Shown here one piece after another: positions 1 through 64,000 of a stretch of DNA of 64,000 nucleotides. The position numbers and the translations under genes were made by a program. Within the stretch, counting starts at the first letter, position 1. Each line of letters starts with the position of its first letter. Source of the DNA: Spirochaetia bacterium (lineage in GTDB: Bacteria; Spirochaetota; Spirochaetia; SZUA-6; Bin103); NCBI GenBank assembly GCA_965208575.1, contig CBDBOV010000001.1, positions 96,001 through 160,000 of the forward strand. The letters are read 5' to 3'. The notes under the pieces are model-generated. The model was not told the origin of the DNA. It saw nothing but the letters and a program-made list of their open reading frames with translations, and made no database searches.

Positions 1-549
1 AAGCAGATACCCGACAGAGACGCAACAGACATCGGGTTACCGGCCCGTCGTTTCCTCACTTCCGACGACATGTTCGTCCTCCTGGTTGACGATCTGGAAG
101 CAAACAGGTCCGACCGTATACGAGAGATCTTCGATCGTTATCGAAGCGCCCTGGATACCATGCTGCCCCCTAGTCAGGCGGGTCGGGCTTCTGTGCATTT
201 TCTGGTCAACATGCTGGAATCGTATTTTTTCGCCAACAGCGATGCGGTAAACTCAGTGCTCGGTACGGAATTGGAAGACTACGACGGCGACGTAGAGACA
301 ATGCGCAACCCGAAAGCTCGGATGAAGAGCATACAGCCGGGGTACAAAGTAGTCGACGATGGGTGCGAGATTGTCCGGTGTCTTGACGTCGCTCATGTGT
401 TGTCGCGGCGAGATGCGTGTTCCTCATTGCGGACGATGTTCGCCTGGATCCACAAGGCTATCGGCGAGCCGGAGTCCGAAGTAGCCCAGTTCCTGGCCGG
501 CCGTCGGAGCGAGGTAACCGGGGCGCAGATCTGCGCGTTGCCTGCGTGA
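1..549 (+). CDS. DUF4276-like protein, 5'-truncated by the window edge
   Basis: Frame open from base 1 (KQIPDRDATDIGLPARRFL...). Motifs VLLVDDLE and HFLVNMLESYFFA resemble DUF4276 proteins. Confidence 0.6.
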   Translation, partial: KQIPDRDATDIGLPARRFLTSDDMFVLLVDDLEANRSDRIREIFDRYRSALDTMLPPSQAGRASVHFLVNMLESYFFANSDAVNSVLGTELEDYDGDVETMRNPKARMKSIQPGYKVVDDGCEIVRCLDVAHVLSRRDACSSLRTMFAWIHKAIGEPESEVAQFLAGRRSEVTGAQICALPA

Positions 550-580
550 CGACGGTGCCCTGCAGGCCACAATTCAGTTG

Positions 581-1228
581 ATGGCGGATACGCGTACGCA
601 ACTGCGGGCACGGGCGGATGCAATTCGCGCGGCGTTGCGGCGTGAATACCCCGACACGCCGTGCCCGCTGCGCCACCGCAACGCGTTCGAGCTGCTGGTG
701 GCGACCATCCTGTCGGCGCAGTGCACGGACGAACGGGTAAACGCGGTCACGCCGGGCCTGTTCCGGCGCTATCCCGGCCCCGGAGCATTCGCCGGCGCCG
801 ACCAGGAGGAGCTGCAGCGCGAGATCTACACCACCGGCTTCTTTCGCAACAAGGCGCGCAGCCTGATTGCCTGCGGGCGTACGCTGCTGGAGCGCCACGG
901 AGGAGAGCTGCCGGACACCATCGAGGAACTCGCCGCACTGCCGGGGGTGGGCCGCAAGACCGCCAACGTCATGTTCGCACACTGGTTCGGCAAGCCCGCC
1001 GTGGTGGTGGACACGCACTTCCGCCGCGTCGCCACCCGGCTCGGCCTCACCGACGCCGCCGACCCCGACCGGGTGGAAGCGCAGATCCGCGCACTCATCC
1101 CCGAGCAGCACCAGAGCGAGCTGTCCGCGGTGGTGAACTACCACGGCCGCCGCTGCTGCGCCGCCCGCCGCCCGGCCTGCGAGCGCTGCGTCGTCGCCGG
1201 CCTGTGCCCCTACTTCCAACGCCTCTGA
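581..1228 (+). CDS. nth: Endonuclease III (HhH-GPD DNA glycosylase, 4Fe-4S)
   Basis: LLVATILSAQCTDERVN, HhH motif LPGVGRKTANV, VVDTH, and C-terminal C-X6-C-X2-C-X5-C (CAARRPACERCVVAGLC). Confidence 0.96.
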   Translation: MADTRTQLRARADAIRAALRREYPDTPCPLRHRNAFELLVATILSAQCTDERVNAVTPGLFRRYPGPGAFAGADQEELQREIYTTGFFRNKARSLIACGRTLLERHGGELPDTIEELAALPGVGRKTANVMFAHWFGKPAVVVDTHFRRVATRLGLTDAADPDRVEAQIRALIPEQHQSELSAVVNYHGRRCCAARRPACERCVVAGLCPYFQRL

Positions 1229-1470
1229 CGGCTCGCCCTCGCTTGAATCCCGCCGCGTCTGAATCCCGCCGCGCGGATAGAGCCGCCAACGTCCGCCTGG
1301 CCGACCGTTGCGCCGCGCTTCGTCACGCTTCGTCACGTTGCGCTGCTCCGGTGATCCGATCCGCAGCGGTCGCGGGCCTGCTCGACGTCGTATGCCTCAT
1401 TGCCCCCGCCGTAAGGGACGGTGCGAAGCCCGCTCACCGCCGAAAGCGGGCGCGGCGATCCACCGCGGCC

Positions 1471-3180
1471 TCAGCCGGCGGGAGGGGTTGCTGGCGCTCG
1501 AACGGTGCTGCGCAACGCGCCATCGGCCGCGGCGGGTCCGGTGCGGCTGCCGGCGCTTTCCGGGCCGCGCCGCTCAGCCTCGCGTTGACGGTCGATTCCT
1601 GACGTATACTCCTGCGCCAGTTCGGCCAGCAGCGAGAATACATGCTCCGCGTGGCTGGTGACCCGCAAGACGTTGGTGCGTTCATCGCCGGACAGTGACG
1701 ATCCCGATCTGAGGTAGGCGTGGCGTATCTTGCGGATGACCTCGCCCCGGCCCTCCATCAGTCGCTCGCTGATCAGAAACAGCGATTCGTCCTCCGTGGT
1801 CAGCATGTCGGTGAACACCATCAGCACCGCGTCGATACCTTCGATGATCCCGGTGCGCCACCGGTCGAGATGCGCGTGCAGCGGTGTCGCATGGAGCAGT
1901 TCGCACAGCTTCAGGATACGTTCATCCAACGCGTACAGGAGTCGCTGGCGGGTCAGCATCGACACCTGGTTGTCGATCTCCCGGTCGGGATACCGGTACG
2001 TCAGCTCCTGCAGAAACTCGTCGATCCGGGTCAGCACGTCCTTCGCCGAGTCGCACAGTGCCCCCAACGCGGCACCCTGGCGTACTTGATCCAGGCAGCG
2101 GGACAGGACCTCCAGCAGGCGGCGCTGCTCGAGGTCGGCCATGCGCAGCGCCGTCTCGGCATCCTCCAAGTTCCGGTCGTGGATGAAGTGCGGTTGCGAC
2201 AGCACCTCGGGTTCCGTGGGTGGCCACCACCGCGCGGTCAGCTTGGCCACGTGCGTGAGGACGGTGAGCTGGAATACGCCGGTGACGATGTTGGCGAAGA
2301 TGCAGTAGAGCGCCAGCAACTGCCCGACGGGAAGATCGATCGTAAACAGCGCAGCCTTGATCAGGGGCAGGCCAGTGTAGGTCTCGATTACGATGAGCGG
2401 CAGGAAGATCGCTGCCAACACGCAATTGTGCAACACCTGGTACATGCAGGTCTGGCGTGCCCTACCCTTGAGATGCGCCGACAGCAGATACAGGCTCAAG
2501 CTTGACCCGAGGCAGCAGCCGACGTGCAGCGTGAAGACCTGTTCGGCGGCCAGCACACCAGTCATCGCCATGCCGATGCCGGTCACCATCACGACGACGG
2601 ACGACTGCACGAGGAGGCTCAGCAGTGCACCGATCAGCAGGCACAGGACCAGCGCGCTCGCCGCCCGTGCCACGGACGCCTGGAACCAGAGGTGGTTCGC
2701 CAAGGGTGCGGCCGACTCCTTGATCAGGACGAACCCGAACACCATCATCCCGATGGCGAACAAGGTTGCCGCGATCGCCTGCAGTTTGACTCCCGGCGAG
2801 CGTCCCCTGGTAGCAACTTGCGTGACCAGTTGTGACGCCCCCAGGGCAAACAGAACGGCCAGCTTGATGTCGAACGATACGACCAGCAACAACATTGCCG
2901 CGCCTATGTTCCCGCCGATCAGGATCGGAAAGGAACGACCTGGTGTCAGGATCCCCGAGCGCACCATGCCGATCGTGATGAAGGTCAGGGCGGGTATCGT
3001 CTGGGTGATCGCGCCGGCCAACACGCCCCACAGGCACGCCGACCAACGGCTGCTGGTCCATTTCTTGGCGCTTTGGCGCACGCGCCGATTGGTCAAGGCC
3101 TTCAGGTGCTGAGTCAGCAGACTCAGACCCGTGAAGAAGAGCCCGAGGCCACCGGCGAACCCACCGATGATTGCTATCAC
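1471..3180 (-). CDS. Na+/Pi cotransporter family protein (NptA/YjbB-like)
   Basis: N-terminal GGLGLFFTGL, IGGNIG and LLVQSS repeat motifs, many TM segments, helical PhoU-like C-terminal region. Confidence 0.85.
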   Translation of the reverse strand: MIAIIGGFAGGLGLFFTGLSLLTQHLKALTNRRVRQSAKKWTSSRWSACLWGVLAGAITQTIPALTFITIGMVRSGILTPGRSFPILIGGNIGAAMLLLVVSFDIKLAVLFALGASQLVTQVATRGRSPGVKLQAIAATLFAIGMMVFGFVLIKESAAPLANHLWFQASVARAASALVLCLLIGALLSLLVQSSVVVMVTGIGMAMTGVLAAEQVFTLHVGCCLGSSLSLYLLSAHLKGRARQTCMYQVLHNCVLAAIFLPLIVIETYTGLPLIKAALFTIDLPVGQLLALYCIFANIVTGVFQLTVLTHVAKLTARWWPPTEPEVLSQPHFIHDRNLEDAETALRMADLEQRRLLEVLSRCLDQVRQGAALGALCDSAKDVLTRIDEFLQELTYRYPDREIDNQVSMLTRQRLLYALDERILKLCELLHATPLHAHLDRWRTGIIEGIDAVLMVFTDMLTTEDESLFLISERLMEGRGEVIRKIRHAYLRSGSSLSGDERTNVLRVTSHAEHVFSLLAELAQEYTSGIDRQREAERRGPESAGSRTGPAAADGALRSTVRAPATPPAG

Positions 3181-3720
3181 TGCCCGATCACCGCGTTTTC
3201 GAATTGCCGATTGATTACCGTCTCCAGGGTGCGTCGATCACGTTGCTTGTGAGCGCTCGTGTGGTGTCTCGCACACGCGCGTGGCCGCGCGCCGCGCGCC
3301 GATTGCGTTGTTACGCACGGCAACCTATAAGCAGACACCATGCCAAGTACGCTCGGAGCTGCGTAAGTCGTTACGTGCACGTCAGGTCGGCAGTTGCGGC
3401 GGCCCCCTGACCGCGACCGGCCAAGTGTAACACCTTGCAACGTGCAGCCGCCGACGCGGGCCGCCTGGAGGCTGCATATGTACTTGGACTGTAGTGGTTT
3501 ACTGCTCGAAATGCGGCCCCTGTCGCAGATTGCCGCACCCTGTTGCGGTTTAGAACATCGCGTCCGCTGAGGAGCCGTCAGCGCTGCTGCCCGGCCGGTC
3601 GTCCACTTGCCCAACCGTTGCGCCACGGCGTGCCTTCCGTGAGCCCGCTTGAGCCCGCTTGAGCCCGCGCCGCCTCTTGCTAAGCGGGTGGGGCAGGGCG
3701 CACAATCGCGGTCACTGAGC

Positions 3721-4932
3721 ATGGCACACAACCACGGCGACCCTGTTGCGGAACTCAAGACCGCCAATGACCGGCGCATCCTGCTGCTGGTGATGGACGG
3801 CCTGGGCGGACTGCCGCGCGAGCCCGGCGGCCCCACCGAGTTGGAGGCCGCCCACACGCCCAATCTCGACACCCTCGCGGCCGGCGCCGAGTGCGGCCTG
3901 CACGTGCCGATCGAGTACGGCATCGCGCCCGGCTCGGCGCCCGGACACCTGGCGCTGTTCGGCTACGATCCGCTGCAGTACCCGATCGGTCGCGGCATCG
4001 TGGCGGCGCTCGGCATCGGCTATCCGATCGGCGGCGGCGACGTGGCGGCACGCCTCAACTTCGCCACCCGCGACGCGGCCGGCGCCGTCAGCGACCGCCG
4101 CGCGGGGCGCATTCCCACCGAGGTGTGCACGCGGCTGGCCGCGCTCCTGGACCGCATCGAGCTGCCCGGCGTGGAGGTGGCGGTACGCCCGGTGCGCGAC
4201 TACCGCGCCGTGGTGGTGCTGCGCGGCGCCGGCCTCAGCGACCTGGTGTCGGACACCGATCCGGCGCGCACCGGCGTGGCCGCGCTGCCGCCGCGCGCCC
4301 GGGCCCCGGAGGCGGAGCACACCGCGCAGGCGGCGGCCGCGTTCGTGGACCGCGCGCGCGAGCTGCTGGCCGGCGAGGCGCCGGCCAACGAGGTGCTGCT
4401 GCGTGGCTTCGCGCAACTGCCGCGGATCCCTTCCCTGGCGGACCGATTCGGGCTGCGCCCGGTCGCGCTCGCCGTGTATCCCGACTACAAGGGGGTGAGC
4501 CGGCTGGTCGGCATGGAGGCGATCGAGGGGCTCGTCGACCTGGAAGCCCAGAGCCGGGCGCTGGCCGTGGCCTGGTCCGATCACGACTACTGCTTCGTGC
4601 ACCACAAGTACACCGACTCCAAGGGCGAGGACGGCGACTTCGACGCCAAGGTAGCGGAGGTGGAGACCGTGGACCGTGCCCTGCCGGACCTGCTCGCCGG
4701 CAAGCCGGACGTCGTGATCGTGACCGGCGACCACTCGACCCCGAGCGTGGCGCGCTCCCATACCGCGCACCCGGTGCCGTTCCTGATTCACGCCGCCGGT
4801 GCGCGCCCCGACGCGGTGCGGGAATTCGGCGAGCGGGCGTGCGCCGCAGGCGCCTGGGGGGTGGTGCCGGGGCGGGCGCTGATGGCGATTGCCCTCGGCC
4901 ACGCCGGTAAGGTGGCGCGCTACGGCGCTTGA
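3721..4932 (+). CDS. apgM: 2,3-bisphosphoglycerate-independent phosphoglycerate mutase, archaeal-type
   Basis: LLVMDGLG, TELEAAHTPNLD, PGSAPGHLALFGYDP, DRRAGRI, VTGDHSTP and HPVP motifs. Confidence 0.93.
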   Translation: MAHNHGDPVAELKTANDRRILLLVMDGLGGLPREPGGPTELEAAHTPNLDTLAAGAECGLHVPIEYGIAPGSAPGHLALFGYDPLQYPIGRGIVAALGIGYPIGGGDVAARLNFATRDAAGAVSDRRAGRIPTEVCTRLAALLDRIELPGVEVAVRPVRDYRAVVVLRGAGLSDLVSDTDPARTGVAALPPRARAPEAEHTAQAAAAFVDRARELLAGEAPANEVLLRGFAQLPRIPSLADRFGLRPVALAVYPDYKGVSRLVGMEAIEGLVDLEAQSRALAVAWSDHDYCFVHHKYTDSKGEDGDFDAKVAEVETVDRALPDLLAGKPDVVIVTGDHSTPSVARSHTAHPVPFLIHAAGARPDAVREFGERACAAGAWGVVPGRALMAIALGHAGKVARYGA

Positions 4933-4996
4933 CCCGCCGGCAAGCGCGTGCAGCGGCGGCCGTGACGGCGGGACATGCAGAAATCGCAAAAAAAGT

Positions 4997-5037
4997 TGCG
5001 CGCACCCCTTGACACCATTTTTGGGTGCGCGTAGCGG
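4997..5037 (+). promoter_or_regulatory. Sigma70-like promoter overlapped by an inverted repeat
   Basis: TTGACA (5009-5014), 17 bp, TAGCGG (imperfect -10). Arms tgcgcgcaccc (4997-5007) and gggtgcgcgta (5023-5033) enclose the -35. Confidence 0.4.
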
Positions 5038-5179
5038 CTTGCCATGGCGCGTGGCGGCCCCTCCGACTCTCCGAAAGCGACTCGGGCTCCGTGGACGCGG
5101 CAGCGCCCCGCTGAGCGGCCTTCCGGGCGCCGTTTCACCGCCGTCGAGGACTCGGACAAATCGGCTATCTTGAATCCCA

Positions 5180-5194
5180 TGGTATACTTACGAC
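5180..5194 (+). promoter_or_regulatory. Extended -10 promoter giving a leaderless HNH transcript
   Basis: TGgTATACT (5180-5188) lies 6 nt before ATG 5195; no Shine-Dalgarno. Confidence 0.6.
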
Positions 5195-7078
5195 ATGGAT
5201 GCCGTGACCTCTCCCACCCTCTGGTCTACCGTCGCCGCGCTCCCCGATTACCTCCTCTTGGCCCAGACTCGGCAGCTCGCCCGTCACGAGCAGGCGCTGC
5301 AGATCCTGGTCCTCGACCACCTGCGCGAGATCGAGGCTCGCCGCCTCCACCTGACCGGCGGGTATGGCAGTCTGTTCGACTACGTGGTGCACGAACTGGG
5401 CTACACCGCGGCCGCCGCCTGGCGGAGGATCAAGGCGATGCGGCTGTGCAGCCAGACCGGCGCGGCGCGGGAGTTGCTGCAGGATGGCTCGCTGAACCTG
5501 AGCAACGCGGCGCAACTGCAGAACCTGTTCGAGCGTAGCGACCGCAGCCACGGCCGCCCGCCGGGCGGTGACGGAACGGGCGGCGGCCTGGGCGGTGCGC
5601 AACGGAATGACGGCGCACCGGGGGAATCGGGATTGGCGGTACCGGCGCGCGCCGGCGGGCACGATCCGGCGCCACCGGCAGCCGGGCCGGTGCTGGACGC
5701 GGCGGCGCGGGAGAAGCTGGTCCGGCAGGCGGCGGGCAAGAGCACGCGCGAAGTGCAGCAGATGCTGGCCGAGGTGGATCCGGAGTTGGCGCAGCCGAGC
5801 GACCGGTTGCGCGCGCTCGGAGGTGGGCGCTGGGAGTTGAAGGCGGCGGTCGACGCGGAGTGCCGGCATGGGCTGGAGAAGTTGCTGATGCTGCTGTCGC
5901 ACCGGGACCCGCACCTGGCGCTGGGCGGACTGGTGGCGCGGCTGGTGCGCGACGGCCTGGACCGCTACGACCCGGCGCGGCCACCGAGGTCGCGGCGTAC
6001 CGGCGGAGGCGCCTCGGTCGACAGCGCGGGCTCCGCGAGCAAGCCGGCCCGGCGCGATACGGAGTCGGAGACCGGGCACGGCAACCGTTCGCTCGTGGCG
6101 GTACCAAACAGCACCGGGCATACCGCTTCGGCGGCGAAGCGCCGCTCGAATGCCGAGCATGGCAGCGGTTCGCCCGTGGCGACACCGAACCGCGACGGGC
6201 ACGCCGCTTTCCCGGCGAAGCGCCGCTCGGGCGCCGAGCATGGCGGCGTGCCACCGGTGGCGGCACTGAACAGCGGCGGGCGCCCTACTTCGCCAGCGAA
6301 GTGCCAATCTGAAGTCGAACTCGGTCGCGCAGAGCGTGCGGCGGCGGGGGACGGCGGCGGGTTGGCGGCTTCTCCGCCGAAGCGGTATACGGAGGCCGAG
6401 CGCGGCGGCGCGGACTACACGCCGGCGGCGGATGTCGGCGGTCGGGCGGCTTCGCCGGCGAAGCGGCGAGCGCAAGCCGGCGGCGCTGGCCGGGACGCGC
6501 GGGTGGGTGGTGGCCTGGACCGTACGATGGGGGCGTCCGGAGCGCGGTTCGAGGCCGACCGGCGCGACGCGGCGCCGGCACCGGGGCGGGGCGGCACGCG
6601 GTTGCGGACTTCGACGGCGAAGCGGCTTGCGTACGCCGCCGGGCATGGTTCGCGGGGGACGGCGGAGCGTTCGCCGGCACTGGAGCGGCACCTGGCCGCG
6701 TTGCGCTGCTGCGGCGCGTTGCCGGGCTCCCGATCACGGTACATCCCGGCGGTCGTGCGGCGTGAGGTGTGGCGGCGCGACCAGGGTCGTTGCAGTTACG
6801 TCGACCGCTATAGCGGACGGGACAGCGGGCGGCGCTGCGGCTCCTGCTATCGGCTGGAGATCGACCACATCGTGCCGTTCGCGCTCGGCGGCGGCGCGGA
6901 GCCGCGGAATCTGACGCTCCATTGTCGAGCGCACCACAAGTTGCGCCACGCGCAGCGCCATGTATACGCCGACAGTGTGCCGTCTGAAGCCCAACGCGCT
7001 CGGGTCTTCGCGGTCGATCCCAACGAACGCGGGCAGACCGTCGGATCTCATGCGGCAATCGATGGGGCCGGGGCCTGA
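5195..7078 (+). CDS. HNH endonuclease with a DUF222-like N-terminal region and a central repeat linker
   Basis: N-terminal HLREIEARRLHL..GYGSLFDYVVHELGY. C-terminal RYIPAVVRREVWRRDQGRCSY..CGS..LEIDHIVPFALGG..NLTLHCRAHH. Confidence 0.88.
   Translation: MDAVTSPTLWSTVAALPDYLLLAQTRQLARHEQALQILVLDHLREIEARRLHLTGGYGSLFDYVVHELGYTAAAAWRRIKAMRLCSQTGAARELLQDGSLNLSNAAQLQNLFERSDRSHGRPPGGDGTGGGLGGAQRNDGAPGESGLAVPARAGGHDPAPPAAGPVLDAAAREKLVRQAAGKSTREVQQMLAEVDPELAQPSDRLRALGGGRWELKAAVDAECRHGLEKLLMLLSHRDPHLALGGLVARLVRDGLDRYDPARPPRSRRTGGGASVDSAGSASKPARRDTESETGHGNRSLVAVPNSTGHTASAAKRRSNAEHGSGSPVATPNRDGHAAFPAKRRSGAEHGGVPPVAALNSGGRPTSPAKCQSEVELGRAERAAAGDGGGLAASPPKRYTEAERGGADYTPAADVGGRAASPAKRRAQAGGAGRDARVGGGLDRTMGASGARFEADRRDAAPAPGRGGTRLRTSTAKRLAYAAGHGSRGTAERSPALERHLAALRCCGALPGSRSRYIPAVVRREVWRRDQGRCSYVDRYSGRDSGRRCGSCYRLEIDHIVPFALGGGAEPRNLTLHCRAHHKLRHAQRHVYADSVPSEAQRARVFAVDPNERGQTVGSHAAIDGAGA
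6120..6630 (+). repeat. Degenerate 81-bp (27-aa) tandem repeat inside the HNH gene
   Basis: GAAG of the SPAKR-type motif recurs at 6136, 6217, 6298, 6379 and 6460 (exact 81-bp period), and again at 6619. Confidence 0.85.
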
Positions 7079-7314
7079 TCGCACACCGTCGTGGAACCGG
7101 CGCTCCCGACCACCGGCGGTCAATGCCAAGCCGCGCACCATCGCCTCGCCGATCCAGTTCGCCAGCTCCAGGATCGCTTCGTCCGCGATCAGGTAGACCC
7201 TGTGTAGATGATCGCTTCCAGCTTTACACGTTCTTACCCTGATAGTCGTGACGGCGGATGTGGTGTCGGCGGATATAGTAAGGTGTCCGTGACCGCGCAT
7301 GGGCCGAGAACGGG

Positions 7315-7932
7315 TTGGACTCCACACTGGAAAATGACGATCTGCTGACCGCCTACGAGGCGTCCCGGCAGCCGCAGTTGCGGGTGTACGAGCCCGCTCG
7401 CCGCGTCATAGTGCTCGGCGCCGCCGGCAACGCGGCGGTGGACGTGCACCGGGCGGCGGCGGCGGCCGGCATCGGCGTCCGGCGCCGGCGCGGCGGCGGC
7501 GGCACCGTCCTGCTCGGCCCCGGCCAGGTGGTGGTGGCGCTGGTCACGGAGGTGGACCACCCGTACCGGAACCGCGAGTACGCGCGCGCCATCAACGGCT
7601 GGCTGATCGACGCGCTGCACGGCGCCGGCGCGCGCGGCATCGAGCAGCGCGGCATCTCCGACTTGGCCATCGCCGACCGCAAGATCGCCGGCACCAGCGT
7701 GTTCCGGCGCCGCCGCATCCTGTTCTACCAGGCCAGCCTGCTGGTGCACAACGATCCGGCCGAGTTCGAGCGCTTCCTGGCCTTTCCGCGCCAGGTGCCG
7801 GACTACCGCCGCGGCCGCGCCCACGCCGCGTTCTGCACCACGCTGTCCGCGGCCGGCTACCCGTACCGCGCGGCGCAGGTGGCCGCGCTGCTGCACACCG
7901 CCGTGGCGGCGCGTATCGGAGGCCTGCGCTGA
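7315..7932 (+). CDS. Lipoate-protein ligase A family protein
   Basis: RRRGGGGTVLLGPG and SDLAIADRKIAGTS (BPL/LplA/LipB catalytic Lys). Start codon uncertain. Confidence 0.85.
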   Translation: MDSTLENDDLLTAYEASRQPQLRVYEPARRVIVLGAAGNAAVDVHRAAAAAGIGVRRRRGGGGTVLLGPGQVVVALVTEVDHPYRNREYARAINGWLIDALHGAGARGIEQRGISDLAIADRKIAGTSVFRRRRILFYQASLLVHNDPAEFERFLAFPRQVPDYRRGRAHAAFCTTLSAAGYPYRAAQVAALLHTAVAARIGGLR

Positions 7933-8111
7933 CCGCCGCGCCGCACCGCCCATCCAGCGCGTGCCGCCCGCTGACGGTGTCCGCGCGCCAGCCGCCGCCA
8001 GCCGCCGCGCCGCACCGCCCGTCCAGCGCGTGGCGCCCGCTGACGGTGTCCGCGCGCCAGCCGCCGCCAGCCGCCGCGCCGCACCGCCCGTCCAGCGTGT
8101 GCCGCCCGCTG
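7933..8111 (+). repeat. 69-bp tandem repeat, about 2.6 copies
   Basis: Unit ccgccgcgccgcaccgccc(a/g)tccagcgcgtg...ccagccgccgccag starts at 7933, 8002 and 8071. Confidence 0.9.
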
Positions 8112-9884
8112 TCCCGGCCCCCGCGCAAACCGCCGCAGCAGGCGGCGCCGCGCCTGCTGGCGGCCGTGGCCCTGGTACTGCTCGCCACCACCACGTGCGC
8201 TCAGCGCGCCGTCGACCTGCCGTTCCACGATGCCGGCGGCGCCCGGCTGCGGGTGCGCGCCGAGCACCGTCCCCGCGAGCAGGCGGCCGCCGCGCGCGAG
8301 GCCCGGATCGCCGCTACCGCCCTGTCCCCGCGCCACGGCGTGCACAGCACGGCGCGGCTGCTGCTGGCCAAGCCGCTGGCGGTGTACGCCGGGGAGGCGA
8401 TCACGGTGTCCGTGCGCAGCGACCTTGCCGAGTTCAGCGTGGAGCTGTTCAGCGGCGCCGACACGGTGGCGTTCAGCCGTACCATCGCGCTCGGCGGCAG
8501 CGGCACCATTCACCATCAACTGGTGCTGGACACCTCGTTCGAGCTGCGCGGCATGCAACTGCACGCGCCGCCGGCGGCCACGGAAGGGCAACTGGAGCTG
8601 GCCGGCGCCGCGCTGTCGCCGCCGGCCGGCGCATTGCTGGTGCGTGACGCGCAGTTGTTCGCCGGCAGCGGGTTCACTTCCCGCGGCGCCGCGCACTTCG
8701 ACGGCGCCGCGCTGCGCCCGGTGGACCTGGATCTGGCCGACTGGCTGTTCCCCGGCCCGGACGCGTCCGCGGCCGCGGCGGCGCCGGCCGCGCCCTGGCT
8801 GCTGTCGCTCGGCTTGCACAATCCGGGCGCCGCCGACGGGGAGCTGCGCGTGCACCTGGAAGGCGACGGCGTGCGGCGCAGCTTCCTGGTCACCCGCCAG
8901 CCGGGCCGCCAACCGATCTACCTGCATGGCGCCGAAATCGGCTTCCTGCCGCGCCGCGTATACCTGGAAGCGGGCGGCGGCCTGTTCTCGGCCGCGGTCG
9001 AACCGCTGCCGCCGAGCGGCGCGGACGGGCCGCCGGTCGCGGTCCCGGCCGACCTGGGCACCATCCTGCGCCTCGACCGCACCCACTGGCGGCGCGACGA
9101 CTTCGAACTGTACGAGTGGCGGGGCGTACCGGCCGCCGCCGCGCCGCTGCTGATCTTCGACACCGCCAACTACGCCGTCCAGGCGCGGCTGTTCCGCCGC
9201 CTGGCGTTCTTCGTCGAAAAGCGCGGTTTCCGCGGCCGCCTGCTCGGCGACGAGGAACTCGCCGGCCTGCGCGGCTACAACGCGCACGACTACGCCGCGC
9301 CCGACCTGGCGCGCTTCTTCTCCCTGGCGCAGAACCAGGGCGTGGCCCTCAACGAGGCGGAGCTGCTGCTGCGCGACATCGCCGTGACGCACGGCATCGT
9401 GCAGCCCGATCCGGACGGTGGCTGGCGTACCGGCGCCGGCGCGATCCTGTCGATCTCGCAGGCCTCGCACGCCCAGTTGCGCGACCTGCTGCTGCGCCAC
9501 GAGGCGCTGCACGGCCTGTACTTCACCCACGCCCGCTACCGGGAGGCGGTGTGGGCGGCGTGGCAGCAGTTGACCGAGGACGAGCAGCGGTTCTGGACGC
9601 TGCTGCTGGCGTCGATCAACTACGACGTCGACTATCCCGACCTGGTGGTGAACGAGTTCCAGTCCTACCTGCTGCAGCAGGGCGCGAACCGGGTCGGGTA
9701 CTTCCTGTCGGTGTGGAACGGCCGCCTGCGCACGCGCCACCCGGAACATGCCGACGCCATCGCCGCGGTAACCCGCGCCACCGAGCGCTGGCGCGAACAG
9801 CACCGCCGGCTGGCGGCCGCGCTCGCCGACACCACCGGCGTGCACAGCGACCACCTCATCCTGGTCCGCGCAGCCGACCGCTGA
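7977..9884 (+). CDS. Exported hypothetical protein with a HExxH motif
   Basis: Signal-like LLAAVALVLLATTTC. C-terminal RLAFFVEKRGFRG, GYNAHDY, HEALHGLYF, NEFQSYLLQQ. The 5' end is uncertain because of the repeats. Confidence 0.65.
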   Translation: MSARQPPPAAAPHRPSSAWRPLTVSARQPPPAAAPHRPSSVCRPLSRPPRKPPQQAAPRLLAAVALVLLATTTCAQRAVDLPFHDAGGARLRVRAEHRPREQAAAAREARIAATALSPRHGVHSTARLLLAKPLAVYAGEAITVSVRSDLAEFSVELFSGADTVAFSRTIALGGSGTIHHQLVLDTSFELRGMQLHAPPAATEGQLELAGAALSPPAGALLVRDAQLFAGSGFTSRGAAHFDGAALRPVDLDLADWLFPGPDASAAAAAPAAPWLLSLGLHNPGAADGELRVHLEGDGVRRSFLVTRQPGRQPIYLHGAEIGFLPRRVYLEAGGGLFSAAVEPLPPSGADGPPVAVPADLGTILRLDRTHWRRDDFELYEWRGVPAAAAPLLIFDTANYAVQARLFRRLAFFVEKRGFRGRLLGDEELAGLRGYNAHDYAAPDLARFFSLAQNQGVALNEAELLLRDIAVTHGIVQPDPDGGWRTGAGAILSISQASHAQLRDLLLRHEALHGLYFTHARYREAVWAAWQQLTEDEQRFWTLLLASINYDVDYPDLVVNEFQSYLLQQGANRVGYFLSVWNGRLRTRHPEHADAIAAVTRATERWREQHRRLAAALADTTGVHSDHLILVRAADR

Positions 9885-9906
9885 GCGCGCGCCGCGGCCG
9901 GCGTCC

Positions 9907-10326
9907 TCATGGGGCGGCCTTCACCGTACCGAGGCGCCGCAGCCGGTGGAGGGTGACCAGCGCCGCACCGGCGGCCGCCCCCACCAGGTTGGCGACCGCA
10001 TCGCCGGTTTCCGGTACCCGCCCGGTGTAGCGCTGGGCCAGTTCCAGGCCCGCCCCGTAGCAGGCGCCGATCAGCAGCGCCGCCCCGCAACGCCGCCACA
10101 CCGCCCACGTCGTGGAGCCCGCGCTCAGCCCGGCGGTCAGCAGCGCGCCGAGCAGCAGGTAGGCGGCCGCGTGCACCACGCGGTCGCGGCCGGCGGCGCT
10201 GGCCCACACCGGCGGCGACGGATACAGGGAGGCCGCCAGCACCAGCAGCGCATACAGCACAAGCGCAATCCGCACCGCGGTGCGGCGATGACTGCGCGCC
10301 GGCGGCGCCGGAACCGGGGCCTGCAC
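9907..10326 (-). CDS. VanZ-like membrane protein
   Basis: DRVVHAAAYLLLG and LELAQRYTGR..GDAVANLVG; four TM helices. Confidence 0.85.
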   Translation of the reverse strand: MQAPVPAPPARSHRRTAVRIALVLYALLVLAASLYPSPPVWASAAGRDRVVHAAAYLLLGALLTAGLSAGSTTWAVWRRCGAALLIGACYGAGLELAQRYTGRVPETGDAVANLVGAAAGAALVTLHRLRRLGTVKAAP

Positions 10327-10370
10327 CGGTCAGCCGGGCAAGTGCGCGCCTGGCGACGACTGTGCGCGCG

Positions 10371-11576
10371 TCAGCCGGCCGCTGCCCGCGCCGCCGTCCC
10401 GGCGCCCTGCCGCGCCGCGGCGGCGCCGTTGACCCGGCCCGGAGCGCCCGCTTCGGCCCCGGCGCCCGCCTCCCCGGCGGCGCCCGTCACCGGCACCATC
10501 CAGCCGTGGCGGTCCTCCAGCGCCCCGTACTGCACGCCCTTCAGCGTCTTCAGAAACCCGCGCGCCACCGGACCGATGGCGCCGTCGCCGAATACCTTCT
10601 CGGTGTCGCCGTGGCGCAGGGAACTGAAGTGGGTCACCCCCGCGGCCGTGCCGGTGCCGAATGCCTCGGCGGCGTCGTCGAGCACCTCCTCCACCGCCAC
10701 CGGGCGCTCCTCCACCGTCATGCCCTCCTCGGCGGCCAGCTCCATGATGGTGCGCCGCGTGATACCGGGCAGGATGGTGTCGCCGAGCGCCGGCGTCACC
10801 AGGCGGCCGTCGCCGAGCACAAAGAACAGGTTGCAGGAGGAGCCCTCCTCCACGTAGCGGTGGTGCTCGGCGTCCAGGAACACGCACTCCATGTACCCGG
10901 CCACCTCCGCCTCGCGCTTCGCGAGCGCGCTGGTCACGTAGTTGGCGCTGCACTTGATCCAGCCGGTGCCGCCGGGGGTGGCGCGCACCCGCCGCGTGGT
11001 GACGGTGGCCGAGCTGCCGCCGTCGGCGAAATAGGAACCGACCCGCGTGGAGATGACCACGAACCAGGGCGCCTGGCTCAGGTTCACGCCGATGCCGCCC
11101 TCGGCCAGCGAGAAGGGCCTTATATATACGGAATGCCCGCTGGCGAAATCGTCGCGCTCCCAGGCCGGGTCGTAGGCGGGCGCGAAGCCGATCGCCTGGT
11201 TGCGCGCCGCCACGCCGCGCGCCGCCTGCACGAACTCGTCCACCGGCACGCCCGGCATGTACAGCCCCTCCATTGAGCGCTTCATGCGGATCGCGTTCTC
11301 GCGCGGGCGGAACAGCTTCAGCGATCCGTCCGGTTGCGGGAACGCCTTCAGGCCCTCGAAGCAGGCCATCGCGTACTGGGTCGAGTAGTTGACCAGCGGC
11401 AGTCCGGGAAACTCGTTGCGCTCGCGGTACAGCCGCTCACGCTCCGCGTCCGGCAGCGCCTCCTCCTCGGCCGGGCTCAGGTGGCGCTTCTCGACATACT
11501 CGGCAGCCCATGCGTCTCCGTCGAACTTGCTCAGGTAGACCCACGGATAGATGGAAAGACTGAATTCGGCAGCCAT
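10371..11576 (-). CDS. ilvE: Branched-chain amino acid aminotransferase (class IV PLP enzyme)
   Basis: CFEGLKAF, LFRPREN, YIRP, KCSANY, EEGSSCNLF, ILPGITRRT, EAFGTGTAA. Confidence 0.93.
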   Translation of the reverse strand: MAAEFSLSIYPWVYLSKFDGDAWAAEYVEKRHLSPAEEEALPDAERERLYRERNEFPGLPLVNYSTQYAMACFEGLKAFPQPDGSLKLFRPRENAIRMKRSMEGLYMPGVPVDEFVQAARGVAARNQAIGFAPAYDPAWERDDFASGHSVYIRPFSLAEGGIGVNLSQAPWFVVISTRVGSYFADGGSSATVTTRRVRATPGGTGWIKCSANYVTSALAKREAEVAGYMECVFLDAEHHRYVEEGSSCNLFFVLGDGRLVTPALGDTILPGITRRTIMELAAEEGMTVEERPVAVEEVLDDAAEAFGTGTAAGVTHFSSLRHGDTEKVFGDGAIGPVARGFLKTLKGVQYGALEDRHGWMVPVTGAAGEAGAGAEAGAPGRVNGAAAARQGAGTAARAAAG

Positions 11577-12179
11577 GGCGAATTGCGATGGTACGACCGC
11601 CGCCGCTCCCGGTCAACCTGTTTCTCAGAGCCGTTTTCCTACGATTTCGTGGCCCCATGCCCCAGTTCCTACCAAAATGTCACTCCCGGGTCGCGTGCTT
11701 GCCGGCTGTGCCGCCCTCGTGTATCCTGTATCGGCTGTTTTCCAACGTGCCGCTTGGCATGGCTATTGCTTCGGCACCCCCAGGAAACGCGTGTTTGACA
11801 GCACTCGCATCATGGTGCAAGGTAGGGGTTCCGCAAGGAGGAACGGGCCGCTTGCAATTGTTTGGACGTGCGGGCATGATGCCCGTTCCGGTGACTGTAC
11901 ACAGTGGTGATTCCATGATACCTTCGCCGCGATGCGCCAGCGGTTGCGCGGGCGTATCCGTAGGAGTATCCTGGAGTTGACCAGCCCCGGGCAAAGGTTG
12001 GGGGCTCGTTTGCCGATAAAGTGAGCGGGCGCTCGATTTCGGGGCGCAACAGGTTGACAACATCCGATTGGGCAGTGCATTATTGCGCCATCGGATAGCG
12101 GGGGCAGGGTTCTGCCGGGCCGTTGGCCCGACTAAAGGCCCGCATTTACAGGCCCCGGCAATAAGTGAAGGAGGAAGTG

Positions 12180-13649
12180 ATGAAGAAACTCTCACTTCTA
12201 CTAGTGGTGCTACTTGCCGCGGGCTCGGCCGGCCTGTATGGGCAAATGGCAATCGGAACGAACTTCAGCATCTCCGGTGATGCTACTGCCACCGTGGGCT
12301 ACGACATCGATGACGAGCAGTTCGGATTCAAGAACGAGTCCAGCGCCAACATCAAGCTTGAGCTCGTCGCCAAGCAGACATCGGTGAAGCCCGAGGAAGC
12401 GATGTCCGGCTGGTACGGCTCGATTGAGTTGAAGGACTTCCAGATCGTCATCAACAGCGACGACGAGGATTCCACCGAGTTCGTGACGACGACCGCTTCG
12501 GTCCCTGCCGGCAAGACGATGCCTGATCCTAAGGGCGTCGAGCAGGAGAAGAAGCGCAGCATGCTGTACGTCGTAGAGCCGACAATCGTCGCCACGCTCA
12601 AGAACGGGCCTCTCTGGCTGCAGATCTTTGATGCGCCTGGCGCCGAGGCTGACCTCATCGCGCACATTGAGGATGACGAGGACGGTGATCATGCTGCGGA
12701 GAGCGATGATGACAAGGCAGACGTCGGGTTGGATCTCGGCAGCCAAGGCATCACCTTCGGCTACACGACCGCCGACCTGAGTATCGCGATTGGTGTCCTC
12801 TCCGAGGTGGCGTATGACTCCGAGTCAGAGGACGGTGTCAAGGACGACCCGAAGACTCTGTACAAGGACGAAACAAAGGCTCCGCACGAGGGCAGCTTCG
12901 CAGTCAGTGCCGATCTGATGGTGAACGTCGGCCCGGCTACGTTGGACTTGGAATTCGTACAGGGAATCGAAGCCAGCAGTGATGCCGAAGCAGCTGACAA
13001 GGATACGGATGATGACACGGGGGTTGGCGTAATGCTGACCACCGACTTCGGTAGGGTCTCTCTCTCCGCTGGCGCAGATGTCCAAATGACCGGTGAAGAT
13101 GACGTTGCGGAGACCAACGTGAATGAGGCGATGCTTTTCGACGCGGGCGGAAGTGCGACCGTTACGCTGACCGATAATACCTCCCTTGAGTCGAGTTTCA
13201 TCCATTCGACCAAGGCTGGCGCAGCTACCGACGTGGAAGTGGTTCTATCCGACAAGAACGGCTTGGTCGAGAATCTCAGCCTTGAGCTCACGTGGGGACT
13301 GTTCGACATCGTTGGCGGGGACGAAGCCGCTACTGCCGCCATGGACAAGAACGACGAATCGGATTTGTTCTTGCAGGGCGATCTGTCTTATGCCATACCG
13401 GTGGGCGACGACATGGGCGACGACGACATGATGATGAAGGGTCCGACGCTGACTCCGGGGACCAAGGTGACCATCAACCAGCTCGACGGTGGTGACGCTA
13501 CTGTCGGCCTGGAGGTTCGGGCGCTCCTGGAGCACGCTATTCCGGCCACCACGTTCGGTTTGAAGTGGGCGACGGACACGCTGTTCGACGCTGGAGCTGC
13601 CTCAGCTGAGCAAGGAACCATTACCCTCTGGACCAAGATCAAGTACTAG
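12180..13649 (+). CDS. Major outer membrane/sheath protein (spirochaetal Msp-like beta-barrel)
   Basis: Strong RBS gaaggagg, Sec signal MKKLSLLLVVLLAAG, SISGDATATVGYDID and FGFKNE N-terminal strands, C-terminal aromatic residue (WTKIKY), distinct codon usage, own terminator. Confidence 0.7.
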   Translation: MKKLSLLLVVLLAAGSAGLYGQMAIGTNFSISGDATATVGYDIDDEQFGFKNESSANIKLELVAKQTSVKPEEAMSGWYGSIELKDFQIVINSDDEDSTEFVTTTASVPAGKTMPDPKGVEQEKKRSMLYVVEPTIVATLKNGPLWLQIFDAPGAEADLIAHIEDDEDGDHAAESDDDKADVGLDLGSQGITFGYTTADLSIAIGVLSEVAYDSESEDGVKDDPKTLYKDETKAPHEGSFAVSADLMVNVGPATLDLEFVQGIEASSDAEAADKDTDDDTGVGVMLTTDFGRVSLSAGADVQMTGEDDVAETNVNEAMLFDAGGSATVTLTDNTSLESSFIHSTKAGAATDVEVVLSDKNGLVENLSLELTWGLFDIVGGDEAATAAMDKNDESDLFLQGDLSYAIPVGDDMGDDDMMMKGPTLTPGTKVTINQLDGGDATVGLEVRALLEHAIPATTFGLKWATDTLFDAGAASAEQGTITLWTKIKY

Positions 13650-13675
13650 GTTTTCGCAGACTCTCGCTAACCATG

Positions 13676-13716
13676 ACGGCGCGTCTCCCTCGGGGGGCGC
13701 GCCGTTTTTCTATTTC
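13676..13716 (+). terminator. Rho-independent terminator
   Basis: Stem acggcgcgtctccc / ggggggcgcgccgt followed by ttttctatttc. Confidence 0.88.
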
Positions 13717-13846
13717 TCGCCTGCAGCGCCCCACTTTTTTTTCCCTCCCGTTGAAGCGGTACCGACGGTATCCCGTTTATAGAGTGTGCGAGAGCGGGTC
13801 CGGCGACCGCGGCGCCGGCTCCGCCGAACTACACGAGGAGGGCTGT

Positions 13847-14242
13847 GTGAACAACCTCAACTCCGTTCTGTTGGAAGGGAACCTGTGTCGGGATCCCGAA
13901 CTTCGCTATACGCCGAAGGGCACGCCGGTGTGCACGCTCGTGGTAGCGTGCAACCGCTCCTACAAGGTGAACGGCGAGCGCCAGGAGGAGGTCTCCTTCG
14001 TCGAGGCCACCACCTGGGGCAAGCTCGCCACCGTGTGCGCCGAGCACCTCACCAAGGGCCGGGGTGTGCGCGTCGTGGGCCGCCTCAAGCAGGAGCGCTG
14101 GGAGGACGGCGACGGCAACACGCGTGCCAAGGTCGTGATCGTGGCCGAGCACGTCGAGTTTCAGCCACGGCGGCGTGAGGCCGGTGCCGACCAGGAGTCC
14201 ACCGCCGACCAGGAAGTGCCGGCCGCCGAGCTGGCGTCGTAA
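13847..14242 (+). CDS. ssb: Single-stranded DNA-binding protein
   Basis: RBS gaggag then GTG; NSVLLEGNLCRDPELRYT, KGRGVRVVGRLKQERW (OB fold). Confidence 0.95.
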   Translation: MNNLNSVLLEGNLCRDPELRYTPKGTPVCTLVVACNRSYKVNGERQEEVSFVEATTWGKLATVCAEHLTKGRGVRVVGRLKQERWEDGDGNTRAKVVIVAEHVEFQPRRREAGADQESTADQEVPAAELAS

Positions 14243-14525
14243 ACGTCCGCCGGCCAGCGGGAGTCGGAGGGGCAAGCGCCATCGGGCGCACCCGCCCGGC
14301 TCCCGCTGCCGGCCCCCGGTTCAAGCCACTACCCGAGCAAACCCGCCCAGTTCGTTGACGGCCGCCGCGCAACCGAGCAGCGTCCGATCCGCCGTGGCCC
14401 GAGGAGGCGCTCCGAAACGCCGCGCATCGCCGGCGCATCGGCGACGCTCACGCTGTGTACGGCCACCATCACGGCCGCTTGTTCTGGACGCAGTACCATT
14501 GCGCGGTTACCGTGATGCAATCTGG

Positions 14526-14936
14526 ATGCAGTCTGGTGCCGAGTCTTCGGAGAGATTCGATGAGGTGCTGCGGTCGATCGACCGGCTTGGAGCGCGCTGG
14601 GGAGTCCGCAACGAAATCCTGTTCCGCCGGACCATCGCGGAGCGGATCGTGAAGTCGTTCGGGGTCGGTGTCGAGCAGCGCACCATCGCCGGTGAGCAGT
14701 TCGGCGTGGTGGTCCACGGCCACCAGCACGTGCTGGTCGAGATCGTCGACAGCGTTGGACCCACCATTCAGACGCGCCTCGAACGCAAGTGCCGGCGCTA
14801 TGAGGAGTTCACCGGCGTGCGCCCCGCGCGTGTCATACTCGCCACGGCCTGGATCCACAGCGACCGCGCTCACCGGTTGAAGCAGGCCGGAATCGAGGTC
14901 ATCGAGCCGGAGGAACTCGACGACTCACCGGAGTGA
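14526..14936 (+). CDS. DUF3782-like PD-(D/E)XK family protein (short, possibly degenerate)
   Basis: LGARWG motif, HVLVEI, LERK..YEEFTG, AGIEVI. Confidence 0.6.
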   Translation: MQSGAESSERFDEVLRSIDRLGARWGVRNEILFRRTIAERIVKSFGVGVEQRTIAGEQFGVVVHGHQHVLVEIVDSVGPTIQTRLERKCRRYEEFTGVRPARVILATAWIHSDRAHRLKQAGIEVIEPEELDDSPE

Positions 14937-15028
14937 GGCGTGCGTGTGAACCGGCAGGGGATTGATTTTCGGCGCACAGGTGCCGACTCTCGATTGACGG
15001 CGGCGGCGCTGGAACGTATGGTCAACAT

Positions 15029-15730
15029 GTGTCGGCTCCTTGCTCGTCGCCCACGACTACTTTCAACCGATGCGCGCGCATCCGCTGGCTGGTTCGCGGC
15101 GGGTGGATCGTTGCCCTGTGCGCGCTGCTGGCTCCGGTGGCGGGCGGCTGTGCGGGCCGCGCGGAGGAGCGCGCTGCGCAGGTTCCCACTGGCCCGACGG
15201 CGATTTCCGCCTGCATTGCGCGGGAAGGGAACCTGCCGGCCGAAGCCACCCTCGTGCGCGGCGCCGGGCGCTACCACCTGACCCTGGTAGCCGCCGGCGG
15301 CGGCGCCGAACGCTCCGTCGTGGGCACCCTGGAACTGGCCGACAACGAGCCCTCCCTCCGCCGGCTGCCGGCGACCGGCAACGCGCCGGCGGACGAGACG
15401 GTGCTGCTGCCGCTGCACGGCTGGGCGGCCATCGACCTGGCGGCGGTGGACGCCCTGGAGATCGGCGACATCGGTTCGCGCGATCCGCAGCAGCCGGGCG
15501 TGCTGGTGCTGGAGCAGCGGCCCGGCGCCGACGGCCCGGTCGCCATCACCCTGCGCTTCGGTTCGCTGGCCAACCGCCGCCACGGGCCGCAAGCGATCGA
15601 CGGCGGCTACATGGCGCTGCACGTCGCCCACGTCGCCGCGTGGGGCAGCTTCGCCGGCACCTGGTCGAGCGGCGTCCACGCCCGCCGCGCCTCGGGCCAC
15701 TTCTGCGCCACCCGCCTCCCGCAAGTGTAA
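15029..15730 (+). CDS. Hypothetical lipoprotein
   Basis: Hydrophobic stretch followed by lipobox-like AGGC; GC3-biased codons. Confidence 0.6.
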   Translation: MSAPCSSPTTTFNRCARIRWLVRGGWIVALCALLAPVAGGCAGRAEERAAQVPTGPTAISACIAREGNLPAEATLVRGAGRYHLTLVAAGGGAERSVVGTLELADNEPSLRRLPATGNAPADETVLLPLHGWAAIDLAAVDALEIGDIGSRDPQQPGVLVLEQRPGADGPVAITLRFGSLANRRHGPQAIDGGYMALHVAHVAAWGSFAGTWSSGVHARRASGHFCATRLPQV

Positions 15731-17279
15731 GCGGCGCGGCTGCTACGGTGCGGCCGGGAAAGTTGGGTTGCAGGTCGAGCGCGGCCTCGTTCTCCCGGTA
15801 CACGCGGCCGGTGCCATACATGCGGCCGTCTCGGGACATGCGCATGCGGAACACCTCGTTGCCGGCGGTGTCCACCTCGCTCACCGCGATCCTCGGTCCG
15901 TTGCTGCCCCAGGTAATCAGCCAGTTTCCGCTCGGCAGAGCGGTCACGCCGCCGCCGGAGGTCGCAAAACCGTCCGCCTCCGGCAGCCGGTACTCGCGCA
16001 CGAAGCGCGCCGCGGTGCCGGAAGAGATGTCGTACTCCACGATGCGGGTCACCTCCGGCAGTTCCTTGCGCGGCCCGAGGCAGTGGTTGCCGTTGTCGAA
16101 CATCAGCAGCGACCCCGCCGGCGTCGCGGTCACGTGGTGCTGGCCGCAGAACTCGCCGAGCGGATCGTTTTCCACCGGCAGGTAGCGGGCGGCGCCGGTC
16201 GACGGCGCCGGGCGGTCGGCCCGCATCGGCACCGAGCCGCCGATCTGCCACACCACGGCGCCGGTGGCGCGCTCGATGCGCAACACCTGCGCACAGCCGC
16301 GCAGCCCGGCCACGATGTCGCCGTTCAGTTCGTGCAGCGAGTTGAGGTGCGCGTAGTCGTTCGGGAAGCGATGGATCGTGCAGTCGGCGATCTTGACGTG
16401 GTCCCACGAATTCCAGCGCCACACCTCGCTCCCGTCGGGCGCGACCTCCTGGATGATCGAGTCGTCGGCGGGCTCCGCGGTCGAGCACGGCCGGGTGGTG
16501 CCGTCGTCGTCTCGGCAGTTGAAGCCGCTCAGGTCACGTGGCGCCGGGTAGTAGGACATCTGCAGGTAGGTGCCGTCGTCGGTGATCAGAAAGTCGTGGC
16601 CGCCGGTGTGTTCAGGCAGCAGCGGGTCGACCAGGGTGACGGTGGCGATACGGTTGAGCGCGGCGTCCAGGATGACGGTGCGTTCCACCCCGTCGGCGCC
16701 GCGTTCGGAGAAGGAGAAGCGGCCGTCGGGGTAGCGCCGGAAGTTGCGCGCGTACACGTTGGGCCGCATCACCCGGCGCGGCACCCCGTTGTTGTCCATG
16801 ATGGCCAGGAACGAGATGTCGGTCCTGCGCACGCCGGGGGTCATCAGCAAAAGGCCGTCGGTCACGGCTGCGGTGCGCTTCTCGATGGTGATGTCCGGGA
16901 AACTGGGCGGAATGCAGTGCAGGTAGTAGGTGGACGTGGCCTGCCCGCTGCGAATCTCGATTGCGAGGTCGTGGCCGCTGTCGGCCGTGACCGTCTCCGC
17001 GATCGCCCCGACCGCCGTCCGACCGCTGTGCAGCATCGTCAGGCGGGCGTCGCCGTCCACGGCCCGCGCGCTGACCTCGAGCCTCGTTCCCTCCGCGCAC
17101 CGCACGGCGTAGTGGTGCACGGCGGGATCGAATGCCGGATACCAGCCCGCTGCGCCGGCCACTTCGAGCGACTCCAGCGCCCCGCGTACCGCGTCCGCTC
17201 GCTCCGCGCCCGGCGCCGGGCAGCCGATCGTAAGCAACGCAGCGAAGGCGATGCCGAGAGCCGCAAGAACCCGGAGCAC
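15546..17279 (-). CDS. Aryl-sulfate sulfotransferase (ASST) family lipoprotein
   Basis: Lipobox LLTIGC; GGHDF, YAHLNS, GLRGC and CGQHH motifs; DNGN. Homology to the paralogue ends at ~15756. Confidence 0.85.
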   Translation of the reverse strand: MLRVLAALGIAFAALLTIGCPAPGAERADAVRGALESLEVAGAAGWYPAFDPAVHHYAVRCAEGTRLEVSARAVDGDARLTMLHSGRTAVGAIAETVTADSGHDLAIEIRSGQATSTYYLHCIPPSFPDITIEKRTAAVTDGLLLMTPGVRRTDISFLAIMDNNGVPRRVMRPNVYARNFRRYPDGRFSFSERGADGVERTVILDAALNRIATVTLVDPLLPEHTGGHDFLITDDGTYLQMSYYPAPRDLSGFNCRDDDGTTRPCSTAEPADDSIIQEVAPDGSEVWRWNSWDHVKIADCTIHRFPNDYAHLNSLHELNGDIVAGLRGCAQVLRIERATGAVVWQIGGSVPMRADRPAPSTGAARYLPVENDPLGEFCGQHHVTATPAGSLLMFDNGNHCLGPRKELPEVTRIVEYDISSGTAARFVREYRLPEADGFATSGGGVTALPSGNWLITWGSNGPRIAVSEVDTAGNEVFRMRMSRDGRMYGTGRVYRENEAALDLQPNFPGRTVAAAPLTLAGGGWRRSGPRRGGRGRRSTRCRRSCPTRRRGRRAAPCSRRRSLAARGGGWPANRSAG

Positions 17280-17287
17280 GTCTCCTC

Positions 17288-17878
17288 CTACGAGTACATG
17301 GGCCCGTCGCCGTCGTGCAACTCGACGGTCAACACGTAGTCACCGGTGGAGCCGCCCTCTCCCGTCACGCGAATGTAGTAGCGGCGAAACTTCTCGCCGG
17401 CTTCGGGAGCGGGAAGTTTCCCCTCCCACACGAAGTTGCCCGACGGTTCCATGCCGTTGAACGCCGCGCTGCGGTCGTCGTTGTGCGCGGTGTCCGCGTC
17501 GTACGAGAAGATACAGGGCCCGGCGGCATCGTCTCCCTCACACGCCGCGGTGATCGCCGTCCGGTCGGCGGTTTGCACCTGGCCGGCCGTGTCGGTGGTG
17601 CCGGCGGTCATCACGATAACCGAGGCGAAGTCGCGCTTGATTCGCAGCTCGAAATAGTCGGCGTCCTCCGCATTCTCGATGCGTCCGTCCGCCTGGAAGT
17701 CGGGGCCGGAGGCGGCATCCTCCCGGATCACCAGCAGGATGGCGTCCGCGGGCTTCGCCGGGGCGGCGGCGCTGCAGCCGCTCAACAGCAGCGCAATCCC
17801 GAGCGCCATTGCCACCGCCGCGACCAGGCCGACCGGGGTCCTGGCTGCGGCTCTGTCGATCAATCTCAACCGTGCCAT
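17288..17878 (-). CDS. Hypothetical lipoprotein (PPC-like beta-sandwich)
   Basis: Lipobox LLLSGC; DADYFEL and YYIRVTG..TGDYVLTVE. Co-oriented with ASST, 8-bp gap. Confidence 0.65.
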   Translation of the reverse strand: MARLRLIDRAAARTPVGLVAAVAMALGIALLLSGCSAAAPAKPADAILLVIREDAASGPDFQADGRIENAEDADYFELRIKRDFASVIVMTAGTTDTAGQVQTADRTAITAACEGDDAAGPCIFSYDADTAHNDDRSAAFNGMEPSGNFVWEGKLPAPEAGEKFRRYYIRVTGEGGSTGDYVLTVELHDGDGPMYS

Positions 17879-17975
17879 GCGAACTCTCCGGCCGAGTTAT
17901 AGGTGCTGCAGCACTCGGTGGTCAACGGGCCACCGCCCGTGACGTAATTGGACATCGGGTACAATTTATGATAAG

Positions 17976-20348
17976 TTGACCATTGGATCGGCCATGCTGT
18001 CAACCGTCACGAATCGGAGACGCACGGCCCGCGGTCGCCTGTACCCGGTGCCGATCGGCGGCGTGCCGCGCCGCGTCTGCCGGTCGGAGCGCCGTCCGTC
18101 TCCGTCGGCACAGCGCGCGCTGCCTCGGGGCGCGTGGGTGCCGGCCGCGCTCATGGCGCTGCTGGCCGTGGCCGTGGCCGGGTGCTCGGTGGCGTCCGTC
18201 GACGACGCCAGGCGGCAGGCGCAGGACGCCGCGCGGCAGGATGAGCCGGGGCAGCAACCCGATGCCCCGCCCGGCGGCGACCAGCCGGACGGGCCTGCGG
18301 CGCTGGCGATAGCGGACGCGAGCGCACCCGCGTCCGCCGGCGTGCTGGCCTTCCCGGTGACCCTGAGCGGCACGGTCAGCGCCGCCGTCACGGTGGCGTA
18401 TGAGACCGGGGACGGCACGGCACTGGCAGAACAGCACTATACGGCCGCGAGCGGCACGCTGACGCTCGGTGATGGCGCCAGGTCGGCCTCGGTCGAGGTG
18501 GCGATTCTCGACGGCGAAATCGAACAGGGAGCATCCAAGTCGTTCTCGGTCACGCTGAGCAACCCCACCGGCGCCACGCTGTCGAACGCTACCGCCACCG
18601 GCACGATCACCGGCGGCGGCGAGTCGACCGCCACCGGCCCCGGCGGTCCTGCCGGTCCCACGAGCCCCACCGGCCCCGGCGGTCCTACCAGTCCCACGAG
18701 CCCCACGAGCCCCGGCGGTCCAGGCGGTCCCACCGACCCGGTCGCCCCCGGCGATCACTGCAACCCCGGCGCCCGCGGCGTCCGTGGCGACCCCGGCAGG
18801 CATCCCGACACCAGCGACTCGGGCCCGCTCGCGCTGTCTTCCCTGGCGGTCACCTGCGGCGGCACCATGTACCCGCCGTTCGCCGCCGACACCCTGCACT
18901 ACGCGCTGACCTGCCACGGTTCACCCACGCTCGGCGTCACGGCCAGCACCGGGCGGGCCGGTGCAAAGCTCACGTTGCGGCGCAAGGACAGCTCCCGCAA
19001 CACGGTCTCGACCACCGGCGTCCTGAACGCGAGCGTCCCGGTCGGCGGCAACCACGACGTGGCGATCGAGGTCAGTGACGGCAGCGAGAGCAAAACCTAC
19101 GTCGTGCACTGCCTGCCCGCCGCCTTCCCGACCATCGAGATTCTTACCCGGACCAGCCAGGTCAAGGACGGGCTGCTGCTCCTCACCCCGGCCTACGGCG
19201 GCTACAGCACGCGCACCACGTTCATGGCGGTGGTCGACAACAACGGGGTGCCGAGGTTCCATCGGCTGCTTACCGACACCAGCTTCTGGGCCATGGACTT
19301 CAGGCACCACGGCAGCGGAGTCTTCTCGGTGGCGCGCCGGGATGCATACAACCTCAACGATTCGCCGTTCGGCAACTGGGAGATAGACCTGCTCAACAAG
19401 CGGCTTGAAGTCACCGCTAGCGTTACCACGGTGTCGCCCCTGTCGCAGACCGACGGCCACGAGTTCCTGATCGCAGCGAACGGCGACTACGTGATGCTGT
19501 CCTACTACGACGACGAGCCGCGCGACTTCTCCGACCACGGGGGAAGCATGACCGAGACGGTGGCCGATTCGGTCATCCAGCGCCGCGGCTCGGGCGCCAC
19601 CGGCACGTCGTCGTTCACGTGGAACTCCTGGGATCACCGCGCCGCGCTGCAGTGGGGCAACGACTGCAAGGTCGGGATGTTTCCCCCCGACAACTTCGCG
19701 GGGCCGTCGGGATACGCTCACATCAACGGGGTGCAGCTCCTGTCCGACGGGGACTACGTGGCGTCGTCGCGCGGCTGCGCGCAGGTGTTGCGGATCGACG
19801 GCACGACCGGCAGCGTGGAGTGGAAGCTCGGCGGCACGGCGCCGCCGGAGAATTCGGCCACCGAGCACCTGGAGCTGGTCGAGCACTCGGACAGTGCCGT
19901 CGTCGAGGAGTTCTGCGGCCAGCACCACGTCACGCTGACCTCGAAGGACACGGTGGTGATGTACGACAACGGCGAACAGTGCCTGGGCGCGCGCAAGAAC
20001 ACCACCCCGTTCTCGCGCGCGGTGGAATACGACATATCGTCCGGCACCCAGGCGAAGTACGAGCGCGAGTACCGTCTGCCCGACGCGCAGGGCTACTTCC
20101 CCTACCGCGGCGGGGTCCACGTACTGGACGGCTTCGGCGGCAGCGTGCACTGGCTGATAAGCTGGGGCGGCGACGCCGAGGACCGAACCATCGCGCTGAA
20201 CAAGACCATCGCGGTCAGCGAAGTCGACCCGGCCACCGGCACCGCCCACCTGGAAGTGAACATGCGCACGGCTACCGACGATGCCTGGACCTACCGCGCG
20301 TACCGCATCTCCGCGAGCGACGTGGACATTCCCCTGAACCTCCCATAA
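17976..20348 (+). CDS. ASST family lipoprotein with Calx-beta domain and Pro/Thr/Gly linker
   Basis: Lipobox VAVAGC; Calx-beta (FPVTLS..VAYETGDGTA..YTAASGTLT..FSVTLSNP); DGHEF, YAHING, SSRGC, CGQHH. Start uncertain. Confidence 0.85.
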   Translation: MTIGSAMLSTVTNRRRTARGRLYPVPIGGVPRRVCRSERRPSPSAQRALPRGAWVPAALMALLAVAVAGCSVASVDDARRQAQDAARQDEPGQQPDAPPGGDQPDGPAALAIADASAPASAGVLAFPVTLSGTVSAAVTVAYETGDGTALAEQHYTAASGTLTLGDGARSASVEVAILDGEIEQGASKSFSVTLSNPTGATLSNATATGTITGGGESTATGPGGPAGPTSPTGPGGPTSPTSPTSPGGPGGPTDPVAPGDHCNPGARGVRGDPGRHPDTSDSGPLALSSLAVTCGGTMYPPFAADTLHYALTCHGSPTLGVTASTGRAGAKLTLRRKDSSRNTVSTTGVLNASVPVGGNHDVAIEVSDGSESKTYVVHCLPAAFPTIEILTRTSQVKDGLLLLTPAYGGYSTRTTFMAVVDNNGVPRFHRLLTDTSFWAMDFRHHGSGVFSVARRDAYNLNDSPFGNWEIDLLNKRLEVTASVTTVSPLSQTDGHEFLIAANGDYVMLSYYDDEPRDFSDHGGSMTETVADSVIQRRGSGATGTSSFTWNSWDHRAALQWGNDCKVGMFPPDNFAGPSGYAHINGVQLLSDGDYVASSRGCAQVLRIDGTTGSVEWKLGGTAPPENSATEHLELVEHSDSAVVEEFCGQHHVTLTSKDTVVMYDNGEQCLGARKNTTPFSRAVEYDISSGTQAKYEREYRLPDAQGYFPYRGGVHVLDGFGGSVHWLISWGGDAEDRTIALNKTIAVSEVDPATGTAHLEVNMRTATDDAWTYRAYRISASDVDIPLNLP

Positions 20349-20429
20349 CGCGAGCACCCCCGGCATCAAGCGCGGTGCTGACGGCGGTCGACAACGGGGC
20401 GTGGCGTCTCGTACTGTCAGGGCTCATGA

Positions 20430-21260
20430 GTGTTGGGGTGGTACGGCGGCGCCGCCGCGGGGGCGGTCGTGGCGGCGGGTGAGGAGGGCGCGGGGCGGTT
20501 CATCCTGAACTGCGAACCGTCCGCGGGGGTGGAGGGCGACTGGACCTTCGAGGACGCCGTGGCGGCCGGGGTGGTGTCGCGTGCGGCGGCGCGGGCGGAA
20601 GTGGACCTGCGGCGGCCCGACTGGCCGGTCCGGGACCAGGGCTCCACCGGCGCCTGCGTGGGCTTTGCCGCGGCCGACGGCGTGCTGCATTGGCACTACT
20701 GGAAGGCGGGCCTGCTGGCGCCCGGCGAGCGCCCGTCGCCGCGCTTCATCTGGATGGCGAACAAGGAGACCGACCGTATCAACGACTATCCCACCACCTT
20801 CATCGAGTCGGCCGGCACGCAGACCAAGCTGGCGCTGCGGGTGGCCCGTCGCTACGGCTGCGTGCCGGACAGCGTGCTGCCGATGGACGGCGCCCTGAGC
20901 CCGATGCGGGCGGCGGCGTTCTACACCATGGCGGCCAGGTACCGGATCGCCAGCTATCACAACCTGCGCCGCAACCGCACCGCGTGGCGCCGCTGGCTGT
21001 CCAACCAGGGCCCGATCCTGGCGCGGGTGGAGGTGGACCGCACCTTTCGGCAGGCGGCCCGCACGCGCGGCGAGCTGGCGCTGTTCCGTGCAGGCGACGA
21101 ACCGGGCGGCGGCCACGCCGTCTGCCTGGTGGGCTACACGGCGAACACCTTCATCGTGCGCAACAGTTGGGGAACCGGCTGGGGCGACAACGGTTTCGCC
21201 TACGCCTCCGAGGAATACGCCGACCGCGCCATCACCGAGGCGTACGGCGCGGTACTGTAG
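20430..21260 (+). CDS. C1 (papain) family cysteine peptidase
   Basis: VRDQGSTGACVGFA (Gln/Cys), GGHAVCLVGY (His), VRNSWGTGWGDNG (Asn). Confidence 0.92.
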   Translation: MLGWYGGAAAGAVVAAGEEGAGRFILNCEPSAGVEGDWTFEDAVAAGVVSRAAARAEVDLRRPDWPVRDQGSTGACVGFAAADGVLHWHYWKAGLLAPGERPSPRFIWMANKETDRINDYPTTFIESAGTQTKLALRVARRYGCVPDSVLPMDGALSPMRAAAFYTMAARYRIASYHNLRRNRTAWRRWLSNQGPILARVEVDRTFRQAARTRGELALFRAGDEPGGGHAVCLVGYTANTFIVRNSWGTGWGDNGFAYASEEYADRAITEAYGAVL

Positions 21261-21419
21261 CCGCGCGGCGCCGCGCTGCCCGCTCGTAACCGCTGCGAAT
21301 TTGCATGGACCCGACTCGAACGTGCGCTCATTCTCGTTCTCGATCGCGGCCTGATGGGCGCGCGGGACAGCCGCACGGCAGTGGCCGCGGAACCGGCCAG
21401 GCGGAACTAATGACCGGTC

Positions 21420-23372
21420 ATGGCGATGGCGAAACGCAATTCCGGCGCCGGTAGCCACCGGTCACGGCAGGCCGCGAGCGCGGCCGACCGACCTGGTGCG
21501 CCCGGCTCGCGGCCGGCCGCGCCGCAGTCCGCCGCATCGCAGTCCGCCGCATCGCAGTCCGCCGCATCGCAGTCCGCCGCATCGCAGTCCGCCACATCGC
21601 AGTCCGCCACATCGCAGTCCGCCACATCGCAGTCCGCCACATCGCAGTCCGCCACATCGCAGTCCGCCACATCGCAGTCCGCCACATCGCAGTCCGCCGC
21701 GCCGCAGTCCGCCACGCCGCGGCGCCACCTGCCGTCGCCGCGCGCGCCGATCGCGGGGCTGGTGGAGGCGCTGACCCATGCGCGCACCCCGGACCAGCCG
21801 GCATGGAAGCTGATGCCGCTGGTGCTGGCGCTGGCGTTCGCGGGGCGCGCGACGGTCGCCCTGAGCGGCGACTTCGTGCTGCACCCGGACGAGATCATGC
21901 AATACCTGGAGCCGGCGCACCGGCTGGCGTTCGGTAACGGCGTCGTCTACTGGGAGTATTTCTACGGTGCGCGCTCCTGGCTGATACCGGGCGCCGTGGC
22001 CGGCGTGCTCAAGCTGTTCGACCTGGTCGGCCTCGGGCAGCCGTGGTGGTACGTGGCCGGCGTCAAGCTGATGTTCTGCGTGCTGTCGCTGGCGATTCCG
22101 GCCGGCATGTACGTGTTCGCGCGCCGCCACTTCGGCGAGACCGCGGCGCGGGTGGCCCTGGTGGCCGGTGCCTTCTGGTACGAGCTGGCCGGCTTCGCGC
22201 ACAAGCCGCTGACCGAGTTCGTAGCCACCGCACCACTCATGGGGCTGCTGGCGCTGTGCGTGCGGCCCGCGACCGACCGCCCGCGCGTCGCCGCCTGGCA
22301 GGCCGCGACGCTCGCCGTGCTGGCAGGCGCGATCCGCATGCAGTACGCGCCCGTCGCCCTGGTGCTCCTGGCCGTCGTGTTCCTGCGCACCCGGCACAAG
22401 CTGCTGCTCGCCGGTACCGCCGCGGCCCTGACCTTCGCGGTCGGGATCTTCGATGCCGTTACCTGGGACAGCGGCCTGTTTCACTCCTACCTCACCAACC
22501 TGCGCTTCAACCTGGCCGACGGCGGCAACCTGTCCGGCCAGGTTCCGTTCCATCGGCTTCCCTGGTGGTTCGCGCTCGCCGGCGGGGGCGTGAGCGTGCT
22601 GTGCCTCGCCGGGGCGCTGCGCTCGCCGCGGCGGTACGGGTTGCTGTTCGGGCTGACCGCCCTGGTGGTGCTGATCCACTCGCTGCCGGCGCACAAGGAA
22701 CTGCGCTTCATTTTCGTCGTCGTGCCCTTGTGGCTGCTGATCGGCGCCGACCTGGCGGCACGCGCGGCGGCATGGGTCGGGGCGCGCGCGCCGGCCCGCC
22801 CCGCCGCGGCGCGCTGGACGATGGCGGCCGCGGGCACGCTGTTTGCGGTGGTGTCGATTGCCGGGATGCTGAAAGCGCTGCCCGCCCAGACGCTGGCGTA
22901 TCCGGCATGGGCGAGCGAAGCCGGCAATGACCGCTTCCTGTACGGCCAGGACGAGGCGTTCGCCGCTTACCGCTACCTGGCGCGTGCGCCCGGCGTGGAA
23001 GCGGTATGGCACCTGGACCGGCCCTACTTTACCACTCCCGGCTACTACTACCTGCACCGCGCAATACCGTGGTACGACAGCGCAAGCGGCGGCCTCATCG
23101 ACTGGAGCATGGCGACGGTGTCCGCGTCAGTGAGCCACCTGGTGTTCACGCGCCGCGACCTGACCGTGCCCGGCTACTCGCTGGAACGGGAGTTCGGTGA
23201 CATCCTCATTCTGCGCCGGGACGCCGCCGGGCCGCCGGTGCGCCGCTGGCGGCAATACGCCCCGGTCATCGTCTTCCCGGTGGTCTGGGACGTCATGCCG
23301 CGGGTGGACGCCGACGCGCCCGCGCCGCCGGCGAACTTCGCCATCGACTTCGCCGCCGGAGGCAACCGGTGA
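21420..23372 (+). CDS. GT22/PIG-B-like (GT-C) mannosyltransferase
   Basis: HPDEIMQYLEPAH, WEY..GARSW and AHKELRFIF motifs typical of the Alg9/PIG-B family; many TM segments. Confidence 0.8.
   Translation: MAMAKRNSGAGSHRSRQAASAADRPGAPGSRPAAPQSAASQSAASQSAASQSAASQSATSQSATSQSATSQSATSQSATSQSATSQSATSQSAAPQSATPRRHLPSPRAPIAGLVEALTHARTPDQPAWKLMPLVLALAFAGRATVALSGDFVLHPDEIMQYLEPAHRLAFGNGVVYWEYFYGARSWLIPGAVAGVLKLFDLVGLGQPWWYVAGVKLMFCVLSLAIPAGMYVFARRHFGETAARVALVAGAFWYELAGFAHKPLTEFVATAPLMGLLALCVRPATDRPRVAAWQAATLAVLAGAIRMQYAPVALVLLAVVFLRTRHKLLLAGTAAALTFAVGIFDAVTWDSGLFHSYLTNLRFNLADGGNLSGQVPFHRLPWWFALAGGGVSVLCLAGALRSPRRYGLLFGLTALVVLIHSLPAHKELRFIFVVVPLWLLIGADLAARAAAWVGARAPARPAAARWTMAAAGTLFAVVSIAGMLKALPAQTLAYPAWASEAGNDRFLYGQDEAFAAYRYLARAPGVEAVWHLDRPYFTTPGYYYLHRAIPWYDSASGGLIDWSMATVSASVSHLVFTRRDLTVPGYSLEREFGDILILRRDAAGPPVRRWRQYAPVIVFPVVWDVMPRVDADAPAPPANFAIDFAAGGNR
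21525..21719 (+). repeat. 15-bp in-frame VNTR, 13 copies (QSA[A/T][S/P])
   Basis: cagtccgcc(g/a)catcg repeated, seen directly. Confidence 0.97.
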
Positions 23373-25219
23373 GCTGCGCGCCGCCGGATGGTTCGCCCCG
23401 TAGCGGCGGCGGCAGCCGGGACGCGGGCGCCGCGGCCAACACGCCACCGCGGTCACCCTGCGCTGCCGGGGCGCGTCCGGCGGTGTCGCCGGCGCAGTGG
23501 CTGTGCGGCGCCGCGGTCGCCGCGGTTGCGGTGCTCGCGGTGCTGCACATGGCCTCGGTGGTCAGCGAGTTCCAGGCCACCGCCGGGCTGCACCGCTGGT
23601 TCATGACCTACGCCGAGGGCTATCACCGCCGCGGGCTGATCGGAACCGTCTTTCAGTTCCTGGCCGGCCATCGGCCGCGGGAGGAGCAGATCGCGCTCGC
23701 ATCCGGGATATCCGCGGCCGGCACCTACGCGTGGCTGATCGGCACGCTCGCCGTGTTCGTGATTGCCGCCGCCAAGTCGCGCGACCGTGCGCTCGGCGGC
23801 GCGGCGGTGGCGTTCGCCGCCTTCGCCTTCATCAACCCGATGTGGACGACGCGCGCCTACGACAACGGCTACCTCGACTGCCTGCCAGGCATCGCCGTGG
23901 TTGTGGCGCTGGCGGCCTACGCCGGCAAGCGTCCCGTGCTGTCCGGGGCCGTGGCCGCCGTCAGCGTCGTCGCCTACTGGGGAACGATCTTCGTGTGGCT
24001 GCCGCTTGGGTTCCTGGTCGCCTGCGTACTCTGGCGTGACGCGGCGGCGGGCGCCGGCGGGAAGCGTGCGGCGGCGCGGCGGTTGCTCGCCGCGGTGCGG
24101 CGCCGGGAAGCGTTGTCGCTGCTGCTGCCGGTGGCGGCGGCCCTCCTGTCGGCGCTGTTGAACGACACCGACGCCGCGATCGCGGAGCTGGAGCGCATCG
24201 GCGGACAGCAGAACATCATCGAACAGACGTTCCGCAGCGGCTGGAGTGCCCTGGTGGACCAGGTCCGGTGGTTGCTGGTGGGCTGGCGCACCTACCTGGC
24301 GCTGGCCGCGGTGTACGTCGCGCCGCCGGCCGTGTGCGCCGGCCTGTGGGTCGGCGTCATGCGCCGCCGCGGCTACGCCCTGTTCGGCCGCGCCTGGCGG
24401 GATGCCGGGGCCGCCGTGCTGGCGACGATCGCGCCGGTGTCGTTCCTGCTGGTGGCCTTCGACCTGGCGCGGCTGATGGCGTGGAGCTATCTCGCGTTCG
24501 CGGTAGTGGCGGTGTTCTGGCTGACCGCGGCCCGCGCCGACCCGTCCGCGGCGCGGCCGGCGCGGCGGGTGTGGCCATGGATGGCGGCCCCGCTGATGCT
24601 GGCGGCACTGTTCTGGACGACCCCGACCATCTATGCCTGGGTGGACATGAGCCACCTGGTCCGTTGCGAGCGGTTCTGCTTCAAGGAACGGACGCCGCAG
24701 GGCCGCCTCCTGGACCTGTACCGGCGCCGCGCCGTCTCCTCTCCCATCTGGGAGATCACCGCCCGCGGCAGCGTCCTGCCGGCCTGGACCGGACACAACG
24801 AGAGATCCTCGGCCGAGGAACCCTGGCGCCGCGTGGCGCGCGCCGGCCGCGACCAACCCGGCAACCTGATGATGATCGACTACGAGATCGAGCACCTGGA
24901 TGCGACGGTGCTCGCGCCGGCGCAGGCCAAGCGCGCGATCATCGGCGCCGGACCGCACCGGATCGCGATCTCCTACCGGGCCACGGACACCGAGCACGCC
25001 AACGCGGAGACCCGCTTCTTCATCTCCAGCAGCACCCTCGACCACATGTACCAGGTGCTGGGCGCGCCGCTGCCCGCGTCGCAGACCGTGTATGCCGCCA
25101 CGATTACGCCGCCGCCGCGGCTGGCCGGCAACCTGTTCGTATGGACGGTTGTCTACGACGGCACGGGCGTGTTCGAGCTGCACGAAGTCTCATTCGTCAA
25201 GGTGGGCCGGGAGCGGTGA
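23369..25219 (+). CDS. Polytopic membrane protein with C-terminal soluble domain (possible GT-C)
   Basis: Start overlaps the upstream stop (GTGA); YAEGYHRRGLIGT, DNGYLD and AFDLARL motifs; about 10 TM segments. Confidence 0.6.
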   Translation: MSCAPPDGSPRSGGGSRDAGAAANTPPRSPCAAGARPAVSPAQWLCGAAVAAVAVLAVLHMASVVSEFQATAGLHRWFMTYAEGYHRRGLIGTVFQFLAGHRPREEQIALASGISAAGTYAWLIGTLAVFVIAAAKSRDRALGGAAVAFAAFAFINPMWTTRAYDNGYLDCLPGIAVVVALAAYAGKRPVLSGAVAAVSVVAYWGTIFVWLPLGFLVACVLWRDAAAGAGGKRAAARRLLAAVRRREALSLLLPVAAALLSALLNDTDAAIAELERIGGQQNIIEQTFRSGWSALVDQVRWLLVGWRTYLALAAVYVAPPAVCAGLWVGVMRRRGYALFGRAWRDAGAAVLATIAPVSFLLVAFDLARLMAWSYLAFAVVAVFWLTAARADPSAARPARRVWPWMAAPLMLAALFWTTPTIYAWVDMSHLVRCERFCFKERTPQGRLLDLYRRRAVSSPIWEITARGSVLPAWTGHNERSSAEEPWRRVARAGRDQPGNLMMIDYEIEHLDATVLAPAQAKRAIIGAGPHRIAISYRATDTEHANAETRFFISSSTLDHMYQVLGAPLPASQTVYAATITPPPRLAGNLFVWTVVYDGTGVFELHEVSFVKVGRER

Positions 25220-25400
25220 TGCAGCGGTGACGACCGGCGGCGCCGCGCCGCGCGCCGGTCCGGCTCTGCCGGTGCGGGTGGCGGACACGCGCCGGAGGCC
25301 GGCTCTCGCGGCAGGTTCGAAGTCGGTGCGGGAACCACAGACCAGTTCAGTCCGTCCGCCGTCGGGCGAGAGGAACTTTCCGCCGGTCGCACCGGATCCA

Positions 25401-25667
25401 CTACGCTGCGCGTTGACGGCGGCGCTCCTGGTCGAGGTCGAAGTAGGCTTGGCGGCGCAGCCAGAACCTGGCGTTGCTCCAGCCGATACGTTCCAAGGCA
25501 ATGGCCATCGCCGGAGAAATGCCGATGCGGCCGTTCAGCAGGCGGGACAGGTGCTCGCGCGGAGTCCCCAGACGCCGCGCGCACTCGGTGACGGTCCAGC
25601 CCATTGCCTCGATGCTGTCCCGAATGCTCGCGCCCGGATGAGTCAAAGGCATTTCCCTACCGGCCAT
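25401..25667 (-). CDS. higA: HigA/VapI-family HTH antitoxin
   Basis: RBS gaaggagg; HPGASIRD, LGTPREHLSRLLNGRIGISPAMAIALE, FWLRRQ. Confidence 0.92.
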   Translation of the reverse strand: MAGREMPLTHPGASIRDSIEAMGWTVTECARRLGTPREHLSRLLNGRIGISPAMAIALERIGWSNARFWLRRQAYFDLDQERRRQRAA

Positions 25668-25678
25668 TGTGGCCTCCT

Positions 25679-25951
25679 TCAGTGGTAGTCGACCAACTCC
25701 ACATCCACCGCCTCGCTGGCGATGAATCGGAACACGATGCGCCAATTGCCGGACACCCGCACGCTCCAAAGACCGTGTTGAGCACCCTTCATGGCATGCA
25801 GCCGGTAGCCGGGGAGACGCATGTCATGGGGTGACTCTGCCGCATCCAGATCAGACAGAATGCGTTCGATACGAGGTACATGGTCGGCGTTCAGCAGGCG
25901 TGCGTCGTGCCGCTCGAACAACGCCCGGAGTCCCTTGTGGGCGAAGTCCAT
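25679..25951 (-). CDS. higB: HigB/RelE-family toxin
   Basis: FAHKGLRALFE, PGYRLHAMKG, WSVRVSGNWRIVFRF, DVELVDYH. Confidence 0.93.
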   Translation of the reverse strand: MDFAHKGLRALFERHDARLLNADHVPRIERILSDLDAAESPHDMRLPGYRLHAMKGAQHGLWSVRVSGNWRIVFRFIASEAVDVELVDYH

Positions 25952-25961
25952 CGCGGCCTGC

Positions 25962-25990
25962 AGTGTGACATATCATGTCACGTTCCGCAA
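25962..25990 (-). promoter_or_regulatory. higBA promoter with operator palindrome
   Basis: Minus strand TTGCGG-N17-CACACT; perfect inverted repeat GTGACAT-atc-ATGTCAC at 25965-25981. Confidence 0.75.
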
Positions 25991-26134
25991 GCAAGTGGTC
26001 AGCCTCGGCTCGACCATCCGGACGGTGCAGCCTGTCGGCCACCCTGCCGAGCATCCTTGTAGGCGATCCGACGTGCCTCGTCCGGCGTCGCCGGGCAGAC
26101 GTGTCCGATCACCACGCGCTTGTTGCCGATGATG

Positions 26135-26187
26135 CCTGGTGAGCAGGGCGAAGCGCGACTCCACCTCGCGGCGCTCGATGGCATTCA
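26135..26187 (-). pseudogene. Tyrosine integrase fragment 1
   Basis: NAIERREVESRFALLT matches the copy at 47990-48040. Confidence 0.8.
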
Positions 26188-26354
26188 ATCGACACGCTCC
26201 GAGCCGACGTGGCCGAAGTGCGTCGCGACCTTCACGTACCGAGCGACCGCGTGGCGCGCATTGAGGGCGCGTTGACCGGTCCCTGGCGACCGCAGACGAA
26301 CGGCGGCACGTCGAATCCCGTAGCGCCCCCGGCGCCGCCAGCGAAGTCCCATAA
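26188..26354 (+). pseudogene. 3' half of the small TM/coiled-coil gene
   Basis: IDTLRADVAEVRRDLH..RVARIEGALTGPW, near-identical to 58057-58224. Confidence 0.85.
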
Positions 26355-26427
26355 TACGCCCGGTGTCAAGGCGGCGCCCACGAACAACTTGTACATGGCA
26401 AGCATCTTGTAGCGCCTCCGTGTCTCC

Positions 26428-26637
26428 TCAGCCGCGGCCCGACAGCGCCTGTTCCAAGCGCCGGAAACCATCCATGAGTTGCTGGTGCAGCACCTCGGCA
26501 CGGCGCGTCTGGTTGGCGGCCTGTTCGCGTTGCGCCGCCACCTGCTCCCGTTGGGCCGCCACCTGGGCGCGTTGCTCGGCTACCTGATGCTTCAGCAGGT
26601 CCCTGATCTCCGTCAGCAACTCTGCAACCTGATCCAT
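26428..26637 (-). CDS. Small coiled-coil hypothetical protein
   Basis: RBS aaggagg; heptad repeats QVAAQRE. Confidence 0.65.
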   Translation of the reverse strand: MDQVAELLTEIRDLLKHQVAEQRAQVAAQREQVAAQREQAANQTRRAEVLHQQLMDGFRRLEQALSGRG

Positions 26638-27128
26638 TTGTCTCGTCCTCCTTGACGGTTCAATCGTGCAACATTCAAGTCCGAGCGGTCAAGAAGAGCC
26701 TCTTTTGCGTATCCGTCGGTGGCTGCGAGCCCCTTGACGGAACTCAACGGCGCCCGCAGCTCGTGGCTCACCATGCCAAGAAACTCCGCCCGCTCGCGCT
26801 CCAACTCCTGCAACGGCCGCAGGTCCTGCATGGTCACGACCACCGACGCGACCGCGCCGCCCCGGCCCGCTATGGGCGTCACGTTGATCAGAATGGAGAT
26901 GGTTCGACCATCGCGCACCGACAACACTACCTCCTCGGCTCGGAGCGGGGCGGCGTTGCTCAGGCACGCCGCCAGCGGGAACTCGTTGAGTGCGATCTCC
27001 TGACCGTCGGCGAGCCGGAAGGTCACCGTCTGCAGCAGTTCTTCCACGGTCTCCGCCGCACCGCTCAGGCTCGATATGCGGTTGCGCAGCGCCTCGATCT
27101 CCCTCATGAGTTCATCCGGACTCTTCAA
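26613..27128 (-). pseudogene. PAS-HisKA histidine kinase remnant
   Basis: ILINVTPI..VVVTMQDL and H-box EFLGMVSHELRAPLSSVKG, then abrupt loss of the HATPase domain. Confidence 0.8.
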
Positions 27129-27329
27129 TCAATCCTCCCGTGCACGGAGGTGTCCACACAAAAAGTACGCAATCTCCCCGTTTGTGCACACTTATTCAAC
27201 TACTTGGCCCCGAATAAGCGTGCCAAAGTGCGCGTTCATACTATGTTGCCGTATTGTCCACACGGGGATCATGAGTGAGATTTTGGACACTGTTCACAAT
27301 CAGGCGGCGCGCTCACCTTCCCCGACCGG

Positions 27330-28553
27330 TTACAGCACGCGCCACCACGGCGCCGCGAGCACGTCGGGCGCCAACCATTCGAGCGCGGCTCCGGCGTGCA
27401 GCAACAGTCCGGAGCGGGCGGCTGCTCCATATTCCGCCCGGAAGGCACGCAGGTTCACCGTGTCACGCAGGCGCGGACGAGTGGTTGTCTTCACCTCGAT
27501 CGGCAACAGCCGCCCTGCGGTCTCGATGACGAAGTCCACCTCGACGCCTGTCGTCGTGCGCCAATACATGAGGTCGGCGGGAGGCAGCCGCGCGTCCCGC
27601 CAACACAGGAGGTCGTGCAGCACGATGTTCTCCAGGTGGGCGCCGCCGGGCTCCTCCTGCTGAGCGAGGTGCAGCGCCAGGCCGGTATCGCTCCAGTAGA
27701 GCTTCGGCAGCTTGCTGACCCGCTTGCCGCGATTGGGCGCATACGCGGGAAGGCGAACGAGCAGATACGACGTTTCGAGCAGGTTGAGGTAGCGGTGCAC
27801 CGTGGTTTGCGGCAGGGAAACGTCTCGGCCCAGCCTGGTCTGATTCACGACTTGGCCCAATTGCAGGCATGCGGCGCGCACGAGGCGGCGAAAGTCCGGC
27901 AGCGCGGTGATCGCCGACAGCCCCTGAAGGTCGCGTTCGAGGTAGGTCTGCACGTACCCGTCGAACCAGATGCGCCTCTGCAGGTCCGTTTCCTGGTGGA
28001 CGGCGGGGACCGGGAAGCCGCCCCGCCGCGCCAGACTCCGCCAGTCCTCCGGCCCGCCTTGCTGCGCCGCCACGAGGTCGAGCCACTGGTCATCGCAGGC
28101 ACCCACGAGCTGTTCCCAGATCCCGCCGCTGCCAAGCCCCCGCTGCTCGCGGCGCGTCATCGGCCACAGACTCAGATAGCTCGCGCGCCCTGCCAACGAC
28201 TCGGAAACCCGTCGCATGAGCAGCAGATTCGCCGATCCCGTCAGGAGGAACCGGCCCGGTTGCCGCTGCCGGTCGATCACGCGCTTCACGGCGTGGAGCA
28301 GGTCGGGATGGCGCTGCACCTCGTCGATGGTCAACGGCTGGTCGCCGCCCACGAGTGCGTCCGGATCGCGCCGGGCGGCGTCGATCGCGTCCAGGTCATC
28401 CAGGGAGACATAGCGCCGGTCGCCCAGCGTCCTGTCTCCCGCCAGCGTGCTCTTGCCGGTCTGGCGCGCGCCCGTCACCACGGCCGCGGGCATCGCCCGA
28501 AGGCGCTCCGCGAGGCTCGGTCCGGCAAGGCGCGGGAGGTGCAATCCATTCAC
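27330..28553 (-). CDS. AAA_14 ATPase with DUF4143 C-terminal domain
   Basis: Walker A GARQTGKS, IDEVQR, LLTGSA, ESLAGR, GGFP, KLYWSDTGL, EVDFVIE..PIEVK. Likely start GTG 28553. Confidence 0.92.
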   Translation of the reverse strand: MNGLHLPRLAGPSLAERLRAMPAAVVTGARQTGKSTLAGDRTLGDRRYVSLDDLDAIDAARRDPDALVGGDQPLTIDEVQRHPDLLHAVKRVIDRQRQPGRFLLTGSANLLLMRRVSESLAGRASYLSLWPMTRREQRGLGSGGIWEQLVGACDDQWLDLVAAQQGGPEDWRSLARRGGFPVPAVHQETDLQRRIWFDGYVQTYLERDLQGLSAITALPDFRRLVRAACLQLGQVVNQTRLGRDVSLPQTTVHRYLNLLETSYLLVRLPAYAPNRGKRVSKLPKLYWSDTGLALHLAQQEEPGGAHLENIVLHDLLCWRDARLPPADLMYWRTTTGVEVDFVIETAGRLLPIEVKTTTRPRLRDTVNLRAFRAEYGAAARSGLLLHAGAALEWLAPDVLAAPWWRVL

Positions 28554-28585
28554 GCTATGAATGATAATCATTCACGCCGTGAATG
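28547..28585. promoter_or_regulatory. Tandem palindromic operator over the AAA_14 promoter and start
   Basis: CATTCA-cgcta-TGAATG (28547-28563) and CATTCAC-gcc-GTGAATG (28569-28585), 22-bp period; minus-strand TATCAT lies between them. Confidence 0.7.
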
Positions 28586-28747
28586 AACATCACCGGGACA
28601 GTGCACACGGCCGCGCAAGCGACGGTCGCCAGTGGCCGCACCCGGGCTCGGTTCCGCACATCCACTGCCGGCACCTTGGCTCGCGCTCGGTACCGAAACC
28701 ACGCCAGTGCGACGACGTGACTGCGGCCGGAGGCCGCCTGCTTGGTT

Positions 28748-28806
28748 GCGCGAACGGCACGACGTGGTCGACCTCCAGCCGATAGCGGGAACCGCAGCGA
28801 CGCCCG
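28748..28806 (-). pseudogene. HNH endonuclease fragment
   Basis: GRRCGSRYRLEVDHVVPFA closely matches GRRCGSCYRLEIDHIVPFA in 5195-7078. Confidence 0.8.
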
Positions 28807-29165
28807 CTACTCGGCGAACCCTTTGCTGATGGCGACATTCACCGAAGAGGTTGGATACGCACAGCCGCGGTTGCCGTCTACCCAGCAGTCCTCCGAATAC
28901 TCCGGTTCCGTGAGCACAACCATATTGAAGCTGCCGAGTACCCAGGTAGGCCCCCAGTAGTAGCCGAGCCACGGCTCGCCCCTCTCGTATGCCGTGCTCA
29001 AGGAAGCGATCAATGCCGGGGCGTTCTCGGGGCGGAAGTTGGTGAAGGACGTATCCAATCCATAGGTCGCCAACTTGTCGGTGTTGATCTGCTCGCACTG
29101 CCAGCCGGCGATACAGTTGTGGTAGACACCTGGGCCGGGCTGCTCGGGATCCTGGAAAACGCTGG
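28807..29165 (-). pseudogene. Glycine betaine ABC substrate-binding protein (ProX/OpuAC-like) internal fragment
   Basis: VFQDPEQPG..NCIAGWQCE..YERGEPWLGYYWGPTW; both ends of the gene are missing. Confidence 0.8.
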
Positions 29166-29414
29166 CATGCCGGGGCTAGATGTCTTGGTGATATGCCATG
29201 ATACGGAGCGGTTTAGAGAAAGAGCTCCTATCGAAGTTGATCTGCGCAGAATCAGTATAGATTGCGTCGATGAAAGCATTCGCGCTGGACGGGACTTGGT
29301 GATTTGGGCAGTGCCGCCGCCCCAGGGAGCGGTCAACCGGCACGGTTGCTGCGGAGTCTGCTATCTCCGCACGGCCGGCAATCCGGACGGCGCCGCCATG
29401 TTCGAAGCCGCACC

Positions 29415-29642
29415 GTGAGCGCCGAGGCCGTAGCCATCGTCGGCGTTGGCGTGGCGCTGCTGGCCGTGCTGGTGCCCCTGCTGCTGACCGTGGCGGCCCG
29501 CTTGCAGCGGCGCATTGACACCCTGGCGGCCGAACTGGCGTCGGCGCACACCGAGCTACGCGCCGACGTGGCCGAGGTGCGCCGCGACCTGCAAGCCCGG
29601 TCGAACTCGTGGCCTCACCAGCCGTCGTTCGATGGCGGCTAG
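29415..29642 (+). pseudogene. Small TM/coiled-coil gene, 3'-truncated copy of 52380-52697
   Basis: VSAEAVAIVGVGVALLAVLVPLLL..ADVAEVRRDL; the upstream ~35 bp is also shared. Confidence 0.8.
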
Positions 29643-29708
29643 CGTCGGGCGGCGCCTTCGTCGCGCTGTCGAGGTGCAGAGTAAGTGAGGAGTACGTCGA
29701 GCGTCCGT

Positions 29709-30612
29709 TCAAGGTGCGCGGGGGCCGTCGAGCGGCGCCAGTCCGAGGACGCGCACCGCCCACGGCAGCGCCGTGCCAAGCTGCTCGCGCTGGACCGAAC
29801 GCACGCGGCGCCATCGGGACCGGCGGTCTTCCCGCGCGCTCGGCGAAGAAGCCGCTGACCACCGCCGCCAGGCGTGCCGCGCCGGGCAGGATTTCCTCCG
29901 GCGCCGGACCGCCCTCGGCGTGCAGGCTCGGGAGCCAGAAGGCGATATCGACATCGGGGTGCGCCAGCACCGCCAGGTTCCAGTCCACCAGCAGTGCACG
30001 CCCGGCGCACAGGCAGAGGTTGTCGCTGCGCACGTCCCAATGGGTAGGGTACGGGCCGTCCAGGTCGGCGCTCTCCTCGGCGTCGATGAGCGGGGGAGCA
30101 CTGCTGCGCAGCCAGCGCCCTGATGCCAGACCAAGCGCCAGAAACTCCGCCGGTGCCGCTGCCACCCGCCGCCAGCTCCCGCCGAGACCGCGATCGGCAG
30201 CGCTCAACGGCGGCAGCGCTTCCCCCGGGTCGGCGGTTCGCAGACTCGCCAGTGCCGCCAGCACCCGGTCGACGGCGGTGGCGTCCCACGGTGGCGGCCA
30301 CCGGCAACCGCTCAGATCCTCCAGCAGCAACAGCGGCCGTTCGCCGTCGTCCCAGCCGCGCACCCGCGGCATGAAGTCGCCCTGCAGCGCTGCGTATACC
30401 CGCTGTTCCGTTCGCAGCCCATCCGCGGTCAACGGGTCGACAGCGATCTTGGCGAACGCGCTCGAGCCATCGGCGAACGCCACGATCCAGCGCTCCGCAG
30501 GGGTGTAACCGCGGAGCGCGCGGCGGAAGCTGACCGCGCGCTGTCCTGCCAAGGCGCCGATACGGGAAATGTCCACCCCGGCCGGCTGGGCGGTGCCGGC
30601 GTCACGACCCAT
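29709..30612 (-). pseudogene. APH/choline-kinase-like phosphotransferase, frameshifted near 29800
   Basis: FAKIA, LLLEDL, HWDVRSDN (Brenner motif), LVDWN. The C-terminus (VQREQLGTALPWA) is in another frame. Confidence 0.8.
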
Positions 30613-30929
30613 TCCCCCATCGTACCCTTGCGAACGAGAGCAGGGTAGGCGGATGCGTCCAGCACGCCGGCGCGGCGGTTTCCACGCCGAGGCGCCACGA
30701 GGCCATTGATCGCTCCGGGTCACGTCGGACGGGTTCGTGGTCGGTACAGCCTCGCTGCGGCGTCATAGTGCGCGGGTTCGGTGGGTAGCACGCTTGCCCG
30801 CGCCAGCAGCCCTCGAAGCGCTTCAAGGTGGCTCTCGTCTCGTGCGCCTGCGAGTACCTCCATCCGGATCGCATTGCAGATCGCGAGGTCGCCGTCCAAC
30901 TCGGCGTGGTATGTAGTGTGTGTACCGCG

Positions 30930-32687
30930 CTACGACACCGCGTCGCAGTGTGCCAGCTCCCAGCCGTGGAAGACCAGCGCCAGCCCCGTGAACCGCACGC
31001 CCGGAAACTGCCGCGCCAGCCGCTCGTCCGCCAAGTAGCGCGCGAGTTGGGTGGTCGCGTCGCTCACCGCCGCCGCCACGGCGTCCCGGTCCGCCGACTC
31101 GCTGCGCTTCAGGTACTTCAGTTCTATCAGGTAGCCGTGCCGCAGGTGCGGGAAGCGCGCGAGCAACGGCTCCAGGCTGATGTCCGCGTGTCCCTTTCCC
31201 AGTTCCGCCTCCGACCGGAACACGTAGAAGTCGGTCACGCTCAGGTAGGCCGCCAGGAACCCTTGGATCACCTTCTCGCCGGCGATGTAATCGCGGATCC
31301 CGGTCTGCGCGGCGATCGCTTCGCCCAGGAATGCGAATGGCGGCCGCCACTCGCCCTGGTTGGCCATGCGCATCATGAGCTGCTCGAAACGGTACAGGTC
31401 GACCCTGAACACCGCCACGTCGCGATAGCCGTCGCGCAGGTAGCCGTACATCAACTGTTTCACTGTCTGGTTCGGGATCGCCAGCCGCGGCATTCCGTGC
31501 ACGACCTCGCGGATGCTCAGCAGCCCGAAGTAGTGCAGCAGCGACAGGAAGTTCTGCCGGTCGGTGAGCTGCTGCAACGGGAAGCCCGGCTGGATGCGCG
31601 GCAGGTCCTTCCGCCCCTCGCCTATGATCTCGCGCAGCAGGTCGAAGTTGCCGTTGAGCTGCCGCCCCACCACCAGCAGGTGGCGCAGCTTGCCGTAGTC
31701 GATGCGCACGTTGGTGTCGATCAGGTACCTCGGCACGTGCCGGTTCGGCATCGACTCGTCCAGGTAGTAGAGCACCATGTCGGAGTTGTAGAGATCGTGC
31801 TCGGCCTCCTCGGCGAACCGGTAGCCGTTGTACCACTCGCCCATCAGGGCCATGGCTTCATCCACGTCCTGGTCGAACAGGCCGCGGTCCCGGTAGAGCT
31901 CCACCAGGCGCCGCACCTCCGCCTCCGTGAAGCCGACCATCTCGTTGAAGTCGGGGTGCAGGCTGATGTTCTTGCCGATGTTGAACCCGCTGGTGACGTC
32001 GTCCATGGTGACCGGCGACACGCCGGTGATGAACAGGCGGTCGATGCCGCCGCCGCTGCGCGCCGTGCCGCCCTTGAGGGCGGCGAAGAAGTTGCGGTAG
32101 AAGCCGCCGCCGTGCGTGAAGTCCTCGTACGCCTGGGTGCCGTGGTGCGCCAGCACGGTGTTGGCGAAGTTGTCGTACTCGTCGATCAGCACGTACAGCG
32201 GGATCTCATGGTCGCCCGCGTACCGGAACAGCATGCTCAGCTTGGTGGCGATGGAGGGCGGCGCAAGGATACGCTGCCGCGCCACTTCGGGAAACAGGTC
32301 GGGATGCCGCTCCAGCGCTCCCCGGAGCTCTATCATGCAGTAGGTTTCGAACTCCCGCTCCAGGGTTTCGAGCTTGTCGTTGACCATCGAGAAGTCGAAG
32401 CGCAGCACGACGTAGCGGTGGCGCTCCGCGGTCGGGTTGCGTCCGATGTCGGTGCCGGCGAAGGTGGCGTCGAATTCGTGGCCCCACCAGCGGTCGTAGT
32501 AGTTCTCCAGCACCGACACCCACAGCGACTTGCCGAACCGCCGCGGGCGGATCAGGAAGACGTAGTCCTCCCGTTCCAGACGCCGCAGGAAGCGGGTCTT
32601 GTCGACGTACAGCCAGCGGTTCAGGCGGATGCGCCGGAAGTCGGACTGGCCGTAGGGAATGCGCGGGTGTATCGGAACCACGTCCAC
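30930..32687 (-). CDS. AAA-ATPase-like plus PD-(D/E)XK (PDDEXK_9-type) nuclease
   Basis: IPYGQSDF, YVDKT, RPRRFGKSL, LIDEYDN, FITGVSP, WYNGYRF, IPN, GHADI..LIELKY. Confidence 0.93.
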   Translation of the reverse strand: MDVVPIHPRIPYGQSDFRRIRLNRWLYVDKTRFLRRLEREDYVFLIRPRRFGKSLWVSVLENYYDRWWGHEFDATFAGTDIGRNPTAERHRYVVLRFDFSMVNDKLETLEREFETYCMIELRGALERHPDLFPEVARQRILAPPSIATKLSMLFRYAGDHEIPLYVLIDEYDNFANTVLAHHGTQAYEDFTHGGGFYRNFFAALKGGTARSGGGIDRLFITGVSPVTMDDVTSGFNIGKNISLHPDFNEMVGFTEAEVRRLVELYRDRGLFDQDVDEAMALMGEWYNGYRFAEEAEHDLYNSDMVLYYLDESMPNRHVPRYLIDTNVRIDYGKLRHLLVVGRQLNGNFDLLREIIGEGRKDLPRIQPGFPLQQLTDRQNFLSLLHYFGLLSIREVVHGMPRLAIPNQTVKQLMYGYLRDGYRDVAVFRVDLYRFEQLMMRMANQGEWRPPFAFLGEAIAAQTGIRDYIAGEKVIQGFLAAYLSVTDFYVFRSEAELGKGHADISLEPLLARFPHLRHGYLIELKYLKRSESADRDAVAAAVSDATTQLARYLADERLARQFPGVRFTGLALVFHGWELAHCDAVS

Positions 32688-32840
32688 TGCCGGAACCCTG
32701 CGCCGGTCACTCTATCGCGGTCGGCGCAGGCGCTCAACGGCTCGGTCGTTAGCACCGCGTTAGCACCGCGCTTGCACGCAGTACCCCAACAAGGAGGTCA
32801 GGCTTGTTCACCCTCGCGCCGGTTTACCACGCGGCGACCA

Positions 32841-32896
32841 GCCGGGAAGGGGGCCTATTCAACGCCGACCCGGGGCACTCTGCTTGCCGATTCACA
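32841..32896 (+). mobile_element. Orphan IS21-type right-end remnant
   Basis: ggggcctattcaacgccgacccggggcactctgcttgccgattcaca: repeated internal motif, ends in CA; related sequence at 33430 and 55903. Confidence 0.5.
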
Positions 32897-32938
32897 CTCC
32901 CTCGCGCCAGCGGGCCGGTTGCAGTATGCTCGTCCCCA

Positions 32939-33312
32939 ATGCCGGACGGAGTTACCGTGCTGCTCGGCGCGGTGGGAGCGGTGGCCGCGATGCTGGCCGT
33001 ACTGGTGCCGGTGATTCGTGGGCAGGGGGCAGCCCTGCGCCGTGAGATCGAAGGGCAAGGGACGAGTCTGCGTCGCGCGATCGAGGAGCGGGGAAGAACC
33101 TGCGTCGCGCGATCAAGGAGCAAGGGACGAGTCTGCGTCGCGAGATCGACACGCTCCGAGCCGACGTGGCCGAAGTGCGTCGCGACCTTCACGTACTGAG
33201 CGACCGCGTGGCGCGCATCGAGGGCGCGTTGACCGGTCCCTGGCGACCGCCGACGAACGGTGGCACGTCGAATCCCGTGGAGCCCCCGGCGCCCGCCAGC
33301 GAAGTCCCATAA
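32939..33312 (+). pseudogene. Small TM/coiled-coil gene with four 33-bp repeats and a frameshift
   Basis: MPDGVTVLLGAVG..; one base missing in the G-run near 33090. Confidence 0.85.
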
Positions 33313-33532
33313 CATGCCCGCTCGCCCGGCCCCCGCTATCGGAGGAAGCCGAGTCAGTTCCCCAGTCAAGCGAACCAGGTTGAGCCGAGCGCCACGGCCA
33401 GCCGAATTCTAAGGCTACCGTCGATCTCACCGGGAAAGGGGTTCTCTCAACGGCGACCTGGGGTCACCTTGTCTGCCGATGGCGTTGCTGGAGGAGCAGA
33501 AGGATGACCAAACCCACGACGCTGCTGGCCCT

Positions 33533-34471
33533 TCATTGGCGCAAGCACCTCAGCGCGCGGAGTGCGCGGAGCGTGATCCATCGGTTCGGTTCTCCGGGAG
33601 CACCGGCGATCTCATCGTAGAGGGTGTCCTTGTGCCGCACGTCCAGGCGCCAGCGTCCATCGGGAAGCTCACGGCTTTCAACTGTCTCGATGGCTTCCGC
33701 CAGGCGCGGATCGTCCTTGAAGCCTGCAGTCACCGCGTATTCAAGGCCCCGCAGGACATCGTAGTGCCACAATGGAGGAAAGGCGAGGCGCCTCCAACCT
33801 TCGTCGATGACACCACCCGTGGAGAGCCGCCGGAGGAGGTGCCGCTCTAGCAGATACTCGCCCCCACGCTCGCGGGCTTCCGTGATGGCCGGGTCTTCCC
33901 CGAAGGACTGCTCGTGTGCGAGCAAGCCCTCCAAGACGCAGATCGTCGTATGGAATGAGGAACGCACGGAGCCGCGAAGCGCCTCACAGTTCCACCCACC
34001 ATCCCCGAGCTGCTCGCTCAGCAGAAGGTCCACCAATCGGAGGCTCGGCTTCCCAAAGTAGGCGCCGAGCGCCACGACGCGCCCGTTGATGCAGGGCTCT
34101 TCCTCCCCCTCGAAGAACGGAGAGTCTCGGTGCCACGGGCCCCAGGTCACGCTTGAGTGCACCAGCTCGATCGCGTGTCGAGTGCGATCGCTTTCAGGAT
34201 CCACGCCAAGATCACGCAGGTAGAGGAGGGTGTACAGGTTCGTCCACCAGAACGGGTGCGCTTCTCCATCGCCCCACTGCCCGTCCGGGCGCTGCTCATC
34301 GAGCAGTCGTCGGCCCCATCCCTCATCTGCCACGCGGGCACGCTCGGCGGCGACGTTATCGACATCGACTATATCTTGGAGGACTTGCCAGCGGATGGAG
34401 GGGTCTGAGTCAAGAAGCCAATCCAGCACCGAGGCGGGGGGCCACGCCGTAGCGTCTGTGTCGCGCACCAT
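33533..34471 (-). CDS. Prenyltransferase/squalene-cyclase-like repeat protein
   Basis: LDWLLDSDPSIRWQV, QRPDGQW, EQLGDGGWNCE, WHYDVLRGL, PNRWITLRALR; RBS gaggag. Confidence 0.8.
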   Translation of the reverse strand: MVRDTDATAWPPASVLDWLLDSDPSIRWQVLQDIVDVDNVAAERARVADEGWGRRLLDEQRPDGQWGDGEAHPFWWTNLYTLLYLRDLGVDPESDRTRHAIELVHSSVTWGPWHRDSPFFEGEEEPCINGRVVALGAYFGKPSLRLVDLLLSEQLGDGGWNCEALRGSVRSSFHTTICVLEGLLAHEQSFGEDPAITEARERGGEYLLERHLLRRLSTGGVIDEGWRRLAFPPLWHYDVLRGLEYAVTAGFKDDPRLAEAIETVESRELPDGRWRLDVRHKDTLYDEIAGAPGEPNRWITLRALRALRCLRQ

Positions 34472-34724
34472 GGTCTCGCCCTCCTCTAGTACCTCTGGCC
34501 TAACACGATTGTCAATTCGCATGACGCCGTTTGTCGATTCCCGTCATCAGGCTCGTAATCGATCTGCCCGGTTGCTTGCCAACGGCCCTCAAGGCCATGT
34601 GCTACGGGTCGTGAACGCGTTCCCAGCGAGAGAGCGTCGAGACGGGTTCCTGTGGTGGTGGACGGCGGGGACCGGGAAGCCTTCCGCCGCGCCAGACCGC
34701 TCTGCCGACCCATAGCCGTCCGCC

Positions 34725-34794
34725 ATCTACCGCTTCGGTAGTCCGGGAGACTACCAACCCAAACCGGAAATAGACGCTTTCCACCGTTGAGCAT
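34725..34794 (+). promoter_or_regulatory. Conserved ~70-bp element, copy 1
   Basis: atCTACCgcttcGGTAGtccgggagactacc...aaatagacgctttccaccgttgagcat. Confidence 0.75.
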
Positions 34795-34977
34795 TCGCTG
34801 GGCTCTCTCGCATGGTTGTCAAGGAAGGGAAATGGGAAGTGGCTATTGCAATTCCGTCCAGCTACGTGGTGGGCAGGTAATACGACCGGAAGTTGTGAGG
34901 TCGTAAGAGAGCGCTACCGGTGGTTAGAGCCGCACTGACCGGGTTGATTTACGGCCAATTCTGGGCCAGGGACTCAG

Positions 34978-36126
34978 ATGGAGCATTCTGGGAGGTCAGT
35001 ACAGATGATTGACCGTGTTGAGCGGCTCGCACGCATCGTGGCTCTGGCTGGCGGGCTGGTCGTGGTCGCCGTGGCTGCCAACGGTCAGAATCCGCCCTTC
35101 AAGGGCGCGGTTTACATCAGCCCGAATATACTGACCAAGGACGACCCGACCGCATTCCGTCAAGCAACCTACAGGAGCACCGGCGGCCGGCAGGTGTTCG
35201 ATCGCCGCATTGGCAAGGTTCAATTCGCAAGAGCTCACGTGTTCGTCGCGTCGTACATCGACGGGACCGAAATCGAAATGATCGTCAACGCGGAGTTTGG
35301 AAGCAGAGAGGCGGCTGAGCCTTATGCGGTCAAGTACGCGACGGTGATAGGACGGCTACCGACGTTCATGAGACGTGGGATCGATGAAGTATGGATTCAC
35401 GATGGTGACTTCCCGGCCTCGGGCGATACGGGCAACATCGCGATCCACGTACAGTTCACGGAGGTAGACGAAGAGATGGGGTACATGGAGGAAGTGATGA
35501 TGCACGAAGCGGTCCATGCCTCTCTCGACGCCGATCACACGGCTGCAAGGGGCTGGCGCGACGCGCAGAGTGCCGATGGTCGGTACCTTACGGAATACGC
35601 TCAGGAGTTCCCTGATACCGAAGACTTTGCAGAGACCCTGCCGCTGTATGTGGCCGTCGAGCACCTTCCGGGCCGGCTGTCGGCAACAATTGAGCGACAG
35701 ATACGACGCACTATCCCCAACCGCATCGCGTACTTCGACGAGCAAGGATTCGACGAGTGGTGCCCCATAATCCCCGAGGACTGCGGGCCTGGCACGGAGA
35801 CCAGGCGCCAAGTCGCGGATCTTGGTGATGCACGGTTGGAACTGGACCGGCTCGACCCTGATCGGCTTCCGCGTCTGAAATCGCCTGGAAGCGGAGCCGA
35901 ATCTGCCATTGTGTTCGTGAATCGCACCAAGTCGGACATTCTCTACTACTGGATCGACTTCGAAGGCAACGCGGCGTACTACGGGAGTGTTGCTCCGGGT
36001 GGCGAGGCAACTCAGCACACTTTCGACGGCCACCTCTGGGTCGCAAAGGACGCGAACGGAACCAGCCTCGCGGTATTCCGCGCCGGTGAAACGCCGGGAC
36101 GGGCGCTCGTCACGGAAACGCCATAG
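34978..36126 (+). CDS. Secreted zincin-like (HExxH) protein with C-terminal VHL beta domain
   Basis: Signal peptide; HEAVHASLD; EDFAE; C-terminal IVFVNRT..YYWIDFEG..YGSVAPG..QHTFDGHLWV. Confidence 0.75.
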   Translation: MEHSGRSVQMIDRVERLARIVALAGGLVVVAVAANGQNPPFKGAVYISPNILTKDDPTAFRQATYRSTGGRQVFDRRIGKVQFARAHVFVASYIDGTEIEMIVNAEFGSREAAEPYAVKYATVIGRLPTFMRRGIDEVWIHDGDFPASGDTGNIAIHVQFTEVDEEMGYMEEVMMHEAVHASLDADHTAARGWRDAQSADGRYLTEYAQEFPDTEDFAETLPLYVAVEHLPGRLSATIERQIRRTIPNRIAYFDEQGFDEWCPIIPEDCGPGTETRRQVADLGDARLELDRLDPDRLPRLKSPGSGAESAIVFVNRTKSDILYYWIDFEGNAAYYGSVAPGGEATQHTFDGHLWVAKDANGTSLAVFRAGETPGRALVTETP

Positions 36127-36164
36127 CAGCCTTGTTCTCGATCTTCCAATTCGCCCCGCGGCGC

Positions 36165-36557
36165 GCACCAGTTGCAAGTGTGGACCAGACGCGCACGGCA
36201 TCCTTCCGCCCGCTGCGGACGCGGCGGAGACCGAGTCGGCGATGCGGCTGCATCCGCTTATCAAGGACCGGTGCGAGAAACAGCGGTTCGAGGAAGACCC
36301 GGAGCGCTTTCGGGCCATCCACCGCGGCATCTGCGTTGCGCTCGCGCGCCGCGGTCAGGTCGTTGCGGCGTTGCGCCACGCCGTGGAGGCCAACGATGCG
36401 GACTTGCTCGGTCCGATAGCGGAGGGTCAAGGCGGAGTCAGGCTTTGGATGGAGCAGGGCCTGGAGGCGCTGCGCACGGTCGACAACCTGCTGAGCGAGC
36501 CGATCCGCGCGAGCTACCCTCGGCTGGCACTGGTGCGTTGCATCGTCCTGACCGCGT
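36165..36557 (+). pseudogene. Rearranged fragment of the MalT-like regulator
   Basis: 36230-36557 is near-identical to 40254-40581 and is preceded by sequence resembling the gene's 3' end (GILPPAADAAE). Confidence 0.85.
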
Positions 36558-36574
36558 TGGCCGCGCGCGGGCCC

Positions 36575-36655
36575 GGTGTACAGATCGAACGGCTGTTCGA
36601 GAGCCTCATGCGCTACTATCCGATCGGATCCTTCCTGTTCTGGCGAGTCGGACGT
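36575..36655 (+). pseudogene. DUF262 (GmrSD/ParB-like) fragment
   Basis: QIERLFESLMRYYPIGSFLFWRV matches the DUF262 signature. Confidence 0.7.
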
Positions 36656-37036
36656 TCAATGTTTTGAACCGAGAGACCGCACGCTGCGCATCTTGTCGGA
36701 GCGTGCCAAGTAGGTTCTGGACAAGCCCCTATCCATTTGTTCAGTGCATCCAAACTGCAAAGGACATGCTGGGGACCTCCTGCACTGTCTCTTGTACGAG
36801 ATCGGCGAACGGGACGACGAGACTTGGACGTGAGCGTATGATGAAAGCCCGCCCGGTCCTCGCTCTCGCCCTCGCCGGCGATCTTGTTTCTAGTGTTCGA
36901 CATGAGTCCTCCTGCGCGCCCACCATAGCCGCTGCAAGGCCCTGATTTCAAATGAGGCCACTACCGAAACCGGAGACAATCAGGATGAGAATCGATGTCG
37001 CAACGACACCGAGGGTACCATAAAGCGGTGAGTCCC

Positions 37037-37414
37037 TTAGAGCAAACTAGAGATGATGATGGTCGCAAACAACAAACCGAGCGCCATCGAGATGCACATT
37101 GCAATACCGAAGAAGCGTACCCATTTCCTGATCTCGTCTGTGTCTGTAGCTATTTCAACCAGTAACTCAGAGTCGGCCAGTGCCTTGTATCGGTCAACTC
37201 TCCGCTCTCTCACAGGCTCAGGCTCAATCTCAGGCTCAGAAGGCTTGTTACCGCTCGCCTCGATAGCAGCCTCGACACGATCCTCCACATCATCATCATC
37301 CGACGAAGGGTCACTGATCCGTTTTACTTCACGTCTCCGTTCGATTCTCCTTGCGATTAGCCTCATCACGACGAACGCCACCACCAGGATCAGGACAGCT
37401 ACGAAAATTGTCAT
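37037..37414 (-). CDS. Hypothetical membrane protein (N- and C-terminal TM segments)
   Basis: Clean lower-GC ORF with two hydrophobic segments and an acidic linker. Confidence 0.6.
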   Translation of the reverse strand: MTIFVAVLILVVAFVVMRLIARRIERRREVKRISDPSSDDDDVEDRVEAAIEASGNKPSEPEIEPEPVRERRVDRYKALADSELLVEIATDTDEIRKWVRFFGIAMCISMALGLLFATIIISSLL

Positions 37415-37690
37415 AACCAGCCATCATAACAGCAGCACACACACTGTCAACCGAGCGCCTCGCCGACAGCAATTCTCGGTGAACGGCGGTTGACGGCCTG
37501 AGGCGGATGTTTGGGGGCCGGCACGGTAAGGACGTGAGGAGAGCACGTCGGTAGAGCGTGTGGTTCCGGAAACTCTGCCGGGCGATTTCCGGAGATCTGG
37601 CCGGTTGGTTGACGACATCGCGAGCGTGTTAGGCGGGAAGATCAAAATGCCGGGTGCAATGAATGGCCGTCGAGCAGCGGCAGGCGATCT

Positions 37691-37847
37691 AGCGCAGCGC
37701 CAGTATCTCGCCCCGCCGCATCCCGGACTACATCGCAACCCGGAAGATCGAGCGGGTCGCCGGAATCCTTCACCGCCGCCTTGATGCCGCGGTGCCAGTT
37801 AGGGCAGCGCTCCTGCGGGCGACGAGATCACCCGCCGCACGATCGGG
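37691..37847 (-). pseudogene. Tyrosine integrase fragment 2
   Basis: Aligns to 58392-58546 (GMRRGEIL region) with indels. Confidence 0.85.
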
Positions 37848-37859
37848 ATGAGCGGTGAG

Positions 37860-38738
37860 CTAATCGATCTCGATCAGAATCCGACAGTGATCGCTCGGTC
37901 CCCATTCGTGAATCCCATTCAGGGCACGCGCCCTAACCCTCTTGTGAAACCCACGGGACGCGAATACGTAGTCGAGTTGGCGTGTGGCCGTTTCGGGGCT
38001 CTCCGCCGTCGTATGATACGTAGGTACATTCCTCGAGTCTGGAGGTTCGCAGAATGCCGTCGGTGCACAGTAAGCCATCCTACCTGCCGGGTATTGGGGA
38101 CCGACCAATTCCAGCCCGATGGCCTTCATCCTGTCGAATACTCCGTTGCATCGTTCATCCAAAGCTTGTGGGTCGTGGTCCGATGCTCGGTAGATCATGT
38201 TGAGATCACCGGCGACCAGTAGTCGGTGGGACGAGGGATCGACATCCCCGATGAACGCCGAAAGATCCGATATGATCCGGTGAGCTGACCCATCCGGATA
38301 ACCCACCTTCCATTTGCTTCGAGTAGTGGGGTGGGGCTTGAACCATCGTGCATACATGGACACGACGATGAAGGGCTCACCATTCGGGGGGATCACACGT
38401 GCCGCAGCTATCGTGCTGATACCGCTAACGGCGATCTCGTCACAGTTTACTCTTGAGACCGGACCTACTTGCTTGAACCACTCGACGCTCACCCCGCTGG
38501 CCTTGTGCTTCACGACCATCGTCCGCAGGTCTACCAGATTGGGAAACTTCCCACACCACCAGCAGGAATTCCATTTGGACGCGTCCCAGTGTTCTTTCGG
38601 ACCGGTTTCTATATCACCTAGCACCTCGTCTGGCACACTGCATCCTTCCTGGATGAGCGCAACGTCGACGTTCATGTCGCCGAGGCAGCACCATGATTTC
38701 TTGATGTGATTCATGTTCCAACACACTATCCGTACCAT
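37860..38738 (-). CDS. Endonuclease/exonuclease/phosphatase (EEP) family protein
   Basis: IVCWN, ALIQEG, AGDLN, LDYVF, SDH. Confidence 0.9.
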   Translation of the reverse strand: MVRIVCWNMNHIKKSWCCLGDMNVDVALIQEGCSVPDEVLGDIETGPKEHWDASKWNSCWWCGKFPNLVDLRTMVVKHKASGVSVEWFKQVGPVSRVNCDEIAVSGISTIAAARVIPPNGEPFIVVSMYARWFKPHPTTRSKWKVGYPDGSAHRIISDLSAFIGDVDPSSHRLLVAGDLNMIYRASDHDPQALDERCNGVFDRMKAIGLELVGPQYPAGRMAYCAPTAFCEPPDSRNVPTYHTTAESPETATRQLDYVFASRGFHKRVRARALNGIHEWGPSDHCRILIEID

Positions 38739-38948
38739 TTCCGAACCTCTACCAGATGGTGGCGGGAAATGCGACCGTCACGGTTGTGGTGCCCGAAAGC
38801 AACGGAGTAGCCGTGTTCTATCGAGAACTTGCACCGCACGGCAGCATCCTTGTAAGCGCAACGAGCGCAACGCGTTAGCCGGTCCGTTCGAAGAACATGC
38901 CGTGATACCCACATGGCCTGCCGAGCAATCCTGTGAGGAACCCAAGGG

Positions 38949-39018
38949 ATGTTCAACGGTGGAGAGTGTTTATTTCCGGTCTTGGTTGGCAGTGTCCAAG
39001 ACTACCGACGTGGTAGAT
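38949..39018 (-). promoter_or_regulatory. Conserved ~70-bp element, copy 3
   Basis: Reverse complement atCTACCacgtcGGTAGtcttggacactgcc...aaataaacactctccaccgttgaacat. Confidence 0.75.
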
Positions 39019-39219
39019 ATTGGAACGCTGCAAACACCGCCATCGGCGTGCAGGCAGCACGCACTGTGCTCGCGCCGGCCCCGTCCGCTCCGAACCGCAC
39101 CGCGGGCCGATAGCGTCAACCCCCGAACAGGGTAGGGTGGGATTCTGTCTCCCGTGTCCCGACTCTGGCGCGCCTTGAATCGCTTGTCAGGTCAAGATAG
39201 CGTGTTGTGTGCCAGAGCG

Positions 39220-42056
39220 ATGACAGACGACGGAGAGCGGGGGCGAGCGGCGCGCGAGGGCGCCGCGGAACGGGACATGCTTGGAGGTGTGGAGTCGGCG
39301 CCGCTGGAGGCGCCGTGGCTGCTGCGTTATCGGGTGGAGCTGCCGGATCCGATCGAGGGTCATGTCCGGCGTCCAGCCGTGGAGGAACGGTGCGCTCTCC
39401 TGGACCGCCGCCTGACGGTGCTGCACGCCCCCGGGGCTTCGGCAAGACGGCTCTGCTCGGCGAGCGTTGCCGCGCGCTGCGCGCACGAGGCGTGGCGGTC
39501 GCCTGGCTCTCGCTCGACGAGGAGGACGGACCGGGAGCGGTGGCGGCCTACCTCGCCCTGGCATTCGAGCAGGCCGGCCTGGCGACTGTCGGCACCGCGG
39601 GTGAACCGGGAAGGTCAATCGAAGCCAAAGGCGCGGGGCGTGACCAAGCGGCGGCCAGTCAGACCGAGTACCGCCTCAGCCTGCTGATCCGCGCGTTGGA
39701 GCGGCGAAGCGAGCCGTGCGTGCTGGCGCTCGACGAGTTGGAGAGGCTGTGCAACCCCGATGCAGTCGCGGTGATCAACTCGTTGCTCCGGCGTGCGCCG
39801 CGCACCCTGCACGTTGGTATGGCGTTCCGGGAACGGCCACCGGGGCTGGACATTGCGATGTTCGCGCTCGAAGGGCGGGCAGCGACGGTGACCGTAGACG
39901 ACCTGCGATTCTCGGCGCAAGACGTGTCTCGATTCTTCGACCGGCGGCTGTCGCGCCGCGAGTTGGCCGCCGTGGTGGCCGGCTCGGCAGGCTGGCCGAT
40001 CGCGCTGCGCATGTACCGCAACGCCGGACCGAAAGGGCTGGCGAGCGCCGCGGGTGACGACGACGCGGTGGCCGGATGGATTGAAACGCGGCTGTGGCGT
40101 GGCATATCGGCGGAGGACCGCGACTTCGTGCTCGACATCGCGCTGTTCGACGGTCTCGACCCCGATCTGATCGACGAGGTGACAGGGGCGGGCAATTCGG
40201 CCCGGCGGCTGGCCTCGCTGGGAGCGCTGGCCGGGCTGTGGTCCACCACTCGCACCGAATCGGCGATGCGGCTGCATCCGCTTATCAAGGACCGGTGCGA
40301 GAAACAGCGGTTCGAGGAAGACCCGGAGCGCTTTCGGGCCATCCACCGCGGCATCTGCGTCGCGCTCGCGCGCCGCGGTCAGGTCGTTGCGGCGTTGCGC
40401 CACGCCGTAGAGGCCAACGATGCGGACTTGCTCGGTCCGATCGCGGAGGGTCAAGGCGGAGTCAGGCTTTGGATGGAGCAGGGCCTGGAGGCGCTGCGCA
40501 CGGTCGACAACCTGCTGAGCGAGCCGATCCGCGCGAGCTACCCTCGACTGGCACTGGTGCGTTGCATCGTCCTGACCGCGTCCGGCGACATCCGCGGCGC
40601 ACTACGGGTCTACGAAGCCACGGCCTCGGCAACCGACGGCTTCACGCACGATCGCAAGGGTGGCGACGACCGGGCGTTGCAGATTGAACACCACTTCGTC
40701 CTGGGCCAGCAGTACATGTGCGGCTGCAAACCGTTCGCGGACGGGATCCTTCCGCTTGCCCTCGCGAAGGGGGTGGCGGAAGCCCCCGACACTGACCCGT
40801 GGCTGCGCGCGTTCTTCTGCCTGGGGATGTGCATCGCGTCCAACCAGTTGACGGCGTTCGACGAGTCCGTCGAGTGGGCGGAGCGCGCGCGGGCGATGTT
40901 TGGGCGCGGCTCGCCATACTTGGCTCACGTCGACTTCCAGGCGGGGTCGGTGGCCATGGCGACGGGGCGCCCGCAGGAGGCCCGTTCCTGCTACGAGCGT
41001 GCGCTGAAGGTCGCGCGGGCGAGCCACCTGCGCGATGCGGGCGCGGTATTGATCGGTGACGTGCTGGCGGCGGAGTTGGCGCTGGAACGCTCGGCCGGTA
41101 TGCCCCCCGAAGGCACGCGAGTTTCCCCACGGCTGCTCGGGGAGTGCAGCGCATGGCTCGACATCTACACGGCGAGCATCTGGGTGGAGGTAGAGCGTGA
41201 GTTGGTGCGTGGCGGTCCGGAGGTGGCGCTGCGGCTGGTCGAGGACGCACTCGAATACGCGCGTCATACCGAGCGACCGCTGCTGGCACGCTGGCTTACG
41301 GCGCTACGGGTCTCCGTGCTGCTTGCCGGCGACATGGTAGAAGCGGCGAGCCGTGCGTGGCGGTACGATCGGCTGCCGGATACGGCCGCCGCCTGTACGG
41401 ATCTGCACAGCCAGAGCTGGCGGGAGGTGGAGATGCTCGCCTGTACCCGGATGCGCCTGTCGATCGCGCTCGGCGACTTCGACGCCGCCCGCGAGATTGG
41501 CGGCACGCTGGATGCCGTCACCGCGGAGCGCGGGCTGGTACGGACGCGGATGCGCGGGCTGGCGCTGGCGCTGGCGCTGGAGCACCGGGCCGGCAACGGA
41601 AAGCGCGCGCGGGCGCACCTGGCGGGGTTCTTGCAACTGTTTGCCGAGGCGGACTACGCGTGGCCGCTTGCGCGCGAGCGGACGGTCGCCCGTGCGCTGC
41701 TCGACGATGCCGTGGACAGCTTCAAGGCTGCCCCCGCCCTGGCGGAAGCAGCCGCCGTGCTGCGGGCGGCCGTGGATGACAGCGCCGTCGCAGGTGTGGA
41801 CCAGGTGCACCGGATCCTCACTCAGCGCGAATTCGACGTGTTGGAGCGACTCGAACGTTACCGCGACAAGGAGATCGCCTGGGACCTGAAGTTGTCCTAC
41901 GACGGCGTACGTTTTCGCGTGCGCAGCATCTTCGCCAAGCTCGGCGCGCGCGGACGGCTCGACGCCGTACACCGGGCCCGCGCGCGCGGCATCCTGCCTC
42001 CCGCCGACGACGCGGCGGAGGCAGAGTCGTCGCCGCACCATGTGCCGACTTGGTGA
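39220..42056 (+). pseudogene. MalT/LAL-family ATP-dependent LuxR regulator with a frameshift in Walker A
   Basis: VLHAPG|GFGKT split at the C5G4 tract (39428-39436); AWLSLDE, LALDE, LRFS, GWPIAL, HPLI; C-terminal LTQREFDVL..KEIAWDL..IFAKLG. Confidence 0.88.
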
Positions 42057-42084
42057 CCGCTCTGCCGGCCTATAACCGTCCGCC

Positions 42085-42154
42085 ATCTACCGCTCCGGTA
42101 GTCCGGGGTACTACCGTCCCAGACCGGGAATAAACGCTTTCCACCGTTGCACAT
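42085..42154 (+). promoter_or_regulatory. Conserved ~70-bp element, copy 2
   Basis: atCTACCgctccGGTAGtccggggtactacc...gaataaacgctttccaccgttgcacat; similarity to copy 1 spans about 42055-42175. Confidence 0.75.
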
Positions 42155-42191
42155 TTGCTGGGCTCTCTCGCATGGTGGAGAGGTCGGTCCC

Positions 42192-43169
42192 ATGAAACCC
42201 GTCACCATTTCATTGCTAGCAGCTCTCATCGCTATTTCTGTGGTTGCTGGCTGTCGTGGAAGCGTCTCGAAACCGGAACCAGAACAACAGATCCCGGAAA
42301 CGCCGGAGACTCCAGAAGAGCCAAAATCACCAGAGACTCCAGGACAGCCGGAAACGCCGGACGAGCCAAATGAGCCGGAAGAACCAGGAACACCGGAGGA
42401 ACCGGAAGAGCCGATAGAACCGGAAGAACCAGGAGAACCAACGGTACCAACGGCTCCACCTACGTCACCTACTACACCGCCAGTGCAACCAGAGGAGCCG
42501 GAACCTCTCCCGTTGGTAACAATCAGCGCGATCGGCGGTACTATTACCGAAGGAGAGACCGCGCAATTCAAGGTCACGTCAACGCCGGCGCCAGAATCTG
42601 ATCTTGAAGTGAAGCTGTCGGTGACCGACATAGGAAACCTCCTGAATCGGAGGGGTGTATCGACAACGACGATTTCGGCAAACCAAGAAACAGTCACTAT
42701 TTCAACTTCTACAAAGTCAAGCGGTGGAACTCCCGGCAAGGTATACAATCATGATGGAGCGATATTTGTGACCGTTTCTTCGAGCGACGACTACGTGACA
42801 GATTCTTCTGATACCGCCGCTGTATTAGTGAAGGACGTGCACAAGGACCCGGACGACATCTACAGTATCAATGTATCGGTAACTCCGAATCCAATTGAGT
42901 TCGAAAAATCACTGCAAATAACCTATACCAGCGACGTAGATGGCCCGCTGTTCTTCAATCCAGCATATCGCTACATGCCTTCGCGACATATACGCAAGCA
43001 GTTTTTCAGGCTGGAGTCGATTGACGAAGATGGTCATTTTGCACAACACTCCGTGATATATGGAACTTCAACCGATCGTTTCTTGGCCGTCTACATTGAC
43101 AACATATACTCCCCAGAGAACCTTGGATTCGGCGACCGGACGTTGGTGATAGTACCAATTCGTCGTTAG
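42192..43169 (+). CDS. Lipoprotein with Pro/Glu-rich linker and Calx-beta/Ig-like domain
   Basis: MKPVTISLLAALIAISVVAGC lipobox; PEEP/PETP repeats; ITEGETAQFKVTS; lower GC. Confidence 0.8.
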   Translation: MKPVTISLLAALIAISVVAGCRGSVSKPEPEQQIPETPETPEEPKSPETPGQPETPDEPNEPEEPGTPEEPEEPIEPEEPGEPTVPTAPPTSPTTPPVQPEEPEPLPLVTISAIGGTITEGETAQFKVTSTPAPESDLEVKLSVTDIGNLLNRRGVSTTTISANQETVTISTSTKSSGGTPGKVYNHDGAIFVTVSSSDDYVTDSSDTAAVLVKDVHKDPDDIYSINVSVTPNPIEFEKSLQITYTSDVDGPLFFNPAYRYMPSRHIRKQFFRLESIDEDGHFAQHSVIYGTSTDRFLAVYIDNIYSPENLGFGDRTLVIVPIRR

Positions 43170-43448
43170 GTGGTTTACACCGGCCCGGGGCCGGCGCAGT
43201 CATGGAAGAAGAAAGGATGAGGTACGCTAAGCGCACGGTATTCCGAGAGTGAGGCGCGGCAACACCGCCACCTGCACGATCTGGGCTGCGTCCCGAACGA
43301 TATAGTGGGGTTCCTGGACTTCTACGAAGCGCGCCGAACGCGTATCGTAGAAAGGCTACGCGACTTGCTCGCGTCCGACGCCACAGGGAACGGGAACTAG
43401 CATGACGAGTCGCCAAGAGGGCTATTCTAATGCGGAAGGACGGTTACA

Positions 43449-43844
43449 GTGGAAAACGTGAAGATCGCGGCGTTGATCGGCCGCGCGCCGTGGAGGGAGG
43501 CGATCACCTTCCGGGACACATGGCCCCACGAGTACGTGCTCAGCCGCAAGGACGGTCAGAATGAGTTGATCGAGTTGGTCTGTGCCCGCCTCCGCGCCGG
43601 CGAAGGAGTTGATGGCACCTTCTATGGTAGGCCGAACACGTACCTGTTTGTCGGCCGCTACAAGTACTGGCTCATGACCCATTGGGACTTTGTCGACCTT
43701 AACGACGGACAGGACTACGTGCTGAATCGAGCGCATCTGTATCGCGATCGACGTGATTTCGTCATTCAAAGTGGGGACACAGGGAAGCGCGAGGATTATC
43801 CCGCCAAGCCAGCGGGACCAATTCAACGCGTAGACCAGCGATAG
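43449..43844 (+). CDS. Conserved hypothetical protein
   Basis: RBS ggaagg; W..A.T..TWPHEY and YL..G.YKYW motifs look protein-like. Confidence 0.65.
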   Translation: MENVKIAALIGRAPWREAITFRDTWPHEYVLSRKDGQNELIELVCARLRAGEGVDGTFYGRPNTYLFVGRYKYWLMTHWDFVDLNDGQDYVLNRAHLYRDRRDFVIQSGDTGKREDYPAKPAGPIQRVDQR

Positions 43845-43940
43845 CAAGGATGCATACGCATTCAACTGGGGTATGGCGCCGTGTGCGCCGCTGGAGATGG
43901 GAGATCGCCGAATGGCGAGTCAACGAAACTACCGGTAGTA

Positions 43941-44960
43941 TTCCCCCGGGTCGGCGGTTCGCAGACTCGCCAGTGCCGCCAGCACCCGGTCGACGGCGGT
44001 GGCGTCCCACGGTGGCGGCCACCGGCAACCGCTCAGATCCTCCAGCAGCAACAGCGGCCGTTCGCCGTCGTCCCAGCCGCGCACCCGCGGCATGAAGTCG
44101 CCCTGCAGCGCTGCGTATACCCGCTGTTCCGTTCGCAGCCCATCCGCGGTCAACGGGTCGACAGCGATCTTGGCGAACGCGCTCGAGCGATCGGCGAGCG
44201 CCACGATCCAGCGCTGCGCAGGGGTGTAACCGCGGAGCGCGCGGCGGAAGCTGACCGCGCGCTGTCCTGCCAAGGCGCCGATACGGGAAATGTCCACCCC
44301 GGCCGGCTGGGCGGTGCCGGCGTCTCGACCCATTTCCCCATGGTACCCTTGCGAACGAGAGCAGGGTAGGCGGATGCGTCCAGCACGCTGGCGCGGCGGT
44401 TTCCACGCCGAGGCGCCACGAGGCCATTGATCGCTCCGGGTCACGTCGGACGGGTTCGTGGTCGGTACAGCGTCGCTGCCGCGTCATAGCGCGCGGGTTC
44501 GGTGGGTAGCACGCTTGCCCGCGTCAGCAGCCCTCGAAGCGCTTCAAGGTGGCTCTCGTCTTGTGCGCCTGCGAGTACCTCCATCCGGATCGCATCGCAG
44601 ATCGCGAGGTCGCCGTCCAACTCGGCGTGGTATGTAGTGTGTGTACCGCGCTACGACACCGCGTCGCAGTGTGCCAGCTCCCAGCCGTGGAAGACCAGCG
44701 CCAGCCCCGTGAACCGCACGCCCGGAAACTGCCGCGCCAGCCGCTCGTCCGCCAGGTAGCGCGCGAGTTGGGTGGTCGCGTCGCTCACCGCCGCCGCCAC
44801 GGCGTCCCGGTCCGCCGACTCGCCGCGCTGAGAGCGCCTATGGCGATCGAGGTACTTCAGCTCGATCAGGTAGCCGTGCCGCAGGTGCGGGAAGCGCGCG
44901 AGCAACGGCTCCAGGCTGATGTCCGCATGTCCCTTTCCCAGTTCCGCCTCGGAGCGGAAC
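43941..44960. repeat. ~1-kb direct duplicate of 30220-31219 (APH 5' half, spacer, PDDEXK 3' end)
   Basis: Near-identical sequence, truncated at both ends. Confidence 0.93.
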
Positions 44961-45168
44961 CAGTCGGCCGCGTAGCCCTCGGTCACGTCGGTGGGCCGGG
45001 CGTGGTTGACCAGCCGCTTGGTCGGCGACCGCGGCAGCGTCAACTCGCGGTCGGCGATCGTGATCAGGCAGTTGCGGAAGCCGTGGAACCAGAACTTCCT
45101 GCCGCCCGCCCGCGAGATGCGGGCATAGAGGTGGGTGAGCACCGAGACGTGGCCCGACCGGCTCGCCG
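44651..45168 (-). pseudogene. In-frame chimera of integrase C-terminus (fragment 3) and PD-(D/E)XK C-terminus
   Basis: ..FHGFRNC..NHARPTDVTEGYAADW|FRSEAELGKGHADISLEP..IELKY. Confidence 0.85.
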
Positions 45169-45170
45169 GA

Positions 45171-45242
45171 CCGGTGGCTTTAATGCTGGACGGGTGGCTT
45201 CCTTGAAAACGGATCAGTGGCTCTTTTGCACCGGATTATGCA
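45171..45242 (+). mobile_element. Orphan IS21-family right end
   Basis: Three GTGGCT repeats ending ACCGGATTATGCA (TGCATAATCCGG read from outside), typical of IS21-family ends. Confidence 0.6.
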
Positions 45243-45253
45243 GTTAAATCGGT

Positions 45254-45913
45254 CTACACGAATCCCTCGTCGACAAGTTGGCTCCCGCCCGGCGTGATTT
45301 CGTGGCGTTGGCCTGATCCTCCGACGATCCGGCACCAACTCTCCGAAATGAGCTTGGGGCGGACACCTCCCGCCTCCAGTCGGTAGCTGAACCCGCCTGC
45401 CATGCCTGGTACCGCGAACCACATCTTGGGCACATCCAACTCCAACAGTGGCTCCAACTCTGGCAACCGGAGTCCGTGCTCCTTGATGAGCTGTTCGGCC
45501 CGACCACGCATGACGGTGTGGAAGTGAGCTTGCATCTTCAGAAGCATTCCAAGAGGCACGGGGTGCCTGTGCACGGGAGTTAGCGTACCGAGCAGATGTC
45601 GATGACCGCGACCGTCGGCGACGTCTACGGGACGCTCGCCGCGAGCGTTCTGATACGTGCGCCAAGCTCCGAAACCGATCAACTTCCGGACCACGGTGAC
45701 TGGAGCACCGTGCCAAGCAGCTTGGTGGAGCGGCGCGTACCAGGCAGATCCACCGGGTCGGGTAGAGTTGATCCACTCTCGATTTCTGGACAGCAACTCG
45801 AATACGCGGGGCCAATCGCCAGTGTTGGCAGCGTCGGCCAACGCCTCGCGCGTTCTCGCTGCTTCGTCGGTCAGCGTTCGGGGTTGGGTGATTCCATCCC
45901 AAATGGTATCCAT
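45254..45913 (-). CDS. Ankyrin-repeat protein
   Basis: RBS aggagg; LADAANTGDW, PLHQAAWHGA..VVRKLIGFGA, GERPVDVA..GH..L. Confidence 0.82.
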   Translation of the reverse strand: MDTIWDGITQPRTLTDEAARTREALADAANTGDWPRVFELLSRNREWINSTRPGGSAWYAPLHQAAWHGAPVTVVRKLIGFGAWRTYQNARGERPVDVADGRGHRHLLGTLTPVHRHPVPLGMLLKMQAHFHTVMRGRAEQLIKEHGLRLPELEPLLELDVPKMWFAVPGMAGGFSYRLEAGGVRPKLISESWCRIVGGSGQRHEITPGGSQLVDEGFV

Positions 45914-46066
45914 GTCGCACCTCCTGCAACGCTAGGCACTCGCGGTGTCCGAAGGACATCGTCGACGGGAAGCTTCCCGCGAGTCGCTGGCATTCAACAC
46001 AACATTACGCCGCAGCCCCGGCGCGTCAACGGCGGCGTGGTCTTCGTCGGTCGCACGCGCGGTGTG

Positions 46067-46320
46067 GAGCGACAATCAGGATGAGAGCGCGCCAGGCTAA
46101 CTGGCGGAGGGGTAAGGGTGAGAGTCCCTGGAAAGAAGGATGAGCCAGTCTACGATTCACCGCGAGCCGTGCAGCGATATCCGTGAGGGTGTCGGTGAAG
46201 CGTCGGTAGCGGAGCGTGTGGGCAGGGTATTGAGCGCCGAAACTGATATGTTCCCGAATGTGCCGAGGCTCTTCTCATGGTCGAAGGCAATATCGGGTGC
46301 GCCGCTATGGCGAGGCGCAG
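46067..46320 (+). ncRNA. Group II intron 5' (domain I) remnant
   Basis: caggatgagagcgcgccaggctaactggcgg..gggtgagagtccc..ccgtgaggg..gaagcgtcggtagcgg..attgagcgccgaaa..gaaggcaa..ccgctatggcgaggcgc resembles bacterial group II intron domain I. No RT ORF or DV/DVI follows. Confidence 0.75.
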
Positions 46321-46432
46321 CTGCGCAGCCAGCGCCCGGATGCCAGACCAAGCGCCAGAAACTCCGCCGGTGCCGCTGCCACCCGCCGCCAGCTCCCGCC
46401 GCGACCGCGATCGGCAGCGCTCAACGGCGGCA
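46320..46432 (-). pseudogene. Third APH fragment
   Basis: Matches 30103-30215. Confidence 0.9.
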
Positions 46433-46434
46433 TG

Positions 46435-47245
46435 CTGGTACCGTATCGTCCTGCTCGGCTACGATCCGCGCCTGCAGCGACCGGAGAACATCGTGCACTT
46501 CTTCCACGACGTGTGCGGCGACGTACGGATTACGCCGGAGGTGTTGGCACGGCGCACCGCCACCTGTCGGCGGTGGCTGGACAGCTACGCCGAGCAGCAC
46601 AGGGTGACGGTCCTGACGGCGCCGAAGGGTGTCCGCAAGGAGCAGGTGGTCGCGCCCTACTACCGCTCGTTCAAGGCTGACGCCGGCGTGGTCGTGATCC
46701 TCAAAAGCATGGAGCAGAGCCCCACCTTCATCTCCTATGAACCGCGTCATACCCCGCCGAGCGGCGATGATTTACCGGGTCATCAAGCGCGCCCGCAAGC
46801 GATTCCTGCATTACTATTCTACGTTCTGGACCCGATCATGGGGCCGATGAGCCTGTGTGTTGCATCCTATCTGCCGTTCTCGGTGAATTGCTTCATGAAC
46901 GGCCACTCCTACGTCGCCGCCGAACTGCACCACGCCGGCGTACCGTTGCGCATGCAGGACAACGCCATCGTGGCTGCGCCGATCCCGAACTGCTGGCCAC
47001 CATCGCCGACCGTCTGGACGAACGCATCCTGCACCCAGCGCGCGAGCTACTGGGCAACCCGCTTGGCGCCACGGTTTAGTGCCCGCGAGCGCGCAAGATG
47101 CCAACTCGCCTATCAGTGGTCAGTGGCGCAGATCGAATTCGCCCGCGATGTGATCTTCAAGCGCCGCGCGCGGCTGCATGATCTGTTCCAGCGCGCGGTC
47201 GAGATTGGCGTCGCCGTCGGTGGCGCGACCCAGACCCGCGTATTC
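46435..47245 (+). pseudogene. Frameshifted fragment of an uncharacterised putative transposase family
   Basis: RIVLLGY..LQRPENIVHFF, KGVRKE, HYYFYVLDP..GP, SYLPF..NGH, QDNA, WSVAQIEFARDVIF, spread over several frames. Confidence 0.55.
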
Positions 47246-47269
47246 ATACAGATTCGCGTCTCAGTTCTT

Positions 47270-48105
47270 CTACGGGCCGGCCTCCAGGATGGCGTCTATG
47301 CGGTCGGCGATGAGTTGGGCCGGCCCACGGAGCTGGCCGATGGTCCAGTCGGCCACGTAGCCCTCGGTCACGTCGGTGGGCCGGGCGTGGTTGACCAGCC
47401 GCTTGGTCAGCGACCGCGGCAGGGTCAACTCGCGGTCGGCGATGGTGATCAGGCAGTTGCGGAAGCCGTGGAACCAGAACTTCCTGCCGCCCGCGCGCGA
47501 GATGCGGGCATAGAGGTGGGTGAGCACCGAGACGTGTCCCGACCGGCTCGCCGGCGACGGGAACACGCAGCCGGTGCCGCCGGTCTCGCTGCGCCGCCAT
47601 TCCAGGATCGCCGCAAGCTGCCGGGTGATCGGCAGTTCGAGCGGGGTGCCGGTCTTGGTGTGCGGCACGTGCCCGACGCCGCGCGCCAGGTCCACGCGCT
47701 CCCAGCGCAGCGTCAGTATCTCACCCCGTCGCATCTCGGAGTACATCGCAACCCAGAAGATGGAGCGGGTCGGCGGGTCCTTCACCACCGCCTCGATGCC
47801 GCGCTGCCAGTAGGGCAGCGCTTCCGCGGGCGATGCGATCACCCGCCGCACGATCGGGTTGAATCGCCCGCCCGCCGCCAGCCACAGGTCGACCGGGTTG
47901 CGCAGCCCCTCGTGATCGACACAGGCGCGGCGGTAGACGGAGCGCAGGAGCGAAGTGACCTGGTTGCCGAATCGCCCAGCCGTGGTTGCTGGTGAGCAGG
48001 GCGAAGCGCGCCTCCACCTCGTGGCGCTCGATGGCGTTCAGCGGGCGCGGCACCCAGTCGGCGAGATGGTGCTTGATGGCGCGGCGTTAGGCGTCACCGG
48101 TCTTC
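47270..48105 (-). pseudogene. Largest tyrosine integrase remnant (fragment 4), 5'-truncated, frameshift near 47970
   Basis: Catalytic R (MRRGE), K (TKTG), HxxR (HGFR), H (NHA) and Y (EGY) are all present. Confidence 0.92.
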
Positions 48106-48834
48106 GCCGAGCGGGAGGACGGGCGGGGGTGTCAAGATTCAACCCGAAACCTCAGCCTACGCCGTCGCGGGGCGACAGTAAAGCGAGGGTCGGCGGGCGT
48201 CTGGCGGGCGTCAGTGTCCGATAACGCGCATTCGCTTTGGAGCCAGTTACTGGATGCTGTCGAACTGGACGTCCGCGTGGACGGCGGTGTGCGACCGCTC
48301 TCCAGCCTCGCGACCGCCGACTAAGTAGTCTTCATCCGCGCCGCCAGACCGCTTGTACAGTTCGGCAAGCGTGCTCATTTTCGGTCTCTCGCCGTCGGCG
48401 TCCGCCGGGTCTTCTTCATGTACGCTTGCACCTCCACGCCCCGCCGATCCTTCGTAGCGATATACAGTGCCCGGCGCGATGCCGTCCCGACCGCTGAAGG
48501 GCATTTCCCAAACGGGCAAGTGCCTGAAATGCGGGGCGCCGACTCACGTCGACGCGATGCAGCACCGCTACGCCGGCACCGATCGCGACGGGCGGCGATC
48601 CGCCGCACCGTCTCGCCTTCACGGCGGCAGCGGCGGTACAGTCTCGCCACCCCGTCGTAGTGCGCGGGTTCGGTGGGCAGCTCGCTCGCCCGGCCAGCAG
48701 CCCTCGAAGCGTTCAAGGTGCTCTCGTCTCGCGCTTCGGCGAGTACTTACATACGCATCGCGCTCAGACCTGCCGTAGCGTCAGCAAGCCGTCAGAGTGC
48801 GACAGGAAGGAAAATGAGAGGACGACAAGGTCAA

Positions 48835-50031
48835 TCAGCGTGGCTGGGTCTGTAGCTGCCAGTCGCTCGTGTAATAGGCCTTCAGATCTCCCTTTCCCTG
48901 ATTGTCCCGGTAGTACAGAACGGATTGCGACGGCCCTCTGTCCTCTCCCAAGTGAATGTTGTCCGTCCACCGCGCCAAGCTGATCCTGACGAGTTCCAAC
49001 CGATCGTCCCGAACTGACTGAATATCCTTGATGTCGGCTTCCGTTGTCTTGCGCTCCTTCCTCCGAAAGACATTCGACTTCCACCACCCCATGTTGTCCA
49101 CGGAAGCCTGCATCTCTTCCTGATAGCGCTTCACCGAGTCATTCTCCAATAGCTGTCTGAAATGACCTTCATATCGGTCTATCTTGTCGTTCAGCATGGA
49201 AAAGCTTCTAGGAACATCATCTGGATTGTCTTGAAGCGCCAGTTTCAGCCGCAGGCCGTCCACCTGTATGTCAGCAAGACTCGAGGTGACGAACAGCTCG
49301 ATTTCGGTAGGCTTGAGCCTAGCTGACATCTTCGAGCCGACGCGCTCTCTTGAGAGAATGTTGTATCTGTGGTGGAGGACGTTTACATCTCGTTCTACTA
49401 TCGCCATACGAATCTTCATCTCGTCGGTAAACCGTCTGGATTCGTGGAACTCCTGCGAGAGATCCTCGAGACGCTCCAATGCACTCATAAGGATACCGTA
49501 ATCGCCGGTTATGTCTCTCTTGATCAGCACCTCCACCGCATGAGCAAGTTTGACCAAGGAGGCCTGAATCTGATCGAACCTAACGGACATCATCATCGAT
49601 GACAAAACCATGAAAAACATTACGGGTGCGACGACTGGGATGATAGCGCCGCTTGCAGCGATGAACGGTGCTTGGGCGACTATCTTGCCACCTGACCCGA
49701 CTATCGCAGACAAGACGCCTCCACCATGCGCCATCAATGTAGATGCGTTGGCTGACGCGAAGAAAATGTTACCCGCGAACAGCGACGACGCAACGGTAGA
49801 ACCGACGCCGATGACGGGAAGACACTCCGGTCCCAAGATTCCTCCGGACCGGAACGGTTCACCGTGAGTGAGAATATTGGTATCGATCTCTTTTCTCAGT
49901 TCACCGCTCAAGTTCGTGCCGAGGTCGATCATTGCCAACTGCTGTCCTTCAACGTGAGCGATCTGCCCGACCGGACCCTTGGGTACTCTCCGATGCCGAA
50001 TAAACCTCATGGATGCGCTCCCGTACCTCAA
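48835..50031 (-). CDS. Hypothetical protein (hydrophobic hairpin plus helical/coiled-coil region)
   Basis: 398-aa clean lower-GC ORF; Gly/Ala-rich hydrophobic segment then helical region. Confidence 0.7.
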   Translation of the reverse strand: MRYGSASMRFIRHRRVPKGPVGQIAHVEGQQLAMIDLGTNLSGELRKEIDTNILTHGEPFRSGGILGPECLPVIGVGSTVASSLFAGNIFFASANASTLMAHGGGVLSAIVGSGGKIVAQAPFIAASGAIIPVVAPVMFFMVLSSMMMSVRFDQIQASLVKLAHAVEVLIKRDITGDYGILMSALERLEDLSQEFHESRRFTDEMKIRMAIVERDVNVLHHRYNILSRERVGSKMSARLKPTEIELFVTSSLADIQVDGLRLKLALQDNPDDVPRSFSMLNDKIDRYEGHFRQLLENDSVKRYQEEMQASVDNMGWWKSNVFRRKERKTTEADIKDIQSVRDDRLELVRISLARWTDNIHLGEDRGPSQSVLYYRDNQGKGDLKAYYTSDWQLQTQPR

Positions 50032-50397
50032 TGAAACAAATGATGCTGGCCGGATACGCCAGATCCGGACGAATAAAAGTATAAGAGGACTCTCTTGCCG
50101 CTCAGGACTGTATCAACCTGACGCCAGAGTGTAAAGACGATCTGGCACAAAATGTCCGTATCGAGCGAGGTCCGTCAATAGGTGTGGTGTATAAACAAGA
50201 TCAGGCGGCGGCCTCCAAGGACGTACCACAAGGAGCGGAGTGTTGACGCCTACGTCCCACCCGTTACGTGTTCGGGACACCCACGCCGCGTCGTCGGCGA
50301 CTGCACTTCCCTGGCGCTCGTGCTCGGCTATCGAACTCACTTGGTTCACCACGCCTCTTGTTGGACCTGCAAGCAATCTTGGGCGCGAGATCACGGA

Positions 50398-50468
50398 GTG
50401 TTCAACGGTAGAGAGTGTCTATTTTCAGTATCAGGTGGACAGCCGCTCGGACTACCAATCCGGTAGAG
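50398..50468 (-). promoter_or_regulatory. Conserved ~70-bp element, copy 4
   Basis: Reverse complement ctCTACCggattGGTAGtccgagcggctgtc...aaatagacactctctaccgttgaacac. Confidence 0.7.
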
Positions 50469-50509
50469 TGTGGAGGGATGCAACGCGAGCGCGAGGTGCG
50501 GGCGTAGAG

Positions 50510-50765
50510 GAGGTGGGTGAGCACCGAGACGTGGCCCGACCTGCTCGCCGGCGAAGGGAACACCCAGCCGTTGCCGCCGGTCTCGCTACGCCACCATTCC
50601 AGGGTCGTCGCAAGCTGCCGGGTAGTCGGCAGTTCGAGCGGCGTACGGGTCTTGGTGTGTGCGGAACGTGCACGACCCCGCGCGCCAGGTCCACGCGCTC
50701 CCAGCGTAGCGCCAATGTCTCGCCCCGCCGCATCCCGGAGTACATTGCACCCAGAAGGTCGAGCG
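50510..50765 (-). pseudogene. Tyrosine integrase fragment 5
   Basis: AMYSGMRRGE..LRWERVDL..VFPSPASRSGH, with frameshifts. Confidence 0.88.
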
Positions 50766-50887
50766 AGCCGGAGCGGTTCTTGCTGCTGCCGACCATCGGC
50801 GGTGACTGCCCCGAAGACATCCACCTGCTCGCCGGCGACGGCTGCCCCTAACGTGGCTTGAACTACCAACCTCCCGAACCCACGGCA

Positions 50888-51319
50888 CTACGCCGCTCGC
50901 GTGGCAACCGTAAGGCGCTGGCCCAGTGCATGGAGCGCCGTCTCGACTTGGCCGACGTGCGATCGGTGGTCGAGGTCGATCAGCCGCCGCACCGCGCCTT
51001 CGCTCAGCCCGAGCCGCTCCGCGAGCGCGGTATCGCTGACGCCCTGCTCGCGCATCGCGCCGTAGAGCGCAATCTTGGTGGCAACCAGCACCGGCAGCGC
51101 GACTGCCGTCCGCCCGCGAACCGGGGACGGCGCGGGAATCGGCTGGCGGCCCTCCACATACCCGCCAAGGGCGGCTATCACGCAGTCCTGCGCCTCCGCC
51201 AGCGCGTCGGCTTCCGTCGCCCCTTCGGTCAACGCCTCCGGGATGTCCGGGAACGAGACGAGGATCGACCCGTCCTCCTGCCGTTGCAGGTCCGCCGGCC
51301 AGACCAGTGTCTGCGTCAT
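50888..51319 (-). CDS. hicB: HicB antitoxin
   Basis: RBS aaggagg; VSFPDIPEALTEG..ALAEAQDC..IPAPS; C-terminal HTH RRLIDLDHRS. Confidence 0.92.
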   Translation of the reverse strand: MTQTLVWPADLQRQEDGSILVSFPDIPEALTEGATEADALAEAQDCVIAALGGYVEGRQPIPAPSPVRGRTAVALPVLVATKIALYGAMREQGVSDTALAERLGLSEGAVRRLIDLDHRSHVGQVETALHALGQRLTVATRAA

Positions 51320-51336
51320 CGTGCCCTCCTTTGCGC

Positions 51337-51515
51337 TCAGAGATCGTCACGGCTCAGCCCGAGCTGCCGGAGCATCGCCGCCAAGAGCCCCGCTCCGATC
51401 TCCTTCCGCCGGTTCTTGATCGTCGTGAACCGTCCGCCGTATTACAGCCGCCCATGGCTTCCCTTGCCTGCACGAGGGTCGAACCGTACCGCAACCCCAC
51501 GCTCGCTCCCCAGCT
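51337..51515 (-). pseudogene. hicA: HicA toxin pseudogene
   Basis: ..RAGKGSHGRL*YGGRFTTIKNRRKEIGAGLLAAMLRQLGL: premature TAA and missing N-terminus. Confidence 0.85.
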
Positions 51516-51991
51516 GGCCGTGGCGAGACCGTGGAGCCCCTCGGTGGCATTATCACAGGTACGAGTTTCGTCGTCTCTCTCGATCCAGTCCCTGTCGATG
51601 TCGATGCGCACTCTGCTCAGGTCCATCTCGCCGTGGTCGACAAAGCCGCTGTCGGGGTGTCCGATGAGGACTCCCGCTCCAGGCCGCAGTCGGTGGTCGC
51701 GTGGTTGCAGAGCGGGCGCACCCCGCCGTCCACGCGGATGCTGGAGAGGCCGCGGCGGCGACGGGGACTCGGCTGCGGATCCAGTTTGACAGCATCCGGT
51801 AAACCTCCCGCCGGTCGCAACGGGTCAACTGGCCCCCTCTGCACCGTCAGGGTGGGTGCATCATGTGCAAATGAGGAGTGTTATTGTCACAATCAAAGTA
51901 GGGTTCGGGTGCGTGCTTGGTCGTGCGCCTGATACCACGGTTAATAGGCGGCTTGATTGCCGCATCGCTCGCGCCGCCGTATGCTGCCGGC

Positions 51992-52225
51992 ATGAGTGAG
52001 GTTATTGCCTCTGGACGCGCCGAAGCCTTACCGGCGACCAGGATGAGCGGGCGCGTCACTGTGTCGCTTGACGCGGCGATGAACGAGCGCCTGGAGGAAC
52101 TGAGCGAGCGGTACAACGTCGCACGAGGAACCGTCGCGCGCGAGGCCATCGGCGCCGGACTCAAGGCCGTTCAGGAACGGCTGCGCCGCGCGGCAGGCTC
52201 GGCTGCACGCGGAAGCGGCAAGTGA
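51992..52225 (+). CDS. Ribbon-helix-helix (CopG-like) protein
   Basis: RVTVSLDAAMNERLEELSERYNVARGTVAREAI; TATGCT lies 6 nt before the ATG. Confidence 0.75.
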   Translation: MSEVIASGRAEALPATRMSGRVTVSLDAAMNERLEELSERYNVARGTVAREAIGAGLKAVQERLRRAAGSAARGSGK

Positions 52226-52379
52226 GCACCGCCTGGACTATCCCGGCGGACGATCGCGCCCGCGCGGCAGACCGCGGAGCACGTCCGCGCGTGCAGTCTG
52301 TAGGCCGCGACCTTACCACCCCGCTGGACCATGAGGCGGCCGGCAATCCGGATGGCGCCGCCATGTTCGAGGCCGCACC

Positions 52380-52697
52380 GTGAGCGCCGAGGTCGTAGCC
52401 ATCGTCGGCGTTGGCGTGGCGCTGCTGGCCGTGCTGGTGCCGCTGCTGCTGACCGTGGCGGCCCGCTTGGAGCGGCGCATTGACACCCTGGCGGCCGAAC
52501 TGGCGTCGGCGCGCACCGAGCTACGCGCCGACGTGGCCGAGGTGCGCCGCGACCTGCACGCCGAGGCTACGGCCATCCGCGCCAACGTGCACGCCCTGGC
52601 AGAGCGGGTGGCGCGCATCGAAGGCACCATGAGCGGCCCCTGGCGCCCGGCGAACGGCAGTCCGGCGAGCACCCAGGGGGCGTCGTCGGCCGGCTGA
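52380..52697 (+). CDS. Small N-anchored coiled-coil protein
   Basis: TM helix, coiled coil, then ERVARIEG..GPWRP. Confidence 0.8.
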   Translation: MSAEVVAIVGVGVALLAVLVPLLLTVAARLERRIDTLAAELASARTELRADVAEVRRDLHAEATAIRANVHALAERVARIEGTMSGPWRPANGSPASTQGASSAG

Positions 52698-52931
52698 CGC
52701 TCGCTGCGTTAGCTACTCGTGCTCGGCGCCACGACTCAGGAAGTCGGACGGGTCATCGCGAGGAGTTTGGCGGCTCCGGCCGTTTGAGGACGCGCCACAG
52801 CGCTCGCTGCGCAGGCACACCGGCTACTTCGCGGCGACCACGATCCGGTTGCCGAACAAGATTTCGCTTTGGCTGGTCCCGTCGATAGCCTGCAACGTTC
52901 GCCGGACGGCATCTGACATATCCTCGGAGTG

Positions 52932-53090
52932 ATGGCGAGTAGCGGGAAGCCGCTCGCATGGCATGCGGGAGAGATCAAGACTCCGCCGTTCTCCCAGGCG
53001 GCGAGGATTGAAGCGGGAACGCTGCTGCGACGGCTTCAGCTCGGCGAACTCATCGGGCTCCCCCAATCGCGGCCGATGCCGTCGATATAA
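52932..53090 (+). pseudogene. RelE/ParE (Gp49-like) toxin, C-terminal half deleted
   Basis: KPLAWHAGEIKTPPFSQAARIEAGTLLRRLQLGE..SRPMPSI* stops before the ELR motif. Confidence 0.82.
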
Positions 53091-53100
53091 GGTGAGGCTG

Positions 53101-53433
53101 ATGAACAAAACGAAGACCGCGAAGCTGGAGAGAGCGGGTTGGAAGCTGGGGACTACCAAGGAGTTCCTGGGTCTCACCGGGGAAGAGGCGGCTCTGATAG
53201 AAATCAAACTCGCGCTCGCCAGGGGCATCAAAGAGCGACGGCTCTCCTTGCGGCTCACACATGAAGACCTCGCGAAGCAATTGAGATCGAGCCAGTCTCG
53301 GATCGCGAAGATGGAGGCTTCCGACGCTACGGTGTCCATGGACTTCCTGGTTCGTTCGCTTCTCGTGCTCGGCGCGACGACTGAGGAAGTCGGACGGGTC
53401 ATCGCAAGGAGTTCGGCGGCGCCGGCCGCTTGA
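53101..53433 (+). CDS. XRE-HTH antitoxin
   Basis: LERAGWKLG..EFLGLT..IEIKLALA..LAKQLRSSQSRIAKMEASD. Confidence 0.88.
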   Translation: MNKTKTAKLERAGWKLGTTKEFLGLTGEEAALIEIKLALARGIKERRLSLRLTHEDLAKQLRSSQSRIAKMEASDATVSMDFLVRSLLVLGATTEEVGRVIARSSAAPAA

Positions 53434-53524
53434 GGACGCGCCGTAGCGCTCGCTGCGCATGCGCGCCGGCTACCCCGCGGCGGCGACGATCCGGTCGCTG
53501 AACAAGCCGTGGTCGCCGATGATG

Positions 53525-53650
53525 CTTGGTGAGCAGGATGAAGCGCGCCTCCACGCCGCGGCGCTCGGTGGCGTTCAGCGGCGCGACGCCCTGTCGGCGA
53601 GATGGTGTTCGATGGCGCGGCGGTAGGCGATACCGGTCTTCGTCGCGTGG
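53525..53650 (-). pseudogene. Tyrosine integrase fragment 6
   Basis: KTGIAYRRAIEHHLAD..LNATERRGVEARF. Confidence 0.75.
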
Positions 53651-53754
53651 TTGCGACCACGCCGCCGACGGCTGCTCCGTTCCATCGGCATCGGCGCGGA
53701 TCGCGCCCGGCCCTGCGGTCCGGACGGGCACTTGTCAACACCCGTCACCGCGTG

Positions 53755-55288
53755 GGGTGCATTCCGTCAGTGTGGTAGCGGTCAGGCAGCCTCAAGCTGG
53801 ATCTGGTTGGATTCTGGGGTGGGCGATGAGGGCAACAGGCTCTCGAAATCGTCCCAGAAGCGACGGCTCTTCGCCGAAGCGCGGAGCTGAAGCATCTCCT
53901 TGGCTCCGTCCAGCGACCAAGTCATCCCACTCTGCTTCATGCGCTTGGCGACGACGTTCTTGCAGGCTCCCTCGACTACACCGCTGCCGATCGGCAGACC
54001 GCACGATCGATACAGCGGGTAGTCCATGCGGTGCTGGTTGGCCGTGAAGTAGTTGATCTCGCCCTGGAGGTCGTAGCACTGCTTCTCGCTGTAGCGGCCA
54101 CTGACGTGCAGTTCCTGCAGTTCCTTGATTACGGCGGCGACGCAGCCCTTGCGCAGCAGGCTGCGCCAGCGCTTGAAGGATCTCTTGAACTGCTCGCTGC
54201 CCTCGCCGTACAACACCTTGCCGATCTTCCCCAAGTGGTCGCAGGCATGCCAGAAATCGAGGATGTGCCAGACCTTCTGCCCGGGTTCGGACAGCTGGGA
54301 GACCCGGTCCCATATCCAATGCGCTCCATCGCCCAGAATCACCAGCACCAGCGCTGCCAGGTGAGCGCTGCGCCGGCTCATTTCCACCTCGATCCGGGGA
54401 AAGAACTCATCAGCATGCTCGATCCCGGTGACACAGGAGGTCTTGGTGCAGTGCGCTGCACCCTCCCGGTCCACCTTCACCGCTGATACCGTCGCTACCT
54501 TGGAGTCCCGAAACACGCGATCGTAACTCTTTTTCCCATCTTCAGTTACCCGCTCGTTCGCGCGTGTCGCCACCTTCCCCGCGTCGATGCCCACGACCAT
54601 CGTCCCGGTGATCTCTTCGCGCACCGCCACCGGCTCGTCGGCACGCTCGACAATCTCCCGCTGGCGTTGCTCCGCCAACCCGTCAGTAACCGCCCGCACC
54701 ATCTCGAACGCCTTGTTCATCGACACCAGCTCCCGCCCGTCAGGCCGCAACACCTCGTGGAATTGCGCCAGACCCTGCTCGTAGGACTGCTCGGCGCACC
54801 ACCGCGCCATGAAGTACTGGCACCCAGGCGTGTACCCGCCCGCGATACCCAGTTGCTCTGTCAGCGGCACCCACCCCTTGCCACCGCCACCGAGCGGCGC
54901 GTAGTAGGCGCGCACCAAGGTGATCACGCCGAACAGCCCATGCAGCGTCTTCCGCCGTCTCCCGACAAAGCGGTACCGAACCTCGCCGCGGGTTGCGCGC
55001 GCACCGACATACCCATCACCGACTTGCTCACACCAGCGTTGCATCGCTGCACGTCCCGCAGCCACCAGGCACTTCAGCATACCGAGCTCCGCGGCGAGCA
55101 GATCCCGTGGTCCGCTGCACGGGTTCAGGTCAATCCCGCACCGGGTCTTGCAAAACCGGAGCAACTCCGTTACCAAGGTCTCACTCATTTTGGTCCCCTC
55201 CCAGAGACAGGTCGATGTTTACCACATCACCGAATCTCTGGTCTCTGGGAGGGTTCCTATTCCGCTACCACAGAGAAAGAATGCACCC
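53755..55288 (-). mobile_element. Intact ISKra4-family (p-MULE) insertion sequence, 1534 bp
   Basis: TIRs GGGTGCATTC-N6-TGTGGTAGCGG / CCGCTACCACA-N6-GAATGCACCC; 9-bp target duplication caccgcgtg at 53746-53754 and 55289-55297. Confidence 0.92.
53782..55188 (-). CDS. ISKra4-family DDE transposase
   Basis: GIDAGK, LGDGAHWIW, LDFWHACDHL (Mutator D-xx-H), IGSGVVEGACK. Confidence 0.92.
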   Translation of the reverse strand: MSETLVTELLRFCKTRCGIDLNPCSGPRDLLAAELGMLKCLVAAGRAAMQRWCEQVGDGYVGARATRGEVRYRFVGRRRKTLHGLFGVITLVRAYYAPLGGGGKGWVPLTEQLGIAGGYTPGCQYFMARWCAEQSYEQGLAQFHEVLRPDGRELVSMNKAFEMVRAVTDGLAEQRQREIVERADEPVAVREEITGTMVVGIDAGKVATRANERVTEDGKKSYDRVFRDSKVATVSAVKVDREGAAHCTKTSCVTGIEHADEFFPRIEVEMSRRSAHLAALVLVILGDGAHWIWDRVSQLSEPGQKVWHILDFWHACDHLGKIGKVLYGEGSEQFKRSFKRWRSLLRKGCVAAVIKELQELHVSGRYSEKQCYDLQGEINYFTANQHRMDYPLYRSCGLPIGSGVVEGACKNVVAKRMKQSGMTWSLDGAKEMLQLRASAKSRRFWDDFESLLPSSPTPESNQIQLEAA

Positions 55289-55429
55289 CACCGCGTGGCA
55301 ACTGGCCCTCACTTCGCCAGCGGGGCGGCCACCGCCGGTGCGGGCACCGCGTGCGCCGGGTCACCTTGCCGCCGCCGGGTCGGGGTGGCCGGCGTCGGGC
55401 TGCACCGTTGGCCCCTCATCGTGCCCGCA

Positions 55430-55903
55430 CTCCGGGCCGGCCTCCAGGATCGCGTCCATGCGGTCGGCGATGAGTTGGGCCGGGCCGCGGAGCTGGCCGA
55501 TGGTCCAGTCGGCCGCTTAGCCCTCGGTCATGTCGGTGGGGCGGGCGTGGTTGACCAGCCGCTTGGTCAGCGAACGCGGCAGGGTCAGCTCGCGGTCGGC
55601 GATCGTGATCAGGCAGTTGCGGAAGCCGAGGAACCAGAACTTCCTGCCGCCCGCGCGCGAGATGCGGGCGTAGAGGTGGGTGAGCACCGACACGTGGCCC
55701 GACCGGCTCGCCGGCGACGGGGAATACCCAGCCGGTGCCGCCGGTTTCGCTGCGCCGCCACTCCAGGATCGACGCAAGCTGCCGGGTGATCGGCAGTTCG
55801 AGCGGGGTACCGGTCTTGGTGTGCGGCACGTGCACGACCCCGCGCGCCAAGTCCACGCGCTCCCAGCGCAGCGTCAGAATCTCGCCCCGCCGCATCCCGG
55901 AGT
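55430..55903 (-). pseudogene. Tyrosine integrase fragment 7
   Basis: SGMRRGEIL through DAILEAGP, with a frameshift, H-to-L in HxxR (FLGFR), and TAA at the catalytic Tyr. Confidence 0.9.
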
Positions 55904-55959
55904 GCCGGGAAGGGGGCCTCTTCAATGCCGACCTTGGTCCACTCTCCCTGCCGGTTCAG
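55903..55959 (+). mobile_element. Orphan IS21-type right-end remnant
   Basis: gccgggaagggggcctcttcaatgccgaccttggtccactctccctgccggttcaga, homologous to 32841-32896. Confidence 0.5.
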
Positions 55960-56188
55960 AACTTGCCCGCCTCCGCCAGATGCGGTAACAATCCACAGTC
56001 AGCAGCGTCCGCGCAAGAGGGCACGGCATTTCCATGCTAGTTCGTTCTGCTGAATACGATACCGCCTTCGTGGGCAGGGAGTAGCTGCCCCGCCGCTGGA
56101 CACGAATAGTCGGAAGCCCAATCCACGGACGCTGCAAACCTCCGGTCCGGTATCTTGCCGGCGCTGAACGTGTAGCGAGGTGTATTTC

Positions 56189-57028
56189 ATGCAACGCCTT
56201 TCGTTGGTCGTGGCGGCCGTGGTGGCTGTCTCCCTTCTCATCGTGGCGTGCGAAGAACCAGTCCCACGTGGCAACCCTGGGCAACTAGGGCCGCCCACTG
56301 CAGCTGAACCCGAACGCGAACCCGAACGCGCACCTGAACCCGAACGCGCACCTGAGCCTGAATCCCAACCTGAGCCCGAATTCCGTATCGAGCTCATCTA
56401 CGATGGACAGGTGCCTGCCAACATCATCTCTGGGCTGGACAGGGCGGTAGAGTACTGGCAGAGAGCTATTACAGCCGATGGCGGCCCACCCATCACTACC
56501 GGTGGAGGAGCGGGGGACTGTGCTCTTCCAAGTGCTTACACTGACTACGAAACGGACGACCTACTGATCGTCATTTCTATGGAAGCCATGCCCCTGGATG
56601 TAACTACGGTCGGGGGTGTCATCATTGACAATACACCGTTGGCGATTGCCTACAGTTGCTCCTACCGGGCGAACGGGCTGCCGTACTTTGGGCGCATCGC
56701 CTTCAACGATGATCCGCACAGGGCATCATCCTTCGATAGGAGCGCGTACAACATCGCAAGGCATGAGATCGCCCACCTGTTGGGGTTTGGGTCTTCACCG
56801 GCATGGCATCGTCACGTCAGCGGCGGATACTTTCGTGGGCCCGAAGCTGTGAGGGTGTTCGGTGGCCCTGTGCCTGTGACATCCGAAGGGCACTGGCTAT
56901 CGGTGCCGGGCTTGACGTGGGACATAATGAGCGTTCCGAGTGTTGCAGTCTTTAAAGTTACGCTCGCAGCGCTCGCGGATATCGGGCACACGGTTGATTA
57001 CGCACATGCGGAACCTTCGCCGTTCTGA
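56189..57028 (+). CDS. Leishmanolysin (M8)-like zinc metallopeptidase lipoprotein
   Basis: Lipobox LIVAC; PE repeats; HEIAHLLGF, downstream HW, Met-turn DIMS, TLAALADIG. Confidence 0.82.
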   Translation: MQRLSLVVAAVVAVSLLIVACEEPVPRGNPGQLGPPTAAEPEREPERAPEPERAPEPESQPEPEFRIELIYDGQVPANIISGLDRAVEYWQRAITADGGPPITTGGGAGDCALPSAYTDYETDDLLIVISMEAMPLDVTTVGGVIIDNTPLAIAYSCSYRANGLPYFGRIAFNDDPHRASSFDRSAYNIARHEIAHLLGFGSSPAWHRHVSGGYFRGPEAVRVFGGPVPVTSEGHWLSVPGLTWDIMSVPSVAVFKVTLAALADIGHTVDYAHAEPSPF

Positions 57029-57175
57029 ACCACGGGGTGGCCCGTTTGTATGCGGGGCGTTCGGGTAGGCGCTACCGGATCGTATTGAGGTGGGTTCCAA
57101 GCAACGCCGGTTCTTGGCGGTAGCGGTCTCGCAGTCCTCGCGCCAGTACAGCTTCGCGCAACGCAACACCGGCGG

Positions 57176-57400
57176 TTGTTGCAGGTGGACGCGGATGTGC
57201 TGTTGTCCGATGATGGTCGCGCAATCCGAACGTGCCGGATCATGCGATTGCCGTTCACCACCTCGCCGCGGGTTGTCGTCGACCTCTACCGCGAAGGGGT
57301 CATTGGCCGGCCCAAGGCGCGGACGGCCCTGGAGACGCTGGCGGTCGCCGGGAGATACGCGCGTGATATCATAGCCGCCGCATTGGTGGCGTTGCTGGAG
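57176..57400 (+). pseudogene. PIN-domain toxin C-terminal fragment
   Basis: LLSDDGRAIRTCR..VVDLYREG..LAVAGRY; N-terminus missing; an ~80-bp insertion follows. Confidence 0.6.
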
Positions 57401-57492
57401 TCTGTACGGTCACTCCGTGACATGGAAGACGATGAATCCGATGCCGAAGCATCGGCTGGCGGCCGGCTTTTTCGGACCAGGAGCAGAGAAGG

Positions 57493-57795
57493 ATGACCAA
57501 ACCCACGACCATCCGCCTTCCTGAGGATGTCTTGAGCGAACTCGACCGGCGCGCCGAGGCCCGCGGCAAGGATCGAGCGACCCTGGTGCGGGAGTTGCTT
57601 CGGGCTGCACTGGACCGGGACAAGGAAGATGAGGTCGTGACCGCCTACGAGTCCGGTCGCCTCTCCGTGTCGCAGGCCGCCGCGCGACTCGGCACCGACG
57701 CATGGTCGCTGTTCGACATCCTCGCACGGAGGGGCGAGACGGTGAGCGTATCGTTGGAAGATTGGAGGGACTCGCGCACGTCGCTGTCGCGTTAG
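57493..57795 (+). CDS. RHH plus UPF0175 antitoxin
   Basis: PTTIRLPEDVLSELDRRA..YESGRLSVSQAAARLG. Confidence 0.82.
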   Translation: MTKPTTIRLPEDVLSELDRRAEARGKDRATLVRELLRAALDRDKEDEVVTAYESGRLSVSQAAARLGTDAWSLFDILARRGETVSVSLEDWRDSRTSLSR

Positions 57796-57882
57796 CCGCA
57801 GTTCGAGCGCCGCCAAGGGGCACGTTGCCTGCGATTCACACTCCCTCGCGCCAGCGGGCCGGTTGCAGTATGCTCGTCCCCA

Positions 57883-58224
57883 ATGCCGGACGGAGTTACC
57901 GTGTTGGTCGGCGCGGTGGGAGCGGTGGCCGCGCTGCTGGCCGTACTGGTGCCGGTGATTCGTGGGCAGGGGGCAGCCCTGCGCCGCGAGATAGAAGGGC
58001 AAGGGACGAGTCTGCGCCGCGAGATCGAGGGGCAAGGGACGAGCCTGAGCCGCGAGATCGACACGCTCCGAGCCGACGTGGCCGAAGTGCGTCGCGACCT
58101 TCACGTTCTGAGCGACCGCGTGGCGCGCATCGAGGGCGCGTTGACCGGTCCCTGGCGACCGCCGACGAACGGTGGCACGTCGAATCCCGTGGAGCCCCCG
58201 GCGGCCGCCAGCGAAGTCCCATAA
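57883..58224 (+). CDS. Small N-anchored coiled-coil protein (three 11-aa repeats)
   Basis: TM helix plus GQG(T/A)(S/A)LRREIE x3, then RVARIEGALTGPW. Confidence 0.85.
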   Translation: MPDGVTVLVGAVGAVAALLAVLVPVIRGQGAALRREIEGQGTSLRREIEGQGTSLSREIDTLRADVAEVRRDLHVLSDRVARIEGALTGPWRPPTNGGTSNPVEPPAAASEVP

Positions 58225-58306
58225 TATGCCCGGTCGCCCGGCCCCCGCTATCGGCGGAAGCCGAGTCAGTTCCCAGTCAAGCGAACCAGGTTGAGCCGAG
58301 CGTCAG

Positions 58307-58785
58307 TGCCGGGTGATCGGCAGTTCGAGCGGGGCACCGGTCTTGGTATGCGGCACGTGCACGACCCCGCGCGCCAAGTCCATGCGCTCCCAGCGCAGCG
58401 TCAGAATCTCGCCCCGCCGCATCCCGGAGTACATCGCAACCCAGAAGATCGAGCGGGTCGCCGGGTCCTTCACCACCGCCTTGATGCCGCGGTGCCAGTA
58501 GGGCAGGGCTTCCGCGGGCGACGAGATCACCCGCCGCACGATCGGGTTGAAGCGCCCGCCCGCCGCAAGCCACAGGTCGACCGGGTTGCGTAGCCCTCGT
58601 GATCGACGCAGGCGCGGCGGTAGATGGAGCGCAGGAGCGAGATCACCTGGTTGTCGATCGCCCAGCCGTGGTTCCTGGTGAGCAGGGCGAAGCGCGCCTC
58701 CACCTGGCGGCGCTCGATGGCATTCAGCGGGCGCGACACCCAGTCGGCGAGATAGTGCTCGATGGCGCGGCGGTAGGCGTCACTG
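58307..58785 (-). pseudogene. Tyrosine integrase fragment 8
   Basis: DAYRRAIEHYLADW through PHTKTGAPLELPITR, with a frameshift near 58592. Confidence 0.9.
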
Positions 58786-58827
58786 GACGGCCCGCCTCCG
58801 GTCAAGAGTCGAAGTCGCGCCGCGGAT

Positions 58828-59151
58828 TCATGGTGCGGCCTCCGAGGGCGTAGCGGGTGCCGGAGCCGGAGTGCCGTTCGCGGGGCGCCAAGGCACGGCA
58901 AGCGCACCTTCCATGCGGGCTACGCGCTCGGCCAGGGCATGCAGGTCGTCGGTCAGCCGCTCGGTGCGTGTGATCAGGTCACGGCGCACCTCCGCTACGT
59001 CGGCGCGCAACTCGGTGCGTGTCGCGGACAAATCGGCGGCGAGGGCGTCCATGCGGGCGTCTATGCGGCGTCCAAGCGTCAACAGCATCGGCACCAGCAC
59101 GCCGAGCAAGCCGACGGCGGCGCCCACGATTGCGACAGCTTCGGCGCTCAT
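58828..59151 (-). CDS. Small N-anchored coiled-coil protein (paralogue)
   Basis: MSAEAVAIVGAAVGLLGVLVPML..ADVAEVRRDL..ERVARMEG. Confidence 0.8.
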   Translation of the reverse strand: MSAEAVAIVGAAVGLLGVLVPMLLTLGRRIDARMDALAADLSATRTELRADVAEVRRDLITRTERLTDDLHALAERVARMEGALAVPWRPANGTPAPAPATPSEAAP

Positions 59152-59293
59152 GGTGTGCTCAACAATACCGGCGGCGGGCGGGTGGCGTCCAGAGTAGTTG
59201 GTCGTCGTGCACTTGGTAGATTATTCGGTAGTCCTGGACTCGAATACACCAGAATGGCTGGCCTTGGAGCTTGCGACACCCGGCGGTCGTGGG

Positions 59294-59398
59294 TCAGTGC
59301 GCAAGGAATCGATTCGTCACCGCGATGCGCTCCGTGACCGGACCGTGGATTCGCTTGAGATCGCGCTGGGCGGCAGGGACGAAATCAACCCGATACAC
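59294..59398 (-). pseudogene. RelE toxin, truncated
   Basis: VYRVDFVPAAQRDLKRI..ERI, then unrelated sequence; overlaps the antitoxin stop. Confidence 0.75.
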
Positions 59399-59582
59399 CG
59401 AGCTCGATCTTGACCTGCTCCCAGGGAATCCGCTCTGCGTCCTGCATTGCTTCATCGATAGCTTTGCGGTCGTCGTGTTGTTCAAGCAACTCGACGAGCT
59501 TCTCGGAGAGATCGACAGGCAGGACGACGGCTACCTTGTCACCAGTCTCGTCGCAGACGAACCGAGGTTCTGTCAATGCCAT
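59385..59582 (-). CDS. RelB-like antitoxin
   Basis: FVCDETGDKVAVVLPV..LLEQHDDRKAI..IPWEQVKIELG. Confidence 0.8.
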   Translation of the reverse strand: MALTEPRFVCDETGDKVAVVLPVDLSEKLVELLEQHDDRKAIDEAMQDAERIPWEQVKIELGVSG

Positions 59583-59869
59583 GATCCAAGATTCTGACGG
59601 GCTTACGGCTCGGCTGTCTGCCAACCAGGTCGCGACAGGGTTGGAGGTAGCGACCATGACAGTGTTCTCGGGGGCGCGCCGGTGGCGAATTCTGTTGCGA
59701 TCGTCCCGGTGGCTGCCGGCAAGGAGGAACGCCCGGCCACCCGCAATGGCGATGGGGCTCAGAACGGCGAGCTTGCCGCACCAACGGATCAGCTGGCCGC
59801 CTCTGCACCGTCAGGGTGGATCAATTTCTGGCCGGCATCCCGGCTCGCTTCTCAAGCGGCGCGCGCAGC

Positions 59870-60155
59870 GCGCGATGAGTTGGGCCGGGCCGCGGAGCCG
59901 GCCGATGGTCCAGTCGGCCGCGTAGCCCTCGGTGACGTCGGTGGGCCGGGCGTGGTTGACCAGCCGCTTGGTCAGCGAACGGGGCAGGGTCAACTCGCGG
60001 TCGGCGATTCGCCCAGCCGTGGTTCCTGGTGAGCAGGGCGAAGCGCGCCTCCACCTCGCGGCGCCCGATAGCATTCAGCGGGCGCGACACCCAGTCGGCG
60101 AGATAGTGCTCGATGGCGCGGCGGTAGGCGTCACCGGTCTTCAGGTTGTCCGACA
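59870..60155 (-). pseudogene. Tyrosine integrase fragment 9 with a large internal deletion
   Basis: KTGDAYRRAI..NHGWA joined at ~60008 directly to IADRELTLPRS..EGYAADW. Confidence 0.9.
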
Positions 60156-60340
60156 CTCCTAATTATTTGCAGTGAATTGAATTAAGCCGCATTACCCTCT
60201 ATCGCACCCATTCTCCCTACGACGAAATCCTCCATCCGTTCGATCAATTGCATTGTATTCCTCCGCAGTGGTATCTTCGTATGTTAGAATATCATAGTAT
60301 CCTCAACGTACTAACCGCATCGATTAACGGAGGAACCATT

Positions 60341-60856
60341 ATGCCTGATGATGACTGGTGGACACCAAGCGGAGAACGTTTTGCCGTGACATATAGGATG
60401 ACTAGTATAATTTCCAACATAATCGGCGACCGAATCACGGTGCGGTTCTACGGTTGGGCACTTGCTTATGCCTCCAAAGGACTCGTCTGGATCGACGGCG
60501 TACATCCAGGCGCCTGTACCGCATCTGGTACGAACATGGAGGAGGCAATGGAAGACCTGCGCAACACACTTGGTAAGATTCTCTTCGACATCGCCGCGTC
60601 ATCCGATAAGGGATTCGAGGATTTCGCACGAACCATCAATGCATTCGTTTCTGCCACTGACGAGCCAACGCTGAAGGATTGGAATGCTGTCAAAGGCGAT
60701 GCCGAAGAAAAGCCCTTCGGTGTTTCCATAACTCTCGAACAAGCGGTGTTGCCACAAGCGTCAACTCAGCCTCAACGACACCCATTTATAGAAGACAATC
60801 CGAATGTGGTGTCTCCTGATCCGGTGGAATACAATCAACTAGCTAGAGCGATATAG
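60341..60856 (+). CDS. HicB-like protein (low GC)
   Basis: RBS ggagg; WIDGVHPGACTASGTNMEEAMEDLR resembles the HicB N-terminal fold. Confidence 0.55.
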   Translation: MPDDDWWTPSGERFAVTYRMTSIISNIIGDRITVRFYGWALAYASKGLVWIDGVHPGACTASGTNMEEAMEDLRNTLGKILFDIAASSDKGFEDFARTINAFVSATDEPTLKDWNAVKGDAEEKPFGVSITLEQAVLPQASTQPQRHPFIEDNPNVVSPDPVEYNQLARAI

Positions 60857-60860
60857 CGCA

Positions 60861-61100
60861 ATGCCCCAAATCCGACAGGATAAGGTACTTCTCGCACTCG
60901 AAAAATGCGCTCCAGGATTTGAAATTTCCGAAACTGTGCATCACAACTGGATTCGGTTCAACTCTAACGAATTCCCTTTGCCGAAAGGCGAACACGGGAG
61001 GAGTAATCCAGAAATACACCTTTTCCAAGTGCGAAAAATGTCAAGAACGCTTGGGATTGAAGACTGTATGAAAGAGCTCATCCCAAGCTACCGAAATTAG
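60861..61100 (+). CDS. HicA-like small protein (low GC)
   Basis: 79 aa, HH..I.F..PLPKGEH..EI..QVRKM..LGI; coupled to the upstream gene. Confidence 0.5.
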   Translation: MPQIRQDKVLLALEKCAPGFEISETVHHNWIRFNSNEFPLPKGEHGRSNPEIHLFQVRKMSRTLGIEDCMKELIPSYRN

Positions 61101-61569
61101 GTTCCGTAAACTGTGAGTTCGGACTAGTCACAATCGATTGGTCCGGGCTTCTTGTTCACTGTTTCCAATTCGAAATCTGCTTTCCTATCGTTTTGATCAA
61201 ACGCATCGAGAGTCCCGTCGATCTATGCCTCAGTTTTATCTTGGTGCTGTTGCGTTGCGCGCCCCCAGCCGAGGTTAGTTGCAGGATAGATGGCGCGGAG
61301 TGTGGGAGCCTGGTCGTTCCGTTCCGAGTGCGTCCGTGGTGCGGAACGGCGGAACGGTGTGGGTGAGAGGGAGCAGGCAACGGACGGTGCGGGTCAGGCA
61401 GGCAGGTGCCAACCGGCGGGGCTGCAGACGGCGAGGCCTTGCTGTTGGAAGTCTGGAGGGCGGCACCGAGACGGGCGTTGTTGACGCGCAGGCGTTTGGC
61501 GGAGGACGGTCCTGTAGAGCGGCTCGCTGGCGCTGCGGTGTGCGGCGCGCACCGCCGAGCGGGGGCGGC

Positions 61570-61888
61570 GACCGCTAAGCTGGAGAGAGCGGGGTGGAAG
61601 CTGGGAACTGCCAAGGAGTTCCTGGGTCTCACTGGGGAAGAGGCGGCTCTGATAGAAATCAAACTCGCGCTCGCCAGGGGCATCAAAGAGCGACGGCTCT
61701 CCTTGCGGCTCACACAGGAAGGCCTCGCGAAGCAATTGAGATCGAGCCAGTCTCGGATCGCGAAGATGGAGGCTTCCGACGCTACGGTGTCCATGGATCT
61801 CCTGGTGCGCTCGCTTCTCGTGCTCGGCGCGACGACTGAGGAAGTCGGACGGGTAATCGCAAGGAGTTCGGAGGCGCCGGCCGCTTGA
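61570..61888 (+). pseudogene. Second copy of the XRE antitoxin, native start lost
   Basis: Near-identical to 53115-53433; the duplication continues to ~62020 and includes integrase fragment 10 (61980-62032). Confidence 0.85.
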
Positions 61889-62057
61889 GGACGCGCCGTA
61901 GCGCTCGCTGCGCATGCGCGCCGGCTACCCCGCGGCGGCGACGATCCGGTCGCTGAACAAGCCGTGGTCGCCGATGATGCTTGGTAAGCAGGATGAAGCG
62001 CGCCTCCACCTCGCGGCGCCCGATGGCATTCACCGTTGGCCCGCTCGAACCGCACGG

Positions 62058-62167
62058 TGGGCGAGTGGAGCGAGGCCTTCGGCGACATCCATGGTCGCCA
62101 CGGCGATCCTTGACCGTCTGCTGCCCTCGACAAAACGGCCAGCCAACAGCATCGAATCGGGTTGACA
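62058..62167 (+). mobile_element. IS21 istB fragment and right end
   Basis: EWSEAFGD and MVATAILDRLL (IstB C-terminal motif, frameshifted), ending gaatcgggTTGACA. Confidence 0.65.
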
Positions 62168-62203
62168 AGCGATTTGTGGCGTGCCTACGGTCGGCAGAAC
62201 GGC

Positions 62204-62669
62204 ATGGCGCCCCAGTTGTATCAGCCGCACGACAACCTGTTCCGCAAGGTGTTTGCCGATGCGACCGAGGCGGCCGGCTTGCTCCGTCCGAACCTGCCGA
62301 CGTGGCTGAGCGCCACGCTGGATTGGTCGACGCTTACCCTGCAGGATCGCAGTTACGTGGACGAAGCGCTGGAGGCCAGCCAGTCCGACCTGCTGTTCGA
62401 GGTGCGGCGACGCGTTGCGACGGCACGTACCAGGACCGGGAGGAGACATGAAGACGTACGCAGAGGAGTTGCTCCACGAAGGCCGCCAGGAAGGCCGGCT
62501 TGGTACGATCGAGAATTTCTTGCGTGCCGGAGTCGAGTGGTCGGTCATCACGGAAGCGACCGGTATCGACCAGGAAGCCTTCCGGGCACTCCGTCGGGGT
62601 TCGAAGAGTCGGACTCGGCCGACCGGCAGCGCGACGCCTCCGCCTCCAGCGACAACTGACGGAAGCTGA
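62204..62669 (+). pseudogene. Rpn/YhgA-like (Transposase_31) nuclease with internal deletion
   Basis: PHDNLFRKVF..LDWSTL..SYVDEAL..SDLLFEV, then a jump to the C-terminus MKTYAEELLHEGRQEG. Confidence 0.88.
62448..62669 (+). CDS. Putative small Rpn C-terminal (RpnS-like) protein
   Basis: RBS GGAGGAG at 62439-62445 immediately before ATG 62448. Confidence 0.55.
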   Translation: MKTYAEELLHEGRQEGRLGTIENFLRAGVEWSVITEATGIDQEAFRALRRGSKSRTRPTGSATPPPPATTDGS

Positions 62670-62844
62670 CCCGCCACGAGGCGGTCATCGGCCGCCTCCG
62701 CGACAGCCTATCGAGAATCGGGCCAGGCTTCGGCGCCGCTCGTGCTTCGCTACGCGGATGCAGCGCTGGTTGCGGGACTTGTCGAATATTGTTCGGTACG
62801 GGCGGTCGAAGCAGCGCCGCGCCGAAGTCTGCCGCTCGCTGGAG

Positions 62845-63704
62845 GAGCAGAAGGATGACCAAACCCACGACCATCCGCCTTCCTGAGGATGTCTTGAGCG
62901 AACTCGACCGGCGCGCCGAGGCCCGCGGCAAGGATCGAGCGACCCTGTGCCGGAGTTGCTTCGGGCTGCACTGGACCGGGACACGGTAGATGAGGTCGTG
63001 ACCGCCTACGAGTCCGGTCGCCTCTCGCTGTCGCAGGCCGCCGCGCGACTCGGCACCGACGCATGGTCGCTGTTCGACATCCTCGCACGGAGGGGCGAGA
63101 CGGTGAGCGTATCGTTGGAAGATTGGAGGGACTCGACCACGTCGCTGTCGCGTTAGCCGCAGTTCGAGCGCCGCCAAGGGGCACGTTGCCTGCGATTCAC
63201 GCTCCCTCGCGCCAGCGGGCCGGTTGCAGTATGCTCGTCCCCAATGCCGGACGGAGTTACCGTGTTGGTCGGCGCGGTGGGAGCGGTGGCCGCGCTGCTG
63301 GCCGTACTGGTGCCGGTGATTCGTGGGCAAGGGACGAGTCTGCGCCGCGAGATCGAGGGGCAAGGGACGAGCCTGAGCCGCGAGATCGACACGCTCCGAG
63401 CCGACGTGGCCGAAGTGCGTCGCGACCTTCACGTACTGAGCGACCGCGTGGCGCGCATCGAGGGCGCGTTGACCGGTCCCTGGCGACCGCCGACGAACGG
63501 TGGCACGTCGAATCCCGTGGAGCCCCCGGCGGCCGCCAGCGAAGTCCCATAATATGTCCGGTCGCCCGGCCCCCGCTATCGGCGGAAGCCGAGTCAGTTC
63601 CCAGTCAAGCGAACCAGGTTGAGCCGAGCGTCACTGCCGGGTGATCGGCAGTTCGAGCGGGGTACCGGTCTTGGTGTGCGGCACGTGCACGACGCCGCGC
63701 GCCA
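62845..63704. repeat. ~860-bp direct duplicate of 57486-58377
   Basis: Contains a frameshifted UPF0175 antitoxin (62855-63156), a coiled-coil gene and integrase fragment 11 (63635-63704). Confidence 0.93.
63244..63552 (+). CDS. Small N-anchored coiled-coil protein (two 11-aa repeats)
   Basis: Same as 57883-58224 minus one 33-bp unit. Confidence 0.85.
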   Translation: MPDGVTVLVGAVGAVAALLAVLVPVIRGQGTSLRREIEGQGTSLSREIDTLRADVAEVRRDLHVLSDRVARIEGALTGPWRPPTNGGTSNPVEPPAAASEVP

Positions 63705-64000
63705 TGTCAATTGCCGGCATGCATCGGTCCGGGCGGGACTGGGAGGGCGACCGAGCCGCCATGAGGGGCGCGAGTGACGCCGGTGGAGCACGATTCGGCT
63801 CCCGGATGAGCGCCCGAGCAGGTCACGGGGACGGCCTTGCCACGCTTGCCCGGGCGGTCTGGGCACGGAGCGCCGGCGTACGCTGACAGGCCAGCGCGAG
63901 GCTGGGCGGCTTGCGCCCGTGCGCTGGCCCGCGAGGCATCTCGCGGCGCCTATGCCGTCCAGGGATCGAAAACTTTGACGTCGATGCCCTCGAAGTCCCG

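Follow-up and report, generated by a model that had tools for sequence, protein, structure and literature searches.

A one-family array of broken integrase genes in a Spirochaetia genome, probably an old plasticity region remodelled after seeding by integrase-bearing units

Eleven broken copies of one tyrosine integrase, all on the same strand, lie among unrelated genes in a 64,000-nucleotide stretch of a Spirochaetia bacterium genome (assembly GCA_965208575.1, contig CBDBOV010000001.1, positions 96,001 to 160,000; hereafter the window). We read this locus, with moderate confidence, as an old plasticity region that was seeded by integrase-bearing units and later remodelled by duplication, gene conversion, deletion and insertions. 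If this is correct, it would be an unusually clear fossil record of the aging of a mobile-element hotspot, legible after a species split and comprising 23 stumps left by a single integrase, broken junctions that were duplicated, and tracts of conversion, in a lineage that both generates and tolerates local direct duplication on a wide scale.

Remnant limits were defined by mapping the intact integrase gene onto the window and are given as nucleotides of that gene (Table 1). An earlier reading made from the letters alone (the sequence-only reading) had counted about 11 remnants on the minus strand, none of them intact, and the mapping bears this out: a remnant was present at every place it had named, 11/11 loci are on the minus strand and no copy is intact. 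In remnant 6 the segment nt 1380-1459 corresponds to DNA from 169 bp past the stop codon, and in remnant 9 the two matches that meet at the deletion junction overlap by 10 bp. Remnant 11 has the same break as the block copy at 57479-58383. The common orientation proposed earlier extends to the repeats, as 62/66 pairs with both members beyond window position 26 kb are direct and 4/66 are inverted.

Table 1. Features of the integrase array in window coordinates; "nt" denotes positions in the intact integrase gene.
Feature	Coordinates	Strand	Details
HigB-like toxin gene	25679-25951	-	Pfam HigB-like_toxin 63.3 bits, cut-off 27
Integrase remnant 1	26035-26187	-	nt 455-516 then nt 201-290, permuted order
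AAA_14 + DUF4143 ATPase, intact	27330-28571	-	Pfam
OpuAC-type substrate-binding protein gene, fragment	28810-29175	-	Pfam OpuAC 73 bits, profile positions 114-214 of 257 only
AAA-ATPase_like + PDDEXK_9 gene (30930-32687) and downstream DNA	30220-32687	-	Pfam
AAA-ATPase_like 3′ end and downstream DNA, duplicated	30220-31221 = 43941-44960	-	96%
VHL beta domain protein, single copy in locus	34978-36126	+	Pfam 36.3 bits, cut-off 21
MalT-like gene piece, 328 bp	36230-36557 = 40254-40581	+	98%
Integrase remnant 2	37691-37851	-	nt 632-790
Exo_endo_phos-like (endonuclease/exonuclease/phosphatase) ORF	37860-38738	-	GC 0.56; Pfam 24.4 bits vs 24.5, marginal
MalT-like regulator (AAA_16, TPR_MalT, GerE/LuxR)	39207-42056	+	Pfam; NCBIfam MalT 122 bits, below cut-off
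Integrase remnant 3	44960-45169	-	nt 940-1149
Group II intron domain D1-D4 remnant	46121-46344	+	Rfam RF02005 112 bits, gathering score 49
Integrase remnant 4	47270-48120	-	nt 375-1224; longest in window; frameshift and stops
Orphan ORF, 398 aa, single copy	48835-50031	-	GC 0.53; no Pfam match; Atlas: hypothetical clusters only
Integrase remnant 5	50486-50765	-	nt 727-1002
Repeat block	53115-53580 = 61570-62035		96%
Integrase remnant 6	53527-53741 (53527-53651 + 53662-53741)	-	nt 1380-1459 joined to nt 380-505
ISKra4-family transposase gene (insertion sequence)	53782-55188	-	NCBIfam 230 bits, cut-off 205
Integrase remnant 7	55291-55903	-	nt 752-1362
Leishmanolysin-like ORF, single copy	56180-57028	+	GC 0.59; Pfam Peptidase_M8 20.5 bits vs 21, marginal
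Integrase-downstream backbone (nt 1519-1890) + 0.5-kb repeated segment	57258-58305	-	Repeats, gene mapping
Repeat block	57479-58383 = 62843-63711		94%
Integrase remnant 8	58307-58781	-	nt 400-875
Integrase remnant 9	59872-60141	-	nt 391-532 joined to nt 1051-1187, internal deletion
Orphan ORF, single copy	60248-60856	+	GC 0.52; genome repeat search
Integrase remnant 10	61982-62035	-	nt 452-505
Integrase remnant 11	63634-63708	-	nt 802-876; end of block 62838-63708

The array continues for ~47 kb beyond the right edge of the window. In the whole genome (G000) the integrase family has 25 loci, 23 remnants and 2 intact genes, all on contig C1 at 122-207 kb and 22/25 on the minus strand; the 26 DNA matches to the integrase fall in the same interval, with 0 on contigs C2-C6, and at the protein level the genome has just one further match, at 25% identity. 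The intact genes, for which a genome-wide search had been suggested, lie to the right of the window, one per strand, at C1:179800-181089 (-) and C1:204769-206076 (+). An intact copy (P0001) matches PF00589 Phage_integrase (48.2 bits, cut-off 27.1) and, over residues 16-107, PF13356 Arm-DNA-bind_3 (55.1 bits, cut-off 27). The enzyme is a tyrosine integrase with an arm-binding domain, of the type that we take to be P4-like. A full unit consists of the integrase gene, ~0.6 kb of conserved downstream DNA reaching ~nt 1890, and a divergent collagen-repeat lipoprotein gene upstream. The variable region as a whole measures ~90-92 kb, from ~window 21.3 kb to C1:208.9 kb, and the stretch described by the sequence-only reading is its left 38 kb.

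An array of this kind could arise from misjoined strain variants or repeats, and the 6-contig assembly has 5.75% contamination, a repeated share of 21% of the genome, and alternative joints at repeats in Logan contigs. However, an independent assembly of a sister species (G006) holds a collinear array, and X17 contigs, which may derive from the source sample, match with 0 differences across integrase breaks (46372-47302, 55874-57227, and 47990-49614, which crosses the 5′ break of remnant 4). Divergence between the copies is also 2-16% and their breaks vary, which is not what collapsed or duplicated haplotypes look like. Given the collinear array and the exact contigs across junctions, an assembly chimera is scarcely credible.

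In G006 the left flank is syntenic (G006 2-16343 corresponds to window 10398-25219 at 86-94% identity), the array landmarks follow in the same order, and contig C156 carries 14 loci of the integrase family. This collinear array behind the same left flank argues that the locus is real and older than the species split. Comparison across relatives, which had been proposed as a check for cargo turnover, showed that content differs, with 54% of the G006 array having a counterpart in the G000 locus. Shared items include an integrase fragment with nearly the same limits as remnant 2 (nt 638-798) and the MalT-like regulator (G006 35264-37818, 90-91%). Values of dS between the two species were 0.08-0.21 for seven aligned genes, 0.94 for an eighth (56% identity) and 0.11 for both intact integrase pairs, which fits vertical descent. 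In other relatives the same chromosomal site is variable, with a length of 64 kb in G001 and of 26 kb in G007. Relatives of the lineage occur in sponge and coral-reef metagenomes.

Several segments of the array have been copied after they were broken. Block duplicates include pairs of 915 bp (99%), 1075 bp (96%), 905 bp (94%) and 1020 bp (96%). The truncated duplicate at 43941-44960 is joined directly to integrase remnant 3, with the matches overlapping by 1 bp at 44960, and the backbone of 57258-58305 recurs at 62838 and 68090, ~5.3 kb apart. The rearranged junction seen in remnant 6 (nt1459|nt378) is found three times in G000 and twice in G006. Since broken pieces were duplicated again, 11 remnants do not represent 11 entries, and at least some of the copies derive from pieces that were already broken when they were duplicated. 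The earlier statement that fragments of neighbouring genes had been duplicated is confirmed for the MalT-like piece and the AAA-ATPase_like 3′ end; for the names APH, XRE and UPF0175 the frames tested gave 0 Pfam matches.

Local direct duplication is a habit of the whole genome, and the integrase locus is its densest case. Local direct-repeat mosaics make up 10% of the genome, 925/1025 local repeat pairs outside the locus are direct (90%), and small local pairs are most numerous in C1:120-160 kb (116, as against 48 in the next interval outside the locus). The sequence-only reading had named equally dense, randomly oriented fragments across the genome as evidence against itself, and this applies by half: integrase fragments are confined to this locus, but direct-repeat mosaics are genome-wide. 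Copies have also exchanged sequence by gene conversion, with identical runs at p<0.01 in 15/90 copy pairs and a plus-strand integrase copy in G006 that equals the minus-strand G006 copies over nt 747-1176. Conversion signals are weaker inside G000 than in G006.

Marks of site-specific integration were sought within and beyond the window. An att or tRNA site had been suggested past the window edge, but no tRNA or tmRNA gene was found in C1:103-230 kb, no tRNA in the window at the Rfam gathering threshold, and no upstream tRNA at the loci of relatives (0/6). The nearest ARAGORN call, a tRNA-Pro at window 6496-6568, is unmatched by Rfam at the gathering threshold. No att-like 13-mer occurred at least 4 times with at least 3 copies outside long repeats, in a search to which shorter (<13 bp) or eroded cores are invisible, and no informative repeat surrounds the intact integrase unit. 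The same search gave no recurrent attC-like short repeat, although attC sites are conserved more in structure than in sequence. An IntI-type integrase was rejected: the sole NCBIfam match, to the site-specific tyrosine recombinase/integron integrase family, reaches 18.9 bits where the cut-off is 220, and the protein carries an arm-binding domain. This agrees with the earlier remark that no IntI could be seen. The description of the locus as an integron-like platform is not supported.

Classical tandem accretion would have at least 10 related integrative elements, each with its own cargo, enter one att successively, with deletions then removing backbones and att sites. Truncated integrase copies have dN/dS values of 0.12-0.40 and differ by 4.4%, 3.5% and 10.3% at the three codon positions, with an excess at the third, and copy-specific changes are near uniform across codon positions (24, 25, 38). 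Divergence among these copies thus looks selected rather than neutral, a pattern that suits separate arrivals of working genes and that gene conversion from a working copy can mimic, perhaps only in part. Successive arrivals would also be consistent with two lineages ~0.2 apart in dS, with a conserved module downstream of the integrase and unique DNA upstream (5′ side unique in 14/18 loci, 3′ side in 10/18), with a remnant at another chromosomal site in G001, and with a TacA-GNAT toxin-antitoxin pair that is 99.0% identical between the two species while its flanks are 86-94% identical. Islands of this kind are described in Dehalococcoides (PMC3146451). Against accretion stand the missing tRNA, tmRNA and 13-mer marks, the duplication of the broken junctions themselves, the lack of any trend in size or identity along the array (rho 0.22, p 0.35), the rough grouping of copies by genome, and the collinearity of landmarks between species. 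Accretion of this kind is unlikely.

Breaks in the integrase are unevenly placed, with ~10 of ~20 distinct 5′ ends falling within nt 319-469 and differing in their flanks. The cluster falls just after the arm-binding domain. One explanation would be a gene-capture platform, in which an integrase copy takes in foreign genes at or within its 5′ part, in the nt 319-469 zone, through the action of the resident integrase; each capture would kill a duplicated copy and leave a stump beside the cargo, toxin-antitoxin genes would stabilise the result, and the product would be an array without attC. Unrelated flanks at the cluster, unique DNA on the 5′ side, two ORFs (37860 and 45180) that end 9-11 bp from an integrase break, the toxin-antitoxin genes, and the retention of intact integrases in both species are all compatible with capture. 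However, the breaks occupy at least 8 different positions rather than a single site, no shared motif was found at their flanks and no hairpin in the nt 319-469 stretch (z -0.08). GC is equal in the two flanks (0.608 and 0.610), only 1/10 cargo proteins matched a PADLOC defence model, and the arm-binding domain and low integron-family score also speak against it. Capture of this sort is very improbable, and of all the features seen here only the 5′ clustering could be a sign of some new recombination behaviour.

Unique genes between the remnants have a lower GC than the genome (0.52-0.60 vs 0.67), as had been noticed. Of the names assigned earlier to genes of the array, AAA_14, MalT-like and VHL agree with Pfam, EEP and leishmanolysin-like are marginal, and APH, XRE, UPF0175, ankyrin and the Hic pair had no Pfam match at E<=0.01-5 in the frames tested, which possibly missed the right ones. 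A supposed cargo gene at 53782-55188 proved to be the ISKra4-family transposase; the rest of the genome holds 24 more copies, with 100% identity in the four longest listed. The part of the array specific to G000 has the HigB-like toxin gene at its left edge, as G006 synteny stops at window 25219. The AAA_14 + DUF4143 gene matches the PADLOC candidate defence family PDC-S01 (354 bits), and the AAA-ATPase_like + PDDEXK_9 gene has 20 further copies elsewhere in the genome. The Exo_endo_phos-like ORF is unique in the genome and ends 9 bp from the 5′ break of remnant 2; the intron remnant is unique except for a 113-bp copy at 30103-30215. Pieces related to the orphan ORF at 60248-60856 (~97-98%) occur in sponge metagenome run X1.

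The two intact, opposite integrases might instead invert or exchange lipoprotein and adhesin genes with common 5′ ends, in which case the fragments would be debris of surface-protein switching. A divergent lipoprotein gene accompanies every full integrase. The lipoprotein start (signal peptide plus collagen repeat, the latter a marginal match at 21.5-26.6 bits vs a cut-off of 27.2) is present in 4 copies, two per orientation, and G006 and G000 have opposite orientations of an 11.6-kb block enclosed by 568-bp inverted repeats, which correspond to the 5′ ends of an Ig-like repeat gene of 2085 aa. Yet one inversion between 91% identical repeats is explicable by ordinary homologous recombination, no lipoprotein 5′ copies were found in the window part of the array, and arm-type integrases usually integrate and excise. 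Switching is quite improbable.

We favour an aging plasticity region, whose first units would have arrived by integrase-mediated insertion and whose array was already present in the common ancestor of the two species. On this reading five processes have since reshaped it in place. They are unequal, tandem duplication of multi-kb blocks already holding broken copies; gene conversion among integrase copies; illegitimate deletions, the junctions of which (overlaps of 0-10 bp) may reflect end-joining or slippage; insertions, namely of an IS element, a group II intron, low-GC orphan genes and toxin-antitoxin pairs; and at least one inversion. A Ku gene is present in the genome. Much of the sequence-only interpretation survives in this scheme, namely a head-to-tail, one-family array of differently broken copies, later deletion and tandem block amplification, and unique lower-GC genes between; equating remnants with entries, and the integron-like platform, are not supported. 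Several observations count against the favoured history: divergence among the truncated copies looks selected, conversion signals are weaker inside G000, random deletion does not predict the 5′ break cluster, and the flank asymmetry is what units made of variable cargo and a conserved integration module would show.

Superintegrons are long, co-oriented arrays of unrelated small genes with toxin-antitoxin genes interspersed, and in these respects the locus resembles them; unlike them, it has no IntI-type integrase, no recurrent attC-like repeat was found in it, and its repeated element is the integrase copies themselves. In Streptococcus, ICESt1-type and cis-mobilizable elements reportedly undergo accretion and deletion (Pavlovic et al. 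2004, as cited in bioRxiv 10.64898/2026.01.13.699239), and that model, in which an island grows by tandem site-specific insertion and then loses integration genes, is what the sequence-only reading had proposed. ICESt1-type arrays have recognisable attL and attR and few units, whereas the integrase locus has 23 remnants and no detectable att.

Tandem islands in Dehalococcoides lie downstream of ssrA, are each bounded by a 20-bp ssrA-end repeat, use a serine recombinase and show no island duplicated within a strain (PMC3146451). Like them, the integrase locus gathers many co-oriented integration modules within ~100 kb at one chromosomal place, each unit combining a conserved module with variable cargo, and some Dehalococcoides units likewise appear fixed and degraded; it differs in its tyrosine integrase, its duplicated blocks and the lack of a detected att repeat or tRNA/tmRNA. 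Plasticity regions and insertion hotspots that contain integrase pseudogenes and mobile elements in tandem are also on record (bioRxiv 10.64898/2026.01.13.699239; PMC3091717). Like those hotspots, the interval is variable in every genus genome examined, with other recombinases there in G001; compared with them, it is unusual for so many remnants of a single family to be present and to have persisted through a species split.

When an intact integrase gene was mapped on the region, the 11 minus-strand remnants that the sequence-only reading had seen in the window were recovered at the same coordinates; none is intact, and no two loci cover the same stretch of the 1293-nt gene. The longest (47270-48120, gene nt 375-1224) carries a frameshift and stops. 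In a self-comparison, repeats form a dense net over the window from 26.1 kb rightwards to its end, and of the repeat pairs lying wholly beyond 26 kb, 62/66 are direct and 4/66 inverted, at 72-98% identity. Genome-wide (6.5 Mb, 6 contigs, GC 67%), all 26 integrase DNA matches lie at 122-207 kb of contig C1, of which the window is positions 96001-160000, 23 of them on the minus strand, with none on the other five contigs; counted as loci there are 25, 22 of which are minus-strand. At the protein level the genome has just one further match, of 25% identity, and Pfam integrase models, searched genome-wide, hit a cluster at the array only and single genes elsewhere. An intact copy, which the sequence-only reading had proposed to look for, is present twice (see table). 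Because the 25 loci occupy C1:122-207 kb and two of them are intact, the full array is ~85 kb long and the window holds its more eroded left part. One truncated copy (locus L011) begins exactly on an internal ATG at gene nt 331; its frame is open across the catalytic region, a shift affecting the last residues only, and it could encode an integrase that lacks the arm-binding domain.

The intact protein matches the Pfam arm DNA-binding domain (55.1 bits) and Phage_integrase (48.2 bits); its sole match to the NCBIfam recombinase/integron integrase family reaches 18.9 bits, where the cut-off is 220. The copies remain homologous for 169 bp beyond the stop, some of them as far as ~nt 1890. Each full copy has a divergently transcribed gene on its upstream side, whose product opens with a conserved signal peptide that terminates in a cysteine and continues in Gly-X-Y repeats (Pfam Collagen is marginal, 21.5-26.6 bits versus a cut-off of 27.2). 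Past this gene an Ig-like repeat gene begins, which encodes 2085 aa in its full copy. When this unit was mapped on the region, no copy of the divergent lipoprotein gene or of the Ig-like gene start was found in the window. That the locus serves as a surface-protein switch is improbable. Outside the genus, relatives of the integrase in genomes and metagenomes share 55-68% identity with it and are found singly, one head-to-head pair excepted: in an alphaproteobacterial genome (L021:8189-11230), two full relatives (59% and 62% identity) lie 580 bp apart. The lipoprotein partner was found beside none of the extra-genus relatives, a tRNA lay upstream of the integrase in 0 of 6, viral contigs held no relatives, and those on plasmids are at most 30% identical.

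Repeats of this kind are not confined to the array. Another copy at ≥80% identity exists for 21% of the genome, and for 10% there is one within 60 kb. Local repeat pairs are direct in 925/1025 cases outside the locus versus 143/185 inside, and similar all-direct mosaics are found at C6:500-536 kb and C5:120-185 kb; co-orientation therefore marks local duplication in this genome and is nothing peculiar to integrases. The sequence-only reading had named, as grounds against it, such fragments lying equally dense and randomly oriented across the genome. Integrase fragments are confined to this locus, which is also the extreme case for small local pairs (116 in C1:120-160 kb versus 48 in the next window outside), but mosaics of direct local repeats are common elsewhere too.

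Metagenome sequencing runs, represented by Logan contigs, were used as read evidence; contigs show presence and not absence, and no conclusion is drawn from bins that runs X1, X3 and X4 left uncovered or from the small shares of words unplaced in 16 runs. Four runs of one sample contained 85-88% of sampled words. Contigs of run X17, possibly the source sample, match with 0 differences over 46372-47302, 47990-49614 and 55874-57227, across integrase breaks, and pieces at 93-99% identity, unique genes included and with some alternative joints, were found in sponge and coral-reef metagenomes of three further studies. We regard joins created by the assembly as scarcely credible. The alternative joints seen among Logan contigs (62336>62615 in X1, X3 and X4; 57393>62838 in X17 and X1; 52903>58785 in X1 and X4) could stem from strain variation or from graph paths that run through repeats, and are hints only. 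At C4:1-20000 and C5:1240001-1261091, each contig end is wholly covered by one other copy, which may reflect overlap of contig ends in the assembly.

Already broken pieces have been duplicated again. One junction, between the position 169 bp past the stop and nt 378 of the gene, is seen three times here, at 53651/53662, 65400/65409 and 70796/70805, and twice in a sister species (G006) with identical joint sequence; a break at nt 875/876 beside a 0.5-kb repeat is common to the copies at 58307 and 63634. Larger blocks are duplicated as well (see table), and copies of a backbone segment lie at 57479, 62838 and 68090, spaced by ~5.3 kb. At junctions, neighbouring matches overlap by 0-10 bp (1 bp at 44960 and 26125, 10 bp at 59999-60008), overlaps that point to illegitimate joining with no fixed core. 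The genome has a Ku gene, whose product may play a part at these junctions. Gene conversion takes place among copies: identical runs reach permutation p<0.01 in 15/90 copy pairs, and the plus-strand copy of the sister species equals its minus-strand copies over nt 747-1176. Integrase copies cluster roughly by genome, with weak support. The array would thus have been remodelled in place, through renewed duplication of broken pieces, block duplication, conversion, illegitimate joining and the landing of other elements, a reading that we favour with moderate confidence.

Features of the array and its surroundings (bare positions count from the start of the window; C1 is contig CBDBOV010000001.1)
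Feature	Position	Strand	Second copy	Remark
Intact integrase	C1:179800-181089	-		
Intact integrase	C1:204769-206076	+		
Truncated integrase, L011	C1:161496-162632	-		
Block duplicate	64147-65061		81133-82043	99%
Block duplicate	65256-66330		70652-71723	96%
Block duplicate	57479-58383		62843-63711	94%
ISKra4-family element	53782-55188			24 copies elsewhere; four longest among those listed 100% identical
Group II intron D1-D4 remnant	46121-46344	+	30103-30215 (113 bp)	Rfam 112 bits; second copy is the sole other in the genome
IS3-type transposase	beyond window			
TacA-like antitoxin and GNAT acetyltransferase pair	C1:165579-166443 (L001:5579-6443)			
AAA-ATPase_like and PDDEXK_9 gene	30930-32687	-		member of a 1.75-kb family
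Dispersed repeat, ~85 nt	57395-57485			48 matches over all six contigs

The integrase family was detected in 2 of 40 relatives, both within the 10 same-genus genomes. In the sister species, 14 family loci lie on a single 86.8-kb contig (C156), and window 10398-25219 has its syntenic counterpart in the left flank of that array (86-94% identity). Landmark order is common to both species: AAA_14 gene, AAA-ATPase_like gene, integrase stump, MalT-like gene, intact minus-strand integrase, N-terminal stump, giant gene and intact plus-strand integrase. The integrase stump has nearly the same limits in the two (nt 638-798 in the sister species versus 632-790 here), and the N-terminal stump ends at nt 159 in both. 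Between the two genomes, dS of seven aligned genes ranges over 0.08-0.21, that of an eighth (56% identity) is 0.94, and each of the two intact integrase pairs gives 0.11; the array therefore predates the species split and was inherited. Array content, whose turnover the sequence-only reading had proposed to look for across related genomes, differs between the two species: 54% of the sister-species array is matched in our locus, and several unique genes here, VHL, EEP-like, 42147-43169, 48835-50031, 56180-57028 and 60248-60856 have no counterpart on its contig. The same chromosomal interval is variable among same-genus genomes, measuring 92 kb here, 64 kb in G001 and 26 kb in G007. The G001 interval contains other tyrosine recombinases; G001 carries the array integrase only as a stump, which lies ~50 kb off, where the syntenic equivalent here is C1:271-273 kb.

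Beyond the window, an 11.6-kb block (C1:190885-203072, L002/L003) is flanked by inverted repeats of 568 bp and 91% identity, formed by 5′ ends of the 2085-aa Ig-like repeat gene. It has the opposite orientation in the sister species (C156:64361-77544), so that the giant gene is attached to a different integrase-lipoprotein unit in each. Three flank ORFs, 15768-17339(+), 18921-20369(-) and 23453-25183(-), have dN/dS of 0.89-1.12 between the two species, versus 0.19-0.35 for other aligned genes; either they encode fast-evolving proteins or the frames were chosen wrongly.

As to cargo, unique genes do lie between the remnants, and most unique ORFs are single-copy in the genome and without a Pfam family. 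The orphan at 48835-50031 matched hypothetical clusters only in the Atlas, and an AAA_14/DUF4143 protein was the only defence candidate among 10 cargo proteins tested with PADLOC. A true gene-capture platform, the idea raised at the outset, is very improbable. Toxin-antitoxin genes are inserted within the array. A segment with the TacA-GNAT pair (C1:165513-166517) is 99.0% identical to C156:41795-42799, and this identity, well above that of the flanks (86-94%), suggests recent exchange of the pair between species. The next ORF after the intron remnant yielded no reverse transcriptase. The 1.75-kb family has 20 further copies in the genome at ~75-85% and many in other same-genus genomes. At the ~85-nt repeat, many loose contig ends fall at 57398 and 57436 in all four runs mapped; its fold is no better than shuffles (z -0.19).

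The att or tRNA site that had been proposed as a search target beyond the window edge was not found: C1:103-230 kb contains no tRNA or tmRNA. The att search gave no recurrent 13-mers outside long repeats, repeats around the intact unit included nothing usable as att, and across the entire window the intron piece was the sole Rfam hit at the gathering threshold. A tRNA-Pro(GGG) called by ARAGORN at 6496-6568 is doubtful, because Rfam did not report it at that threshold; the call overlaps a multi-copy element (4970-7240) with dozens of matches in the sister species. Neither fragment length (rho 0.22, p 0.35) nor identity (rho 0.13, p 0.58) shows a gradient with position along the array. Classical accretion as the main driver, the repeated head-to-tail entry of related elements at one site that was one of the two routes first put forward, is unlikely.

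The missing gradient is one of four results that do not fit simple decay. The second is divergence among truncated copies that looks selected: dN/dS is 0.12-0.40 in pairs of at least 150 codons, similar to intact ortholog pairs (0.21-0.30), and differences by codon position are 4.4%, 3.5% and 10.3%. Copy-specific changes are nearly uniform (24, 25 and 38). Either the stumps were working genes through most of their divergence or they have been continually rewritten by conversion from a working copy. Third, ~10 of ~20 distinct 5′ ends fall within nt 319-469, immediately past the arm-binding domain, at no fewer than 8 different positions with unrelated flanks, and 3′ ends are scattered; the break zone has no hairpin (z -0.08), and no motif common to the 5′ breaks was found at their flanks. 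Fourth, unique DNA adjoins the 5′ side in 14/18 loci and the 3′ side in 10/18; GC of the flanks does not differ (0.608 versus 0.610, p 0.75).

A limited full-text literature search found no description of this locus. Its anatomy fits a known kind, a decaying hotspot of tandem integrative units. Its nearest parallels among described cases are the ssrA islands of Dehalococcoides (PMC3146451) and streptococcal elements, which reportedly underwent accretion and then deletion. The array stands apart from both in how many stumps of one integrase it contains and in its missing att marks, and also in the renewed duplication of broken pieces and its survival over a species split.
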